Positions 1 to 64,000 of a DNA stretch of 64,000 bases are shown here, in pieces; within the stretch, counting starts at the first letter, position 1, and every line of letters begins with the position of its first letter. A program made the translations under genes and the position numbers. Below the pieces are notes generated by a model. The model made no database searches, was not told where the DNA came from, and saw only the letters and a program-made list of their open reading frames with translations. The stretch is from a virus: positions 2,562-66,561 of IMG/VR virus record IMGVR_UViG_3300020370_000004. The stretch is one strand, 5' to 3'.

Positions 1-511
1 CAAATACATCTCCTTGCTCGTCGCTGTACTCGAATAGTTCTGCCTTCAGTTTATATACGTAACCTTTACCTAATTGATAGAAAGGTTCTTCATGCTCTAC
101 GAATTTTATTTCAAAGTAATTACTTGTTAATGGGAAATATATTAAGTCACCTTCTTGTGGTCTCTCAGGTGCTTTGTAATCTGGATCCAGTAAAAGGAAT
201 TGAGATATAAGATCTGAAAATCTCTGAGCAGAGATAACCATAGTTATTTCATCTTGCTGTGCTACACCAAACTTTGTGAGTAGATCTCCATTGCCAGCAA
301 ATCCTTCTGGGTTCTCTAGGTATGCTTCAATAATATATGCATCATTAAACTCACCAATTACTTCTTCATTAAAGACACCATCAGTCTGCATGATCTCTCT
401 AGGGCAGTAGAGTATATCCATCCCAAACATTTTGAGATGCTCTTCTACTAAGTTCTGCAATAAGAACTGTTCGTTCCTAGTGCCATGTGTGAAGTAAGTG
501 GATCTTGCCAT
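1..511 (-). CDS. gp14: T4-like neck protein gp14, runs off the left edge
   Basis: Manual translation from ATG at 511 (TAATG overlap with gp13 stop): MARSTYFTHGTRNEQFLLQNLVEEHLKMFGMDILYCPRE...RPQEGDLIYFPLTSNYFEIKFVEHEEPFYQLGK, carrying the gp14 RPxEGDLIYFP and FYQLGK motifs; follows gp13. Confidence 0.93.
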   Translation of the reverse strand, partial: MARSTYFTHGTRNEQFLLQNLVEEHLKMFGMDILYCPREIMQTDGVFNEEVIGEFNDAYIIEAYLENPEGFAGNGDLLTKFGVAQQDEITMVISAQRFSDLISQFLLLDPDYKAPERPQEGDLIYFPLTSNYFEIKFVEHEEPFYQLGKGYVYKLKAELFEYSDEQGDVF

Positions 512-1326
512 TAGCCAATCATATCCATAGGCATAGTCTCATAGACTGTGAGCATTTCGTCTTCTAGTTTTTGTACCTTCTCTTTACCTTCGTTATAAAT
601 GAACTCACCATTCATAGTAATTCCACCTGGCAATTGTGCTCCTTGGAACTTGATTAAGTTAGCACCCCACTGTCTTTGAATTAAGGCAGACACATATCTC
701 TTCATCCATATATCATTGTACACTGCTGTATCTGCAGTCGGATCAATAGCACGATAACATTCCAGAACTAGGAAGTCATCTGTATTGACATCAGTTTTCC
801 AGTCTAGATCTAAGTAAAGTTTGTTTCCTCTTAACTGAAATCTTGTTTGCTTTTGTCCCTCTAATAAGAAATATATGTCTTCTAGTCTACGGTTAACCAT
901 CTCATAGGTTAAGATTTCTGTATTGGTTAGATCCCAAAGGTCATTCAATCTCCACTGATACCTAACATCAAACAAGTTAGTTACGTTCTTAGATACAAAT
1001 GGGAATACCTTAATCACACTAGTGACATACTCAGGCATCTTTACATAATTATTCTGTTCTGAATAGTCAACAGCGAGAGCATTAGAAGTACCAGATGCAA
1101 TAGTAGTGGTAGTATCAGTGACCATGTTTTCACGCATGGCTTCACTCCACTTAATTTTTACGTGGGTTCTGATGTAACCATCACTATTTCTTTCATTGTA
1201 AAACTGGATAGCATCATCTACTAGATCATCTATCTGATCATCCTCTATGTTTATTTCTAGGACTGGTGCACCGTTTTGACGTAATGCATAATCTATCAGT
1301 CCCTGTCTTGTTGAAGCTTTAGCCAT
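511..1326 (-). CDS. gp13: T4-like neck protein gp13
   Basis: LIDYALRQNGAPVLEINI...QIDDLVDDAIQFY N-terminus and QWGANLIKFQGAQLPGGITMNG C-terminus typical of gp13; adjacent to gp14. Confidence 0.93.
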   Translation of the reverse strand: MAKASTRQGLIDYALRQNGAPVLEINIEDDQIDDLVDDAIQFYNERNSDGYIRTHVKIKWSEAMRENMVTDTTTTIASGTSNALAVDYSEQNNYVKMPEYVTSVIKVFPFVSKNVTNLFDVRYQWRLNDLWDLTNTEILTYEMVNRRLEDIYFLLEGQKQTRFQLRGNKLYLDLDWKTDVNTDDFLVLECYRAIDPTADTAVYNDIWMKRYVSALIQRQWGANLIKFQGAQLPGGITMNGEFIYNEGKEKVQKLEDEMLTVYETMPMDMIG

Positions 1327-1327
1327 T

Positions 1328-4300
1328 TTAAACTGGGTTGACGTTGAATCTAATTCTTACATAATATGTAGTATTAGAACTGAGGTTTACAGCACCTGGT
1401 AAAGTATACTGTGTTAAGTTTGTTGAGTTACCAAGAGATTGGTGAACAATAGTTGCAAATGTATTTGCAGGTGAGAACTGCCAATCACTAGATGAATGCT
1501 GATATCCAGTCTTCATCGCAATAGGATCAACTTGGATCGTTGGGTTAAAGGCAGGTGTTATTGTTTGAATATCTGGTTGGTCAACAAGAGGTGTGGAAAA
1601 GTTTACTGCTGATGTGTATGAACTTTCCAAGTTTGCATTGTCTCTAAATTTAACCTGTACAGAATAGGTAACATCAAAATCTAATGTTCCTGGTGTCACT
1701 GTGAATGATGTTTTATTATTCTCATCACCATTTGGTAGTGTGTTAGTTGTATCATATACAGTTACGTTGTCTGCAACTCTTCTAATTCTCCAGAAGGTTG
1801 CCTTATGTGTTGAACCTGCATACTCAGATACAAATGGAGCAGTTGTAATAACTGGTTGTCTTGATAATGTTTTATTAGTATCTGTATCAATAAATGGAGC
1901 TACAGATGCTGGTGCTGATACAAATTCAGATTCATTAACTGTTAGAGTAGCAGCATTAGATGTTACTGATGTTGCTGCTGTATTAGATAACACACAACGG
2001 AACTGCTCGTTTGGTGTTGTTGGATATGTTGTTGCGGGAGTAGTATAAGTTGATGAATTTGCACCATTTATATTTGACCAACTTACTGCATTGTCAACAG
2101 ACTTCTGCCACTGGTATGATATTACATCACTGGTTATTGATGCTCCAATATTAAATGTTGCAGTGCCACCCTCAATAACAGCCTGTGACTGTGGATGAGT
2201 TTGAATAGTGATAACACGTAAAACAGTTAATACTGCAAAGTTAGAAGTTATGGATGCTGCTGCTCCAACAAGAGATGCCACACAACGATAACGATCATTT
2301 CCATCATCAGCATATACTAGACTTGGTGTGGTATATGATGCTGAGGTTGCTCCACCAACAGTTACATAGTTTGCACCATTATCATCCGATCTTTCCCACT
2401 GGTAAGTTGGGGCACCACTGGATGTTGATGTAGTAATTGCAAAGTTTGCAGTACCACCTTCATTAGCAGTTACGTTAGATGGTTGTGCTGTGATAGAGAA
2501 TGTTCTTTGAACTGTTAGTGTAACTGCATTAGTGGTTACATCTGCAGCAGCACCTACTGCTGCTATAACACAACGATACTGATCATTATGATCTACTGCG
2601 TATGTTGTTGCTGATGTTGTATAAGATGCTGAGGTTGCTCCGCCAACTGGTGAAAAACTGTTACCTCCATCATCTGATCTTTCCCACTGATATGTAACAC
2701 TAGGTTCGTGTGCAGACTGACCACCTGCAGAACCACCACCTCCACCAGAAGGTGTATCAAAACTTTCCACATCAAAGGATGATGTCGCAGCATTACCACC
2801 AACAGGTGACATAGTAACACCACCAAGTGTGGTGAATGTTGCAGTCTGAGTTTCATCAACTGTTGCATCAGATGGTTGGGATGATACAACAACTGTTACT
2901 GTTTCTACCTGTAATGTAGCAGCATTAGATGGAAGCTGTGTTGCACCTGGTGCTGAAAGCAAACAACGATATTGATATTCATCTTGTGTTGTTGTTAATG
3001 TCTCAGTAGTATATGTTGAAGTAGTACCACCAGAACCTGTTGAAACATTAGACCATGACGAACCACCTGTGATAGATACTTGCCATTGGAATGTGATATC
3101 TCCTGCATCATTATCAGATGTAGTAGCAGCAACACCAAAAGATTGAGTGCCTCCAACTGCACCAGTTGCATTGACTGGTTGTGAAGTTATATTGATTGTT
3201 CTCTGTACTAAGTTACGTGCAACGCTTGATGTTACATTAGTAGCACCAGGACATGAGACTATACAACGATAGTAGTCACCATAGTCGGCATCGTATGTGG
3301 TAGCAGCTGTGATATATGTAGCTGCAGTTCCCCCAGTAGAAGTATAATTTATTCCATCACCATTCTCAGATTTCTGCCAATCATATGTAAGTACAGCACC
3401 ATCTGCAGTAGAACCAGCAATAGTAAATGTGGCAGTTGCAGGTGCCATTGGTTGTTGATCAGTTGGTTGATTACTTATAGTAATGACTCTGAATACTGTT
3501 AGTACAACTGCATTTGTATAGGATGGTTGAACAGCAGTAGCAGTATCCATCTTACAACGGAACTGATATGTGTTCTTCAAGAAGTCATCATCTACTGTTA
3601 AAGTATTTGTTGTTGCTCCACTATATCCACCACTGTTAGGAACGTTAGACCAACCAACTCCACCATTAGTTGATACTTCCCATTGGAATGTAATGGTAGA
3701 TCCATCAGAACTAATACCAGATACAGGACCAAACGTAGCAGTGTTACCAGAACCTGCTTCAACAGAAGCACCACTTGGTTGCTGTGTGATAGTAACTAGA
3801 ACACCAGTTCCTGTTGTGATAAATGAATATGATCTAGCATTACCTGTGGTATTCTCAGTTACAGTAAAGTTGAATGTAGTGTCAAGATAATCCGAAGTTA
3901 CAGTACCACTTAATGCACCTGTTGCTATATCCAATCCCAATCCAGACGCAGCGATAGAGTCTCCACTAAGAGTATATGCTTCTAAGGTTGGTTCGGATGC
4001 AAAGGTAGTACCAGATAAACCTAAATCAATATTAACACTCTGACCATTAGTAAATGATCCTATAGCACCAGAATTAGTTGTCCAAGTTACATTGGTATCA
4101 ACAAATGGGAAGAATGCACCACGCTTAGTGGTTAGTGAAGGACCCGTTTCATCATACTTAAAGTCAACACCACTATCTACTGGATAGTATATTACATTAG
4201 TATATGTACCAGTACCTGCAGCTTCTTGTGTATCTGTTTGAGATCTCAGTGTTACTGATCTAGAAACTACGCCATCAATACTTTCATGTGTTTTCTCTTC

Positions 4301-6445
4301 TGGTTTAACCAATGCCAAATAGTTTCCAGTACCACCACCTGTTGTACCTGCAGTAGCATTAGTAGAGTTCTGTACAGTAATAGTATTATTAACAGCACTC
4401 TCTGCCTGAATAGTTAACCATCCACTCTGTGATAATGCAGCAACGTCAATACCACCAACTGTCATACTAGCTGTTGAACCTGTTGTTCTTAACTGACACT
4501 TTCTACCAACATTACCAATAAAGTGAGCAGCGTCGGCTGGATCAAACTTGATTACAAGGAACTGAGATCCAGCTAATGTTTCAAATGGATTGTCTATTAG
4601 TCTTCTATCATCAATACTATTAGTAGGGTAACTTGATACAGCACCTCTTGTTATATCTCCTGATGCTCCACCAGTTCTAATGAATGTCTTAGCAAGACCA
4701 GGTAAATTATTTGTACTTAATGAATATCCATTTTTACCACACCATGCTGCAATAATACCTGTGACTAAAGGACCTGAGAATGATGTACCTGCAATGGTCT
4801 GATAGTTTGCAGCGTTTGTATATGGTGTATTAGCAGTCCAGTCATACTGTGGTGTAAGAATTCTAGCACCTGGTGCTACAGTTGTTACACCTCCACCATA
4901 GTTAGAGAAGTCTGCCCACCTGTCATTATATTCTGTAGCACCAACAGATATCTTATTCTGGTTTGTGTCTACGTTGTTGATACCACCTGTACTGTTGTCT
5001 GCATAACCTGCAGTTCTAGTACCTGCAATACACTTACCCTGTATAGGTCCAGCAAATGCATCACTGCTATTCTTGAAACCATTACCAGCTGACCTGACTA
5101 TAATAATATTATTTGTACTAGAAATAGTACCCTCGATATCATCTAGGATCTCCTCGTCAGTACCAGTGTCATCACCACTGTCGTTCAGTTCAACATATGG
5201 ATATGTCTCTGTAGGAATGGTAGGTCCGAATGATGAGTTGATTACAGCTGGACGGGTGTTACCTTTATAATTGGCATTACCACTATCATTGTGATCAATA
5301 ACTGCCTGATAAGCACCTAGGATATCGGTGTAACTACCAGACAAACCACTGTTAAAACACTTAAGTGCATAGATCTTGGCGTTCCTACTTATCCCAGCCG
5401 TTCTTCCAGCTGAAAGGATTGCACAATATGTACCATGTCCATTGTCATCTTCGTTAGTACTATATGGACTTGTATATCCAGTAACCTCATATACCCTATA
5501 GTTCTGTTGCTCTGAAGTACCATTTAAGTCAGATACAAAGTCTGGGTCATACAACTCAGGGTGAAGAGCAGCGTTGTTACCAGTTGGTCTACTTGCTCCA
5601 CGCACACCTGTATCAAGTACATAGATGTCAACTCCATCTCCTGACTGGTTGAAACTAAATTGATTGTTTAAATATTGCCTGTCTTGTTTTGATAGTCTAT
5701 CTAAGTGCCAGTAATCATGGACGTTGATTGTACCGAACCTGTCTGGAACTGCACCATATCTTCCCATACCAGAGTGAAGAGTACAATAGAAGTATAGGAT
5801 AGATGGTGTACCTGTACCAATAACTATCTCAGTACTTGCACCTGCCTGACCTGGTGTTCCTGATACGGTTACACCTGTGGTCATTTCAGAACCACCTGTA
5901 GTGTGTATACCGTCTGGAGTTAAAGAAAATCTTAGTGGATGATTAGCGTTTGATGTATCTGACTGATCAAATGTATATGTTGCTCCTTGTAAGAAACCAG
6001 TCTGGTTATTATATCTTGAATATGTACCGCCTTGACTTGATGAGAATGTATAGTAATTATTACCTGCTATGTTCTGAACCTTTACATATATGGTTCCAGT
6101 ACCACTACCTGTTAAGTTTCTAGTATTAGAAGTCGCAGTGTTTTCACCAGTAGTATTTAAACTTGTTGATCCACTGGTATCTATTGATAGAGCACCTGTG
6201 TCCACAGGGTCTAGAGAAAATGCTTGTTCATCCCATGTTACTTTCTTGACAACAGAAAGTGCACGTAACTTCTCGATCAACCCAGACTCATACTTCTCTG
6301 GGCAATCAAAAGTTATGATTGAAAAACTTCTATAGGATGTTACAAATGTAAGAAACCCATATATGTCTTGGATACCTTTTACAGCCGAATCCAGACTATA
6401 TCTATCAGCTACCCTTACGACTACTCGCTTCATTAGTATTGGCAC
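1328..6445 (-). CDS. Large S8 subtilisin-like serine protease with cupredoxin-like module, about 6 Ig-like repeats and C-terminal Fn3-like domains; probable virion protein (start may be ATG at 6433)
   Basis: Catalytic motifs VDIYVLDTG, NGHGTYCA, SAGN, ADFSNYG, GTSFSGP; six I(T/S)xQP-like...(Y/F)xW...(Y/F)RC Ig-like units; late promoter just upstream. Confidence 0.88.
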   Translation of the reverse strand: MPILMKRVVVRVADRYSLDSAVKGIQDIYGFLTFVTSYRSFSIITFDCPEKYESGLIEKLRALSVVKKVTWDEQAFSLDPVDTGALSIDTSGSTSLNTTGENTATSNTRNLTGSGTGTIYVKVQNIAGNNYYTFSSSQGGTYSRYNNQTGFLQGATYTFDQSDTSNANHPLRFSLTPDGIHTTGGSEMTTGVTVSGTPGQAGASTEIVIGTGTPSILYFYCTLHSGMGRYGAVPDRFGTINVHDYWHLDRLSKQDRQYLNNQFSFNQSGDGVDIYVLDTGVRGASRPTGNNAALHPELYDPDFVSDLNGTSEQQNYRVYEVTGYTSPYSTNEDDNGHGTYCAILSAGRTAGISRNAKIYALKCFNSGLSGSYTDILGAYQAVIDHNDSGNANYKGNTRPAVINSSFGPTIPTETYPYVELNDSGDDTGTDEEILDDIEGTISSTNNIIIVRSAGNGFKNSSDAFAGPIQGKCIAGTRTAGYADNSTGGINNVDTNQNKISVGATEYNDRWADFSNYGGGVTTVAPGARILTPQYDWTANTPYTNAANYQTIAGTSFSGPLVTGIIAAWCGKNGYSLSTNNLPGLAKTFIRTGGASGDITRGAVSSYPTNSIDDRRLIDNPFETLAGSQFLVIKFDPADAAHFIGNVGRKCQLRTTGSTASMTVGGIDVAALSQSGWLTIQAESAVNNTITVQNSTNATAGTTGGGTGNYLALVKPEEKTHESIDGVVSRSVTLRSQTDTQEAAGTGTYTNVIYYPVDSGVDFKYDETGPSLTTKRGAFFPFVDTNVTWTTNSGAIGSFTNGQSVNIDLGLSGTTFASEPTLEAYTLSGDSIAASGLGLDIATGALSGTVTSDYLDTTFNFTVTENTTGNARSYSFITTGTGVLVTITQQPSGASVEAGSGNTATFGPVSGISSDGSTITFQWEVSTNGGVGWSNVPNSGGYSGATTNTLTVDDDFLKNTYQFRCKMDTATAVQPSYTNAVVLTVFRVITISNQPTDQQPMAPATATFTIAGSTADGAVLTYDWQKSENGDGINYTSTGGTAATYITAATTYDADYGDYYRCIVSCPGATNVTSSVARNLVQRTINITSQPVNATGAVGGTQSFGVAATTSDNDAGDITFQWQVSITGGSSWSNVSTGSGGTTSTYTTETLTTTQDEYQYRCLLSAPGATQLPSNAATLQVETVTVVVSSQPSDATVDETQTATFTTLGGVTMSPVGGNAATSSFDVESFDTPSGGGGGSAGGQSAHEPSVTYQWERSDDGGNSFSPVGGATSASYTTSATTYAVDHNDQYRCVIAAVGAAADVTTNAVTLTVQRTFSITAQPSNVTANEGGTANFAITTSTSSGAPTYQWERSDDNGANYVTVGGATSASYTTPSLVYADDGNDRYRCVASLVGAAASITSNFAVLTVLRVITIQTHPQSQAVIEGGTATFNIGASITSDVISYQWQKSVDNAVSWSNINGANSSTYTTPATTYPTTPNEQFRCVLSNTAATSVTSNAATLTVNESEFVSAPASVAPFIDTDTNKTLSRQPVITTAPFVSEYAGSTHKATFWRIRRVADNVTVYDTTNTLPNGDENNKTSFTVTPGTLDFDVTYSVQVKFRDNANLESSYTSAVNFSTPLVDQPDIQTITPAFNPTIQVDPIAMKTGYQHSSSDWQFSPANTFATIVHQSLGNSTNLTQYTLPGAVNLSSNTTYYVRIRFNVNPV

Positions 6446-6461
6446 TATAATCCTTCAGATC

Positions 6462-6468
6462 TATTTAG
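6462..6468 (-). promoter_or_regulatory. T4-type late promoter (CTAAATA) for the protease gene
   Basis: tatttag on the + strand, intergenic, about 20-30 nt upstream of the start. Confidence 0.6.
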
Positions 6469-6486
6469 TCGCAAAAACCTTAGGAC

Positions 6487-6516
6487 AAAAAAATACCCGA
6501 AAAATTTTTTCGGGTA
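6487..6516 (-). terminator. Rho-independent terminator
   Basis: Inverted repeat tacccgaaaaa/ttttttcgggta (6494-6516) followed on the minus strand by a T7 run (6487-6493), just downstream of ORF 6541-6888. Confidence 0.75.
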
Positions 6517-6540
6517 AAATGGAATCAAAAAGTGAATTTT

Positions 6541-6888
6541 CTATTCTGTCTGTGCCAGTAATTTTTTTATCTCCCCTTCAGTTGGTAGCTTTGCCATCCT
6601 CTCTACTGGTTTGGAGAACTTCAAATCATGTTTAGCATCGAATTGAAACTTGGTTCTGAGGTGTGTCTTATCTCTTTCGATTATCAAATGATAGTAATGA
6701 CCATAGACATTCTCTGTGGTTCCTATTGATATAATAGTTCTACCATTATAAAAGTCTCCTACTTTATAGGGGCAAGTCTCCATAGTCCCATCAAACGGAA
6801 TATGAAACTGTCTAGAATTTACATGCTCCTGTTGTCTGAGTTCACTTGACTTTCCTATCTCTGAAGCTTTATTCTGTCTTAGGGGCAT
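6541..6888 (-). CDS. Hypothetical protein (115 aa)
   Basis: ORF in operon orientation, overlaps the upstream ORF, followed by a terminator. Confidence 0.65.
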   Translation of the reverse strand: MPLRQNKASEIGKSSELRQQEHVNSRQFHIPFDGTMETCPYKVGDFYNGRTIISIGTTENVYGHYYHLIIERDKTHLRTKFQFDAKHDLKFSKPVERMAKLPTEGEIKKLLAQTE

Positions 6889-7060
6889 CTGGTATTCCTT
6901 CCTCTGGTTTCTTGAGTGTCATATTTAATGCTTCTATTGCTCCTTCCAATCTCAGTACTTGGTCTTTACGAGTTGATAGTTGCTTTTCAAGTTCAACGAT
7001 TGTTGCCTTTTGTTCTTTTAATTGATCGGTGAAGTCCTTCACCATTGTCTCAGCGTCCAT
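6869..7060 (-). CDS. Small coiled-coil hypothetical protein
   Basis: Heptad pattern LKEQKATIVELEKQL...VLRLEGAIEALN; late promoter upstream. Confidence 0.75.
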   Translation of the reverse strand: MDAETMVKDFTDQLKEQKATIVELEKQLSTRKDQVLRLEGAIEALNMTLKKPEEGIPDAPKTE

Positions 7061-7081
7061 GTTTTAGAATGATAAGTGTAC

Positions 7082-7088
7082 TATTTAG
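7082..7088 (-). promoter_or_regulatory. T4-type late promoter (CTAAATA)
   Basis: tatttag overlapping the stop of the oxygenase gene, about 22 nt upstream of the ATG at 7060. Confidence 0.55.
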
Positions 7089-7795
7089 TGCAGAAATGCA
7101 TTGAAGGTTAGGCGGTTTGTATCCCATCCGTCCTGTACAAAGTACGGTGAGTGCCACATTCTACCTTCATATACTAGCAAAGAATTAAACTCATGTGGTT
7201 CCACATGATACCTTTCCCAGTCTTTAGATCTATATTGTGATGGGTCAAAGTTAACAAAGGCACTCACTTTGTTAGCAAGTCTTGATGTTCGATAGTTCTT
7301 GTCAGATGAAACATACTCTTCTTGGAACTCTTTACTTTTCCAGAATGCAGTACCTGACTTAGTATCCATCAACTCCTCATCAAAGTTTAATGATAACACA
7401 GCAGCATAGTGAGTGTCATCTGTATGTGGTGCTAGACTGCACATACGACATTTCTCCTGTACCTCATACATTTGAAATGTGAAGTGGGAGAACTCTGGTT
7501 GGAGCATAATCTTCTTATCAGCTTCAAAGTAAGTTGCCAATAAGAACTTGAAGTTAGGGTAGAACTGATTTGCTATGTGTCCTAACTTACAAACATAACC
7601 AGGTAGATTAGAGAATTGACCACTAACTGTATTGACATAATCAGTTGCTAGTGCATATGCTCTGACCTGTTCTGGGTTCTTAAAGAAGTTTTTGATCTTA
7701 ATGACCCTGTTCTTTGCACTCCCGATATGAAGTTGCTCAACTTCCCAATCCTTTGGGTGATGAGTTTCCAACATTTTAGGATCTACTATCTTCAT
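7085..7795 (-). CDS. 2OG-Fe(II) oxygenase-like protein (DUF6445-like)
   Basis: HxD motif (PHTD) followed by AAVLSL, GTAFW, FNSLLVYEGRMWHS (distal His) and RLT (2OG-binding Arg). Confidence 0.8.
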   Translation of the reverse strand: MKIVDPKMLETHHPKDWEVEQLHIGSAKNRVIKIKNFFKNPEQVRAYALATDYVNTVSGQFSNLPGYVCKLGHIANQFYPNFKFLLATYFEADKKIMLQPEFSHFTFQMYEVQEKCRMCSLAPHTDDTHYAAVLSLNFDEELMDTKSGTAFWKSKEFQEEYVSSDKNYRTSRLANKVSAFVNFDPSQYRSKDWERYHVEPHEFNSLLVYEGRMWHSPYFVQDGWDTNRLTFNAFLH

Positions 7796-7869
7796 TTTTT
7801 AAATACACCAAGTTGTCTTAGTAGGACAATAGTAAGCACTGTCCAAAAAATTACATACCATGCACTCAT
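7792..7869 (-). CDS. 25-aa single-pass membrane micropeptide MSAWYVIFWTVLTIVLLRQLGVFKK (not in ORF track)
   Basis: Fills the whole gap between two genes; ATG 2 nt after the upstream stop; ATGA overlap with the oxygenase start; hydrophobic core plus basic tail. Confidence 0.6.
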   Translation of the reverse strand: MSAWYVIFWTVLTIVLLRQLGVFKK

Positions 7870-7871
7870 AA

Positions 7872-9629
7872 TTAATTACCGCTAATGTACTGTTTTACTG
7901 TGTCATCCTTTTCAAGTACCATTACATGAATACCATTCCACCAATGGACTGGACTTTCAATAACACTACTTAGGATCTTTCTCTCAAGATAACATTTTAA
8001 GTTGTTCTCCTGAGCCCATGATACTGCTCCTTCCACAACACCATCAAAGTTAGCATCATCAACAATAAGAATAAACTTCTCATCGAGGAAAGGTAACAAA
8101 TGATTTAAGTTGTTCATCTGTACCATCATATCATGATTTGCGTCATAAAACAAGATGTTGACTTTACTACCACCAAAGTCTTCTTCAGTTAGTTCCTCAA
8201 CACTTGCTTTAACAAATGCAGCATTGCCATTCTCATACTTCTGCCAGTTGTTAACAAAGGTATCATAAGGATTACCACACTCAGTCCACATACCACGATC
8301 GACTATCGGTTTAACATTTGGTTCTGAGAAGTCATCAACTCCAATACATTTTGCCTTATTGTTCATGGTAGCAGCAAAGAATGTACTACCAGTATAGGTA
8401 CCAAGTTCAAGATATACTGCGTCATCATGTGAACAAAGACTATTAAGGAAATGTCTTATCCTGTTTGATGATAGTCCTGGAATACTATATCCTTCTGGTT
8501 CAAAATTAGATGTCTGTGTGTTACCATCGTCTATTGCTTTCAACACTCTCTGAGTATAGTCATCAACAGTAGTAGGTCTTCCTTGTTTCTTGAGGTGTGC
8601 ATCAACGACTGCTTCACAGTAGTTGCAGTCCCAACATTCAAAACCACATGTTTTTATCTTCTCTCTCCATAGAGCAATAGGACTATCTGGTATCTTAAGA
8701 TCCTCCATGTACTCTTTAAAATCACCTGTGACAAGTTCATGTTCAGATGCCCATGCTTCTATCATCTGCATAGACTCCATTAACTTCATGCCATTTTCCC
8801 TACCATGCATCTTGAATACATCTATGCCAAGGTCAAGGAACTCTTCCCAATCCTCTCTCCATGGAGGTAAGTTAGCTGCCTTTAGTGCATGAGAGTTATC
8901 TTCTATATCCCATAGTGAACAAGAATGAGTACTGATAGGATCATTGAAATACTGAGGAGTTTGTTCTGTCCTTGTATTATTGAAATGATAATGCTCATCC
9001 ATCATAGAGCATCCACCCCAACAACCCTCATTTGCCAATAGAGATAACTCTACTGGTTTACCAATCTCAGCACAATATTCTTTTGCTTTCTTTATCTTCT
9101 TTAATGCTTCCCTATCTCTCATCAAATCTCTATCAAGATTGATGTAATGAAAACCTACTTTAGCAAGAGCAACTATCTCATTTGGTTTAGTGACATTCCT
9201 GAGTATTGTATTCTTGATTTTTAATTCTGGAAATTCTTTTTGAATTATACCTGTGCTAAGCCAACTAGTATGTGGAAGGGTAACTGTCTTAACACCTAGA
9301 TCATATAACTGTCCAAAGTTCTTTACAAACAGATCCAGTTGTTCTATATCGGGTCTGACGTATATGTTATTGAAAGTAGCAGACAGTGGTATATTACCAG
9401 CATCTTCTGATATTGCTTTTGCATTATAATATAATTGCCTTACGTCACCTTGAAAGACATCACCCATTGAGTCTTGGGTGAATGGTGGCATTCGGCATGT
9501 AAAGTATAAGTCGTAAATATAATCTTTATATCTCTTCAACCAAGGAACAAAAACGGTCTCTGCGTACTTGGAATCAATCTTAGGATTAATTGGAAGACTG
9601 AAGACGGATTTTCTCTTTCGGGATTTCAT
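7872..9629 (-). CDS. Fusion of a U32-peptidase-like (putative Fe-S) domain and a class I SAM-dependent methyltransferase
   Basis: N-half: INLDRDL, LLANEGCWGGC, HSCSLW, GIDVFKMHGRE, CGFECWDCNYC. C-half: YLELGTYTGST (SAM motif I), LFYDANH, ILIVDD (Methyltransf_24-like). Confidence 0.72.
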   Translation of the reverse strand: MKSRKRKSVFSLPINPKIDSKYAETVFVPWLKRYKDYIYDLYFTCRMPPFTQDSMGDVFQGDVRQLYYNAKAISEDAGNIPLSATFNNIYVRPDIEQLDLFVKNFGQLYDLGVKTVTLPHTSWLSTGIIQKEFPELKIKNTILRNVTKPNEIVALAKVGFHYINLDRDLMRDREALKKIKKAKEYCAEIGKPVELSLLANEGCWGGCSMMDEHYHFNNTRTEQTPQYFNDPISTHSCSLWDIEDNSHALKAANLPPWREDWEEFLDLGIDVFKMHGRENGMKLMESMQMIEAWASEHELVTGDFKEYMEDLKIPDSPIALWREKIKTCGFECWDCNYCEAVVDAHLKKQGRPTTVDDYTQRVLKAIDDGNTQTSNFEPEGYSIPGLSSNRIRHFLNSLCSHDDAVYLELGTYTGSTFFAATMNNKAKCIGVDDFSEPNVKPIVDRGMWTECGNPYDTFVNNWQKYENGNAAFVKASVEELTEEDFGGSKVNILFYDANHDMMVQMNNLNHLLPFLDEKFILIVDDANFDGVVEGAVSWAQENNLKCYLERKILSSVIESPVHWWNGIHVMVLEKDDTVKQYISGN

Positions 9630-10389
9630 GTTTCACATCAGGAAGTTTTGGTACTTCGGGTACTAAGCGATCAGTTAATTCTGATCCATTAATTTGAGGG
9701 GGTGAGAACTTCTCACCATTGAGGAGTCCTTGAACTTGACCTTCCATTTGGTTGGTCATGTTTTGAACACCTGCACTTATCAGAGCAGAGTGATGTACTG
9801 CACCTGACAATATATTTATTTGGTCTTGCTCAGGTAGATTCATGATTGAATCCATGTTACCTCCACCAAGACGACCGAATGCAATTATATCACATGCAGC
9901 CTGTTTTGCCATTCTACTCTGCCAGTACTTCCTATCTTCTTCCTCATTGGTTTCAAGATAGTATTCAATACCTTTTTCAAAGTCTACTGTGTCTTCTAGC
10001 TCACTAATAAACACATCCATCTCTCGATGAACATGTTTAAGTTTCTCTACGAATAGAGATCTATCATAGTCTGACTTATCTATTTCTAGTTGTATTAACT
10101 CTTTTCCAATCTCATCTTCTTCAAGCTTGAGATCTCTTACTAACATCCTTCTATTAATCTCATTTTTCTTGAGACTATACTCTACTTCCACACGAGTATT
10201 ATCTCTCGTCTGAAGTTCGAGAAGTGCTTGTTGCACTTTTTTATAAGGAGTTATCTGTGATCCTACTACAAAATTTGTGTTCTGGTATTTCGATTGTCCA
10301 CCCTCTAATTTGTAAGCAGCTTCAACCCAAGTCTTTTTACTTCCTTCTAGGTTTCGCCTACAGAGTGCATCAGAATCCGAAAGTGCCAT
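9586..10389 (-). CDS. Coiled-coil-rich hypothetical protein (267 aa)
   Basis: Long ORF overlapping both neighbours; charged helical sequence (TPYKKVQQALLEL...EEEDRKYWQSRMAKQAACDIIAFGRLGGGNMDSI). Confidence 0.8.
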   Translation of the reverse strand: MALSDSDALCRRNLEGSKKTWVEAAYKLEGGQSKYQNTNFVVGSQITPYKKVQQALLELQTRDNTRVEVEYSLKKNEINRRMLVRDLKLEEDEIGKELIQLEIDKSDYDRSLFVEKLKHVHREMDVFISELEDTVDFEKGIEYYLETNEEEDRKYWQSRMAKQAACDIIAFGRLGGGNMDSIMNLPEQDQINILSGAVHHSALISAGVQNMTNQMEGQVQGLLNGEKFSPPQINGSELTDRLVPEVPKLPDVKHEIPKEKIRLQSSN

Positions 10390-11305
10390 ATGCTAAATCT
10401 CCATCAAGTCGCTTTTCATTTTCATCAATTCGGCCAAGTTTTTGACCTTGCTTGATTGGCATACCAACATTCAAGTAGTCTTCGTACAAGATGTTCATAT
10501 CCCACATATTATCACAGCCTTTAAACTGTGATCTGATTGCATGATATTTGCCCAATAAATTGGCGTAATCTAATAAGTATTTATCATGGTTTTTGAGAAC
10601 TCTTTTTACGAGTTCTGCTTTTTGCATACCTCTTGTCATGCATAATATATCTAGGAAAGGAGTTTTAGCTTCCTCACTCTCCTTGTATTTTCTTGCTTCT
10701 TCAAGTTGGTATACCCAACTCTCAGACTCTACGTCACAGCAGTTCTTAAAGTTCTTGAACCTAAGATCAAACTCATGTTCAATAACTAAGATTGCTTGCT
10801 TCTTCATGAACTGTACAGCAAGATTTATATGTTCAGGTACAGTCTTTTTCTTTACCTTCTCATAGTCCATGGATCCATCATCTTGCATCACAGCTTCATA
10901 ATCTTTGAAGTGTGATCTTATCTCACCTTGGAACTTAACTCCAGTAGTGAATTCTTTTTCATCAAGTTCAACATACCTTCTGAACGTAGACTTAATAGTC
11001 TCGAACACAAGTTTATTCATCTTGATAGTTGATACATTATAAAAATTGAACAACGTAAAGTATGTTGTCTCATGAGCTTTAATACCTGCAGTTCTAAGAG
11101 CATCTTCATGGATCATCATATAAATGAAACCCTCTTTGATAAGCTCTTTATCTTTTATAAACTTCTTAGTCTCAAGTTCTAATGGATGCTGAGGTTCATA
11201 TTTCGGACGTAGAAAATCCTCATCCTCAATTAGATGTTGTGGAATTCTTTTCTTCCATTCAACCTCAAATTGTTTTTCTTCTATGTAAAGTTTGTTATCA
11301 GGCAT
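10370..11305 (-). CDS. Hypothetical protein with tail-fibre-assembly-like C-terminal domain
   Basis: ESESWVYQLEEARKY...TPFLDILCMTRG...ELVKRV resembles the ExxSWxxQxxEA..TPxL..RG pattern of phage fibre-associated chaperones (recalled). Confidence 0.6.
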   Translation of the reverse strand: MPDNKLYIEEKQFEVEWKKRIPQHLIEDEDFLRPKYEPQHPLELETKKFIKDKELIKEGFIYMMIHEDALRTAGIKAHETTYFTLFNFYNVSTIKMNKLVFETIKSTFRRYVELDEKEFTTGVKFQGEIRSHFKDYEAVMQDDGSMDYEKVKKKTVPEHINLAVQFMKKQAILVIEHEFDLRFKNFKNCCDVESESWVYQLEEARKYKESEEAKTPFLDILCMTRGMQKAELVKRVLKNHDKYLLDYANLLGKYHAIRSQFKGCDNMWDMNILYEDYLNVGMPIKQGQKLGRIDENEKRLDGDLAYGTFGF

Positions 11306-11453
11306 TTTCTAAAGCTGTGATCCTATCCTTCATGGCAGTTATTTCTGCCTTAAGGTTTTCAATGGTGACATCCTGTTGATCTTGCTTTACCTTTGATGCA
11401 AGATCAGTGTTGAACATCATCTTCCTTGCTTCTCCTGTGTGTTGTTCGCTCAT
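11298..11453 (-). CDS. Small coiled-coil protein (51 aa, start MSEQH)
   Basis: TAATG coupling at 11451-11455 favours the ATG at 11453 over the track start at 11501; QQDVTIENLKAEITAMKDRITALE heptads. Confidence 0.65.
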   Translation of the reverse strand: MSEQHTGEARKMMFNTDLASKVKQDQQDVTIENLKAEITAMKDRITALENA

Positions 11454-12823
11454 TACTGATACCTCAATCCTGTTACTGCAAACGCACCAGTGAAACAACA
11501 TCCAGAGGACTGTCCTTGGTGACCCTTAGGTTCTGCTTTAAATCCTAATACTACATCAGCATCAGTAGCATGGAAACGTTTCCATGTTCTATTGTTCTGA
11601 TAGTTACCTGTACCAGAAGCATAGTTACCTAAGCAATAACCCCAGTCCTGACCCATTGCCATGTTCTCTTCACCAGATGCAATGTCTGCTTGGTTGAACT
11701 GTCCACCAATTGCTGTATTATTAGTATCGTTAAATTTAAGCCATGGCATTGTAACGTTGTTACTATTACCATGATAGCAGAAACCCCACTTAGTTGACAA
11801 GTTCTTCTTCCATCCGTTACCACTCCATCCACTTAAGGAGTAAGAGTTAACAGACTCATTACTGAATTCAATATAACAACGGCTACCTGTGTCTCCAAAT
11901 AGATGGCATCTGTACTCTCCCTCAGATCCAGTAGCACCTGAGTTACTGAAACCACCACCAAGACGAGTACACATCTCAGTGATAAAGTTCATTCTCTGAA
12001 CAGATCCAGGACCACCACCTGCGGTGTATCCTCTTTGAGTTGTTTGTCCTGATGCAGAACCTGGGTCATCAGTACCATCCCAAGTATCCATTGAAGCACC
12101 AATACTATCTGGAGTGGTGTTGTATGCATCACCATGACCAGGAGTTCCGTTAGGACCAAATGTTCTGTTAGTTCCTGTATGGAGGTTAACACTAGACACT
12201 GAAGAACCACTACCACCGTAGGAGTTTACAGTACCATAGACATATCCATTAAAGTCTCCGAAGTTACCATCAACATATGATGCTGCTCTGTCTAACTGGT
12301 CTCCACGAGAGATTGTAATATCTGTTGCGTTATAACACTGGTTAACAGATCTCCATGGGTTTGATCCTCTGTAACCACCAACTAAGAATGAATGTGTGAA
12401 TATACTTCTATATCTAAACTGTGATCCGACTGTTATATTATACTGAGAACCATTGTAATCATACCAACTACCTTCTCCTGAATATGGAAGATAGTCTCCT
12501 GAAGCAACAGTTGGGTTTTGACCACCTGCACCAGTAGTTGTGGTTGGATATGAATTATAATAACCAAAGTTATTATTACCACCCACATCACCTTCCGAAG
12601 CAAGAGTGGTTCCCCAGAAAGCATTCTTACCATCAGACATTAGGATACCACCCGCAGTCTTAGGACTCTGACTAGGTAATGTTTCAAACAGAACACCGTT
12701 CTGCAACAGGTCTCCAGTAAAATTTATATTACCAGAAACAGAAATGTTCTTGGGAATAGAAATTGTAGCTCCACCTGAGGTCAGAGTATTCAGTTGTGTT
12801 GTGCCAACATTAACCTGAGACAT
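11453..12823 (-). CDS. Gly/Asn/Ser-rich virion-associated protein, probable beta-propeller adhesin-like domain
   Basis: Fibre-like N-terminus (GNINFTGDLLQNG, GGILMSDGKNAFW) then spaced repeats FLVGGY, GYVYG, GYTAGG, GYCLGNY. Confidence 0.6.
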   Translation of the reverse strand: MSQVNVGTTQLNTLTSGGATISIPKNISVSGNINFTGDLLQNGVLFETLPSQSPKTAGGILMSDGKNAFWGTTLASEGDVGGNNNFGYYNSYPTTTTGAGGQNPTVASGDYLPYSGEGSWYDYNGSQYNITVGSQFRYRSIFTHSFLVGGYRGSNPWRSVNQCYNATDITISRGDQLDRAASYVDGNFGDFNGYVYGTVNSYGGSGSSVSSVNLHTGTNRTFGPNGTPGHGDAYNTTPDSIGASMDTWDGTDDPGSASGQTTQRGYTAGGGPGSVQRMNFITEMCTRLGGGFSNSGATGSEGEYRCHLFGDTGSRCYIEFSNESVNSYSLSGWSGNGWKKNLSTKWGFCYHGNSNNVTMPWLKFNDTNNTAIGGQFNQADIASGEENMAMGQDWGYCLGNYASGTGNYQNNRTWKRFHATDADVVLGFKAEPKGHQGQSSGCCFTGAFAVTGLRYQ

Positions 12824-12826
12824 TCT

Positions 12827-13195
12827 TTACTCCGTTTTCGGGATTGAATCTTTAATATTTTTTATTGCTTTATAGAACTTACTCTTACCTTGGATATCAC
12901 CAAACACACCAGCATGGATATCATCCCATAGTAATGCTAGTTCTCCTTCCACGCTAATTTCAGCATAAGCATTTTCTCTCTGAATGTCCCAACCACCTTC
13001 TTCATATACCACACGTTCGACTTTCTGGGTATCAGGATTCCATTTGAAGTCGGGAGGGTTAGTACCTTCTTCCATGACCCAATCGTCAGGGATGTCTACC
13101 CATTTAAAATCTTCGTGACATTCAAAGCACTCTTCTTCTTCTACCACAAACTGTATGGTACTATTTGTTGCTCTGTCTACTAATGCGAAACTCAT
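12827..13195 (-). CDS. Putative tail-fibre assembly/chaperone-like protein
   Basis: Acidic; QRENAYAEI...ELALLWDDI...FYKAIKNIKDSIPK C-terminal pattern commonly seen after fibre-tip genes in marine phages. Confidence 0.55.
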   Translation of the reverse strand: MSFALVDRATNSTIQFVVEEEECFECHEDFKWVDIPDDWVMEEGTNPPDFKWNPDTQKVERVVYEEGGWDIQRENAYAEISVEGELALLWDDIHAGVFGDIQGKSKFYKAIKNIKDSIPKTE

Positions 13196-13200
13196 AATCT

Positions 13201-13956
13201 TTATGTGTAATTGAATACGATAACTACGCCTGCACCACCGTTACCGTTACCGTGTGCGAAACTGTTTTGTGAATAATAACCATAACCTCCACCAGATCCC
13301 CAAGATCCATGAGTAATCTCTTCTTGGTTGTTGTAATAATGGTGTGAAGAACCAGACTTATGCCAGAATGATGATCCACCACCACCTTCTCTGTTGTGAC
13401 CGTGAGACATCTCACCACCACCGCCAGGTATGTTGATATCACCACCAGATGCTGATCCACCAGGACCTCCCTGATGAGGGTTATCGGTTTGACCACCTTG
13501 TCCACCACCTGCTGTGCAGTATGAACCGAAGGATGAAGTACCACCTGTACCTCCTCTACCTCCGTTACGGGCGTATCCACCGCCACCACCATAAGTATAT
13601 CCGACTGAACCTACATTAGAAACATCAATATATTTGATAGCAGTAGCACCACCGCCACCGCCAGCACCACGATAAGCGTTGTCATTACAGCGAACACCAC
13701 CACCGCCACCTGTGACGTAAACTAATACGTTACTGCAACCTGAAGGTTTACTCCATGTTCCTGAAGAACCAGAAGTAGAATTACTGTTCCAAGTACCGTT
13801 TTGTGATGTATAAACGTTGATGCTTATCAAAGCACCTTCAATGGTAAAGTTCTCGTATGAACTTCCGTTCCATAGTTTAAATGAACCAGAAGAAACGTCG
13901 ATAACGTTACTTCCTCCTGTGCTTTGGATTTGATCAACCCTTAAAATGCCAGCCAT
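13201..13956 (-). CDS. Glycine-rich fibre-tip/adhesin-like protein
   Basis: GTWSKPSG..VLVYVTGGGGG, GAGGGGG, GGTSSFGSYCTAGGG, GGAGVVIV Gly-rich domain; immediately downstream of the 4202-aa fibre. Confidence 0.7.
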   Translation of the reverse strand: MAGILRVDQIQSTGGSNVIDVSSGSFKLWNGSSYENFTIEGALISINVYTSQNGTWNSNSTSGSSGTWSKPSGCSNVLVYVTGGGGGVRCNDNAYRGAGGGGGATAIKYIDVSNVGSVGYTYGGGGGYARNGGRGGTGGTSSFGSYCTAGGGQGGQTDNPHQGGPGGSASGGDINIPGGGGEMSHGHNREGGGGSSFWHKSGSSHHYYNNQEEITHGSWGSGGGYGYYSQNSFAHGNGNGGAGVVIVFNYT

Positions 13957-13968
13957 AATTACTTACTC

Positions 13969-16900
13969 TTAATTAATACTCCAGTATCCACCGCTATTTA
14001 TGGTAATGGTATATCCATTATTTATAGTGATTGGTCCGATACTTTGACAGTTATCTCCATTGTTAATGGATATGTTTTCCGAAATGTTATTACGGTTCCT
14101 CTTAATAATACCGTATGTGTCGATCCACTGTTTGTCTCCATTAGCACGAAGAACAACAGATCTCTGACCACTTGATAGACCAACGGAATCACTGTCAATG
14201 TTTAATCCGTTTTGTCCTCTAACTTCTACTCTGTAAGATGTCTGTACTTGGTCATTACCTGAGTAGAATGTCCATGTACCACCGTTACCATCACATGAAC
14301 CCATACTGGTATCATTGTCAGATCTCCAGTAGAAGTTGTCACCTGTTCTAAAGTATGTGTGAGAGTTGTTACCAAAGTAGAATCTTGGTTGTCCACCATC
14401 ATCATTCAACCATGTGTTAACACTAGCACCTAAGTATGGAAGGTTAAGTGCAGTATAACCATCAAGTAAATCTGCGTTAAGGTTAGTAACAACAGTTGTG
14501 GATGATACTGATAATGGTGCAGTACCAGTTGCAACAGTAGATTTAAGTTGATTGTCAGTTTCGATAGCACCACCGACGGTTAATCTAGAACCACTTCCAG
14601 TAGAAACACCAGAACCTTTACCGATGAATACCCTACCAGTTGCAGAGTAAATTGCAAGTGATGCATTTAACTTAGCATTACTTTGGAATGATGTGGATAG
14701 AGCACCACTAGCATCAGCAAATCCTCTAATAACAAACCATGATTGATCACTATCATCAGCACCTAACTGCCAACCCATATCGTTGTCAGTATCAGTGAAT
14801 GTCATGAATGAAGATGATCCATCAGCACCTGCTGTAATTCTACCGTAACCTGCTCTACCGTCTCTAAGATCAAAGAATGCAGTAGCAGAACTAGGATTAC
14901 CCTCAGCAACAATTTCAAGAGGTGAACCAGGATTGCTATCGCCAATACCTATTCTACTGCTACGGAAGTAAACATTATTATATGATAGGTATGTACCATT
15001 ATAACCGAAGGCATTACCATCATTACCAAATTTGATATATCCAACAGTAGCATCATTTCTACCTTGAAGTGATAAGGTATTAGTTGTACTCTTACCTAAG
15101 TTAATACCAGAAGAACCAGCGAGTTGTAATGTTGATGTACCAGTATTATTAAAGATACCTTGGTCACCTGTTAAGTCATTAACTGTTAAGTGTCCAGATC
15201 CATCTCTACGTGCAATTGTATTAGCAGATGCTGAAGTAGACTGAGTGAATCCATCTAAGTAATGAGCGTCTAGCTGTGAGGAACTTCCATCGTTACCTGC
15301 GTGCCACATGGTGTTACCATTGACGGTAATGTCACCAGTGTTAATTCTAATAGTACCATTTCCGTTATTGGTATTACCACCAGAGATAATAAACTGTACA
15401 TCGTATGCAGGTGCCTGACCAGATGATCTAAAGTCTATTGTTGGAGTTGTTGAAACAGATGCCTTACCAATTTGTAATTTAGCACCTGCAGCAGCATCAC
15501 GCATTCCAATAACAGTAGAAGAACCACCAGAAATTAGGTTAGATGATGTTACAGTCCACTTAGTTCCTGGGTTAGGACCTACGACATATATGTTTGCGTT
15601 GGTATTATTACCAACAAATGCTATTGTACCTGTGATTAATGAATATATCTCACCAGAGGTATGAGTAAGTTCTTGAACACCATTAGCATCAACTACGATA
15701 GAACCGATGTTATTTGTTGCACCTACGTCAGAGTAGATAGTGTATGTACCACTATTATTAACGTTACCACCAGTACCTGTGCTTACATGAAAATCTGGAA
15801 CGTATAAAGTATACTTAAGTCCACTATCGTTAAGATAGAAGTTCTCAAATACCATCTTATCCTGACCAAGAACCTCAGGTAAGAAGATGTCACCCATAGG
15901 TTTGTTGATGCCACCTTGAGAAGCACCGAAGTTATAACCAGACTGATACCATAGACCTTGATGTGCATCTAATTTGTCAGCATCTAATCCACTGCCAGCA
16001 CCATCATTAAGTCCAGACCAGATCTCATACCAGTTACCATATACAGCATTACCACCACTGTTACCTCTAATCCAAAGGTTATTACTATCAGTGAAAGCAA
16101 TTTGAGTTGAAGCAGTACCAGTTGCCTGTCTTCTGTAAGTCATGATACCGTGTGTGGTACCACCATCACTCAAACCAGTTGCAGTGTTATTTCTCAATGC
16201 AGCAGATACACCATCAGCAGCCTGTGCAGGTGATGGGTTTGAAGTTAGAGAAGCAGCCTCGTTAAATATTCTGTTTGCTTTGTCAGCAGTACCAGATATA
16301 GAAATTGCGTATGTGGTATTTAAAAGTCTACTTGGATCTAATGTACCTTGAGTTAGGTTAGATGCGTTCGTAAAGAATCCTGCATCGTTACCATCTAGTT
16401 TGTCAGCATTAAGCATTGAACCAGGACCTTGGTCAATAGAAACCTGACCATCATTATCAATTACGAAACCACCTTGATCTTGGTTACCGATTGCTTGGTT
16501 AGCAACGTCTTTTCTAAATCGGAATACACCGTAGTTACCATAGACAGTTGCAGCAGGTGTTAAGTTATCACCCTTCTTGATGTCAACTTCAATGTTACCA
16601 TAAGATCTATTGATAGTACCCTTAACAGCAGTTAAAATTGCTCCAGTACCACCACCCATTTCAGATGGAATTGTAATACTAAATCCAGCATTATATCCAG
16701 TACCAGAGTCAGTAACACTAGCAGATGTGATTACACCACCCGATACGATATAAGTACCTCTTGCAACACCAGCATCTGAGATACTAACGTTACCACCTTG
16801 TAATGGTAAGTTCTGATATGTACCGTTAGTATATCCTGTACCACCATTTGTAATTGTAATACTATCAATGTAAGTACTGTCTGTTACAGATCCACCGATA

Positions 16901-19900
16901 ACGATAGCATCCTGAGTAGTAGGTCTAATTGCCTGTAGTGCATACTCCCATGATGAGTCACCACGTAAGAATGTGAAGGAGTTGGATACACCTTTGTTTG
17001 CTAATCTCTCTGGGTCAACAGTACCTGCAACGATGTTAGAAGCATCAATGTTGGTAGATGTTAACTGTGTCCAGTTAGCAATGTTACTACCAGATGTATT
17101 AATTACTCTAGTAAGATCAATAATTCGTTTCCTAGAAACGTTACCAGTAGTGCTTGTTGATGTTGCAGAAGTTACTGTATACTCGTTAGCATTAACAAGT
17201 GTCATGGCATAGAAACCATCAGCACCTTGACCACTAGTAAAGTCTAAGTAAACTAGTTCACCGTTTGCTAAGTTGTGGCCAGTCTCACTGATAGTAATAG
17301 TATTAGCAGTTTGAGCATAAGTACCAGTTCCTAAGTTAGCATTTGCACCATCTAGAAGATAATCAGAAGCATCAAACTTGATGTTATTAGCAATGTTAAT
17401 ACTAACTCTACCTTCAATCTGAGCAGCAATAACTGCGTTATTGTTACTTGGTGAGTTAGGTGCAGTAACAGTTGGTTGTGTATAGTATCCAGAACCAGCG
17501 TTAGTGATAGTAACCTTAGTTACGATACCACTTGTTACGTTAGCAGTAGCAGCTGCCTGTACACCAGAACCTGAATCAGGTGCTCCAATTGTTAGTGCAA
17601 AGTCTCCAGTGTAGTCTCCACCACCATCACTGATGACGAAGTTAAATATTTGACCATCGTTGAATGCACTTACAGTACCACGAGCAGTAGTTGTACTACC
17701 TTGTACAATTCCCCCAACACTAAATGAGTAGTTCTGATCTGGTGTGAATGCTAAGAACTGACTTTCTAAGTCATTCTCCAAGATATATGAAACAGCAACA
17801 CCATCAGTTGTGAATGTATGAGTACCAGTACCTTGACCACTTAAAGTTAGCTCTTGGTTGTTATTTGCATTAGACTTGGTAGTTGACAGTTTAATTGTGT
17901 TATCATCAACCTTAATAACAAAGTACTTGGTGTTAGTCGATAGACCACCGATTGCAGTAGTACCCTGTGTATATGTAAATCCATCACCAGTGTTTGTTCC
18001 ATGAGAAGCAATGGTGATTGTATCGGCACCTGTGTTAACAGATGCAGGTGCAACACTGAATGATGTAGCAGTTGTTTGGATAGCAATGTCACCAGCTTGT
18101 GCGTTCTCAATTGCAAGTCTTTCTGCTTCAGATGTAACAGAGGTGATATTGAATGGACGTAAAGCAGGTATCTGGTCAATGTTGATCTTACCTGAAGATG
18201 TTAACTGAACCAGTGCAGATGGAACTGCGTTTGTTGAGTATGGCTGGTTAAGATATGGTCCTAAGTTATTTGAAATATAATCTCTAACAGATGCCTGAGT
18301 AGGTAGTAAACTATCAGATGTAAATGTTCCACCTAAGTTATCATCTTTAGAGAAACCTGTAATCGTAATGTCACCACCAACGATCTTAATAGATGATAGT
18401 TCAGAGATACTAACAGTACCAACGAAACTAATAGCACCAGTTCTGTTGAAGATAGTAACAAAGTTACCAACTTTAAAGTCACCAAACTCGTTAGTACCTG
18501 ATGTATAAACCTGTCCAAAGGATTCTTCTGCTGCTTCAAATGCAGTACCTAAACCAAATCCACCGTTCTGTGGTAGAGCAGCATAGGTGTTACCAGATCC
18601 AGAGTATTCCCAAGTGTGTGATGATGAGTTACATACAGATGGTCTGTGGAATTGGATTGCACGACTGACTAAGTTACTTAAGTTACCGTTAGCATAACTG
18701 TTTCTAGTGTTAGGAGATGCAGTATCGGTAAAGTCCATCGACCTGTTAGTTGTTATCTTAGCAACAACCTGTGTACCAGGTGCTCCACTAACAACCTCAG
18801 TTTCAAGAATGATATGCTCAACAGCAGGGTCTGTTGGATTAGTTCCACCAATTCTAATGATGTAATCTTCAACAGGAATGTTAGTTAAGGTTGTACCACT
18901 AACCTGAATGACCTGTCTTCCAGATTCAACTCCATTTCCATCAACGTCGTTAGTGATACTATCAATAACACCAATATCAAAGCTGTATGGATCTGTTCTA
19001 AATCCAGTAGCACGTAGTGAGTAAGTACCAAAGTTAGATGCTGAGTTAGTAACAGATGCATAACCACCAGACTGACATACGATACCATCTTGACAGAAGA
19101 TAGCGAACACAGACACCAACTGGGTGTAACCATCGTTAGTAACGTTATACGCAGTACCACCAAAACAGATGATAGTAAATGCGTTTGCAACCATCGACTT
19201 ACCTTGTGGGTCGAACTGTGCAATACTATTACCTTGCCCATCTAATTTAAGACCAGGTCTAGGTACGTTAGGTGTAGCAACCTTAGCACCGTCAATGTCA
19301 CAACCAGATCCACCCAAGAAGGAGATTAGGGAGGAGTTCTGGATGTAAGGTGATGCCTCAATAACAGGCAAATCTAAGAAGATATTAAGTAATGGGAACT
19401 TATATTTCGCAGCATCCTGCTCTTCAATAAGAGGATCTGGATTTGTAATAGCACCACTGTATGCAGTACCACTTGATAATACGTTATCTAATATACCCCA
19501 GTTAGTAGTCAACGCAGATACAACGTTAGCACACTCAGGTGCAGATGAATCTACTGTAATAGAACCATTAGAAATAGGAGTAATCTTCGAGAAGAAACCT
19601 GCTTCAAGGTCATTTCTTATTGCTTTGATACATAACTCTTTTGCGTATGCGTAGATCGCACGAGTGTAATCAATCTCTTCAGTAATATGTACGATTGCAC
19701 CACTACTGATATACTTGTTAGCAGCTTCAACAATTCCAGAGTTACCAGTATATCTAAGGTCATACTGGAATGCTCTAATGATATGAAGAATATCATCAAT
19801 ACATTGTTGATCGCCAGCTGAAACTGTTCTTGTGGTTGGAAGAGATCCATATCCACCAGCTTCAGTACCAATCGCAGTTGTAAGAATATCAAATAATGTT

Positions 19901-22900
19901 GTGACAGTAGATGCTACATCAGCACATGTTGGAGTAGATGCTGCTGTGTCTGTGGCATGAGAAAGACTGTCGTTAACAATTGCTTGCTCAACGATAGAGA
20001 ATAAAGTATCGACTGTTGATTTAACAGAAGCACATCCACCAGGTTCTACTGTAATTGTAAGATCTTTAGACTGATCAACACCATGCCAACCCTTAATGTT
20101 AACTGTTTCATTAGCAAGAACTTCTTGTGAGATATTACTTGCAAGTTCCATAACAGCACGTGCTTGGAATTCTTCTCCATCTACGTGAGGAGTTCCAACA
20201 AAGTAACCTGCATGGTCATAGACAGCATCGTTACCACCGTTAGTAAGGTTATATGCTACTGCTCTTAGAACATCAGATACGTCATCCTTACAATCCTGAT
20301 TATGGTTAGGAATTGTAAATCTTGGATTTGCTATTGGGTCAGTTGCACGAGGATATTTCTTAGTGCTTTGATCTCCATGAGTACAACTTAACTCTAGTGA
20401 TTCTACTGAAATCTTAATTGTTGACTTAGCATGGCTAATAGCATTAGCAGCAGAACTTTGATAGGTATGAGTTGTTGTATTAGTTGATGGAATAGTATCT
20501 AATACTTGTACATCAAATGTATTTGTGGTGACATTAAAACAGTTAATCCACTTATCAGCAATTGGGTCTGAAGAACGAGGATATGCAGTTGTTCCACCAC
20601 TACCATGAGTACAACTAAAGCTGATTGCACCGACAGCAAACTTAACTTTATCACCAGGTTGGAACCCGTGATTGTTAATAGTTACTGTCATTATACCCGT
20701 TGATGGGTTATATGCACCATTAGTAGAAGTATAAGTTTGAGGTGCAAGAAGATCATTAGCACCGATGTTTAATACTAGAGCACCAGTTGTTGCATTATAA
20801 GTTCCTGAGGAAGGTACATAGTTGTTAATTGTTGATGCAGTTGCTCTCTTAACTCCATTAGATGTTGCACTAATAAATGTGTGAGCATAGTTACCACCAG
20901 TAATAACTGAGTTACCCAATGCAGACTGATAAACGTGTGCACTTGTGTTAGATGAAATACCAACATCAATAGTAATTGTGCTTCCAGTTGTTGATACGAT
21001 AGGAACTGCAGTGTTATATGTCTTGTCTCTCTTCTGCTGAATACCATTAGTAGTAGCAGATATGAATGTATGTGTATCAGTATTAGTAGAAGGAATAGTG
21101 TCAAGAACCTGAACATCAAATGATGTTGATGTTACATTGAAAATCTTTTGCCACTGGTTGTATACAGGATCAGATGATCTTGGATATGTCTTCTTAGCAG
21201 CTTCACCACTTGCACCATTATATCCACAACTGAATGTGAAAGAGTTCTCATTAAACTTAACCCAGTCACCATTTCTCATACCATGAGCAACAGTTGTTAC
21301 TACCTTCATGATACCCGATGTTGGGTTATATGTTGTACCAGATGTTGCTGTGTGTGAATCTACGAGTGCTCTTGGATATGCGTGCTCAGTTGAATTACCG
21401 TCAGCACCACACTTAAATGTAACCGCACCTGTTGTTAGTTTAATATGTTCTTTAACGTGCTGAAGACCACCATTAGTTGCAGACACAAATGTGTGAGCAT
21501 CACTAACGGATACCGCTACACCACCAGTACAGTCGAAACTAAATGTGTTCTGAGTAACTCCCCAGATGTTTAACCACTTACCATCAGCATATTGACCTGA
21601 CTTAGGATAAGATTCATTACCACCACCGCCATATCCACAAGACATTTGGATACTTGCTGTAGCTACATTAATCTTATCTCCTTCTTGGAAACCGTGATCA
21701 TTAATAGTCACAGTCATTATACCAGTGCTAGTGTCTAATGTTGCATCAGTAACTGTATGTGATGTAGGAGCTTCAAGGTTATGATTACCTATGGTCAACT
21801 CCATAAGACCCGTTGTAGGGGTGTATACAGCGTTTGTAGGAGAGAATGTAACAGGAGGTGTAGTACCTACGTTAATATCAAAAGTATCCTGTGTAATGTT
21901 AGAAACACTCTTCCAAACATTAAGAGCTGGATCTGTTGCTCTTGGATATGTGTGCTTGGAGAAGTTGTCATCCATTGAACAAGTGAATGTCAATGAATCC
22001 TGTGCGACCTGTACTTTCTCTCCTACTGTAAATCCATGACTAGGAATTGTAAGAGTTAATACACCTGTGATTGGTTCGTAGTTAGCACCAGTTACTGTGT
22101 GCTGTGTAAATCCAGTATCGTTGTAAACAATTGCTCTGGTTACAGCATTGGTTGTTGCACTTGACCATGTGTGATTAGTAACGTCAGTATTTGCTTTACC
22201 AACATTAACTTTAATATTATTTGCGTCTACCTTCTGTACACCAATCCACTTGTTATACCATGGATCAGTAGTACGAGGATATGATTTAATTGAAGCATCA
22301 CTATCTAAGTCACATGTGAACTTAATAGACTCTGTGGCGAACTTAACTCTATCACCATCAACAAATGGGTGACCATTCATTGTCAAAGTCATATATCCAG
22401 TTAAAGGATCGTATGATCCTCCAGTTGGTGTGAACTGGTATGTGGATACACCTTGGAATGTATGTGCAGTTGTGTTAGTAGGAGTTGTTCCGTTTAGAGC
22501 ATTGATAGTAATCTCATTTCCATTTACTGCATCAACAGCAACGTCTGTTAATTTTGAGATAAAACGTTCAACAGATTCTTCAGAGATAAACTTGTTATTA
22601 GCATTCAATAAGTTTGCAGCATCTTGAGTTAGGTTAGGAACCTGTCCATATACTGCTCTATCTAAAGTAATTCCTGTATCGTAATACTGAGGAGCAAGAG
22701 TATGAGGATGTCTAAGGATTGGTAGGTTACGGATAACCTTCATTGCATATTCCTTAGCATAACCAAATGCTTCAGCATACCTATCTTTATTACCTGTGGT
22801 TACATAATGGAGATAGTAGTTTGCAGCATCATATACTCTGTCATTACCACCCCACTTAAGGTTGTGATAAAGTGATTTCTGTAAGAAGTCCTTAACATCA

Positions 22901-25900
22901 TCAGTACAATTTGTTGTACCACCTGTAGGAGTATATCCTCCGTTGGCAGCAAGCATTTTCTTGACTGCTACTTCAGCAATCAATTCAGCATTATTAGCAA
23001 TTAGATCTGCACCATCACCTTGCTTGTTGCTTACAGGGAATGTGTTTGGAGTTCTATATGGTTTTCTAACATCATTGAATGAACCATCAGTACCAGTTGA
23101 TCCAGTAGAAACAGTTGTCTCACCAAGGTCTAGTGTAAATTCTCTATGATCATATACGTCATGGATAGCCCAAGTACCATTAATACCAGCAGTAGAACTA
23201 CCTGAAATTGTAACACCAGCAGATACACCAACATTAACAGTAACTGTACCAGAAGCATCTACTGCTGTGATTGGTAGAGTAGCACCGTATGCAGGATCTG
23301 TTGCTCTTGGATAGGCATGAGAAGTAGCATGGTTGTCTCTAGAACATGTAAAACTAATAGCACCATTAGCGATAACCAATGTGTTAGCAGTTGTATAACT
23401 GTGTGCACCGATTGTTAATACAAGATCACCTGTTACAGGATTATATGTTGCATCAGTTACATCTTTCTGAACACTACCCTGTGTAATTGTAATAGCATTA
23501 GATGCTGTACCACCATTGTATATGTGATGATGATTTCTAAATCCTTTACTTAAGTTGTGACCAGTATTGACCTTAACTTTAAGTAAGTTGTATGTCAAAC
23601 TCCACTCAGTAATAGGATGTGTAAATGTATCTCCTAATGCATTGAATGTTGTTGGTCCTATTGTAAGGGTACTAGTTCTAGTATTAGAACTTTCATAATG
23701 AGATTTAACATATCCGTATGCTTCTTCTGCAATAAATTCTTGGTTTCTCTTAATAGATTCAGCACCATCTCTATATCTCTCAGTCTGAGAAATCTTAGTA
23801 AATCCATAAGGAGAGTTCCTTAAGGATGCTAGAACGTAGTTACTAGATGAGATAACTGTTTGGTTACCAGTTGGATTTAAAGTCGCTGAGAATGTACTGA
23901 TAGCAGCTCTTACAACAAACTGGAGTGCGTATCCATCAGCACGTTCAATACGATGTGTGATGTACTTACGTCCATTAAGATCCTCAACGTTATCTAAGAC
24001 ACTGACTGTAGAACCAGTAGCAGTTGCAGTATTAGTTGTTGACTGAATATTTGCTGTCTTTAATACGAAGGTGATAGTTGTGTTAGAACTATTGTACCTA
24101 CCATAACCCATACCTAATGCAGTGTTGCCAGGTAGAGATGGAGTACCAGATCCAAGATCAAATTGATCAATATGATATGTCTTGCTTAATGCTTCAGATC
24201 CAGTTCCACTAAAGTTAAATTTAAGACCACATTCTCCAAGAGTTACCCAGTTACTGAAATGACCACTTGTAAGAGTATTGTCTACTCCCGAAATAGTAAC
24301 AGTAACTTCACCACTTGCTAAAGACCAAGAAGTGTTAGTGGAAGCACCGAAGTTAACAGCAGAACTTTGGAAACCATATAAATGAACTTCCTGTCCTACT
24401 TCATAGTCATGATAACCTGTACCAGCAAGAGTAAAGATAGGACCTTTATATGTTTGCTGTGTAGCAATAGTAGTATTAATTGTTGCAACAGATAAAAGAT
24501 TAGATACATTCTCAAATCTTTGATATCCGTGACCAGTAGTATTAAGAGGAAGAGTTACAGGATTATCTACTCCCTGTGCATCTTTCTGTACAGCGTTGGC
24601 AGCAGATGCTGCAAGTCTAAACCAATCTTTGTTTTCTCTATAGACATAATATGTGGTTCCTTCAACAAGACCATCAATACCGCCCATTTTACTTGAGCGA
24701 TATACAATACCATCACCAGTTGCATATTGATGTTGTGGAACCCTGATATTGTTACTTTCTGGCATTATATTGCCACAAGTAAACAAGTGAAGTTTTGTAT
24801 CAGTAGATACCGCAGTGAGGTCTTTTATGCCTGTAGTACCTATGGTTGCAGTAGCATTGGTATAAGTATCATACAATTCAACAGTATTGGTATCAATTAC
24901 TCTGACATAATATATCGTGTTATCAGCAAGACCTGCAAGAACTGTTGCTTCATCTTTTTGATAGTATACAGCAGAACCAGTTTCAAAATAATGACCAGTA
25001 ACTGTAATGCGATTGGTTGTAAGGTTAACCTTAGTAGCATCACCAGAGAATGCTTCAAAGTATCTTTCTGAATTAACTGTGTGCTGATAGATCTGATTAG
25101 AGATAGTCTCTAGTTCAGGTCTTAATGATTCAGCATCAGCAACGTCAAATCTATTTGATACACTTGCATTATTAAGGTCAGTAATAATATTTGCTGCTAC
25201 AGCATCATAGAATACTTTTTCAGCGTCTTGGAATACATCGTTAACACCTGATGTAATTAAAATCTTACATGTACCAGTTGAGTATGGCGATGCATCAGGA
25301 CCTGTGAAGGTAATCTCTTGAATAGTACCCAATGTACCAGAAGATCCACCTTGTACAAAGTAACCAACTACGAGAGTAGTATTGTTACCTGTGTGGTTGG
25401 TAAAGGTAATATTGAAAAGGTTATCACCACGGAATTTATCACCAGGAACTGCAGGTATCTGATATAGTTCTGGTTCGTAGTATAATCTTTGCTTATCGTC
25501 AAATACGAATGCATACTTCCAAGTATGAATTACAGTACTTTGTGGGTCAGAAGGATTCTGAAGTGCGTCTCTGAATACAACACCAAATACATACGTCTCA
25601 TTAGACGCTTTAACCATGTGACGATCTTGGTTTTGAGGTCTAAGAATAACACGACGAAGGTTGTCACCAATTAGTGAACAGTTCCTAGGAAGTGAAATTG
25701 GGTTGTCTTCAAGGTATTCACCACCAGATACGATCAGTGAAACGTACTCATCACTAGGATCTGGGGTTGCTTTCTGTAAAGTATAAGCAATCTGTGCTGC
25801 TTTCTTAACAGTTTTTACTGGTCTTGCAGCTGAACGACCATCATTTTCATCATTACCAATGGTCTGAGAGACATAAACACGACCACCAGTGTCGTTAGTA

Positions 25901-26577
25901 GCAACTTTATAGACAAAATCGGTAGTTGCTAACCTTCTTGACTGGTCAGTTAGGGGTGGAGTGTCAGCAGTTGGGTAAAATGTAGTACCGAAAGTTGGTG
26001 AAGTTACGTCTGTATCTTCATAGTTGATTAAATTAGGACCACGAAGATCAAGTGCAGGGTTGATAATCGTCTGAATATCTAAGTTAACAACCTGTGCAGT
26101 ATCAGAAATGATAGAACGAGTAGTTCTAATCTGTCCTTCAACGTCTAATTCATATAGGGGATCTGTAGTATTAACACCAACTCTAATATTATTCTGTGGA
26201 TTTAAGTTTAAAGTTATAGCATCCTTCTCATTTGCACCAGTACCCACTGACATTTCAATGGTCTCGTCACCCTGAATACTTAAAGATCTTACTCTCTTAT
26301 ATGCAAGAGTATTACCTGCAGTAATTACACCTAAGTTTGAACTTTGAAATGATAATTCATCATCACTTACTTTCGTTACAGTATATTGTCCATCTACCTC
26401 ACCGCCTGATGTGAAGTCAATATAAAGTTTTTCAGATCCAATAAATCCATGAGCAACCGAAAGAATAGTAACGACACCAGTTACCGACCTACTGTAAGTA
26501 GCGTTAATCCAATTTCCTGTGGGGGTACTCCCCGATGCTGATATTCTCTGTTGGTCAGAATTAATCTTAAGAGCCAT
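13969..26577 (-). CDS. Giant tail fibre/virion structural protein (4202 aa) with split beta-helix domain, three phycobiliprotein-like helical domains, YPR beta repeats and LDADKLD fibre repeats
   Basis: Uninterrupted ORF; YVSQTIGNDENDG...KTVKKA and GEYLEDNPISLP..SLIGDNLR beta-helix start; GGGDY/GSGY-type repeats; four L(D/N)AxxLD repeats; terminal SIGPITINNGYTITINSGGYWSI. Confidence 0.85.
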   Translation of the reverse strand: MALKINSDQQRISASGSTPTGNWINATYSRSVTGVVTILSVAHGFIGSEKLYIDFTSGGEVDGQYTVTKVSDDELSFQSSNLGVITAGNTLAYKRVRSLSIQGDETIEMSVGTGANEKDAITLNLNPQNNIRVGVNTTDPLYELDVEGQIRTTRSIISDTAQVVNLDIQTIINPALDLRGPNLINYEDTDVTSPTFGTTFYPTADTPPLTDQSRRLATTDFVYKVATNDTGGRVYVSQTIGNDENDGRSAARPVKTVKKAAQIAYTLQKATPDPSDEYVSLIVSGGEYLEDNPISLPRNCSLIGDNLRRVILRPQNQDRHMVKASNETYVFGVVFRDALQNPSDPQSTVIHTWKYAFVFDDKQRLYYEPELYQIPAVPGDKFRGDNLFNITFTNHTGNNTTLVVGYFVQGGSSGTLGTIQEITFTGPDASPYSTGTCKILITSGVNDVFQDAEKVFYDAVAANIITDLNNASVSNRFDVADAESLRPELETISNQIYQHTVNSERYFEAFSGDATKVNLTTNRITVTGHYFETGSAVYYQKDEATVLAGLADNTIYYVRVIDTNTVELYDTYTNATATIGTTGIKDLTAVSTDTKLHLFTCGNIMPESNNIRVPQHQYATGDGIVYRSSKMGGIDGLVEGTTYYVYRENKDWFRLAASAANAVQKDAQGVDNPVTLPLNTTGHGYQRFENVSNLLSVATINTTIATQQTYKGPIFTLAGTGYHDYEVGQEVHLYGFQSSAVNFGASTNTSWSLASGEVTVTISGVDNTLTSGHFSNWVTLGECGLKFNFSGTGSEALSKTYHIDQFDLGSGTPSLPGNTALGMGYGRYNSSNTTITFVLKTANIQSTTNTATATGSTVSVLDNVEDLNGRKYITHRIERADGYALQFVVRAAISTFSATLNPTGNQTVISSSNYVLASLRNSPYGFTKISQTERYRDGAESIKRNQEFIAEEAYGYVKSHYESSNTRTSTLTIGPTTFNALGDTFTHPITEWSLTYNLLKVKVNTGHNLSKGFRNHHHIYNGGTASNAITITQGSVQKDVTDATYNPVTGDLVLTIGAHSYTTANTLVIANGAISFTCSRDNHATSHAYPRATDPAYGATLPITAVDASGTVTVNVGVSAGVTISGSSTAGINGTWAIHDVYDHREFTLDLGETTVSTGSTGTDGSFNDVRKPYRTPNTFPVSNKQGDGADLIANNAELIAEVAVKKMLAANGGYTPTGGTTNCTDDVKDFLQKSLYHNLKWGGNDRVYDAANYYLHYVTTGNKDRYAEAFGYAKEYAMKVIRNLPILRHPHTLAPQYYDTGITLDRAVYGQVPNLTQDAANLLNANNKFISEESVERFISKLTDVAVDAVNGNEITINALNGTTPTNTTAHTFQGVSTYQFTPTGGSYDPLTGYMTLTMNGHPFVDGDRVKFATESIKFTCDLDSDASIKSYPRTTDPWYNKWIGVQKVDANNIKVNVGKANTDVTNHTWSSATTNAVTRAIVYNDTGFTQHTVTGANYEPITGVLTLTIPSHGFTVGEKVQVAQDSLTFTCSMDDNFSKHTYPRATDPALNVWKSVSNITQDTFDINVGTTPPVTFSPTNAVYTPTTGLMELTIGNHNLEAPTSHTVTDATLDTSTGIMTVTINDHGFQEGDKINVATASIQMSCGYGGGGNESYPKSGQYADGKWLNIWGVTQNTFSFDCTGGVAVSVSDAHTFVSATNGGLQHVKEHIKLTTGAVTFKCGADGNSTEHAYPRALVDSHTATSGTTYNPTSGIMKVVTTVAHGMRNGDWVKFNENSFTFSCGYNGASGEAAKKTYPRSSDPVYNQWQKIFNVTSTSFDVQVLDTIPSTNTDTHTFISATTNGIQQKRDKTYNTAVPIVSTTGSTITIDVGISSNTSAHVYQSALGNSVITGGNYAHTFISATSNGVKRATASTINNYVPSSGTYNATTGALVLNIGANDLLAPQTYTSTNGAYNPSTGIMTVTINNHGFQPGDKVKFAVGAISFSCTHGSGGTTAYPRSSDPIADKWINCFNVTTNTFDVQVLDTIPSTNTTTHTYQSSAANAISHAKSTIKISVESLELSCTHGDQSTKKYPRATDPIANPRFTIPNHNQDCKDDVSDVLRAVAYNLTNGGNDAVYDHAGYFVGTPHVDGEEFQARAVMELASNISQEVLANETVNIKGWHGVDQSKDLTITVEPGGCASVKSTVDTLFSIVEQAIVNDSLSHATDTAASTPTCADVASTVTTLFDILTTAIGTEAGGYGSLPTTRTVSAGDQQCIDDILHIIRAFQYDLRYTGNSGIVEAANKYISSGAIVHITEEIDYTRAIYAYAKELCIKAIRNDLEAGFFSKITPISNGSITVDSSAPECANVVSALTTNWGILDNVLSSGTAYSGAITNPDPLIEEQDAAKYKFPLLNIFLDLPVIEASPYIQNSSLISFLGGSGCDIDGAKVATPNVPRPGLKLDGQGNSIAQFDPQGKSMVANAFTIICFGGTAYNVTNDGYTQLVSVFAIFCQDGIVCQSGGYASVTNSASNFGTYSLRATGFRTDPYSFDIGVIDSITNDVDGNGVESGRQVIQVSGTTLTNIPVEDYIIRIGGTNPTDPAVEHIILETEVVSGAPGTQVVAKITTNRSMDFTDTASPNTRNSYANGNLSNLVSRAIQFHRPSVCNSSSHTWEYSGSGNTYAALPQNGGFGLGTAFEAAEESFGQVYTSGTNEFGDFKVGNFVTIFNRTGAISFVGTVSISELSSIKIVGGDITITGFSKDDNLGGTFTSDSLLPTQASVRDYISNNLGPYLNQPYSTNAVPSALVQLTSSGKINIDQIPALRPFNITSVTSEAERLAIENAQAGDIAIQTTATSFSVAPASVNTGADTITIASHGTNTGDGFTYTQGTTAIGGLSTNTKYFVIKVDDNTIKLSTTKSNANNNQELTLSGQGTGTHTFTTDGVAVSYILENDLESQFLAFTPDQNYSFSVGGIVQGSTTTARGTVSAFNDGQIFNFVISDGGGDYTGDFALTIGAPDSGSGVQAAATANVTSGIVTKVTITNAGSGYYTQPTVTAPNSPSNNNAVIAAQIEGRVSINIANNIKFDASDYLLDGANANLGTGTYAQTANTITISETGHNLANGELVYLDFTSGQGADGFYAMTLVNANEYTVTSATSTSTTGNVSRKRIIDLTRVINTSGSNIANWTQLTSTNIDASNIVAGTVDPERLANKGVSNSFTFLRGDSSWEYALQAIRPTTQDAIVIGGSVTDSTYIDSITITNGGTGYTNGTYQNLPLQGGNVSISDAGVARGTYIVSGGVITSASVTDSGTGYNAGFSITIPSEMGGGTGAILTAVKGTINRSYGNIEVDIKKGDNLTPAATVYGNYGVFRFRKDVANQAIGNQDQGGFVIDNDGQVSIDQGPGSMLNADKLDGNDAGFFTNASNLTQGTLDPSRLLNTTYAISISGTADKANRIFNEAASLTSNPSPAQAADGVSAALRNNTATGLSDGGTTHGIMTYRRQATGTASTQIAFTDSNNLWIRGNSGGNAVYGNWYEIWSGLNDGAGSGLDADKLDAHQGLWYQSGYNFGASQGGINKPMGDIFLPEVLGQDKMVFENFYLNDSGLKYTLYVPDFHVSTGTGGNVNNSGTYTIYSDVGATNNIGSIVVDANGVQELTHTSGEIYSLITGTIAFVGNNTNANIYVVGPNPGTKWTVTSSNLISGGSSTVIGMRDAAAGAKLQIGKASVSTTPTIDFRSSGQAPAYDVQFIISGGNTNNGNGTIRINTGDITVNGNTMWHAGNDGSSSQLDAHYLDGFTQSTSASANTIARRDGSGHLTVNDLTGDQGIFNNTGTSTLQLAGSSGINLGKSTTNTLSLQGRNDATVGYIKFGNDGNAFGYNGTYLSYNNVYFRSSRIGIGDSNPGSPLEIVAEGNPSSATAFFDLRDGRAGYGRITAGADGSSSFMTFTDTDNDMGWQLGADDSDQSWFVIRGFADASGALSTSFQSNAKLNASLAIYSATGRVFIGKGSGVSTGSGSRLTVGGAIETDNQLKSTVATGTAPLSVSSTTVVTNLNADLLDGYTALNLPYLGASVNTWLNDDGGQPRFYFGNNSHTYFRTGDNFYWRSDNDTSMGSCDGNGGTWTFYSGNDQVQTSYRVEVRGQNGLNIDSDSVGLSSGQRSVVLRANGDKQWIDTYGIIKRNRNNISENISINNGDNCQSIGPITINNGYTITINSGGYWSIN
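19478..23778 (-). repeat. Three nested phycobiliprotein-like helical domains interleaved with eight YP(R/K) beta repeats within the 4202-aa fibre
   Basis: CTDD, CKDD and CIDD motifs followed by (Y/H)(N/D)Lxx(G/T)GN; C-terminal helices CASVKS, CADVAS, CANVVS. Confidence 0.7.
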
Positions 26578-26590
26578 TAGTTCCCAACTA

Positions 26591-27124
26591 TTATGATACG
26601 ACTGTGATATCTAAAATACCAATCCACTTAACAGTAGAATTGGTTGTCACGGATTTTACCTCAAATGTAAAATATGGAGCACCTCCGATTAAGAAGGCAT
26701 CTGGCGTTACTAGCCAATCCTCTTGCCCAGGAGGATTGTTCTTAATAATGTTTTCGTGTGTAGCAGATACTGTTGGAGTTCCATCATTAGCTGTTGTCAC
26801 GATGACATCAAAACTTGTTGCGTAGACATACTGATTATTGGTAGTTTCCTGTCCAAAAATCTTTGCTGTAATAAAAGATACTCTATCCGCAGCAAGCGGT
26901 GGAGTATTTGTTGTGAGTGCAGTTGTACCATCTAAGGTTAACTGTAATGTGTTATTAGCAGCATCTGTCACTCTCTTAGTAATGTACTTATCATGTACAG
27001 CGTCGGTAAAATTATTACTAGTCATGTGAATAGCACTGATATTCTTCAGTGCGTACTCTGTATTACAGACTTCAGTAGATCCTACTGCAAATCCCCCGAT
27101 AGATGAGAAATTCTTTACTGGCAT
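26591..27124 (-). CDS. Putative virion structural protein (177 aa)
   Basis: KNFSSIGGFAVG start, beta-rich; own TATAAATA late promoter. Confidence 0.75.
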   Translation of the reverse strand: MPVKNFSSIGGFAVGSTEVCNTEYALKNISAIHMTSNNFTDAVHDKYITKRVTDAANNTLQLTLDGTTALTTNTPPLAADRVSFITAKIFGQETTNNQYVYATSFDVIVTTANDGTPTVSATHENIIKNNPPGQEDWLVTPDAFLIGGAPYFTFEVKSVTTNSTVKWIGILDITVVS

Positions 27125-27145
27125 GACTCTATATTACCTAAGGTT

Positions 27146-27153
27146 TATTTATA
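27146..27153 (-). promoter_or_regulatory. T4 late promoter TATAAATA
   Basis: Exact tatttata on the + strand, overlapping the stop of the 2450-aa gene, about 22 nt upstream of the ATG at 27124. Confidence 0.8.
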
Positions 27154-30100
27154 CCTTCACTTTGGTGGTTGTATACCTACCTGTGAATGATGACGATGTT
27201 GTTGCTGCGGATGATTTATTTAAACTAATATTGATGTTGTTAGCAGCAACTGAAATCGTTGCATCAACAAGATCATTATCAGAAGTAATTGAGTTAGTAA
27301 CCGTAGCATGTGCAGTTGTACCACTTGCACCACAGACAGCTGTTACTTCAAGCATTTGAACTTTACCATCATCACTTTCAATAGTAATAAGAGTTTTTGA
27401 TCCTTTATATGCTGTTTTATCAAACGCTGTAATTGATGCGTTAGAAGCGAAGGAAGTTAACTGTCCTCCCTCTACTCTGCAGTCATCTAATTCAACGAAA
27501 TCAGCAGTAGAGTCGAAGACTGTTAGGTAGCTTTCAGTACCACCAGACCATCCTCTATTAATCTTCCACTTACATTCTGATGCATTAGCATCTAATGAGA
27601 TGAATGCTTTAGCATCCAATCTAGTTATGTAATCCTGAAGGAGAACATCGTTTCTAGCGTATGGGCTAGTTGGATTAGAAATAGTATCTACCCTTATAGT
27701 AACGTCCTGTGTAGGAGTTAATCCACCAAGAGCAGTACCTGCTATTGTTAATACTTCACCGTCTCCAGATGAAGGAGAAGATGCTGCTTCATATCCAGAA
27801 CCACCTGCGTTAACAGCAACCGTTGTAACAGTTCCATTTGCATCAATGGTGATATCTAATGTCGCTCCACTACCTTCAACAGATGCTGATGTTGCGACTG
27901 CAGTGAATGTTGTGGATGCAGTATATGATGTTGCAACCTGTGTAAGGGTAGCAGCATCAAGAGTAGCAACAGTACCCTGAGTAGGTACATTACGTAGTCT
28001 TAAACCACCAGAAACTTCAAGGTCTTTCTTTGATCTAACTGATACAATATTCTGTGCACCAACTAAAACATTGAATGGGTTAGTATCAAAACTAGTTCCC
28101 TTAAGTGTGAACCCACCAGTAATTGTTGCAAGATGAGATGACTCATAAACAGTATCCGTCATGTTCGATTTGAACGTTAGGGTAGTGTTATTCAATGAAA
28201 GGTTATTAATACCTGCAGCATAGAACTCAAATGTGTCTTCATCAGAACCAGGTGATGCTTCAGTTAATATGTAAGTATCTTGGTCAACGTCACGAACACC
28301 ACCAAGAGATACAAAGTCAGTTCCATTATATCCCTCGAACTGTAACTGAGTATTATTAAATCTTATCGCACCAGTTAATCTGTCATTAGCAAGTGGACGT
28401 TGGTTTGTAGTACCAGATGGAATAATAAATGATCCAGTTGACTTAACATAGACACTCTTACCACCGCCTGGTTTTAGTGTTAAACCTTGACCCTGTGTGT
28501 CAAGAATAGTAATAGTGTTTCCAGATCCACCACCAATCGTAGCAGGGTTAAATGTGATCTCTTCTCCAACATAATAGTTGTGACCTCTAGCAGTAGGTGT
28601 TACTGTTGCAGCAGTAATCGCACCACCAGATACTGTGACATCAAAGGTTGCTCCTAAACCAATACCAGTCGTTGCGGTTACAGTACATGCGGTGTAAGAA
28701 CCATCAGTGTAACCTGTTCCTGTACCAGTAATACCAACTGTGACTATCTCACCGAAAGAGTTAGTACCACCAATGTCTGCGTTTTCAATAGCAGATGTTA
28801 CGAACTTAAGTTTCTCATCAACTTTTAAAGTACCAGTTATTTCTGCATCACCAGTCTGAGTGTCTACTTTTAATTTGTTTTGTCCAACAACACCATCGTT
28901 AACCACAAATTCTCTATTAGTTCCACCAGTGATGATCATGTCACCTTCACCTTTAGGAGTGATGGTTACAGGAATGTCAGCATCTTGACCTGCAGCAGTT
29001 AGTACAGCAGCGTTGTTAAGTTGAAGTCCAGAGTTTGCAGTACCAACAGTAAGAGTTTCAGCAGTAGAGTCTACCTTAAAGAATGGAGCTGCATTACCAA
29101 TAGTACTATCAGCAATAATATCACCTGCAGTTTGTATACTGGTTGCAGAGAATACATGCTTTTGTACTGTATCATGAGTAATACTAATTTCATCCTCAGC
29201 TGATCTGTAAAAACCAGTAGTAGTGTCTGCTGATAGGTAAATGCTAGGAACGAGATTAGTACCATTCTGGATACCAATCTTACCATTTAAGATGTGGTTG
29301 TCTAGACCATTAGCTGTAATATTATCTGTGAAGGATGATGTACCAGTAACACCAAAGGTTCCACCAACAGTAGCGTTGGTTCCGATGGTCGCATTACCAG
29401 TAAAGTTTGCATTTACAGATGTAACAGTATTATTGGAGATGGTAGTATTGGTAGCATCACCGATACCGATTGTTAAATCACCTGTGGTTGAGAAAGAATA
29501 TTTGTCTGATGTTAATGAACCATCACCAGAGATAGTTGTGATACCAGTAGTGTCAATAGTATTTGCTGTCATAGCAAAGTTACTACCAGCACCCATTCCA
29601 CTAAACTGTAATGTATCAAATACTAGATCTTGCCCACTGAAGAAACCTGCTCCTCCACCACCTGTGGATACAGCAGCAGTACTAATATATCCTACCTTAG
29701 TTACGTTAAATACGAAACCAGAACCACCACCACCGCCAAGGTTAGCATCATCAGCAGATAGTTGATCACCAACTTGATATCCTGATCCAGCTGCTTGGAT
29801 GTTAGTTACACTAAAGACACCAGTGTTATCACCAGTGATTGTGTATAAGAAACCAACAATGTCACCAATAAGAGAAGTACTTGTTACTCTAAGTTCGTCA
29901 CCTACCTTATAGTCAGAACCTTGCATACCTGTTGCAAATTCTGCTACAGTAACCACACCACCTGCAACGGTGATGTTCATCTGTGCACCATGACCATATT
30001 CACCTGCAGTACCTGCAGTAATGTTAATTAAGGCATTTTGCGACATAACACGACCATGTACCGAACACTCGTAGTATGCAGTGTTACCTATTGTAGCACC

Positions 30101-33100
30101 TGGTTTAACAATAATATCAACAAATGATCCTGCTTGACCTGCAGATCCATATGTTACTGTTTGGAATTCAGTAGTAGCAGCATTAGATGTACCATCTAAA
30201 ACGAATGGATGACCTGCGTTACTAGTGTCCGACATATCAAAACGATATGTATTACCACGAACCATAGTAAGATTAGGTGCTTCAACTGCACCAGATCCAG
30301 TGTTAATGAAAAATCTTCCTCTTGATTGAGGAGTACCACTAGTGGTTAAACTACCACCACTAGAGAAGTTAACTACTTCGTTATCTTGGAATGTACCTGA
30401 AGTGACTGGATCGTTTATGAATACAAAACTGTCAGTACCTGCAGCTGCAGCACCAACATAACTTACGACACCAACAGCACCAGATGTTGCACCTGTGGCA
30501 GTATCGCCAACATTTATGGTTCCTGTATGACCACTAACAGTTGATGATAACTGTATTTTCTGTTGAGTAGTAACTGGCCATGTTGCAGCAGGGTTATTAT
30601 TAACCATGTCGATCTGCATGTACTCACCATTAGTACCACCAGATCCAGCTGTAATAGTACCAAATAAACCTTGAACCGTTAGGTCAGCAGCAGCATCTGT
30701 ACCATTACCACCTGTTAATGGCACCTGTTGATAAGTACCTGCAGTATATCCAGATCCACCAGCAGATATATTACCACCAACAGGTAATACTGTAAGTGCT
30801 ATCGTAGCACCTGTACCAGATCCACCAGAAACAACAACGGTAGGAACTGCATCATATCCTTCACCACCTTGTGATATCTCAATTGCTGAGACTTGTCCTA
30901 ATTCTGTGTCTAGAGTAGCAGTAGCAACAGCATCGTTAGTTGCGTTACCGCCAGTAAAACTTATATTTGGTGTTGATGAGTATCCATAACCACCACTGTT
31001 TAGAGTAATCGAAGCAACAGCATAAGTTAAGTTTGCAACACTTGCAGCACCACCAGATCCCACAGGGTCAGTCTGAGCAGCAGCAATAGTTAGAGTTGGA
31101 ATTGATGGGTATATACCATCACCTGTAGTGGTGATTGTAGCAATCGGAGCACCAAGTGTAATTGTATAGCTCGCAGGTGTAACTCCTGGATCACTGTCCT
31201 CACTCATAGTAAGAGTAGGAGAAGCACCCACGGTGTATCCTGAACCTGCGTCAGCAATAGCAACAGCAGTAATAGCACCAGCAGCTACAGTTACTGCACC
31301 AGTAGTAGCAGTTACACCCCTAATCTGGTGTATTTCTTGTCCACTAGTTGCACTTAGAACGATTGGAGTACCACCTGAAGTTGCAGCAAGTTGAAGAGTG
31401 TGAGTTGTTGAGTTCCTATTTACAACGTAATATGTTGTACCACTTGTGAGGTTAGTTAAGTCTGAATTGGAATTGTTGTCGTAAACAACTCTATCTCCAT
31501 TAGAGAAGGTTGTCTGAGTAAATGTAATTGCATTATTGGCAATAGCAGTATTAGCATCAAAATCTCTATTGGGAGGAGCACTAAATGTTCCTGTTGGTGA
31601 TGTATATCCACCACCTCCACCTCCACCAGGAATAGCAATTATTGCTACCTTACCACCAGATTCTAGAGAAACTAAGAAGGTTGTAATACCTGATGATGGA
31701 GATATGCTAGTAGTAACACCTGGTGCTGCGGTATATAAAGTACCTGGATTAGTAATGGTAATAGTACCAATCGCACCATCGGTTGCTAGGACTGCGGTTG
31801 CACTAGCAACTAGATCTGGGTTTGATAGAGTTGCAGCACTATATGAACCAGGTGTATATCCAGAACCTTCGTTTGTTATTGTAATACCAGTGGTTTCGTT
31901 AAGAGATTTCTTGTTAACACCAAAGTTCTTGTTAGAGAAGATACCAAAAGAAGAGAAACCTGCTTGTGCATAAGTACCAACTGTGAACGCAACAGAAGAG
32001 TTACCAGTACCTAGGAAAGATGCTAATCTGTTTGGGGCAAAGTAAATATTTTCTGGAGCAATAACCTGACCATTCAACTGAATATCTTCGTCACCTGCAG
32101 GGTCGAGGATGATCTTACCTGACGTAGATGTAAGACTGTTACCTGCTAATCGTAAGTTACCTGTTTCAATGTATGCAGGATAGATGTTAGTAGTACCAGT
32201 TCCATCACTTAAGGTGATGTTAGCAGCAGACTGAGCAGTAGATGTTGCAGCAAACTGAACATTACCAGTAGATTGATCAACTGTAAATGCATCACCAACA
32301 CGGAAGTCACCATCTTGGTCAGTTGATGAGTATAATACTTTACCACTGTTCAGTTCTTCTACTTCGTTTGCCTGAACAGCAAGTGAGGGGTCATTAGTAT
32401 AGTCAGCACCAGCACCAACATATGCAAAGTTATGTGCAGTCAATAAGAGTTTTACACCAGATCCATCTGCCTGTACACCTTTACTACCATATACACATGC
32501 AGAAGCAACTGAACGTAACTCAGCACCAAATGCAGAATAGTCAGCAGTAGTTACCTGAGTAGCACTATCCCCACCACTTGATCTGATATCAGATGTTCCA
32601 CCAGATTCATCAGTGAATGTTGTGGTAGCATCGTCACCGTTACCATGTAATAGTAGTACAGTATTATTATCTGAAACATATGCACTTGTGGTAGGAGTAA
32701 ATGCAGCAGTGAAACGAGCAGCACCTTTACTAAATCTTACCTCATCAATATGTCCGTTGAATGCTTCAGCTGGAGAAGAGGTATCATAGTTAGAACCAAT
32801 TGCTACTGGTTTAGTAGTACCATAGTCATTTGTATCAGCACCACTTGCTAATTCTGTACCATCAAGGAATATCTTAGTAGTTCCAGCGTTTCTTGCAACA
32901 GCAACATGATACCATGTGCCTGTGGATAGAGTACCACCATTAAGTGTGGATGAGTTACCTACGCCATAATGAAGTGCAGTACCATTAAGATAAAGTTTAC
33001 CTGCAGTATCTGTGGATGATGCGTTTCTAAGATCAAATATATGCTGAGTACCAGTTACACTAGCTGGACGTATGAATGCCTCCATACAGAAGTTTGCAGT

Positions 33101-34501
33101 ACCAAATCCGAAGTCTTCATCGGTTGGAACCATCAAGTTATCTTGTGTACCGTCAAATAATAGTGAACCTGATCCAAATTTCTTTTGTGCGGTGTCAATC
33201 TGTGTGTCACCAAATCTACTTAATACTTTTACTGGTTTTAATGTAGTAACAAATTCTCCAGTTCCCTTACCATTAATATAGAGGTAAGTACCATCATTAG
33301 AAGCAATAACACCACGACCAACTGCTTTCTTATAAGTGACGTTACCAGATGCTATAGTACCAGATGCACTATCAGTCAATGTAACAACGTTATCGTCTAC
33401 TTTAGTGACTTGATAGAAGTTATCTGTAGCACCACCACTGATAAAGTCTGCATAGATGTAGTCGTTAGAGACTAAACCATGTCCAGTTCTTGTTAGAGTG
33501 ACCGTAGTTCCTGATCTAGCATATGTACCTGACTGGAAAGCATTTTCTAACTGGTATACTACTTCAGCAGCAGAGAAAGTACCACTCGTACCAGATAGTT
33601 TTAATCTTGTTTGACCTGCTCCATACTTACCTGTAGCACCTTGTATACCTTGTATACCAATAGAAGCAAAGTAGTTGAAGGAATTTAACCACTCACAACG
33701 AATACCATTGGTTAGTAGAACACCAATCTGGTTAGGTGTAATGAAAGTACACTCATTAAAGAGGACTGAAGCGTGTTGTGAATTGGAATTTATTAATGCA
33801 CCGTCTAATTTAGCACCACGACCTGCATCTCCCTGTGCAAATCCATATGGATCTGATGCAGAAGTGACACTACCTTTAGTAGTTACGGTTACTCTTTCAA
33901 TATATGGACTTTTCTCTGAATTAACTGTTGATACTAGAACGAATGCATATCCCTTATCGTTACCACTATCATATTCAAAACCTTTAATTGTAACATCAGA
34001 GACGTGGCAATCTCCTGATAACGTCATTGCGTTATTAGTTTTGGTCGCAGGAGTTGGTTCAATTATTGTTGAACGTAAATTAGTACCACGTAAAGTGATA
34101 CCATCGGGAATTGCTAAAGGAAATACTTCTTGGAAAGTACCAGTACCTACTAATATAGTGTCTCCAGACTGTGCAACAGTAAGTGCTTTAGCGATTGTAA
34201 GGAACGAAGAATCTGAATGCTTACCATTTGCACCAGAGTTAGCTAGAGTAGTATTATCATTACCAGACTTATTAACAAACCATGTGTGAGTAGGACCATT
34301 CGTGATATCAGTGGCCAGCATGTTAGTACTCACCTCACCGACATTCGGTTTCTGGTTCGCAATTTCAACTATCGCACCACCATTTCTGGCGTATAATTTT
34401 TGATCGACTATATTAAGAGCTATCTCACCGTCTTCTAAATTAGAAGTCGTCGGGACTGCTGCTGCTGTCGTCGATCTCTTTAGCTTGATTCTCGTTGCCA
34501 T
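27149..34501 (-). CDS. Tail fibre/virion structural protein (2450 aa) with beta-helix, LamG/concanavalin-like and cupredoxin-like domains
   Basis: MATRIKLKRS..P....L..GEIALN fibre N-terminus; LamG motifs KFGSGSLLFDG, WYHVAVAR, FNGHIDEVR; many GxGY repeats; IPSGTTNQRP..GAIRFN motif. Confidence 0.85.
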   Translation of the reverse strand: MATRIKLKRSTTAAAVPTTSNLEDGEIALNIVDQKLYARNGGAIVEIANQKPNVGEVSTNMLATDITNGPTHTWFVNKSGNDNTTLANSGANGKHSDSSFLTIAKALTVAQSGDTILVGTGTFQEVFPLAIPDGITLRGTNLRSTIIEPTPATKTNNAMTLSGDCHVSDVTIKGFEYDSGNDKGYAFVLVSTVNSEKSPYIERVTVTTKGSVTSASDPYGFAQGDAGRGAKLDGALINSNSQHASVLFNECTFITPNQIGVLLTNGIRCEWLNSFNYFASIGIQGIQGATGKYGAGQTRLKLSGTSGTFSAAEVVYQLENAFQSGTYARSGTTVTLTRTGHGLVSNDYIYADFISGGATDNFYQVTKVDDNVVTLTDSASGTIASGNVTYKKAVGRGVIASNDGTYLYINGKGTGEFVTTLKPVKVLSRFGDTQIDTAQKKFGSGSLLFDGTQDNLMVPTDEDFGFGTANFCMEAFIRPASVTGTQHIFDLRNASSTDTAGKLYLNGTALHYGVGNSSTLNGGTLSTGTWYHVAVARNAGTTKIFLDGTELASGADTNDYGTTKPVAIGSNYDTSSPAEAFNGHIDEVRFSKGAARFTAAFTPTTSAYVSDNNTVLLLHGNGDDATTTFTDESGGTSDIRSSGGDSATQVTTADYSAFGAELRSVASACVYGSKGVQADGSGVKLLLTAHNFAYVGAGADYTNDPSLAVQANEVEELNSGKVLYSSTDQDGDFRVGDAFTVDQSTGNVQFAATSTAQSAANITLSDGTGTTNIYPAYIETGNLRLAGNSLTSTSGKIILDPAGDEDIQLNGQVIAPENIYFAPNRLASFLGTGNSSVAFTVGTYAQAGFSSFGIFSNKNFGVNKKSLNETTGITITNEGSGYTPGSYSAATLSNPDLVASATAVLATDGAIGTITITNPGTLYTAAPGVTTSISPSSGITTFLVSLESGGKVAIIAIPGGGGGGGYTSPTGTFSAPPNRDFDANTAIANNAITFTQTTFSNGDRVVYDNNSNSDLTNLTSGTTYYVVNRNSTTHTLQLAATSGGTPIVLSATSGQEIHQIRGVTATTGAVTVAAGAITAVAIADAGSGYTVGASPTLTMSEDSDPGVTPASYTITLGAPIATITTTGDGIYPSIPTLTIAAAQTDPVGSGGAASVANLTYAVASITLNSGGYGYSSTPNISFTGGNATNDAVATATLDTELGQVSAIEISQGGEGYDAVPTVVVSGGSGTGATIALTVLPVGGNISAGGSGYTAGTYQQVPLTGGNGTDAAADLTVQGLFGTITAGSGGTNGEYMQIDMVNNNPAATWPVTTQQKIQLSSTVSGHTGTINVGDTATGATSGAVGVVSYVGAAAAGTDSFVFINDPVTSGTFQDNEVVNFSSGGSLTTSGTPQSRGRFFINTGSGAVEAPNLTMVRGNTYRFDMSDTSNAGHPFVLDGTSNAATTEFQTVTYGSAGQAGSFVDIIVKPGATIGNTAYYECSVHGRVMSQNALINITAGTAGEYGHGAQMNITVAGGVVTVAEFATGMQGSDYKVGDELRVTSTSLIGDIVGFLYTITGDNTGVFSVTNIQAAGSGYQVGDQLSADDANLGGGGGSGFVFNVTKVGYISTAAVSTGGGGAGFFSGQDLVFDTLQFSGMGAGSNFAMTANTIDTTGITTISGDGSLTSDKYSFSTTGDLTIGIGDATNTTISNNTVTSVNANFTGNATIGTNATVGGTFGVTGTSSFTDNITANGLDNHILNGKIGIQNGTNLVPSIYLSADTTTGFYRSAEDEISITHDTVQKHVFSATSIQTAGDIIADSTIGNAAPFFKVDSTAETLTVGTANSGLQLNNAAVLTAAGQDADIPVTITPKGEGDMIITGGTNREFVVNDGVVGQNKLKVDTQTGDAEITGTLKVDEKLKFVTSAIENADIGGTNSFGEIVTVGITGTGTGYTDGSYTACTVTATTGIGLGATFDVTVSGGAITAATVTPTARGHNYYVGEEITFNPATIGGGSGNTITILDTQGQGLTLKPGGGKSVYVKSTGSFIIPSGTTNQRPLANDRLTGAIRFNNTQLQFEGYNGTDFVSLGGVRDVDQDTYILTEASPGSDEDTFEFYAAGINNLSLNNTTLTFKSNMTDTVYESSHLATITGGFTLKGTSFDTNPFNVLVGAQNIVSVRSKKDLEVSGGLRLRNVPTQGTVATLDAATLTQVATSYTASTTFTAVATSASVEGSGATLDITIDANGTVTTVAVNAGGSGYEAASSPSSGDGEVLTIAGTALGGLTPTQDVTIRVDTISNPTSPYARNDVLLQDYITRLDAKAFISLDANASECKWKINRGWSGGTESYLTVFDSTADFVELDDCRVEGGQLTSFASNASITAFDKTAYKGSKTLITIESDDGKVQMLEVTAVCGASGTTAHATVTNSITSDNDLVDATISVAANNINISLNKSSAATTSSSFTGRYTTTKVKV

Positions 34502-34643
34502 CTACTTGTGCATCACTAGTTTGTTCGTTTATAGTATTTAACTGGGTTTGCAGGTCTTCGACCTGTGCTTCCAGCATCACATTAATGAGGGTCAATTCAG
34601 AGACTTTTCTTTGTAATCTAGAAATAACAATTTGTGCATTCAT
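34440..34643 (-). CDS. Small coiled-coil hypothetical protein
   Basis: LQRKVSELTLINVMLEAQVEDLQTQL heptads; lies between two fibre genes. Confidence 0.65.
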   Translation of the reverse strand: MNAQIVISRLQRKVSELTLINVMLEAQVEDLQTQLNTINEQTSDAQVDGNENQAKEIDDSSSSPDDF

Positions 34644-34655
34644 GTTAATAAAGTT

Positions 34656-36341
34656 TTAAAAAGTACCACCGTCGATCGTGTTTGTCCAGACTGGAACTCC
34701 AGCTGCAGTGACGGTTAATATTTGATAGGATTCTGTTACGTCAGGTGTAGTACCAGGAGATGCCATGTTAGCAGCACCAGTTACCTGTAAAGCACCTGTG
34801 TTGTTACCATATATGATACCATTTGTGGTAAATGAACTAGCACCAGTACCACCGTATTGAACTACGAGGTCAGAGTCTAACTCAAGATCACCAATAAGAA
34901 CAGTACCACGGTTTCCAGTTACACCAAAAACAGTACCTGTGTCAGTTGCATCTTCAATAAATGTCCATGCACCTGCTCCATCGTTACCACCTGTGCGGTC
35001 ATAACCAAAGAAACCAAATTTATTGGTTCCAGATGTGTTGTAATGAACCTTAACACCACGATCCATTGCATCATCAGCACCTCTGACAGTAACTAATGTA
35101 GCACCAACTACTTGGTCAGCAGTGATTGCTGCACTTAGTGTAAGTGTTTTTGTGCCTGTATTGATAGAAGCAATAGTTGTGCCACCAGGAATACCTGTTC
35201 CAGTTATAGCATCACCTGCTTGTAACTGTTCCACACTGTCAACTTGAACAGCAACTGTTGCGTTACCTGCAAAGGTAGCAAGAGTTTTAACTGTTACAGG
35301 AGTAGTAGGATCACCCAATTCAATGGTAGGATCGTTAACAGACATTGAAGCACTGTTAACAGTCGTTGTTGTACCATCAATTTGGAGGTCACCTTTGATT
35401 ATAACCAATCCATCAGCGTCGCCACCTGCAGGATATGGGTCAATAATCAATTCTTGTATACTATTAATAGTAGAAAGTGTATTACCATCTAACTTTAGAT
35501 TGTCAACCTCAATTTGACCAGTCTGTTGTGTAGTACCAGTAATAGTTGTTTGACCGTTAAATGTCACACCGTTTTGGAACGTTGTGGTTGCATTAACTGT
35601 CAACAGGTCGCCAGCTGCAGTACCAAGAGTTGTGTTGTCATCAACCTTAAGGTCTTTAGTCCATGTGGTTGCTGAAATACCAATACCACCAGCAAAGGTG
35701 ACAGATGCAGTTCCTACGTTGGAAGCATCAGTTGTATCCGCATAACTTGCAGTAACACCGACAGCATAGTTCCAATCTGCACCCTCTACTTGGATTTTGT
35801 CAGAAGTTGTCTCATCATAGTATATGGAAGCATCCTTTGTATTACCGAAATGAAGCTTCATGTCATCAGCGATACGCAAGTCGGGGGTACCTGCTACTCG
35901 CTTGATGTCCACAACAGCATCAGAGTCGTTAAATACAAATTCTACGTCACCTGTAGTACCAAATTCTAGTTCCTGACCATCTTCAATAACCAGTTTACCT
36001 GTGCCATTTGCACGGAAGATAAGGTCAGCATCAGTAGTGGCTGTTGTAATGACGTTAGCATTTAAGTTAATGTCATCAACATTCCAGTTATCAATCTTTG
36101 AATTACTGTCTAGAACAACAGCAGAACTTGCGGTTAGAGTTCCATGGACATGATCAAGCATGTCTGTGAAGTATCTACCACCAACTACCTGTGCAGCACC
36201 ATTGTTATCACCTGCAAATAGGCGATCACCAGCATTTGCTTGAGTACCGTTTGCACCAGTAGTAAGTGCTAATTCACCATACGTAATGGTGCCTGGTGCG
36301 GTTGAACCAGTACTCCTTTTAATGAGTATATTTGATGCCAT
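34656..36341 (-). CDS. Tail fibre-like structural protein (561 aa)
   Basis: ILIKRSTGSTAP...GELA N-terminus; GDLQIDGTTTTVNS..VNDP.IELG, DRG...GFFGYD; ends TIDGGTF. Confidence 0.8.
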   Translation of the reverse strand: MASNILIKRSTGSTAPGTITYGELALTTGANGTQANAGDRLFAGDNNGAAQVVGGRYFTDMLDHVHGTLTASSAVVLDSNSKIDNWNVDDINLNANVITTATTDADLIFRANGTGKLVIEDGQELEFGTTGDVEFVFNDSDAVVDIKRVAGTPDLRIADDMKLHFGNTKDASIYYDETTSDKIQVEGADWNYAVGVTASYADTTDASNVGTASVTFAGGIGISATTWTKDLKVDDNTTLGTAAGDLLTVNATTTFQNGVTFNGQTTITGTTQQTGQIEVDNLKLDGNTLSTINSIQELIIDPYPAGGDADGLVIIKGDLQIDGTTTTVNSASMSVNDPTIELGDPTTPVTVKTLATFAGNATVAVQVDSVEQLQAGDAITGTGIPGGTTIASINTGTKTLTLSAAITADQVVGATLVTVRGADDAMDRGVKVHYNTSGTNKFGFFGYDRTGGNDGAGAWTFIEDATDTGTVFGVTGNRGTVLIGDLELDSDLVVQYGGTGASSFTTNGIIYGNNTGALQVTGAANMASPGTTPDVTESYQILTVTAAGVPVWTNTIDGGTF

Positions 36342-36562
36342 CAGAAGCTACCCCCGTTGATAGTGATGTTGTTTAATACGTTTGTTGGAACAAATTTTGT
36401 GTCTGCAGCAGAATAGACTAGAACAGAACCGTCTGCTAGTCCTCCTTGAGATACGTCTGTGAGATCCACATCAGACATACCACCAATAGTACCTCCACCA
36501 CCTCCAGTGGCGACTCTGGTTACTCTTGGAACTGATTGATCTCCAAATCTTAGTCTTGCCAT
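36341..36562 (-). CDS. Small structural protein (73 aa)
   Basis: MSDVD..L.DGSVLVY....KF motif, ends INGGSF; 1-nt stop/start overlaps on both sides. Confidence 0.7.
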   Translation of the reverse strand: MARLRFGDQSVPRVTRVATGGGGGTIGGMSDVDLTDVSQGGLADGSVLVYSAADTKFVPTNVLNNITINGGSF

Positions 36563-36900
36563 TAAATTGTTACCCCCTCAAGTACGCTGACAGAACCTTC
36601 CAGAACTCTGGATTTAATACCAGATGTTGCTGTGATAACGACATCATATACGTAACGACCTGACTTCATTGCGGCCGTTTGTCCATTTGTGAGAGATAAT
36701 TGAATCTGCCCACTGGTTGCAGGTGATAGAACTGCAGCAGTTACAGTAGTGGACGTACTACTTGTGTAATGCTTTTTGATTTTACATGCTACTGTATATC
36801 CAGTCAAATTGAATACTGTTCCATTATCGTTTTCAATAGTGAAGTCGATGATGAAGTCAGAACCCTGATATATCAGTAAATTGGATACAGCACTAGCCAT
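36562..36900 (-). CDS. Small beta-sandwich structural protein (112 aa)
   Basis: NLLIYQGSDF...FNLTGYT...GQIQLSLT..QT..MKSGRYVYDV...RVLEG, a pattern recalled from T4-like cyanophages. Confidence 0.75.
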   Translation of the reverse strand: MASAVSNLLIYQGSDFIIDFTIENDNGTVFNLTGYTVACKIKKHYTSSTSTTVTAAVLSPATSGQIQLSLTNGQTAAMKSGRYVYDVVITATSGIKSRVLEGSVSVLEGVTI

Positions 36901-36916
36901 TCTTTTACAACTATAT

Positions 36917-36938
36917 TATTTAGCTTAACTTTATTTAT
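36917..36938 (-). promoter_or_regulatory. Tandem late-promoter motifs CTAAATA (36917-36923) and ATAAATA (36932-36938)
   Basis: tatttag and tatttat on the + strand upstream of the ATG at 36900. Confidence 0.6.
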
Positions 36939-37155
36939 CTTCTTTCTCAATCAAACTCTTTACAAGACTTTTTAATTCCGCAACCTCACCCTTTAAAGCA
37001 TCCATTTCTGCTGCTTTTCTTCTTGCTTCTGCACGTGCCTTCTTATAAGATTCATACGCACTCAGGTCGGTATTTATTATCGCATTAGAACTTGGATCCC
37101 TACCGAGTGAGTTGTGTCCTTCGACAGGGATCAGTTCAATTATGTCTTTTTCCAT
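36931..37155 (-). CDS. Hypothetical protein (74 aa)
   Basis: VEGHNSLGRDPSSNAIINTD...coiled coil; TAATG-coupled to the VrlC-like gene. Confidence 0.75.
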   Translation of the reverse strand: MEKDIIELIPVEGHNSLGRDPSSNAIINTDLSAYESYKKARAEARRKAAEMDALKGEVAELKSLVKSLIEKEDK

Positions 37156-40100
37156 TATGCTAACGCTATCGCTCTAAAGTCTTTTACTCTAGGTATGTAT
37201 GGTTGTCTCCAACTAAGTAGACTGATCTTGATCTGGAATGCATCAAAGTCATCAGTATCCTCAATGGTAAACTCATAGTCAGTGAATGTGGTTAGATCAT
37301 TCTGAGGAACTAACTCACCGCTATCTGGTTTTCCGTCTGTGTTAAAGAACTGGAACTCTAGGTCATCAAGGTTACCTGCAAAACCAACTGGAACCAACTT
37401 GTACATCACTACGATCTTGGATTGATTGAATGTATTAGCAGCAAGCATGACCTTGATACCACTAGCACTCTTCTCTAGTCTTGCCACCTTAGTAATATAG
37501 TTACCCGCACACTCTCCACCAATACCTGTGGTTGGAGTAATATTGTTGTACTGGTTTGCAGTTGTAATAACAGCACACTGTGTTAGATCAATAACAGGAG
37601 ATAAGTGACTTACCTCAGTACCAAGAGTTAATTCCATAGTGAATGACTTAGCACTGCTCATTCTGTTGATCTCATTCAACTGGTTAGCAATAATCTTAGT
37701 GTCTGGGAAGTAGTTCTCCTCAGCAATAGTAATGTCTTGCCATGCAGCATCTTTAGTAAATGATATCTCTGCACTCTCGCCAGCAGGGAAAGGACCACAT
37801 GAGGTTCCACTAGTACCCTTAACTCTACCAGACAAACTGGTCATAGGTTCTACCTGACTCTGTATCTGTGGTGTAAGAACATCCCATGGAACGTTCTGTG
37901 ATACTGTTAAATTAGGACCACCACAGTTAATACTCTTATCAGCAGTCTTATTGGTTATCTTTAAGTTGTAACTATGAGGACTGTTAATTGATAGTAAACC
38001 ACCAGTTGTATTGTTATGAGTAGTATTAATTAATGTAAGAGGTATACCGCAAAGGTTATAACACTCAACTACTGCACCATTAGCATGTGCTTTACCAGTT
38101 GAAGATCCTGAAGAACCTGAATAGTTTCTACCAGTTGAGTTGAAGTTGATGACGTTACCCGCAATACTATCGTATGCAATGATCTCATCACCACTACCAT
38201 CTTCCTGACTTCCTCTGATCCTGATAAATCCAGTATTTGAACTACCAACAGCAGATCCACCAATAGTTGTATGGAACTGAGATGCATCAGCAACAGTCAC
38301 AGAAGTAGCAGTCGTAGTCAAACCTGCACCCACATTAATAGTGGTATCCGCAATTTCTGAGATTGCTCCACTAAGTTCAACATAGTTAAGGTTAGATTGC
38401 TGACCATGGTTACCATGGAATACTCTTATCTCATCACTACCAGATGTTGTCTGGAACGCATTGGTTCTTAGATTTAAGAAACCACCATTAGATTCACCCA
38501 ACTGTGCATTTTCTAGTACAAGTGTACTATTTGCTGCTGTGGTAGGAATTGTGAACTCTGCTCTGTAAATCTTGAACATCAAGTCTTCATACTGTGAAGG
38601 TGTCCATGTTGATGCGTTCTGTGACTTGAATAGAACACCGATATATGGTTGTTCAGATATCTTCTCTCCAGAGTGTGCAGCATCAATAGCATCCTTACCG
38701 AGTAATGATATGAATACCTTATATTGGTTACTATCAGATGTAAGAACCATTGCATGTTCTTGTCTGAATGGTAAGAATACAGGTGATTTGAATGTGAACG
38801 TAGTAGGTTTAGAAGCATCAGCAGATATGAATACATCCTCAGGATCTTTAACTACCTTAGAGAATGGAAGTATATCCTGTGTTGGAGTTCCATTTTCAAC
38901 TGTTCTTACATCCAATGCAACAGGGATCTCTTCATCTTTTTGGAAGAAGAATATATCAATCTTAGTTAAGAATACACCACCCTCAAGAATTGAATCCTCG
39001 ACTAGGAATGTTTGTGCTAGTGGGTCGCACCATCTTGTTTGGGTCTCAGTTGAGGTACTTGCACTAGTTAATGTTCTAGCATCCTTCATATCCTCAGATG
39101 TCACCTTAGCATTTCTGACTGAGATGATTGTCTCCTGAGTTGTCTCTAATAGACCTGATGAACTAAATTCTGCTTCACCACTACTATCTGAGATACCAAC
39201 TACCTTACTATCATTATCAGTATCACTTAATCTGAATAGTTTAGTACCAGTCTTAAATTTGATGTTACCTTCAACATTAGGTTGATCAATAAAGAATGAT
39301 CCTCTCAATTTACCCTTCTTATCAGTAACTAGGTCTTTATTACTAATCTTAGCAATAGCACCAGATGTTTCACCAACAATATAGTCATTAATCTTAGGAG
39401 AACCATAATATGTACCTTTTACTTGATCAGCAAGTGCCTTGGTGTCAATATTAATAAATGCTAGGTTAGACTTATAATCAGAGATAGTAGTAATATCTGC
39501 TCCGTCTAATGGGTTGATATTATATCCTTCATTAGGAGCTGCAACTCTACCTTTAAATCTAAACTTACCATTTCCTTTGGTCACATGGATTGTTTCACCA
39601 ATTTGGAATGGAATACTGTTTGTCTGTGCATCAGTAGATGGATCCTTAACTAATCCCATTATTTTAGGAGTAATTAGTTTCTTAGGAAGTGTGATGCCAT
39701 CAAAGAATGCAAAGAACTTAGTTCTTGGTTTTAACTTCTCACAACTGAACTCAATGTTTCTAGAACGCATAAACTGAATATGCTCAACAGAAACAACTCT
39801 ACTGCCAAGTGATTGCTGTTCAATAACAGGAGTAACTCTGTACCTAATACCACTTCTTGTTTGCTTCGTGGTTGTGGTTGTGGTAGTTGTAATAGTTCTA
39901 TCTCTTCTTCTACGATGCTTACCGCTTCTTCTCCATGAACCAACGTCTGTGGTTACAGAAGTACCTGTCCATGTGGTTTTCCATGCGTTCCAATGAATAG
40001 GAGAGAAACCATTTTGGTCTGCATTATATTCTCTTACTGTTGTCATGAAGTTACCTTCAACAGTAGGTCCTTTAAGAGGACTAAGTGATTTGGTATCTAC

Positions 40101-43100
40101 CCAGTTATCATTCTCAGGATATAAAACAACATCACCAACATATGTAAAGACGTTAAATGGGTTAACGTTCTCCACAGCAGAAGCATATGGTTGATCAATT
40201 AAAACAGCGTCACTATATGGAAGTGTAATAATATCATTTGTTTCCTGTACATTTGCACTACTTGTACCGTATGCTAATGGAACCTGAGTTGTATAGTGAG
40301 CAGGTCTCATTTGACCTTCTTCAAAATCAACAGAGACTCTAAAGTCAGGATGTAATGTGTCAGCAGTAGCAAGACTTGCAAAGTTATCTACGATGAAACC
40401 ATTCTTATATCTGCTAAGACCACTAGCATCTCTGATCTCCATACCTGCAGTCTCACCTTCAAGTAGTGATAACTGTGTATAGTATTCTAATGTTTTAATT
40501 CTATCCTCAAGAACCTGAATGTCCCTGAATGTATATCTCTTAAAGTTAGTCTCTACTATGCTTACATCTGCTTCAACATCAAATACGTATGGTTCATATC
40601 TCAATGTTGCTAGTAACATTGCATCATCAATGTCATCAGGAGGAGCTGGATTGGTAGCAGGTGCACCCTTAACTACCTGAACAACGTTGTCCTTGTTCAT
40701 AAAGACCTTATCAATCCTTCCAAGGTAGTGCTGTAAACTAAGAATAGTAGTATCCCCAACACCAGGAATACCAGTTAAGTTACCAGTAAATGCTCTATTA
40801 TCAAAATCAAGGTACTTAGTAGCATTTAAAGTCCATGGTGAAGCAACAGAACCTGCACCAGTCAATTGTTCAGCAACTATTGGTCTAAAGTCAATAACAT
40901 CTCTAAGATTGTCAGTATCATAATCTGGGATGATCTTATATTCAGATGAAGGATATGAGTCTACTGTATATGGATTAATTCCCGATGTGGTAAGAAAACG
41001 ATCAACTATTACCAATATTCTACGTGTTGGTGCTGTATAACCTGGTTTTCTTACAAGAGTTGAATAATCATAATACTGATCTCTCTGACCATCATCAAGA
41101 TCAAAAGCATCAGTTATATTAGTACCACCTTTGACAAGTCCACCAGTAGTAATCTTTAAAGTAGCATTTGGTGCAGTGATTGTCTCACCATCAGTGAATA
41201 CGTCATCATCTACTGGGATGAAGTATACGATATTACTTGTGGTAGAAATAATTCTTGCTCTAGAACCTGAGGTATCTCCTGAAATAACATCATTTACTTC
41301 TAGAGTACCTAGTAAGTTAGTATATGTAAATTGAGGAAGTTGTGGATCTAGATCGTTTGTGGATTCATATACTGCCTTAATCTTGAATACATCACCAGTA
41401 CCTAGAGAAATACGATCATCATCTACTCTGTATCCATTACCAGTAGTAGCAGTTGTTAGACCATTTGGACTACCAGATACAGTTGTCTTATCCAATTTAA
41501 GGATTTTCATCCTCTCAGTGGTCTTTGCCTTAGCAGATCTATTAGAACTGTATACAGTTACAGTAACATCAATACTACCAGAACCACCACCACATAAACC
41601 ACCTAAAGCAACAGACTGTGTGTTGACTGATGGGTTACCTGTGGTAAAGTCACCTTCTTTTAATATATCACCATCACCTGTACCAGATGTCACACTGACA
41701 ACAAAATCATCACCATCATCTGCGTTCTTAATTAATAAACCTGAACCTACGTCAACTGTAGCAGCACCACCACTTACAGATACACCTGATACAGTCATTC
41801 TGAAATAACCTGCAGGGTTCTGACTATTATTGTTATTTGTATTCTTTAATGCTTCAAATCCTAATGGAGTAAGGAGTTTCTTCTTAGTTGCTTCCTTAAT
41901 CTCTGGTCTAGACCTAATGACACTACCATTAATAGCACCATTTACCATATTACCTGCACCAGCTGTTGCTTTCTGAACTGTAAATACAGATCCACTAGTA
42001 ACACCAGTAACTGTAACCTTATGTGCTATACCACCATTTGAGAATTCAACAAGGTCACCCACCTTTAACTGAGTGTTAAAGTTAGATAATGTTGCTGTAA
42101 CGGTAGCAGTTTGAGATGTACCAGATCCAGATATTCCAGAGATAATAGGACCTGAGCCAGGTAATGCAACTCTAACATCCATAACTGCATCAGCAGTACC
42201 ACCACCAGATGAGAATGCATATGATTTTACATCACTAAAGTTATATGCTCTAACTCCACCAGCTGCAATAGTACCATGAGTAGCACCACCAGAATTATTA
42301 ACCTTCAATACCTCGCCTGGTACAAATGTACCATTAGTCTGATAGAGATAACCAGTAGTACCTGAACCTGATTGACAGAAACCTGTAGCACCTGATGTTG
42401 CACCAAATACCTTTCTACCATTTGTCCAAGTTCCACTACCTGTAAGAGTGATCTTAGTGAATAGTTGTGTATCTGAAAGGTATGTTTTATAAATTGTTTC
42501 CTGATTATTGAATGCACCAGATTCATGATAGAAGTTTAATGCTCTTGCTTTACCAATAACAGTACCTGCAGGAGTACCAGGAGTACTTGGATCTGTAACT
42601 GTATCTCTTAGTTCAATCACCTCATATATGGTAGGTGCTTGATGCTGATTAGTCATAAAGACATAGTTACCAAAGTCAGATGTAAGAGATTGGTTAGTTA
42701 CTGTATCAAAAGTTCTTGGTTTCTCTACATCCTTATATGATGTGGAAAGTCTTTCTGTTCTGTAACCAGAAATATATGCAGATCCACCAGATAATTGAAC
42801 AGCAATATTAGACTCAGATGGAGTATTACCATCATTAGTAGTTACATCTGGTGAAAATACACCGTTATTAAACCCATCATCAAGGTTTTCTCTTGCGTCT
42901 ATACTGAATTTCTTGACATAGTAGTTGCCAGATTCCTCTTTAGTTCTGGTAGCAAGGACATCATTGATGAATCCTAGTGTACTACGTTCTACTTTCTTCT
43001 GTATTTTACCAATATCAGTCCTTAAAAGTTCAATAAAATCAGCAGAGTTAGGATCTGTGGTCTGTTTTTTGATTAAAGTTAGGTTAATTTTAAATCTATC

Positions 43101-43847
43101 GGCACCTGGTGCTGAGAAATTGGTACTACCGATCGCATTATCGTAGAGAGTTGCGTCTTCATCAGCAGTAATAATCCTTTCTTCTACTTTTAGACCAACT
43201 TTATATGATGGTGTGATGCCATACTGGTCTAAAATAAGAGTTTGTTCGTTTACGGGGACAAAATACCCTCTAACATAGTAAGTTCCTGATCCTACACTCG
43301 CTGTAGAACCTCTACTATTAGAATTTGAGTTTAATAATTGTGCAATTGGCGTTCCAGCAGCAATAGTTGTGGAAGCATAAGTGATATCAGTCTCACAAGT
43401 GAAGGTTTCACCTTCTGAGAACGTAGTAGTTGTATTATCAGTCGCTTTTTGGAGGTAATTTACATAGAATGTGATATTATTTCTAGTTGAAGTAGTGGCA
43501 CTAATAGAAAATAGTATACGTGCACGTACACCTGAAGTAGATCCTTTAATAACTAACCCATCAAGAGCAGTTCTGTATAATTCTACGTCAAGATTAAGGT
43601 AAGTATTCTGTATTATGACACAAGGCACATCATTGTTCAGTGTAATCCCACCAGGAACCACCATAGAACCTTCTTTATAGACACCTGTACCAAACGTGTC
43701 AATTTGATTTTGCAGTACACTCTGAAGCGTAGTAAGTTCTCTTGCCTGTACTGGGTAACCAGGCTTGAACAATACTTTTAGGAAGCCCTTACTCTGATCA
43801 AAATCGTCGTAGTAAGGAGCTATATTCAGGTTAGTATTCTGTGCCAT
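37155..43847 (-). CDS. VrlC/DUF4815-like large baseplate-associated structural protein
   Basis: NLNIAPYYDDF..VLFKPGYPVQARELTTLQS, APGADR, RYTFRDI..LEDRI..LEYYTQLSLLE, GFIVDNF, DPLAQTF, GVLFKSQNASTW. Confidence 0.88.
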   Translation of the reverse strand: MAQNTNLNIAPYYDDFDQSKGFLKVLFKPGYPVQARELTTLQSVLQNQIDTFGTGVYKEGSMVVPGGITLNNDVPCVIIQNTYLNLDVELYRTALDGLVIKGSTSGVRARILFSISATTSTRNNITFYVNYLQKATDNTTTTFSEGETFTCETDITYASTTIAAGTPIAQLLNSNSNSRGSTASVGSGTYYVRGYFVPVNEQTLILDQYGITPSYKVGLKVEERIITADEDATLYDNAIGSTNFSAPGADRFKINLTLIKKQTTDPNSADFIELLRTDIGKIQKKVERSTLGFINDVLATRTKEESGNYYVKKFSIDARENLDDGFNNGVFSPDVTTNDGNTPSESNIAVQLSGGSAYISGYRTERLSTSYKDVEKPRTFDTVTNQSLTSDFGNYVFMTNQHQAPTIYEVIELRDTVTDPSTPGTPAGTVIGKARALNFYHESGAFNNQETIYKTYLSDTQLFTKITLTGSGTWTNGRKVFGATSGATGFCQSGSGTTGYLYQTNGTFVPGEVLKVNNSGGATHGTIAAGGVRAYNFSDVKSYAFSSGGGTADAVMDVRVALPGSGPIISGISGSGTSQTATVTATLSNFNTQLKVGDLVEFSNGGIAHKVTVTGVTSGSVFTVQKATAGAGNMVNGAINGSVIRSRPEIKEATKKKLLTPLGFEALKNTNNNNSQNPAGYFRMTVSGVSVSGGAATVDVGSGLLIKNADDGDDFVVSVTSGTGDGDILKEGDFTTGNPSVNTQSVALGGLCGGGSGSIDVTVTVYSSNRSAKAKTTERMKILKLDKTTVSGSPNGLTTATTGNGYRVDDDRISLGTGDVFKIKAVYESTNDLDPQLPQFTYTNLLGTLEVNDVISGDTSGSRARIISTTSNIVYFIPVDDDVFTDGETITAPNATLKITTGGLVKGGTNITDAFDLDDGQRDQYYDYSTLVRKPGYTAPTRRILVIVDRFLTTSGINPYTVDSYPSSEYKIIPDYDTDNLRDVIDFRPIVAEQLTGAGSVASPWTLNATKYLDFDNRAFTGNLTGIPGVGDTTILSLQHYLGRIDKVFMNKDNVVQVVKGAPATNPAPPDDIDDAMLLATLRYEPYVFDVEADVSIVETNFKRYTFRDIQVLEDRIKTLEYYTQLSLLEGETAGMEIRDASGLSRYKNGFIVDNFASLATADTLHPDFRVSVDFEEGQMRPAHYTTQVPLAYGTSSANVQETNDIITLPYSDAVLIDQPYASAVENVNPFNVFTYVGDVVLYPENDNWVDTKSLSPLKGPTVEGNFMTTVREYNADQNGFSPIHWNAWKTTWTGTSVTTDVGSWRRSGKHRRRRDRTITTTTTTTTKQTRSGIRYRVTPVIEQQSLGSRVVSVEHIQFMRSRNIEFSCEKLKPRTKFFAFFDGITLPKKLITPKIMGLVKDPSTDAQTNSIPFQIGETIHVTKGNGKFRFKGRVAAPNEGYNINPLDGADITTISDYKSNLAFINIDTKALADQVKGTYYGSPKINDYIVGETSGAIAKISNKDLVTDKKGKLRGSFFIDQPNVEGNIKFKTGTKLFRLSDTDNDSKVVGISDSSGEAEFSSSGLLETTQETIISVRNAKVTSEDMKDARTLTSASTSTETQTRWCDPLAQTFLVEDSILEGGVFLTKIDIFFFQKDEEIPVALDVRTVENGTPTQDILPFSKVVKDPEDVFISADASKPTTFTFKSPVFLPFRQEHAMVLTSDSNQYKVFISLLGKDAIDAAHSGEKISEQPYIGVLFKSQNASTWTPSQYEDLMFKIYRAEFTIPTTAANSTLVLENAQLGESNGGFLNLRTNAFQTTSGSDEIRVFHGNHGQQSNLNYVELSGAISEIADTTINVGAGLTTTATSVTVADASQFHTTIGGSAVGSSNTGFIRIRGSQEDGSGDEIIAYDSIAGNVINFNSTGRNYSGSSGSSTGKAHANGAVVECYNLCGIPLTLINTTHNNTTGGLLSINSPHSYNLKITNKTADKSINCGGPNLTVSQNVPWDVLTPQIQSQVEPMTSLSGRVKGTSGTSCGPFPAGESAEISFTKDAAWQDITIAEENYFPDTKIIANQLNEINRMSSAKSFTMELTLGTEVSHLSPVIDLTQCAVITTANQYNNITPTTGIGGECAGNYITKVARLEKSASGIKVMLAANTFNQSKIVVMYKLVPVGFAGNLDDLEFQFFNTDGKPDSGELVPQNDLTTFTDYEFTIEDTDDFDAFQIKISLLSWRQPYIPRVKDFRAIALA

Positions 43848-45362
43848 TTAGAATTCAATTACTACTTTTAGCTCTTCGTTTTGATCCGCAGATCTTGTGA
43901 TCGGAATCCTATTATCTATGTACAGCATTTCACCTGAGTTTAGTTCTATTTCTTCGTTGGCATAACCAGTAACGAATGAAAGACCTAACTCATATACAGA
44001 TACACCAATAGTTATCTGTGATAGGGGAACACCTGCAGTACCAAATGTTGCATCAGGAGTTGCAACAAATGATGATATAGTACCTGTAATCTGATTTGAA
44101 CCAGAGAAAGGAATAATATTACCATTTACAGTACCATCAACCGCATCTTGATAATATTTCAAGACCTTAGTTGTGGAATTATATGAAACCACAAAACCTT
44201 TTGCTCCTGTGGTTGCCTGTGTAATAGTCTCACCTGTTTGGAAATCTCCACTAGGCATACCAGTACCAGACTGAGGGAAAATCATTGCTTTAACAGCAGA
44301 TCTTGTATTCTGACTGCAAACAGATGTGGTATTATAATCAAATGGGTTTAGTACAAGACCAACCCTTCTATATGATAAGTCATTAGGGAAGTCAACAAAA
44401 GCACTAGTAGTTTCTAACTTACTAGTGAACATGAGACGATATGAACCTAATTCTCTAACAGCATCTGCACCGTGACCACCTTGAGGAGGTAATACAACGT
44501 CAAGTGCTGCATTAGTACCATTACCGATATTAGTAATGAGTGCAACATCAATAGTTGCAAAACTATATCCAGAACCTGCTTGAGTTACAGTAACTGAAGC
44601 TATAGCACCAGAGACAACAGATACAGTACAAAGTGCCTGTGTACCACCATTAATAGACCAATCCCCACGAATAGGAACATTAGTATATGTACCGTTGTTA
44701 TAACCTGCACCTGCGTTCTCAATAACAACAGTGTCAATCGAACCTGGGTTAGCAGCAGATGTAACTAAGCTATTTGATAATACAGGAACAAATTCTGAAG
44801 TAACAAACTTTAGAATGTTGTCAGCGTCAATAGTATAGAGATATTTCCAACGATAAGAATATACGCCAGGACTATCTGATGTTTCAATGATAGTTGTTGA
44901 TGTACCAGTTGGTTCAACCAATGAAGGTCTACCTCTTGGGTAATCTGGATCTTGACCATTATAAAGACATTTATAGACGTTAAAGTCTGAATTCATAACA
45001 TAGAAGTTACTGTCATACAGTCTAGAAGAACCGTTTGCAGTAGTTTTTGCGGGTGCATAATCTGGTTTGTACATTGAATATGTACGACCAACTCCACCAG
45101 TTGTATTTGCTGGATCAATCCAATCAACTCTAGGAACTACTAATGAAGTATCAGATATATCAACTCGCTTAAAAGCAACGGAATCTTGATATGTAGTCCT
45201 TGCATACTCAAAACTATCAATAGGCTCACCAGCAGGTGGGATGTCAGAAGACCCCCATGTCTTCGCCCTACCGACGAACATGTACACTTTGTTGGAGCTT
45301 TGCAGAGTGTTTCTGAAGCTCTCAGCAGCATATATTCTAAATTTATCAGTAACTAACGCCAT
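43848..45362 (-). CDS. gp8: Baseplate wedge subunit gp8
   Basis: VVPRVDW, FYVMNSDFNVYKCLYN, YRWKYLYTI, GGHGADAVRELG, SGEMLYIDNR.PITRS.DQNEELKVVIEF. Confidence 0.9.
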   Translation of the reverse strand: MALVTDKFRIYAAESFRNTLQSSNKVYMFVGRAKTWGSSDIPPAGEPIDSFEYARTTYQDSVAFKRVDISDTSLVVPRVDWIDPANTTGGVGRTYSMYKPDYAPAKTTANGSSRLYDSNFYVMNSDFNVYKCLYNGQDPDYPRGRPSLVEPTGTSTTIIETSDSPGVYSYRWKYLYTIDADNILKFVTSEFVPVLSNSLVTSAANPGSIDTVVIENAGAGYNNGTYTNVPIRGDWSINGGTQALCTVSVVSGAIASVTVTQAGSGYSFATIDVALITNIGNGTNAALDVVLPPQGGHGADAVRELGSYRLMFTSKLETTSAFVDFPNDLSYRRVGLVLNPFDYNTTSVCSQNTRSAVKAMIFPQSGTGMPSGDFQTGETITQATTGAKGFVVSYNSTTKVLKYYQDAVDGTVNGNIIPFSGSNQITGTISSFVATPDATFGTAGVPLSQITIGVSVYELGLSFVTGYANEEIELNSGEMLYIDNRIPITRSADQNEELKVVIEF

Positions 45363-45382
45363 TACTTATAAGCTTTATTGGT

Positions 45383-45390
45383 TATTTATA
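45383..45390 (-). promoter_or_regulatory. T4 late promoter TATAAATA
   Basis: Exact tatttata overlapping the gp7 stop, about 21 nt upstream of gp8. Confidence 0.8.
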
Positions 45391-48300
45391 ATGATCTCAG
45401 ACGAACTTCTGGAAGGAGACTTACGTTTCCGCTTGTTGTGAGATCATAAGGAATTTCTACTGTAAATGTGGTAGTTCCAGTAACAGTAACTTTGTATGAA
45501 CCATTAATAACATGATCATCTCCGCTTACTGTCATACCACTCGTGAAATTTAAGTACTGATACATGTCAGTAATTAAATTATGAGCCGCAGAAGTCGTTA
45601 CAGTACAGACATTTCCACTTGAACTAAATGTTCCAGTTAATATAGTGTGAGCATGGGCTGTTGTACCCCTATATCCTCTACCACCAGTTGCCACAGTTAA
45701 TGTATTGGCAGATGTATTCTTTGCACCATAGAGAATTCTCTCTGCAGTCCAATGCTGCTTAACCGTATTATAGAACGGAATAATCACTTCTGCTTCATCT
45801 GGGAAACCATATTTCTGAGAAACATCGTACCAGACATTCTGGAGATTTAATGTAGTATCAGCAGCTGTTATAGTACTAGTTAGGAAGGAATTGCCAAGAA
45901 GATTTGAATCTGAGATAATTCTATTTCTTTGCTTCCTTTCTAGATGTAATGGATGAGTTGGTAAGACCGTAGGAACAGTAACGTAACCATTACCACCTTT
46001 TAAGTTCTTAATACCAATAACTTTACCACTACCTTCTTCAATCTCTGTTTCGGCAAATGCACCTCCACCACCGCCACCTTGGAATAATAAGAATGGAGGA
46101 TTTTCATAGTTAGAACCAGGATTGGTTATAGTAACCTGTGTCACTTGTTGACCTGATACAGTTGCAACAAACTCTGCAGGTATTGGTCTTAAACCTACGT
46201 ACTCATAACTGTCAATAGAAGTAGAACTAGAGACTGTAGCAATCAGTCTGTCATTTCCTTCACTCACAACTTGAAGTCTATCACCAGGATCAACAGAGTT
46301 GTATGTCTTGCTGACAAGAACATCTTCTGCAGAACCACTAAAGATAAACGCAGTGCAATCAGAACCTGCTCTTGGTGCTTCACTAAACTCAATAATAGAT
46401 CCTCTCAAGTTATATGCTGTTTGAGGTTCTTGGAATACACCATTGATAAAGATCAATAGGTTATTCGATGCAATAACAGAAGTATTATCAGATTCTAAGG
46501 ATATTGGTTCATTATCTCTCTTCATAGTAAAGTTCTTCTTACTATTATCAAAGAATGGTGTAAGATCATCAATAAGTTCTAATTTACCAAAGTAGAACCC
46601 ATAGAAGTCCATTCCTGATAGAGGTGCTTCATTAAAGGTTAATGTACTTCCAGTATATGTGTATGATTGTGTACTACCCTTAACCTGAAGTGTACTATTC
46701 AAGAAGATGAGGAAGTTATCCTGTGCGGGTAGTACTTGTGTACTACCGCCTACTTGAGCAGTAAATGTTGTATCAGATCCATCGAAGGTTACAGTACCCA
46801 CTTTGATTTGGAAGTCAGGAGAACCCGACGAAGTTCTAGTAATACTATTGAGGTTTCCAGAACCACCAGCTGTAGTACCAACAGCAGTAGTAACAATACC
46901 AAAGAGAGTTGTGATGGTTGAAGCAACGTCTGTACAGTCATTAGTGTCATAAACATTGTTTCCACTATCATTAGTTATGTTCAAATCTTTGATCTGAGAT
47001 CCTTGAGTGGTTGAGTTAGTTGTAACTGTGATATTACGCATAACTTCACGACATATATCTCTAGCAGCATTGAATACCTCTACTGACTGATCTTCTTCAC
47101 CAGTCAAGTGTACAGTTCCAACATAGAAGTTTGCTGCATCATAGGTAGCATCGTTTCCACCAAATTCTACGTTATCAGCAACAGCATCACATATTAACTT
47201 AGTATCACGAATACACTTGACCTTATAAAGATCACCATTGAAACTTGGGTTAGCAGCAAGCATTCTACCATATGCAGTAGTTGCAATAAACTCAAGGTTT
47301 GCACGTATTAATCTACCTGCGTCTGCAAGTTTGTTATATGCATATACACCATGTGTGACAATACCCCTTGTGACACTATTTGCATTAGCAGTCACAAATG
47401 TATGTCTATCACCTGTCTTAACAGCACCAGCATTGGCAGCAATAAATTTATGAGTGTAATTACCACCTGTGATAACTGAGTCTGCTAGGGCAGATGAGTA
47501 AGCATGAGAGTAGGTATTTGTACTCTGTTCAGTAGTAAGAACGTCAACACTAATAGTAGTTGCTGTTGTTGCAGTAACCTTTAATGCAGTGTCAAAGAAT
47601 GGGTCACGTTTCTTCTCAAATGGTGCAATAGTAATAGCATCAGCATCACCAAGAATGAATGTGTGAGTAGTAGTATTAGTTGAAGGTACTGTATTAAGAA
47701 CCTGTACATCAAATGAGTTAAATGTAACATTTGATACAGGAAGGAACTCTTGACTTGCAGGATCCTTTAATGTAATTCCATTTACAGCACCAGTAGTAAA
47801 TGTATGAGGTGCAATATTTGTTGAAGGAATTGTACTCAATACCTTAACAGTAAAGGTGTTAGCAGTCCTTGAATATACTTCTAACCATTTGCCACTAGCA
47901 TAGTCTCCCGATCTTGGATATGCAGTAGCAGCAGTAGATGCTGCAGTACCAACTTGAACTGTAATAGTATTAGCAGTCTCAGCAAGAATTGGTAACACTG
48001 CTTCGTATGCAGGGTCAGTAATTCTTGGATATGTGTGAGTAGTAGCATTACTATCTTCATCACAAGTAAATGTTAGAGAGTTAGCAGCAATTTTAACAGT
48101 ATCACTTGTTGTGTAACTGTGATTGCCTATAGTCAATTCTACCTGACCATTTGTGGGATTATAAACCGCATTAGTTACATCCTTCTGAGTATTGCTGTCT
48201 GTGACCACAGTAACAGCATTAGTAACAGTACCACCAACGTATGTGTGTGGGAATGAACCCGCAGTACAACTGAATGATACAGCACCATCATCAAATTTAA

Positions 48301-51300
48301 TCTTATCACCAACCTGAATTGCATGGTTGATAGTTGTGGTGACAACCATAAGACCTGTATTAGGATCGTAGGTAGTACCTGCACCTGCAGTATATGTTGC
48401 TTGAGATGCTCTAGGATAAGTCTTATTACCTAAACCTTGTGTACAACTGAATGTCAATGAATCATCTTTGAGTTTGATGAAGTCACCATTAGATAAACCA
48501 TGACCAGTTTTAACACATTTTGCGGTAGCACCGATGAAGGTATGAGGTACAGCATGACTGATAGCACCCTGTCCACCATTTACATTAATTGTGATTGAGG
48601 TAGGTGTATATGATGTGATTGGAATATCAACGTTATAAACATAATCATTACCATTTGATCTTGGATATGTCTTAGTTTGTGTTACACCATTATATTCACA
48701 ACTCCATGATAATGAATCGGTGTCAAGTCTAATCTTACTCAGAGTTGTTAAGTTATGAGTACCAATAGTCAGTACCATATCACCTGTTGTCGCATTGTAA
48801 GTAGCATTATTAACATCAAACTGCTCAACATTGATTGTCATAATTCCTGAGGTAGCATTATATGCAACTGTCTCAGGTCCCCTAGTAGGTAATGCACTGA
48901 ATAAATGGGTATTTGTATTGGTTGAAGGTATTGTGTCAAGAACGACAACATCAAATGTATTATTTGTAACATTTGATACCTTTAACCACCTATCATATGC
49001 ATAATCTGTAGCACGTGGATACTGTTTCTTGGCAACGTTGCCATCTAGACTACATGTGAATGTTAGTGACTCTTGCTTGAATTTAATCCAGTCACCATTT
49101 ACCATACCATGTGCCAGTGATGTAACTGTCATAATGCCATTGTCAGGATTATAATTAACACCTGTCACATCAAATCCATCTGTCAATGATCTTGGATAAG
49201 ACTTAGTAGCAGTATTTCCGTCCTGTGCACAGGTAAATGTTACAGCACCCTCTGCTAATTTGATGCTCTTACCAGCAATAATATTATGTGAACCGATAGT
49301 CAATTCCATAACCCCTGTGGTTGGGTCGTATGTGGCATCTGTAGGGGTGTAATTCACGATAGGTGACTTACCAACGTTTACAGTAATAACGTTGCCTGAG
49401 ACTGCTTTAACAGCAAGTGGAGCATTGAATGCAGGATCGGTTGCTCTTGGGTAAGAATGACGTGTTGCTCTGTCATCCATTTCACAAGTAAAGATTAATC
49501 CATTCTCTTCAACAGTAACAAAATCTCTTGCCTGTCTAATACCAGCACCTTGAGCACCAGCAAATGTATGAGTAGTAGTATTGGTTGATGGAACAGTCTC
49601 TAAACACTGAATAGTAAATGTATCATTTGATACATCAAAGACTTCTACGAACTTATTACTGATTGGGTCGGTTGATCTAGGATATGTCTTAGTACCTGCA
49701 CCATGAGTACATGTGAATGATAATGAATCATCTACGATCCATACTCTGTCACCATTAGACATTCCATGACCAGTTACTGTAATAACAACCTTACCATCAG
49801 CAGGTGTATACACAGCATTAGTTGCTGTATGTTCTATTGGAGCAAGTAATGAATGATCACCAATAGTAAGTGTCATGTCACCAGTAACAGCATTATATGT
49901 GGAGTCAGATGGTGTAAACTGGAACCTCTCACTTCTTCCAACGTTAACAGTAAATGCATCAGTAGTAACACTATCAATTGTTACCCATGCACCACCAACA
50001 GGATCAGAGATACGAGGATATGTGTGGTTAGTACTGTTGTTATCTTTAGAGCATGTAAATGTTAATGAGTCAGTAGCGATCTGTATTCTGTCACCTTTGT
50101 ACATTCCATGATTAGCAGCAGTAAGTGTCATTTCACCTGTTGCAGGAATATACTTAACTTTAGATGGTTGGAATTGATATGTCTTTAATCCTTGCCATGT
50201 ATGAGCATCAGTGTTAGTAGGAGATGTACCTTGTAAAGCATTAACTGTAATAGTAGTTCCAGTTGTTGCAGTAATAGGAACATCAAAGAGATTACCAATA
50301 GGGTCTGTGGAACGAGGATAGTTCTGATTTCCACCACCACCGTAGCTACATGAGAATATTAGAGCATCATTGGCAATTCTAACTGTATCATTAGTTGTTA
50401 GAGTGTGATTACCAATATCAAGAACTAAAAGACCACTAGCAGGTGTATAAGTTGCTGTGGAAGGAACGTAGTTAGTTGTTAACTGTTCTCCTATCTCAGA
50501 TAGACCTAATACATCATCTTCAGTATATCCATTACCTGCTTGATTTAAGACAACATTAGTTACCTCATTGCCTGCAACCGTAATATCTGCAGTAGCACCA
50601 CTACCAGAACCAAGTCTGTTCTTCAATGGTACATTTAGATAAGTTCCATTACTATATCCATCACCAGGTGTTAAACCATTAGCAACATCAAATGTCTTGA
50701 TCTCATCTCCAATAGTATCCAACTGGAAACTAGAAACATATGATTGACGATCATAGTACATTGCAATGACTGAACTTCCACCCAATAATGGTTTATTGAA
50801 TGTTATAATATCACTTGCATATGTGTAATTAGAAGGGTTCTGAACAATACCATTAGCAAGAACAAATAATTGATCTTTATCTGGAGTTTTACCTATTCTA
50901 GTAGTAAATGGAACTCCATTCTCAGTAAGTTTAAATTGAGTATTAACACCATCAATAAAGCACCTAAGTGTATGACCTGAACCAGTACCAACGCTAGTTA
51001 AGTTAATTGCAGGTCCACCAGGTATGGATCTAATTTCAATAGTATTTGCGTCAACATATTTGACATAATATTCATTACCATTTGTCAATCCAGTAACAGG
51101 GGTTCCTGTTCTAATATTTGGATAATTACCTTCGTTTAGTTGAGGTAAAGTAGATGGATTATCAATACCATCAGTCATCAACTTAGCAAGGGTTGTGATA
51201 GCTGATGTGACAGTTGCACAACTGTCTGAGGCTAGTGTAATACTGAGGTCAGAAACTGGGTTTATAGTCGTGTACGTTCCCGCAGGTAGGTTGTTGACTA

Positions 51301-54300
51301 CCGCAAGGTTCATTAAGTCTCTTGCTTTATTGATTGCATGAATAGTCTCAGTCTCTTCTCCTTCAATATGTAAGATGTGATTTGCAGGATTAGTTCTAGT
51401 TACAGATGAGAGGCTATCATTACCAATAGCAGTAGTAACAATATTGAAGAGAGTGTCCATCGCAGCATCAACTGTCGCACATATAGACGCATCGAATGTA
51501 ACTCCTGTATTTGTTGTTTGCGTGTAACCATGTTGTCCTTGAATAGTAATAGAGGTGTTAATGATAATTTGAGCAGCAAACTCTTTTGCCTTGTTAAATG
51601 CCCATACTGATTGTGTTTCTTCACCATCTAGATGGACTGTATTTACATAGAAATTGGCAGCATCCCATACTTCACTATTACCACCATAACGTAAATTATA
51701 AGCAATTGCTTCGATGACATCAACGATATCATCCTCACAGTTCTGACTTCCACCAGGTACGCCAGGATAACCAGATGGTATACCAACTGTCTGATCTTGT
51801 AACATTTGATACACTGCTTCAGCAGCAATTAACTCTTTATTGTCTTTTAGGAGGTTAGCAGCGTCAATATAAGCATTACCCTGTGATACTGTCTGACCAA
51901 CATAAGAATTGATTGCTGCTAAACTAAACTGATTACCACCATATCTTAAATCATTAGCAAATGCTGCTAATATTAGTCTTGTATCTCTAGCACAAGTTGT
52001 TGAATTGTATACAAGAGATGGATATGTGTAATTTAGATCACCAATAACCTCTTCAACAATATAATCAATATTCTTAATAACTAAATCCCTAGCATCTTGG
52101 AACCTATCTCCACCAGAGTTATAAATGACACGTTGATCATCAAGTAAGTTATGACCTGTAAGAGTTATTCTATTATTAGATACATCAACGATAGAAGAAG
52201 ATGAACCATCGAATGAAAGTGATCTATCACTAATATCATCTGCCTTATATGCAATACAAGATAAGATCTTTTGAATATCCAATAACTGCTTACCAAATAC
52301 CTGAACCTCAGTTGGAACTGCTGCAGTATAATCTGCCTTACCTAGAGCAAAGTTCTGGATCTGAGACATCTTACCAGTTGCTCTAGCAGATGGTTTAGGA
52401 ATGATATATGTTGTACCATTAAAGGTAGATCCTATACTATTTGTTGTTGGAACCCACCAATCAAATGAATTACCTGCATTAAGATTAAGAGATGGTTTAG
52501 ATCTAAAGTCTTTAACACTTGCTTGTGATAGTACTTGTGTACCAACGACTTTAAAACCTGCAGGATGAGCAGCATACTTAAGTGGATTCTTCCAATCATT
52601 AATATTAATAGATGATGAGATATCATATGAGAATTCCTGATACCTGTCACTGTCATATAGTCTCTGTTCGTTAAGATCTAAGAAACCAGTTGTCTTTTCC
52701 CATGTGGTTGCTGATGTACTGATTGGAGAAACCTCAAATACAGCATCTGCCCTAGTAAACTCATGGATCTGACCAAATGCAGCAGTCTCTTCACCAAATA
52801 CAGGTTCACCGACTAAGAACTCACCTTCTACGATCTCCACACTAACAACACGTCCAGAAGCATCCCAGTTCTTAACATAACCATATGCAGTATATGATGC
52901 AGTAGATGCACCCTGATAGATCCTCTCTCCGACAGAGAAAGTAGCAGGTTTCATAAACGCAGTAATGACATCACCTAAGTCAGTAGTCTGCAATGTGAAG
53001 TATGTCTGTCCTGTAACGGGATCACCAACTGGAGCTGATGTAAATGAGATAGTAGTACCAAGATTAGCATTTGCAAGCGATGTAGCAAGTTTAATCTGGT
53101 TATCTGCTAGTCCATTTGCAGTGGTTGCTGCTACAGCATAATATGTTGTATTCTCTGCTATTCCACCAGGAAACTGACCAGTAAGTTGCTGAAGGGTTAC
53201 TTTTGTACCTGTTGGTATCTTAGTGTTATATGGGAAGTTAAGAGTGTTATTAGAAGTCAATCCAACCCATGTATGAGTTACTCTTGCTTTAACTGTAGGA
53301 GCAGCTAGGAAACCTCTACCTTCATTAATAATATTGATTACCTGTATAACTTCATTCTCAACAATTGCCTGTGTCTCATATAATGATCCACTACCACCCT
53401 CTAGAACAATCTCAGGTGTTGATACAAAGTTTGCACCACCATTAGTAATAGTGAAGTAATCAAGAACCTGAGTTCTTGTCAACTGAAGGTTATATGTGGT
53501 ATTGAGTTCAGGTTTTAGAGTTCTATCGTGAGAATAGTTAAATGTAATATTATCACCAGCAATCTTAAGTATCTTACCCATGTCTGATGACTTGAGTAGT
53601 ATAGAAGCACCAGAACCTGTTTTCTGAGTAATATTAACTACTGGAGCACTTTGATACTGAACACCACCACTTTCTATGTTAATAGACTGAACACCCTCAT
53701 TAAGGATAGTAGCATTGAACTTAGCATTAATACCGTTACCACCACTAACTTCGATATTAGGAGCAGATAGATAACCAGATCCAGTATTTGTAACAGTTAT
53801 TGTATCAACGGATGCATTTAATAGAGTAGAGATGGTTGCAGGATTAGCATGTGCCAGTTGATTAACTGTCACAGTAAAGTCTTCGTTAGATGCACCACCT
53901 GGTATCTTTGTACCATCAAAAGTGATAACATCACCTAATGCATATGCAGTACCACCTGCAGTCACTGTGACAGTAGAAATCCTTCCATTACCATCTGTGA
54001 CGACTGTGAAAGTAGCACCTGTACCATTGACAGGAGCAACACTGGTTTGAGTTACACCAGTCGTAGTCTGGTCTGCGGTATATGTTCCATTACCAGCTGG
54101 TTGAACTAACGTAGTAACGGTATCCACAGATCCATAGTAAGGATCATCAAATATAACGTCTGGAGCAGACCTATAATTCGATCCTTGGTCTGTAACAGTC
54201 ACTTCTGTAAGTGCACCACCACCAGAGACTACAGTTGCCACAAGTGCTTGAGTTCCACTTATTGCACTAATAGAAGCTTGTGAATCCGCACTATACAGAT

Positions 54301-57300
54301 TATTGGTTTCGGCAACCCCAGTAGAGAACATAATGTAACCTTTGTTCGCAGCACCTGTTCTTTCGTTCCTAAGTGGTCTAATTCTTAATACTGAGGTAAC
54401 TGGGTTCCAATTAATTACCTGACCTCTAGCAGTCTGGTTTCCTTGAGTTGTTTGCGAAATGAGGATCTCATTCGGCACAAATGACCCTAATATGTTTGTA
54501 ACGGTTAAATCAACGTAATCTGGTAAAGTAACAACTCCAGTTGGTAAAGATGCGTTGTTATATCCAGATCCTTGGTTTGTAACGGATACATTTGATAAAG
54601 AACCCGAAATAGTCGATACAGCAGTTGCACCAGATCCAGCTCTGCTAGATCCACTTAATTTTGGAAGAGATGAGTAATTTCGACCAGGATCACCAATAGA
54701 GATAGTTGCAATACCTCCAGATGGATATATTGAGTTTGTGGTGTAAGTGATACCAGTTGTGTACCCACTTTCGGGTGCTACCTTCATTTCGTAGCTAAAA
54801 CTTGTATCAGTCCTTGAAAATACTTGTTGAGTGCCTTTTATCGGATCACTGATCGCTTGGAAGTAATTTCCACTAGTAGATCCTTGAATATCGAAATAAT
54901 AGAAGATGCCAGGTAAATCTGTGACTAAAATCGTAATTGAGTTCTGATCGCCAGTAACTGAGTCTCTTTGTTCCTCAGTAATGTTCTTATAAGTGAAAAT
55001 ATCGGTATTTGCCGAATCTAACGTAAATGCAAGTGTTTTTCCAATATTACTTGTGTCAGAAGTGTCAAAAGTGTATTTGTGTCCATCAATCAGTTTTAAC
55101 TTCGGTTCTTGAACATAAACCTCGGCATTTGTGATTGTTGCTGCAGCAATAGTTGCAAAGTTGCGTTTTACGGTAAATCTGTTTAATGTATCACTACGAA
55201 CAACTGTATAGTCTGTCTTATTGTAAGACGCAGGTGATACACCTGAGATATTGACTATATCGCCAATTTGGGTCTGATGAGCTTTATTAAGATGAATTTG
55301 TGCTTCAGTTTCAACTTGGGTCAATGTTATAGTGAAACCCGAACCTCCACCGTTACCTAAGTTCAAATCTGACGCAGTAATGGTGTCACCGACGTTATAT
55401 GCAGTTCCCATCTCTGTAAGTGTAACATTTGTTACAGAACCACCAGAAACGACGATAGTTGCAATTGCACCCTTACCAGATCCATTACTTGTTATGGGAA
55501 CTCCAGAATATGTGCCATTTGTGTATCCAGACCCACCTGTGATGCTAGACCACCCATCCTGATACAAATTACCATCTGTACGCTTTCTCAAGTAAGTCCA
55601 GTCCATAGAACCGTCAGAAACAGTACCAGACTCATGAGTTGGTGCTGATGAACCAGATGTACCAGTTGAAGCAAGATAAACTCGGTCTTGAACGTAAATT
55701 AAGTCACCTAGATTATATGCAGTAGTATTTTGATATGCAGCAACAAGTTTCATGGTACGCATATCAGCATATTTGAAATGATACCTACCACCAATGATTT
55801 TTACTGTAAGAGACCTCGTATAGAGGTTATCTGATACAGAAATGACTTGACTGTCACCAACTTGCAAATAATGGTTCTCAGAAGTATTAACAGTTGCAAA
55901 ATACCTGTTTTCACCTGTTACCTCGAACATAGTGATGTTACTAACAGTTGTACCTTCAATAGCAGAGACTATTGCACTTACACCTTCTCCACCAGTGCCT
56001 GTATTATCAAATTGAAGTCTATCATTAACTTTATACTCTTTACCACCACCTTCAACTAAGTATTGGTCGATATTAGCTGATGAATACTTATTAGTACCTG
56101 ATACAACCATAGAATCAGCAGTACCACCTCTAATGACTGGATAGTAACTGAAATACCCAATTCCATCTTCAAGATAAGTTAATATCTCACCAGTTTCCAT
56201 CACAATCAATGTTGTGGTGTCTTCTAGTGCCAAGAAGAAGTCAACTCGGTTATCTAACTGTTTTCTCTTCGCTACAATGTTATCTGTACCGATAAATGGG
56301 GCTTTATACCTAACTGCGTCTTCTGTAAAGTTTTTCTGCAGACCATTACCATTCCAGTTAACAGCATCCGCTTCTGAGTAGAAATTAGGTCCTACAAAGT
56401 ACGGAAACTTCGGTTCTCCCGCAGATCCCTTAATTGTAGCGAAATATGCATAAACTCCATTTGGATATTCTGGAGTAACGCAAAATCTTCCATTATATTG
56501 ATCTAAATCACCATACCCTTCCGTATACTCATAATCTTCGATATAAGTTCCCATAGGGTCTGTCAGACCGCTTAGAAGGGCATCTCTAGAAGACTTTACA
56601 TTATAAGATGATACCATCAACTTATATGAGTTGTATGGAGCAGTATTCTCTGGATCCTCGAACCCATAAGGTCCATATATCGGATGTCCGTCATATGCCC
56701 AACCAATAATCGGTGAATGAGAGGTTGGATTCAACTCAGTCAATGATTCATCAATATTATCCCTTAATAGGAACCTGAGTATCTTAGGATTGTACAAATA
56801 TCCATATTCACCACCATATATCAAATAGTTCTCACCCTGCATCGTTGTACCGTTTGCAGTATCCACAGTTTTTCTATTTGTGAACTGATTTGAGGGTACA
56901 CCGAGTTCTTCGTATGTTGCTGCTTCGTTAAATGTTAATTCTGTTAAATTAGTCTGGAATTGTGCACCTGAGCCAGGATATACGATACTAATAGTCGTAG
57001 CACCTGCAGAATAGCCTGCACCCTTGTTTGTTATAACAACACCAGTAACAATGTTGGTAGAAAGGTCAACTTGAGCAAATGCAGTAGCACCAACTCCGTC
57101 TCCAGTGATAATAACGTCAGGAGCACCAAAATATCCACTACCACCAAATGTAACAATGATACTTTCAATCTTTCCGTTCAATATGGATGGATATGCAACA
57201 GCACCACTACCAGAGATCAATTTGATAGTTGGTTCGTAAGTATATTGACCACCTGCGTCAGTAATGTTGATGGTATCGACTGGACCTCGACAAGTTGCGG

Positions 57301-59740
57301 TTGCAGTTGCCCCAGAACCATTACCACCAGTAATTGTAATAGTAGGAACGCTAGTATATCCAGATCCACCAGATACAAGACTAATACCAGTAACAGTACC
57401 CGATGTAATCTGTGCAATAGCAGATGCTTGGTTATCTGCGGTTGCTCCACCACCAGTAATTGATACAATAGGTTCTGTGGTGTATCCACTACCACCAGTA
57501 GTAACGTTTATAGCAGTTACAGAACCTTTTACGGAAACAGTAGCAGCTGCTGCTTCTCCTTCGTACTCCCATGTGATTTGACCGATTGTAGAGTCACCAG
57601 AAGTGTGTGTCGGGTATCCTGCATTGGGTGTTGTGCCAGGTCCGAGTGCTCTGTACCTATTACCGTTATATCTAACCCTTGTACCTGTACTATACTGTGT
57701 ATTGATCTTATATTCTTCTTCAAACTCAACAGTGGGTGGGTTTGTGATATCATAACCTGATCCACCACTGAGTTTAGTGATAGACTTCAATCCACCATAC
57801 TTATTCTTAGATTCTCCTTTATATGAGAAGAATGGGACACCATTTGAAGAAATACCTATCTGACCAACAGGAGTAGCAGTTTTAGTACTCTTAGTTGATG
57901 GTACAAGAGGTATTCTCTTAAGATATCTCTGGTTGCCAGGATTTAAGTCTCCAGAACCGAAAGGACCAATATTATGCGATGGTACACCTGTACTAGTGAC
58001 GATAGCATCTGTAGTACTCTTATAAGTGTTCTGTACATCTGTCGTATAGTCTTTAACAAGGTTATTAATTGAACCAATGGTACTTCTACCAAAGGCAAAC
58101 TCTCTAGCAATGTAAAATTCAAACCCTGTTATACCACCAGCTGGTGTTGAGGAGAATATAAACTCAAATTCAAAATCATTGATAATACCTGCAATATCGT
58201 GCATATTATTGTAAACATCTTCAGGAGCATTGAGGATCCTAATGACATCATTCCTTTTTAAACGATGCTTCTCTTTTGTCCGAACAGTACAACGTACCGA
58301 ACCATTGGCAGCAACGGTTCCTAGGGTCGCAGACTCGCCTCTGAGGGCACGTCTCACATTATATGTAAAACTATCCCATATTGGATCAATAGCATCAAAA
58401 CCAGGTGCTGCTGGTGTTGTGACTTTACTGTCTGGAAGATAATACCTACCTCCATCAGTTAGTACTACTCCTTTAGTACCACCATAGACTTTTAATTGAA
58501 TTTCTGAGTTATCTACGTTGGAATACCCGTAAATCTTAAATGCAGCGAATACTTCCTGACCTGCATCATGTGCTACACAGAGTGTATTCTCTCTAGCACG
58601 GGTACAACCCAAAAATTGAGTTACAGTCTTATCTGAATAGTTAATAATCTCATCTTCAATCCTAAATCGCCCATTTTGCTCTGGCCAACCGATTGTAGAG
58701 TCAACTGTAACTACTTGGTCAACTAATTGACCTCCTAAGTCATTTGCTAGGGTAGATTTGTATGGTGTAACAAATGTACCTAGTGAATTATTGGTATCTA
58801 CGTCAATTTCAAAGATTGTACCACTTGCAGTGAAAACTTCAACAACTCCTTTAACGTAAATTCGAGCAGTAGCGACATTTGGGTCATTTTCGTCGTTTTC
58901 TTGGTATAATACTTGTCCAACAAGGTCAATAGGGTCTCCAGAGACAGCAACCGCACGAATAACCTCTCTGGAGGTGTAATATGCATCGGATGGTTTGAAT
59001 ATTCTCTCTCTTGGGTAGTTAACTTCTGATTCTACGCCAAATAGTGTTCTTAAGACAAACTGGAATGACCTTGTTGACCCCTTTGAAGCATAAAAGTCCT
59101 TAATACGCTTAATTACAGTACTTTCGGTTACACCACTTGCAAAATTCTTTGGATAAGTCGCTAAAAACTGTTCTTTGAACTTTCCAAGAACGTAAAGTGG
59201 GAAAATGTTGTTTAAATTAACAACTTTTGCTCCAAGTTCGTGAGTTGCAGCAGTTGTACTCTCAAATTGGTAAGTTCCAACCTCTCCAACTGCCTTTACA
59301 GCGTTAAATCCTCTTGCACATCCTTGAAATAGTGTTGATCCCTTCTTTTCGTAGTAAATGATCTCATCATCTACCATCAAAAGACCTTCATCTGGGAAAT
59401 CACGAGTAGATTCAACGTCAACTGCATCTGAAGTCGTTGTTAACGATGAAATAAGTGTGGTCTCAGTAACTAGACCTCCGTAATTATCAATATTATAATA
59501 ATCTGACCAGTTTTGAATTACATCAAAACAATATCCTTTTAATTCTTGTGACTTATAGTAGTGTTTAACAAATGATATGAAGGTTGGATAATTTTCCTGT
59601 ACAAACGAAGCAAACTGTCCCGTAACACTTAGGGATATTTGCGATTTCGATTCGGGACTAACCTCAGACGGTACTGGAGGTACAGATACCGTTGTGGTTG
59701 GCGTAGTCCACGAGCTAACCTTCCATGAAGAATTTGTCAT
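45386..59740 (-). CDS. gp7: Baseplate wedge initiator gp7, greatly expanded (4784 aa) with YHYH-like, CBM-like, phycobiliprotein-like and YPR-repeat domains
   Basis: FVQENYPTFISFVKHYYKSQE, IKRIKDFYASKGS, LYDSDRYQEFSY, HPAGFK motifs; position between gp6 and gp8. Confidence 0.85.
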   Translation of the reverse strand: MTNSSWKVSSWTTPTTTVSVPPVPSEVSPESKSQISLSVTGQFASFVQENYPTFISFVKHYYKSQELKGYCFDVIQNWSDYYNIDNYGGLVTETTLISSLTTTSDAVDVESTRDFPDEGLLMVDDEIIYYEKKGSTLFQGCARGFNAVKAVGEVGTYQFESTTAATHELGAKVVNLNNIFPLYVLGKFKEQFLATYPKNFASGVTESTVIKRIKDFYASKGSTRSFQFVLRTLFGVESEVNYPRERIFKPSDAYYTSREVIRAVAVSGDPIDLVGQVLYQENDENDPNVATARIYVKGVVEVFTASGTIFEIDVDTNNSLGTFVTPYKSTLANDLGGQLVDQVVTVDSTIGWPEQNGRFRIEDEIINYSDKTVTQFLGCTRARENTLCVAHDAGQEVFAAFKIYGYSNVDNSEIQLKVYGGTKGVVLTDGGRYYLPDSKVTTPAAPGFDAIDPIWDSFTYNVRRALRGESATLGTVAANGSVRCTVRTKEKHRLKRNDVIRILNAPEDVYNNMHDIAGIINDFEFEFIFSSTPAGGITGFEFYIAREFAFGRSTIGSINNLVKDYTTDVQNTYKSTTDAIVTSTGVPSHNIGPFGSGDLNPGNQRYLKRIPLVPSTKSTKTATPVGQIGISSNGVPFFSYKGESKNKYGGLKSITKLSGGSGYDITNPPTVEFEEEYKINTQYSTGTRVRYNGNRYRALGPGTTPNAGYPTHTSGDSTIGQITWEYEGEAAAATVSVKGSVTAINVTTGGSGYTTEPIVSITGGGATADNQASAIAQITSGTVTGISLVSGGSGYTSVPTITITGGNGSGATATATCRGPVDTINITDAGGQYTYEPTIKLISGSGAVAYPSILNGKIESIIVTFGGSGYFGAPDVIITGDGVGATAFAQVDLSTNIVTGVVITNKGAGYSAGATTISIVYPGSGAQFQTNLTELTFNEAATYEELGVPSNQFTNRKTVDTANGTTMQGENYLIYGGEYGYLYNPKILRFLLRDNIDESLTELNPTSHSPIIGWAYDGHPIYGPYGFEDPENTAPYNSYKLMVSSYNVKSSRDALLSGLTDPMGTYIEDYEYTEGYGDLDQYNGRFCVTPEYPNGVYAYFATIKGSAGEPKFPYFVGPNFYSEADAVNWNGNGLQKNFTEDAVRYKAPFIGTDNIVAKRKQLDNRVDFFLALEDTTTLIVMETGEILTYLEDGIGYFSYYPVIRGGTADSMVVSGTNKYSSANIDQYLVEGGGKEYKVNDRLQFDNTGTGGEGVSAIVSAIEGTTVSNITMFEVTGENRYFATVNTSENHYLQVGDSQVISVSDNLYTRSLTVKIIGGRYHFKYADMRTMKLVAAYQNTTAYNLGDLIYVQDRVYLASTGTSGSSAPTHESGTVSDGSMDWTYLRKRTDGNLYQDGWSSITGGSGYTNGTYSGVPITSNGSGKGAIATIVVSGGSVTNVTLTEMGTAYNVGDTITASDLNLGNGGGSGFTITLTQVETEAQIHLNKAHQTQIGDIVNISGVSPASYNKTDYTVVRSDTLNRFTVKRNFATIAAATITNAEVYVQEPKLKLIDGHKYTFDTSDTSNIGKTLAFTLDSANTDIFTYKNITEEQRDSVTGDQNSITILVTDLPGIFYYFDIQGSTSGNYFQAISDPIKGTQQVFSRTDTSFSYEMKVAPESGYTTGITYTTNSIYPSGGIATISIGDPGRNYSSLPKLSGSSRAGSGATAVSTISGSLSNVSVTNQGSGYNNASLPTGVVTLPDYVDLTVTNILGSFVPNEILISQTTQGNQTARGQVINWNPVTSVLRIRPLRNERTGAANKGYIMFSTGVAETNNLYSADSQASISAISGTQALVATVVSGGGALTEVTVTDQGSNYRSAPDVIFDDPYYGSVDTVTTLVQPAGNGTYTADQTTTGVTQTSVAPVNGTGATFTVVTDGNGRISTVTVTAGGTAYALGDVITFDGTKIPGGASNEDFTVTVNQLAHANPATISTLLNASVDTITVTNTGSGYLSAPNIEVSGGNGINAKFNATILNEGVQSINIESGGVQYQSAPVVNITQKTGSGASILLKSSDMGKILKIAGDNITFNYSHDRTLKPELNTTYNLQLTRTQVLDYFTITNGGANFVSTPEIVLEGGSGSLYETQAIVENEVIQVINIINEGRGFLAAPTVKARVTHTWVGLTSNNTLNFPYNTKIPTGTKVTLQQLTGQFPGGIAENTTYYAVAATTANGLADNQIKLATSLANANLGTTISFTSAPVGDPVTGQTYFTLQTTDLGDVITAFMKPATFSVGERIYQGASTASYTAYGYVKNWDASGRVVSVEIVEGEFLVGEPVFGEETAAFGQIHEFTRADAVFEVSPISTSATTWEKTTGFLDLNEQRLYDSDRYQEFSYDISSSININDWKNPLKYAAHPAGFKVVGTQVLSQASVKDFRSKPSLNLNAGNSFDWWVPTTNSIGSTFNGTTYIIPKPSARATGKMSQIQNFALGKADYTAAVPTEVQVFGKQLLDIQKILSCIAYKADDISDRSLSFDGSSSSIVDVSNNRITLTGHNLLDDQRVIYNSGGDRFQDARDLVIKNIDYIVEEVIGDLNYTYPSLVYNSTTCARDTRLILAAFANDLRYGGNQFSLAAINSYVGQTVSQGNAYIDAANLLKDNKELIAAEAVYQMLQDQTVGIPSGYPGVPGGSQNCEDDIVDVIEAIAYNLRYGGNSEVWDAANFYVNTVHLDGEETQSVWAFNKAKEFAAQIIINTSITIQGQHGYTQTTNTGVTFDASICATVDAAMDTLFNIVTTAIGNDSLSSVTRTNPANHILHIEGEETETIHAINKARDLMNLAVVNNLPAGTYTTINPVSDLSITLASDSCATVTSAITTLAKLMTDGIDNPSTLPQLNEGNYPNIRTGTPVTGLTNGNEYYVKYVDANTIEIRSIPGGPAINLTSVGTGSGHTLRCFIDGVNTQFKLTENGVPFTTRIGKTPDKDQLFVLANGIVQNPSNYTYASDIITFNKPLLGGSSVIAMYYDRQSYVSSFQLDTIGDEIKTFDVANGLTPGDGYSNGTYLNVPLKNRLGSGSGATADITVAGNEVTNVVLNQAGNGYTEDDVLGLSEIGEQLTTNYVPSTATYTPASGLLVLDIGNHTLTTNDTVRIANDALIFSCSYGGGGNQNYPRSTDPIGNLFDVPITATTGTTITVNALQGTSPTNTDAHTWQGLKTYQFQPSKVKYIPATGEMTLTAANHGMYKGDRIQIATDSLTFTCSKDNNSTNHTYPRISDPVGGAWVTIDSVTTDAFTVNVGRSERFQFTPSDSTYNAVTGDMTLTIGDHSLLAPIEHTATNAVYTPADGKVVITVTGHGMSNGDRVWIVDDSLSFTCTHGAGTKTYPRSTDPISNKFVEVFDVSNDTFTIQCLETVPSTNTTTHTFAGAQGAGIRQARDFVTVEENGLIFTCEMDDRATRHSYPRATDPAFNAPLAVKAVSGNVITVNVGKSPIVNYTPTDATYDPTTGVMELTIGSHNIIAGKSIKLAEGAVTFTCAQDGNTATKSYPRSLTDGFDVTGVNYNPDNGIMTVTSLAHGMVNGDWIKFKQESLTFTCSLDGNVAKKQYPRATDYAYDRWLKVSNVTNNTFDVVVLDTIPSTNTNTHLFSALPTRGPETVAYNATSGIMTINVEQFDVNNATYNATTGDMVLTIGTHNLTTLSKIRLDTDSLSWSCEYNGVTQTKTYPRSNGNDYVYNVDIPITSYTPTSITINVNGGQGAISHAVPHTFIGATAKCVKTGHGLSNGDFIKLKDDSLTFSCTQGLGNKTYPRASQATYTAGAGTTYDPNTGLMVVTTTINHAIQVGDKIKFDDGAVSFSCTAGSFPHTYVGGTVTNAVTVVTDSNTQKDVTNAVYNPTNGQVELTIGNHSYTTSDTVKIAANSLTFTCDEDSNATTHTYPRITDPAYEAVLPILAETANTITVQVGTAASTAATAYPRSGDYASGKWLEVYSRTANTFTVKVLSTIPSTNIAPHTFTTGAVNGITLKDPASQEFLPVSNVTFNSFDVQVLNTVPSTNTTTHTFILGDADAITIAPFEKKRDPFFDTALKVTATTATTISVDVLTTEQSTNTYSHAYSSALADSVITGGNYTHKFIAANAGAVKTGDRHTFVTANANSVTRGIVTHGVYAYNKLADAGRLIRANLEFIATTAYGRMLAANPSFNGDLYKVKCIRDTKLICDAVADNVEFGGNDATYDAANFYVGTVHLTGEEDQSVEVFNAARDICREVMRNITVTTNSTTQGSQIKDLNITNDSGNNVYDTNDCTDVASTITTLFGIVTTAVGTTAGGSGNLNSITRTSSGSPDFQIKVGTVTFDGSDTTFTAQVGGSTQVLPAQDNFLIFLNSTLQVKGSTQSYTYTGSTLTFNEAPLSGMDFYGFYFGKLELIDDLTPFFDNSKKNFTMKRDNEPISLESDNTSVIASNNLLIFINGVFQEPQTAYNLRGSIIEFSEAPRAGSDCTAFIFSGSAEDVLVSKTYNSVDPGDRLQVVSEGNDRLIATVSSSTSIDSYEYVGLRPIPAEFVATVSGQQVTQVTITNPGSNYENPPFLLFQGGGGGGAFAETEIEEGSGKVIGIKNLKGGNGYVTVPTVLPTHPLHLERKQRNRIISDSNLLGNSFLTSTITAADTTLNLQNVWYDVSQKYGFPDEAEVIIPFYNTVKQHWTAERILYGAKNTSANTLTVATGGRGYRGTTAHAHTILTGTFSSSGNVCTVTTSAAHNLITDMYQYLNFTSGMTVSGDDHVINGSYKVTVTGTTTFTVEIPYDLTTSGNVSLLPEVRLRSL
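46877..52105 (-). repeat. Three phycobiliprotein-like domains flanking ten YPR beta repeats within gp7
   Basis: CARD, CEDD and CIRD motifs each followed by GGN; C-terminal helices CATVDA, CATVTS, CTDVAS; YPR repeats at about 47370-50475. Confidence 0.7.
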
Positions 59741-59746
59741 CTGTTA

Positions 59747-61600
59747 CTAGCTATAGCTGGATTCTGGTACTACTCCTGTACCAGAAATATTTGAACCACT
59801 ACTGATAGTGTCTTCAACAACACTTACAGTCGTATTATCTATGCCCACTGTCAAGTAGGTTTCACGAAGAGATATGATATCGTTGGATTCTGGGATTGCA
59901 GCAATCTGTAATTGGTTATTTGCTACACTTGTCATAGAAATTATCAAGTCATTAATGACAATTTCACCCATACTGTAATCAACAGTACCCCATAATCCAT
60001 CTACGTATTCAAATTCACCAGTTCCTTTAACATAATAGAGTCTCAATGAACCTGCACCGTCGTCATTTAGGTAGAAAATGTTGAAATCATCTCCAACAAT
60101 CTTAAATCCTGAAGAAGAAACGGTTGGTTTTGTGCTTGTTCCTTGCTTAATGCGGTTACCGTAGCATATTTTATAGTTCACACGTGCGTTCAGATCGACT
60201 GTCACGTTCTTTCTCATCTTGAGACGAGTGATATTGGACGTAATTGCAGACTCTGACTTATCAATTATACTCTGAAGCTTAGAATATTTGAATTTTCCGC
60301 CAAATTTATTGAATTCTCCGCTATTGTTGAGTACATTTAATGACCCAAGTACCGCATTTTTCACTTCTGAGGGTTCTTTCCGCGTTATGTTCGGATTGAA
60401 ATACACAAAACTGTCAATATCAATGAATAAAATGGACGGATCAATGATTGTTGGCTGAATTGCTGCTACAGAATACTCTCTCAACTTCTTCAAAACGACA
60501 TTTTTCTCTGAAAGAGATAATTTGTCTGCATTTTTTGGTTTAATTGCAAGAAAAACTTTTCCAAATTCGGGAGGTTCTGCTTCTTCTCCTCCATAACATG
60601 CAATAGATCCTACATTGGGATATATCTGAGGAATAATTGCTTCATAATCACGTGTTGAAACTGCTCTTCCAAATGCTGAATAGAATTTTGGAGCAGCAAA
60701 TTTGATTGATTCAGTAGTTTCTGCTCTCGAACCCCCATCTGGAAAGGAAGTAGCCGTAACAGTAATACCAGAAGTAATACTTTGACCATTGTTATCTCTA
60801 AATGTACCAATATTTTCAAATACTTTTAAACCATTTGCACCAGTTCCATTACTTGTTGAGTATGAAACTGAAACAACATCCCCATTCTCTAAGTCTTTTC
60901 CAACTTTTCCGTCACCAAATAGAATTTCTGGGATCTCATATTCTGATTCCTCTAAGAAATATACCTTAGATGTTGAATCAATCTTAGTAATATCAGTTGC
61001 TTGAAGGTATCTTTCTGTAATTGTACCAGAAGTTACCTCAACTTTCATTGAAGTTGTGTCTGCATTCTTGTTAGTAAGGATAAATCTCTGTCTTTGGTTG
61101 ATATCTTTAACAAATGTATCAGTAAGGAACACTCCTTCGTATAAAATGATACCAGTAAATGTAGCAATACCACTAGTACTGTCCACAGAAGTGACTGTAT
61201 CAGTGCCAAGTGAGAATACAAAGTTGTTATTATCTAATCCTGTGAAGTTTAAAACTAATCCTTTATTAATTGTAACAGTTTTTGGGTATGGAACTACGGT
61301 CTGAACTGTAACATTGACTACACATTGTGCCGATCTTGCGGATTTTGGAGTATAACCAATCATCCTAGCAAGTTTTACAACGTTTTCACGCAAAACTGCG
61401 GTTTCTAGGAACCCTTCATTGACTGCAAGGTTGGCATTTACTGCTGTATAGTAAGTATTATATGCTAAAACGTCTAAAAGGACAGTCATTGACGATCCCT
61501 CGAAGTCATAATCCGAGAATTGATCCTGTGCCCTTAAATATCCTTTAATTTGTGCCTTGATTTCGTTAAACTCAAGAGCATTAACTTGATTAAATGCCAT
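59747..61600 (-). CDS. gp6: Baseplate wedge subunit gp6
   Basis: FSDYDFEGSSMTVLLDVLAYNTYY, LRENVVKLARMIGYTPKS, RAVSTRDYE, GGEEAEPPEFGKVF. Confidence 0.95.
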   Translation of the reverse strand: MAFNQVNALEFNEIKAQIKGYLRAQDQFSDYDFEGSSMTVLLDVLAYNTYYTAVNANLAVNEGFLETAVLRENVVKLARMIGYTPKSARSAQCVVNVTVQTVVPYPKTVTINKGLVLNFTGLDNNNFVFSLGTDTVTSVDSTSGIATFTGIILYEGVFLTDTFVKDINQRQRFILTNKNADTTSMKVEVTSGTITERYLQATDITKIDSTSKVYFLEESEYEIPEILFGDGKVGKDLENGDVVSVSYSTSNGTGANGLKVFENIGTFRDNNGQSITSGITVTATSFPDGGSRAETTESIKFAAPKFYSAFGRAVSTRDYEAIIPQIYPNVGSIACYGGEEAEPPEFGKVFLAIKPKNADKLSLSEKNVVLKKLREYSVAAIQPTIIDPSILFIDIDSFVYFNPNITRKEPSEVKNAVLGSLNVLNNSGEFNKFGGKFKYSKLQSIIDKSESAITSNITRLKMRKNVTVDLNARVNYKICYGNRIKQGTSTKPTVSSSGFKIVGDDFNIFYLNDDGAGSLRLYYVKGTGEFEYVDGLWGTVDYSMGEIVINDLIISMTSVANNQLQIAAIPESNDIISLRETYLTVGIDNTTVSVVEDTISSGSNISGTGVVPESSYS

Positions 61601-61989
61601 TATGGTTTAAATGCTATACTAATAGAATCAAAAGTTGGTGGTATACCCATAATAACATATGCAACGCTTACATCTAGTTGATTACGATCCTCAGTCCACT
61701 TTGTTTTAATCTCATATACCGCTACTCTGGGTTCATGAGTATTAATTGCTTTCTTTAAGCGTCGCTTAATCTTCTGTGCATCGTTAGGTGTATAATTATC
61801 AAATAACAATCCAATGACGTTACCACCGAATGCCATGTCAAAAGGTTTCTCGTAGAAGTTGTAAAATACAATATTTTTGACTGCTTCTTTAATGGCTGCT
61901 TCATTGTTCAGTGCCAACACATCGTTTGTCACTGCATTCTTTTCAAAAGTTAAAGAGAAGTCACGAAATGACTTCGATATTAACGCCAC
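61600..61989 (-). CDS. gp25: Baseplate wedge subunit gp25 (GTG start)
   Basis: FRDFSLTF..N.VTND..AIKEAVKNIV...EKPF...FG...LLF...HEPRV, GPW/gp25 family pattern; coupled to gp6. Confidence 0.9.
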   Translation of the reverse strand: MALISKSFRDFSLTFEKNAVTNDVLALNNEAAIKEAVKNIVFYNFYEKPFDMAFGGNVIGLLFDNYTPNDAQKIKRRLKKAINTHEPRVAVYEIKTKWTEDRNQLDVSVAYVIMGIPPTFDSISIAFKP

Positions 61990-62016
61990 TAACTAGCCTA
62001 TTATTAACCTCAGGTA

Positions 62017-62024
62017 TATTTATA
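62017..62024 (-). promoter_or_regulatory. T4 late promoter TATAAATA for the baseplate operon
   Basis: Exact tatttata about 28 nt upstream of gp25. Confidence 0.85.
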
Positions 62025-62181
62025 CTTCTTTTTGTGACTTTCTTCTTGATGCTCTATCGCTACGTGGATCTGTAATAAGATACCTGCAATATTCATTCCC
62101 ATGATCGTAGAAATGATCACTCATATCTACGGGAATGTTGGCATTTCTTTTACCATCTACGATTCTATTTGCCTTGGCCAC
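62020..62181 (-). CDS. Small hypothetical protein (53 aa, GTG start; not in ORF track)
   Basis: Manual translation MAKANRIVDGKRNANIPVDMSDHFYDHGNEYCRYLITDPRSDRASRRKSQKEV; fills the gap; start uncertain. Confidence 0.5.
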   Translation of the reverse strand: MAKANRIVDGKRNANIPVDMSDHFYDHGNEYCRYLITDPRSDRASRRKSQKEV

Positions 62182-62305
62182 GGTATCTCTTTCTTGCCTT
62201 ATTTCTAGAGGTAGCAGAGTACTTTGTATGTGACCCTTTACCTTGTCTTGTCTTTTTAGGTATTGCTTCTATAGTAGGAATACCTGTATTAAATCTCATT
62301 GCCAT
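62165..62305 (-). CDS. Small highly basic protein (46 aa; not in ORF track)
   Basis: MAMRFNTGIPTIEAIPKKTRQGKGSHTKYSATSRNKARKRYRGQGK; starts 5 nt after the PAAR stop. Confidence 0.7.
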   Translation of the reverse strand: MAMRFNTGIPTIEAIPKKTRQGKGSHTKYSATSRNKARKRYRGQGK

Positions 62306-62310
62306 AATAA

Positions 62311-62592
62311 TTAACCTGCGAATACGTTACTTGAACCTGCTGCAACACTTGTACATGTTGCATCTCCTACTCTACCACATCCTTTGCCATTGACAAAGAC
62401 TGTACTACTACCAGTTGCTATAGCAGCGGAATGAGGAGGACAGGGTGCTCCTGGTAGTAGATGAGTAGTATTGTTGTCTCCCTGTCGAGAAATGCCTATG
62501 CCATTGCAAAACACATCTGATGAACCACCTGCTCTGGTCATTCCAGTACAGTGAGTTACATCTGCATCTCCTATTCGTGTTACTGCAGGCAT
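62311..62592 (-). CDS. PAAR-repeat spike tip protein (T4 gp5.4-like)
   Basis: MPAVTRIGD..H, GSSDVFCNG...RQGD...H, GSSTVFVNGKGCGRVGD..C...GSSNVFAG. Confidence 0.9.
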   Translation of the reverse strand: MPAVTRIGDADVTHCTGMTRAGGSSDVFCNGIGISRQGDNNTTHLLPGAPCPPHSAAIATGSSTVFVNGKGCGRVGDATCTSVAAGSSNVFAG

Positions 62593-62780
62593 TCGCTCCC
62601 TCCTAATATTAATCCGTTCTTTGTTGCTATTTGGTACATAATACTATGTATGGTCATATCGTATGCGTTCGTCCATGGTTGGGTCTTCTCATTCTCTATC
62701 CAACACTGAAGACTTCCATATTTTGCCTTTGGTATATCATCCTTAAACCATGAATCGTATTCAAACTCGTGTTTGGTCAT
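62580..62780 (-). CDS. Hypothetical protein (66 aa)
   Basis: ATGA overlap with the upstream ORF; overlaps the PAAR start. Confidence 0.6.
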   Translation of the reverse strand: MTKHEFEYDSWFKDDIPKAKYGSLQCWIENEKTQPWTNAYDMTIHSIMYQIATKNGLILGGSECLQ

Positions 62781-62992
62781 TTGCGTTCTCTTGTCATTAA
62801 CTCTGTCAAGTACTCCATATATTTCGCCATTTCTAAATGGTCATTTACATCATGGGGAGGTTCTGGAGGGGTAGGAGCGAACTTGATCAGATGATCGAAG
62901 CTAGCAGGTAGGTCTCTGGCTTTCGTATGCCTTATGATTTCGTCGTTATCTCGGATAACGAATTCTCCTTCCAGTGATTCCAGTCCTAACAT
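62777..62992 (-). CDS. Hypothetical protein (71 aa)
   Basis: DLPASFDHLIKFAPTPPEPPH..DH motif; late promoter upstream. Confidence 0.7.
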   Translation of the reverse strand: MLGLESLEGEFVIRDNDEIIRHTKARDLPASFDHLIKFAPTPPEPPHDVNDHLEMAKYMEYLTELMTRERK

Positions 62993-63011
62993 GGTTTGTA
63001 CTTATGTGAGT

Positions 63012-63209
63012 TTATTTAGAGACGAACGACGCGATTTTTGCCCCTTTGTTTAAGACTCGCGATTTTTTACGTCTCTTTTTCTTAAACAATCTCTGATATA
63101 TCGGTCTAATTAAAAATAAATCAAATACCTCAATCAGGAATACAAGTCCCAGAAAGGTTACTACACCTGCTAGAACTAATGCTTCAAGTATCTTTTTACC
63201 AATTCGCAT
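63012..63209 (-). CDS. Small membrane protein (65 aa; likely start MRIGKK at 63209 rather than 63317)
   Basis: Hydrophobic ILEALVLAGVVTFLGLVFLIEVFDLFLI followed by basic KKKRRKKSR; the shorter start avoids a long overlap. Confidence 0.5.
   Translation of the reverse strand: MRIGKKILEALVLAGVVTFLGLVFLIEVFDLFLIRPIYQRLFKKKRRKKSRVLNKGAKIASFVSK
63013..63019 (-). promoter_or_regulatory. Late promoter motif CTAAATA
   Basis: tatttag about 21 nt upstream of the ATG at 62992. Confidence 0.6.
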
Positions 63210-63414
63210 CTTCAAGCTCAGAAACACTCTCAGTACACTTCTGAAGTTCTTCTTCCTCTTTAGAAAGTCTTTCTTCATGATCGCATACAACATCGACCAA
63301 TCTCTCATATTCATCATGACCAGGTCTCTTCATCATCAGTCGAGATTGCCTGACCTTTGCTTCGAGTGCTTCTATTCTAACGAGAAGTTCTTCGTTTGAT
63401 AAATGAGAGTTCAT
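63196..63414 (-). CDS. Hypothetical protein (72 aa)
   Basis: Charged helical ORF in the small-gene cluster. Confidence 0.6.
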   Translation of the reverse strand: MNSHLSNEELLVRIEALEAKVRQSRLMMKRPGHDEYERLVDVVCDHEERLSKEEEELQKCTESVSELEDANW

Positions 63415-63556
63415 AGTTCGTAAAGATTGTATGATGAGTTTTTACCTTGGATTGGATCTCTTCAATGATCTCTTCCAATTCAGTTACTTTATTTCTGAGA
63501 GTATCCCTTTCCAATTTTGATTGGTAGTGCTCTGAGGTGAAGTAATCGCCTGACAT
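63377..63556 (-). CDS. Hypothetical coiled-coil protein (start MSGDYF)
   Basis: GGAGG ribosome-binding site at 63561-63565 supports the ATG at 63556 rather than 63616. Confidence 0.65.
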   Translation of the reverse strand: MSGDYFTSEHYQSKLERDTLRNKVTELEEIIEEIQSKVKTHHTIFTNYELSFIKRRTSR

Positions 63557-63566
63557 GTATCCTCCG

Positions 63567-63743
63567 TTAGTCTTGTTTAATGTCAAAATGCCATTTGATA
63601 TGCTTGATGTAATCAAACGTATCGCCTATATCCTTATCACAGTCTATCTCATACTTACGATCACAAAGAAATCTACGTAGTTCGTAGATGCTTGGGTATA
63701 CTCCAACTTGATCGAAGGATTCGTTGTACAAGACGTATTGCAT
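63567..63743 (-). CDS. Hypothetical protein (58 aa; not in ORF track)
   Basis: MQYVLYNESFDQVGVYPSIYELRRFLCDRKYEIDCDKDIGDTFDYIKHIKWHFDIKQD; first ORF after the sigma70 promoter. Confidence 0.65.
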   Translation of the reverse strand: MQYVLYNESFDQVGVYPSIYELRRFLCDRKYEIDCDKDIGDTFDYIKHIKWHFDIKQD

Positions 63744-63774
63744 TATTGAAAAGGATTAGGTGTATCTAGTATAT

Positions 63775-63803
63775 ATTATATCAGCAACTCAACACATTGT
63801 CAA
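63775..63803 (-). promoter_or_regulatory. Consensus sigma70-type (early) promoter TTGACA-N17-TATAAT
   Basis: tgtcaa at 63798-63803 and attata at 63775-63780 on the + strand, 17-bp spacer. Confidence 0.85.
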
Positions 63804-64000
63804 TAGCAGAGATACCCTTTGAGATTGTCTGGTAACCCCTCTAGAGGTATCATAGTATACCTCGACTGTGGAACTAGTTCAGACATATCCTTTTCTATCT
63901 TCTGAGACATATATTTTGCTATCTTTCCCTTCTTCCACTTAGTGTATGCTTCTTTCTTACACCATAACTCATAGAACCTATGAATGTCATTCGTAGCTTC
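63800..64000 (-). CDS. C-terminal fragment of a probable 4'-phosphopantetheinyl transferase (Sfp/AcpS superfamily)
   Basis: Manual translation ...EATNDIHRFYELWCKKEAYTKWKKGKIAKY...GYLCY*, containing the FxxxWxxKEAxxK signature; start lies outside the window. Confidence 0.6.
   Translation of the reverse strand, partial: EATNDIHRFYELWCKKEAYTKWKKGKIAKYMSQKIEKDMSELVPQSRYTMIPLEGLPDNLKGYLCY

Follow-up and report, generated by a model that had tools for sequence, protein, structure and literature searches.

Can a virus of cyanobacteria carry light-absorbing pigment on its own attachment machinery? The stretch of viral DNA analysed here (64,000 nucleotides, hereafter the window) raises this question: two giant virion proteins encoded on its minus strand contain domains that resemble phycobiliproteins (PBPs; Pfam family PF00502). 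The original prediction held that phage bilin genes may chromophorylate these domains and so make the virion itself responsive to light. We find that reading partly supported.

The phage and its two giant proteins

The window comes from a T4-like cyanophage, of which it is the module for tail and baseplate. In tblastn comparisons its gp6 is 79.5% identical to that of P-HM2, 79.4% to MED4-213 and 79.1% to P-HM1; the Prochlorococcus phages P-HM1 and P-HM2 are the nearest isolates. The source record is 66.5 kb long and 37% complete. Four of its genes are considered here:

13969..26577, minus strand: giant tail-fibre-type protein, 4202 aa, three PBP-like domains (ORF and PHROGs matches)
43848..45362, minus strand: gp8 baseplate wedge gene (PF09215 Phage-Gp8 at 6.9e-13)
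45386..59740, minus strand: giant gp7-type baseplate wedge protein, 4784 aa, three PBP-like domains (position between gp6 and gp8)
59747..61600, minus strand: gp6 baseplate wedge gene (PF21379 at 2e-21, also PF21387)

The identity of gp7 is fixed by position, because its ORF sits between gp6 and gp8. The protein has a weak Baseplate_wedge match (19.7 bits against a 27-bit cut-off) and YHYH and CBM_5_12 domains in its N-terminal third, and homologous stretches in isolates are annotated as "baseplate wedge initiator". The domain segments of the fibre match PHROGs families for tail fibre, short tail fibre and virion structural proteins (phrog_4527, 5342, 18802 and 701); no Pfam family matched the fibre protein at E≤0.01.

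Six domains in the fibre and gp7

Scanning all six frames of the window with a profile built from 41 sequences (A2) returned 10 segments, all on the minus strand and solely inside the fibre and gp7 ORFs. They extend from 19465 to 52123, so the predicted interval of 19478..52105 was right to within about 20 bases. The pattern C..D occurs at 17 sites in the two proteins, six of which head helical domains; every domain thus has the C-x-x-D motif ascribed to it. Four of the six motifs read C-x-D-D, with Asp at the position of the PBP Arg.

23683..23790, minus strand: fibre segment a, orphan helices A/B, aa 930-965 (A2 8-43, E 8e-6)
22654..23049, minus strand: fibre F1, aa 1177-1308, helices A to G (A2 4-135, E 7.6e-44); motif C-T-D-D, Cys1224 codon 22906-22908
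22552..22638, minus strand: fibre segment c, orphan helices A/B, aa 1314-1342 (A2 10-38, E 2.8e-4)
19951..20331, minus strand: fibre F2 body, aa 2083-2209, helices E to H (A2 38-167, E 7.4e-48); motif C-K-D-D, Cys2096 codon 20290-20292; second Cys2182 20032-20034
19846..19941, minus strand: fibre segment b', extra last helix with Cys2218 (19924-19926) (A2 134-161, E 7.4e-8)
19465..19833, minus strand: fibre F3 body, aa 2249-2371, helices E to H (A2 41-161, E 1.8e-36); motif C-I-D-D, Cys2259 codon 19801-19803; second Cys2349 19531-19533
51875..52123, minus strand: gp7 G1 N-part, aa 2540-2622, helices A to F (A2 6-90, E 6.4e-23); motif C-A-R-D, Cys2583 codon 51992-51994
51392..51892, minus strand: gp7 G2, aa 2617-2783, complete, inserted inside G1 (A2 6-169, E 2.2e-67); motif C-E-D-D, Cys2668 codon 51737-51739; second Cys2754 51479-51481
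51149..51370, minus strand: gp7 G1 C-part, aa 2791-2864, helices G and H, Cys2841 (51218-51220) (A2 86-162, E 2e-15)
46832..47359, minus strand: gp7 G3, aa 4128-4303, complete, contiguous (A2 3-169, E 1.1e-70); motif C-I-R-D, Cys4176 codon 47213-47215; second Cys4269 46934-46936

Fibre segment c is followed by an array of FTC..YPR repeats of about 740 aa, each with one conserved Cys.

Homology to phycobiliproteins

The domains are almost certainly genuine PBP-fold (globin-like) modules homologous to phycobiliproteins, and the predicted presence of six of them in virion proteins is borne out by profile searches, Pfam matches of homologues, Foldseek and VIA-align. A profile of the six domains matched 46 PDB sequences at E≤10 (best E 7.8e-4): 42 phycobiliproteins, one "bacterial fluorescent protein" and three unrelated. 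A2 matched 110 at E≤1 (best E 2e-5), with PBPs making up 59 of 60 among the matches listed. PF00502 scored the window's own sequence below its 22.2-bit cut-off (20.3 bits; 17.5 bits), the G1 N-part being the only segment with a direct match (E 5.9e-4, 20.3 bits); 6 of the 10 homologues scanned passed it, with up to 61.2 bits.

The AlphaFold model of G3 (pLDDT 87.2, pTM 0.86) gave 12 Foldseek matches at E≤1e-3, and 38 of 39 among the matches listed were PBP chains. In VIA-align, a Foldseek-independent structural search of 48,161 chains, the top eight were all PBP-family chains (Z 16.3 to 12.1), headed by phycoerythrin beta (5aqd_M, Z 16.3); photocobilin (Z 10.8) and globin sensors (Z 10.6) ranked lower. 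The G2 part of a 335-aa AlphaFold model aligned with the PBP beta chain 7ssf_F at Z 16.7 and 2.4 Å rmsd across 142 residues. The alignments to PBPs are collinear over about 140-150 residues, and the motif falls on the PBP chromophore Cys.

Split and nested architecture

The complementary A2 coverage of the 10 segments allows them to be paired into six complete domains. By profile position the fibre pairs are 8-43 with 41-161, 4-135 with 134-161, and 10-38 with 38-167, and the gp7 pair is 6-90 with 86-162. On this pairing, four of the six domains appear to be split by the insertion of other domains and nested like Russian dolls. We propose that segment a would be the N-part of the outermost nested fibre domain, with F3 as its partner, that segment c would be the N-part of F2, and that segment b' would be the C-part of F1. 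The three-piece layout of G1 (profile 1-91, 10-168, 85-159) also occurs in 23 related loci.

The predicted second Cys in the C-terminal helix depends on this pairing. If each domain is taken as one contiguous stretch, a later Cys ahead of the last helix is present in only four of the six (F2, F3, G2 and G3); read as pairs, all six have one (fibre C2349, C2218 and C2182; gp7 C2841, C2754 and C4269). The splitting and nesting of four domains would therefore place a second Cys in every domain, at the beta-155 position.

Conservation of the bilin sites

Conservation of the Cys and Asp across homologues was upheld. In 1445 domain copies from 152 proteins, otherwise about 25-35% identical, the Cys is kept in 98%, the Arg (+2) in 92% and the Asp (+3) in 99%, with CxRD in 1258 copies, CxDD in 57 and CxED in 17. 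Among orthologues, G1 has C, R and D in 23/23, G2 has C and D in 23/23 and the second Cys in 23/23, and G3 has C, R and D in 41/41 and the second Cys in 39/39. According to PMC10151467, the Cys of CXRD binds the bilin A ring while Arg and Asp hydrogen-bond other parts of the chromophore, and bilin binding by BBAG globins needs no lyase. The motif Cys is nearly the sole Cys in many-copy relatives (23/27, 22/27, 18/21 and 15/16), and so lacks a disulfide partner.

The second Cys is found in 36% of the 580 copies that cover its column; its residue-level equivalence to beta-155 is based on a 1.3-bit sub-alignment and the collinear structural alignment. The N-x-x-x-D-A of the domains aligns with PBP beta Asn35 to Asp39-Ala40, and beta-Asp39 is described in PMC6614406 as holding the pyrrole nitrogens of the beta-155 bilin. 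The Asp39-type Asp is the residue that best separates copies with a second Cys from those without: it is present in 94% of the former and 13% of the latter (counts 96, 34, 6 and 230), an association confounded by subfamily. Both chromophore sites of beta-type PBPs are kept, one as the Cys82/84-type Cys with the Asp that binds the pyrrole nitrogens (C-x-[RD]-D) and the other as the second Cys with the Asp39-type Asp.

Distribution and bilin genes

A search of 50,697 phage records found the domain in 359, all cyanophages or "marine"; among phage isolates it is confined to cyanophages, a restriction confounded by ancestry in that they form one family, Kyanoviridae. As to the original worry that similar repeats may occur in phages of non-photosynthetic hosts, the roughly 1900 records from non-cyanobacterial hosts (by organism name) among 2375 T4-like records with gp6 had none. 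About three quarters or more of cyanomyovirus records have the domain.

As the original prediction itself noted, the window has no bilin genes, and neither these nor cpeT were found anywhere in the 66.5-kb, 37%-complete record. A profile of co-occurrence with bilin genes had been suggested as a check, and its outcome was mixed. All 11 cpeT-bearing phages tested have the domain, a result expected about 1 time in 10 by chance because roughly three quarters or more of cyanomyovirus records have it anyway. CpeT was matched in only 113 phage records as against 359 with the domain, and a relative that is 94% complete has the domain and lacks cpeT. In S-PM2 the distance from cpeT to the PBP-like fibre gene downstream of it is 1.45 kb, and in 13 of the 20 phage types where both positions are visible cpeT is within 7 kb of that gene on the same strand; in P-HM1 and P-HM2 it is some 35 kb away from the domains.

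Bilin-synthesis genes are not generally linked to the domain, and each is found without the other. P-SSM2 has a bilin reductase (FDBR) and no domain matches; the pelagiphage Mosig has haem oxygenase (HO), FDBR and ferrochelatase and no domain matches; S-PM2, with 13 matches, lacks an FDBR. An HO-FDBR pair occurs in two complete phages of 250-270 kb that have no psbA and give 13 and 25 matches.

Light-dependent adsorption

The light-dependent adsorption of several cyanophages, invoked in the original prediction, is documented: PMC6628666 describes no dark adsorption for P-HM1 and P-HM2, a need for light in S-PM2, and adsorption in the dark by P-SSM2 and P-SSP7. Domain matches number 6 in P-HM1, 6 in P-HM2, 13 in S-PM2 and 0 in both P-SSM2 and P-SSP7, a division with which Pfam's own model agrees. 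Domain presence thus tracks the published phenotype in 5/5 phages, a set that includes the near-identical P-HM1 and P-HM2 and one podovirus, P-SSP7.

Phycobiliproteins are generally not photoswitches. The BBAG holoproteins tested in PMC10151467 were photoinactive or photoinert, and therefore a signalling mechanism for light gating is missing.

A proposed pigmented adsorption apparatus and its alternatives

Taken as a whole, these data are best explained by bilin-loaded domains in the adsorption apparatus, an explanation whose truth we consider evenly balanced. Loading would take place as the domains fold in the infected cell, where phycoerythrobilin and phycocyanobilin abound. Attachment at the first site would be autocatalytic or due to S/U-type lyases of the host; at the second it would be the work of a T-type lyase, from the host or in the form of the CpeT that the phage itself encodes. 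In PMC10452541, T-type lyases are described as acting on the Cys-153 site. In the P-HM-like lineage to which the window belongs, haem oxygenase and a bilin reductase also come from the phage, and the pigment would then be located on the adsorption apparatus.

Several alternatives have to be weighed. Chance resemblance or a convergent helical motif is very hard to credit: the window sequences do fall below the Pfam cut-off and the PDB E-values are moderate (best 2e-5), but four independent methods (HMM against PDB, Pfam on homologues, Foldseek and VIA-align) return PBPs almost exclusively, with collinear alignments and the motif on the chromophore Cys. A real possibility, if a somewhat doubtful one, is that an ancestral cyanophage captured a PBP gene fragment as an apo-protein module, free of pigment, whose compact helical fold would do no more in fibres and baseplate than form a rigid spacer, a knob or a unit for oligomerisation and whose C, R/D and D would be kept for folding or inter-chain packing. 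The setting of the domains among other repeats in long modular structural proteins, the tolerance of large insertions and nesting, the loss of the X-Y helices, the change of Arg to Asp in four of the six window copies, the lack of detectable cpeT in most domain-bearing records and the absence of a pigmented virion from the literature searched all fit such a module. It leaves unexplained, however, why exactly the three chromophore-site residues are retained, why each domain in many-copy proteins has a lone, partnerless Cys, why the second Cys and the Asp39-type Asp are kept jointly, and why the domain is restricted to phages with bilins available from their hosts or their own genes.

Other thiol chemistry, in which disulfides within or between chains lock the fibre or the Cys binds a metal or a cofactor other than bilin, seems improbable to us. 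Virions face an oxidising medium, window-type copies have at least two Cys per domain, and the neighbouring FTC..YPR repeats also have a conserved Cys each. Against this, the second Cys is far less frequent than the first, many-copy relatives have no second Cys at all, the two equivalent Cys positions of PBPs are far apart, and the flanking Arg and Asp are bilin-site residues and not typical metal ligands of Cys sites.

Returning to bilin-loaded domains, we infer that covalent bilin in the virion is the most likely state, at a probability close to that of its opposite. The leading candidate role for the pigment would be to make attachment light-dependent; adsorption gated by light through these domains is nevertheless rather unlikely, and a purely stabilising or photoprotective role is nearly as likely. 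Nothing was found in favour of mimicry. The literature searched yielded no report of bilin on any virion or of the PBP-like virion domain. New here are the splitting and nesting of four domains, the confinement of the domain to cyanophages among the phage records searched, its match to the light-adsorption phenotype and its presence in 11/11 cpeT phages. With true PBP relatives that keep their pigment-attachment sites, virion pigment and a light response are now testable.

Comparison with known systems

With T4 gp7 and T4-type fibres the window proteins have in common the gene order gp6-gp7-gp8 and tail-fibre PHROG families; the cyanophage proteins are 4 to 5 times the length of T4 gp7. CpeT (PF06206) is a proposed partner of the domain and not the finding itself.

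BBAGs and photoglobins/photocobilins, bilin-binding globins from bacteria that are not photosynthetic, likewise are paralogues of PBPs that do not belong to the antenna; CXRD or CXQD occurs in some of them (PMC10151467). Unlike the window domains, which are virion modules, they are small and soluble and have HO and FDBR genes next to their own, and the structural match of photocobilin is weaker than those of PBPs.

The closest likeness is to PBP beta subunits (CpeB, CpcB and cryptophyte beta chains), whose globin-like fold matches that of the phage domains from helix A through helix H (Z 16.3 to 16.7, rmsd 2.4-2.8 Å over 142-150 residues) at a sequence identity of about 16-23%. The Cys and Asp of the Cys82/84 site are present in the phage domains, and the second Cys (beta-153/155) and beta-Asp39 have aligned equivalents. 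PBP beta subunits, however, are free proteins of about 170 aa with N-terminal X-Y helices that make alpha-beta dimers; the phage domains lack these helices, are embedded in virion proteins of 4200-4800 aa, are apparently split and nested in four of six copies and, also in four of six, have Asp for the Arg of C-x-R-D.

The bilin-binding domain of ApcE is likewise a PBP fold inside a large multidomain protein (4xxi_A matches the G3 model at Z 14.0 and 1.9 Å rmsd over 117 residues). It has a short loop insertion between helices B and E, the same place at which two fibre domains appear to be split. ApcE is a cellular phycobilisome component with a short insertion, whereas in the fibre about 740-1280 aa of other domains occupy this position.

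The fibre and baseplate region

All long ORFs of the window lie on its minus strand. The gp6 product is 79.5%, 79.4% and 79.1% identical to those of the Prochlorococcus phages P-HM2, MED4-213 and P-HM1, respectively, and this identity of ~79% places the window among the T4-like cyanomyoviruses of that lineage. The source record is a 66.5-kb fragment with an estimated completeness of 37%. Four of the window's genes frame the analysis:

59747-61600, minus strand: gp6 (Pfam)
45386-59740, minus strand: gp7, 4784 residues, assigned by its position between gp6 and gp8
43848-45362, minus strand: gp8 (Pfam)
13969-26577, minus strand: giant tail-fibre-type protein, 4202 residues (ORF; PHROGs match of domain stretches)

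Domain stretches of the 4202-residue ORF match the tail fibre, short tail fibre and virion structural families of PHROGs. The Pfam Baseplate_wedge model scores gp7 at 19.7 bits (cut-off 27), and homologues of gp7 in isolates are annotated as “baseplate wedge initiator”. The N-terminal third of gp7 (residues 676-1104; 56429-57715, minus strand) carries two candidate receptor-binding parts of the baseplate, a CBM_5_12 carbohydrate-binding module scoring 26.5 bits and a YHYH domain scoring 96.3 bits. The window also encodes a 2230-residue DUF4815 protein and a 2450-residue laminin-G protein (Pfam).

The original prediction located six phycobiliprotein (PBP)-like domains in the fibre and gp7; three lie in the fibre (F1-F3) and three in gp7 (G1-G3). 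Scanned in all six frames with a profile built from 41 domain sequences, the entire window gave PBP-like domains in the fibre and gp7 ORFs only, and the C-x-x-D motif is indeed present in six of six. Each motif Cys heads a helical domain: Cys1224 (CTDD), Cys2096 (CKDD) and Cys2259 (CIDD) in the fibre, and Cys2583 (CARD), Cys2668 (CEDD) and Cys4176 (CIRD) in gp7. A C, a D, a G and an N are invariant in the alignment of the six. The profile matches the window in ten segments, and its coverage is complementary between partner segments.

Profile segments of the six domains (all minus strand; pairing from profile coverage)
Fibre residues 930-965 (profile 8-43) with 2249-2371 (41-161)
Fibre residues 1177-1308 (profile 4-135) with 2213-2244 (134-161)
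Fibre residues 1314-1342 (profile 10-38) with 2083-2209 (38-167)
gp7 residues 2540-2622 (profile 6-90) with 2791-2864 (86-162), the complete G2 (6-169) lying in between
gp7 G3 (profile 3-169), contiguous

Profile coverage suggests that four of the six domains are split and nested. Along the fibre the parts run a, b, c ... c', b', a', the pattern that successive domain insertions would be expected to leave, and the three-piece G1-G2-G1' layout of gp7 is repeated in 23 related loci. A model of this 335-residue region (pLDDT 74.7, pTM 0.54) gave structural matches to G2 in all 50 cases listed. The nested parts also matter for the second Cys, which had been predicted for the C-terminal helix of every domain: once the parts are paired, all six domains have it, either immediately ahead of the last helix or within that helix's first turn, while read as contiguous stretches only four of the six do.

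Both proteins carry a second repeat family (20347-23352 and 48023-50356, minus strand), with eight copies in the fibre and nine in gp7. Its unit of ~60-110 residues has the signature [F/W/M/L]-[S/T/K]-C-x(3-14)-Y-P-[R/K], with one conserved Cys per unit, and has no match in Pfam. The fibre array is located inside the split domain F2.

Homology to phycobiliproteins

The direct signal of the Pfam model PF00502 is weak, yet all more sensitive tests agree on PBP likeness. PF00502 has no match to the full-length window proteins in Pfam; its best direct score in the window is 20.3 bits (G1; cut-off 22.2), and a six-frame search of the window gives 17.5 bits. Among ten homologues scanned, six pass the cut-off (61.2, 46.6, 44.8, 44.6, 27.7 and 27.7 bits), one falls below it (20.6 bits) and three have no match. 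A profile of the six domains returned 46 matches from PDB sequences at E<=10: 42 are PBPs, with a “bacterial fluorescent protein” and three unrelated sequences making up the rest, and in the alignment the domain Cys falls on the PBP chromophore Cys. The 41-sequence profile matched 110 PDB sequences at E<=1 (best E 2e-5), with PBPs making up 59 of the best 60.

Structural comparison gives the same answer. The AlphaFold2 model of G3 (pLDDT 87.2, pTM 0.86) was searched with Foldseek, and 38 of the 39 matches listed are PBP chains. With VIA-align, which is independent of Foldseek, the best eight matches are all PBP-family chains (Z 16.3 to 12.1), led by phycoerythrin beta (Z 16.3, 2.8 Å RMSD over 150 residues); photocobilin (Z 10.8) and globin sensors (Z 10.6) both score below them. 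G2, a C-x-D-D copy, aligns with PBP beta chains at Z 16.7 (2.4 Å RMSD over 142 residues). The models predict a globin-like PBP fold for these domains, with helices A, B, E, F, G and H.

Candidate chromophore sites

K-C-x-R-D-[VI]-G-Y is the consensus for the family. Of 1445 aligned copies, taken from 152 proteins, 98% retain the Cys, 92% the Arg at +2 and 99% the Asp at +3, and 1258 have the full CxRD. All six window motifs have the Cys, aligned with chromophore Cys82/84 of PBPs, and the Asp; the Arg is present in two (CARD and CIRD) and replaced by Asp in four. According to PMC10151467, the Cys of a CXRD motif binds the A ring of bilin, and both of the motif's remaining conserved residues hydrogen-bond the chromophore.

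The copies fall into two subclasses. Proteins of the first have 12-32 tandem copies, all CxRD, and lack the second Cys; those of the second, which includes the window, have three to six copies with CxRD and CxDD mixed and the second Cys present. A disulfide would be another role for the first Cys. We rejected it on the Cys census of the many-copy proteins, where the motif Cys accounts for nearly every Cys in the protein (23/27, 22/27, 18/21 and 15/16) and an intradomain disulfide is therefore excluded.

The second Cys resembles the beta-153/155 site of PBPs. Its alignment to the beta-155 Cys is itself worth only 1.3 bits, and the N-x-x-x-D-A of the domain falls on beta-Asn35 to Asp39-Ala40 in Nostoc phycocyanin. 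In that protein, Asp39 is described as holding the pyrrole nitrogens of the bilin at beta-155, with a propionate held by Asn35 (PMC6614406). Copies with the second Cys are best told apart by the Asp in the Asp39 column, found in 94% of them and in 13% of the copies that lack this Cys (Asp/second-Cys counts 96, 34, 6 and 230). This co-variation is suggestive of a link to a beta-155-like site, but the association is not independent, because the two subclasses are two lineages. The first Cys with its motif Asp, the second Cys and the Asp39-type Asp are all conserved in orthologues of the window's domains; the original prediction had required conservation of its Cys and Asp residues.

Distribution of the domain

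At E<=1e-3 the domain profile recovers 1141 representative proteins from 1.84 billion, with as many as 35 matched stretches in some of them. A tblastn search of 50,697 phage records with G2 gave 359 matches, all marine or cyanophage by name: 282 Synechococcus, 60 Cyanophage, 16 Prochlorococcus and one Marine. The same approach with gp6 reaches 2375 T4-like records, mostly from enterobacteria, Vibrio, Aeromonas and similar hosts. Pelagibacter phage Mosig, also of the Kyanoviridae and with a heterotroph host, has no match to the domain, and where a many-copy relative matches non-cyanophages, the match is confined to its N-terminal 60 residues, which the repeats do not include.

Relatives of a many-copy protein occur on IMG/VR contigs as long as 270 kb. 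We searched five such records, two of them complete (270,865 and 252,603 bp), and found psbA and psbD in none of the five, the complete phages included. The complete phages have 13 and 25 domain matches, respectively, and both encode haem oxygenase (HO) and bilin reductase (FDBR) side by side. This pair lies next to thymidylate synthase, GroES and GroEL, and the large phages also encode a 4828-residue protein with ~25 CxRD domains and, after it, an ORF of ~290 residues with one domain. Their capsid protein is nearest to that of an uncultured 484-kb phage (56%), with 52% to both Flavobacterium phage immuto and Microcystis phage Mel-JY01.

We also scanned 185,579 prokaryote genomes for K-C-x-R-D-[VI]-G-Y-I, a motif taken from an alignment of seven many-copy domains. 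Twelve candidate stretches yielded five relatives, all on uncultured heterotroph assemblies: a Gammaproteobacteria assembly, a Chitinophagales MAG and three Rhodobacteraceae MAG contigs, the last three with very different coverage. Mis-binned phage could explain these matches, which might otherwise point to heterotroph hosts.

Bilin genes, cpeT and light-dependent adsorption

The domain was predicted to correlate with phage bilin genes. It does so weakly for cpeT and not for FDBR or HO: P-SSM2 has FDBR, Mosig has FDBR and HO, and both lack the domain. FDBR was found in P-HM1, P-HM2 and P-SSM2, but not in S-PM2 or P-SSP7; it is present in all four near-complete relatives of the window's type, not adjacent to the domain genes. 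Nine window proteins scanned against Pfam included no HO or FDBR. In Mosig (MT647606.1, 36653-43279), a ferrochelatase, three 2OG-Fe(II) oxygenases, HO and a PcyA-like FDBR lie directly beside neck genes, in a SAR11 phage without the PBP-like domain.

The cpeT gene, detectable in just 113 phage records, was found in P-HM1, P-HM2 and S-PM2 and in two of three near-complete relatives, and not in P-SSM2, Mosig or the window's own 66.5-kb record (37% complete). Six further cpeT-bearing phages were chosen as ones in which the domain had not been noted so far, and all six have it; the resulting overlap of 11 in 11 is not significant alone because the domain occurs in at least about three quarters of cyanomyovirus records. 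The S-PM2 cpeT gene is found 1.45 kb upstream of the fibre gene with PBP-like domains, both being on the same strand. Among 20 phage types with both positions available, types that are probably related to one another, 13 have cpeT within 7 kb of a PBP-like gene; in the window's lineage the genes are not adjacent. No relative of S-PM2 CpeT was found among 185,579 prokaryote genomes. The PBP-like fibre region of S-PM2 (NC_006820.1, 165928-177267) also has 16 tRNA features within the CDS of a 3779-residue “short tail fiber protein”, under one locus tag, which looks like an annotation coordinate artefact.

Adsorption phenotypes are described for five phages in PMC6628666: P-HM1 and P-HM2 fail to adsorb without light, P-SSM2 does adsorb in the dark but less than when illuminated, the podovirus P-SSP7 can both adsorb and replicate in darkness, and S-PM2 needs light independently of host photosynthesis (Jia et al. 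2010, cited there). Domain profile matches number six in P-HM2, six in P-HM1, 13 in S-PM2 and zero in both P-SSM2 and P-SSP7, in agreement with Pfam's own model; because it covers five phages from no more than four independent lineages, this comparison is a lead rather than a test. Our literature search found no dark-adsorption phenotype for phages beyond these five.

Possible function of the domains

The analysis shows PBP homology and fold with the sites retained, maps the distribution of the domain and, from profile coverage, indicates nesting; what the domains might do is considered here. Phycoerythrobilin from host or phage enzymes could be attached to the PBP-fold domains of the tail fibre and baseplate, with loading in the infected cell and phage CpeT assigned to the beta-155-like cysteines; light absorbed by the bilin would then switch on the adsorption apparatus. 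Large phages lacking photosystem genes might use the same module, supplied by their own HO and FDBR. T-type lyases are described as acting at the Cys-153 site (PMC10452541).

For covalent bilin in virions we see the odds as evenly poised. If every site were filled, with six gp7 copies and 18 fibre chains as in T4, three domains per chain and two sites per domain, a virion would hold an estimated ~144 bilins; the resulting absorbance of ~0.02 at 1e12 and 0.2 at 1e13 particles per ml could easily have been overlooked before. Light gating of adsorption through these domains is doubtful, and the whole reading, in which many marine cyanomyovirus virions are pigmented photoreceptors with bilin on fibre and baseplate, loaded by CpeT and switched by light, is one we consider unlikely. 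The study of P-HM1 CpeT by Gasper et al. 2017 reportedly did not find direct pigment transfer to a host subunit. Were the photoreceptor reading true, it would account for the lack of dark adsorption in P-HM1, P-HM2 and S-PM2. Bound bilin need not signal, however: it could instead stabilise the fold or protect against light. Globins associated with bilin biosynthesis (BBAGs) bind bilin without lyases, and the holoproteins tested in PMC10151467 are described as photoinactive or photoinert. Mimicry of host antennae, another role originally proposed, we rejected, because virions would contact the cell surface and not the thylakoid.

We found no description of PBP-like domains in phage structural proteins in a literature search that covered few subscription journals. 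If bilin were found on virions, these would be the first chromophore-bearing virus particles known to us, would add to the PBP superfamily a new branch of more than 1100 representative proteins, and would bear on diel infection dynamics among the ocean's most abundant phototrophs. Why phages, some probably not infecting phototrophs, carry bilin-synthesis genes is a question left open in PMC11480375. The existing isolates P-HM2, S-PM2 and P-SSM2 make bench tests of light-only adsorption, the CpeT substrate and the phage bilin genes possible.

Comparison with known bilin-binding proteins

PBPs begin with the N-terminal X-Y helices that form the alpha-beta monomer, whereas the window's domains lack them: sequence alignments begin, with few exceptions, near PBP residue 30-38, the best structural ones at about 31-35, and the first helix of the model corresponds to PBP helix A. 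BBAGs differ in another way, being small globins clustered with HO and FDBR, whereas the domains described here are parts of giant structural proteins.
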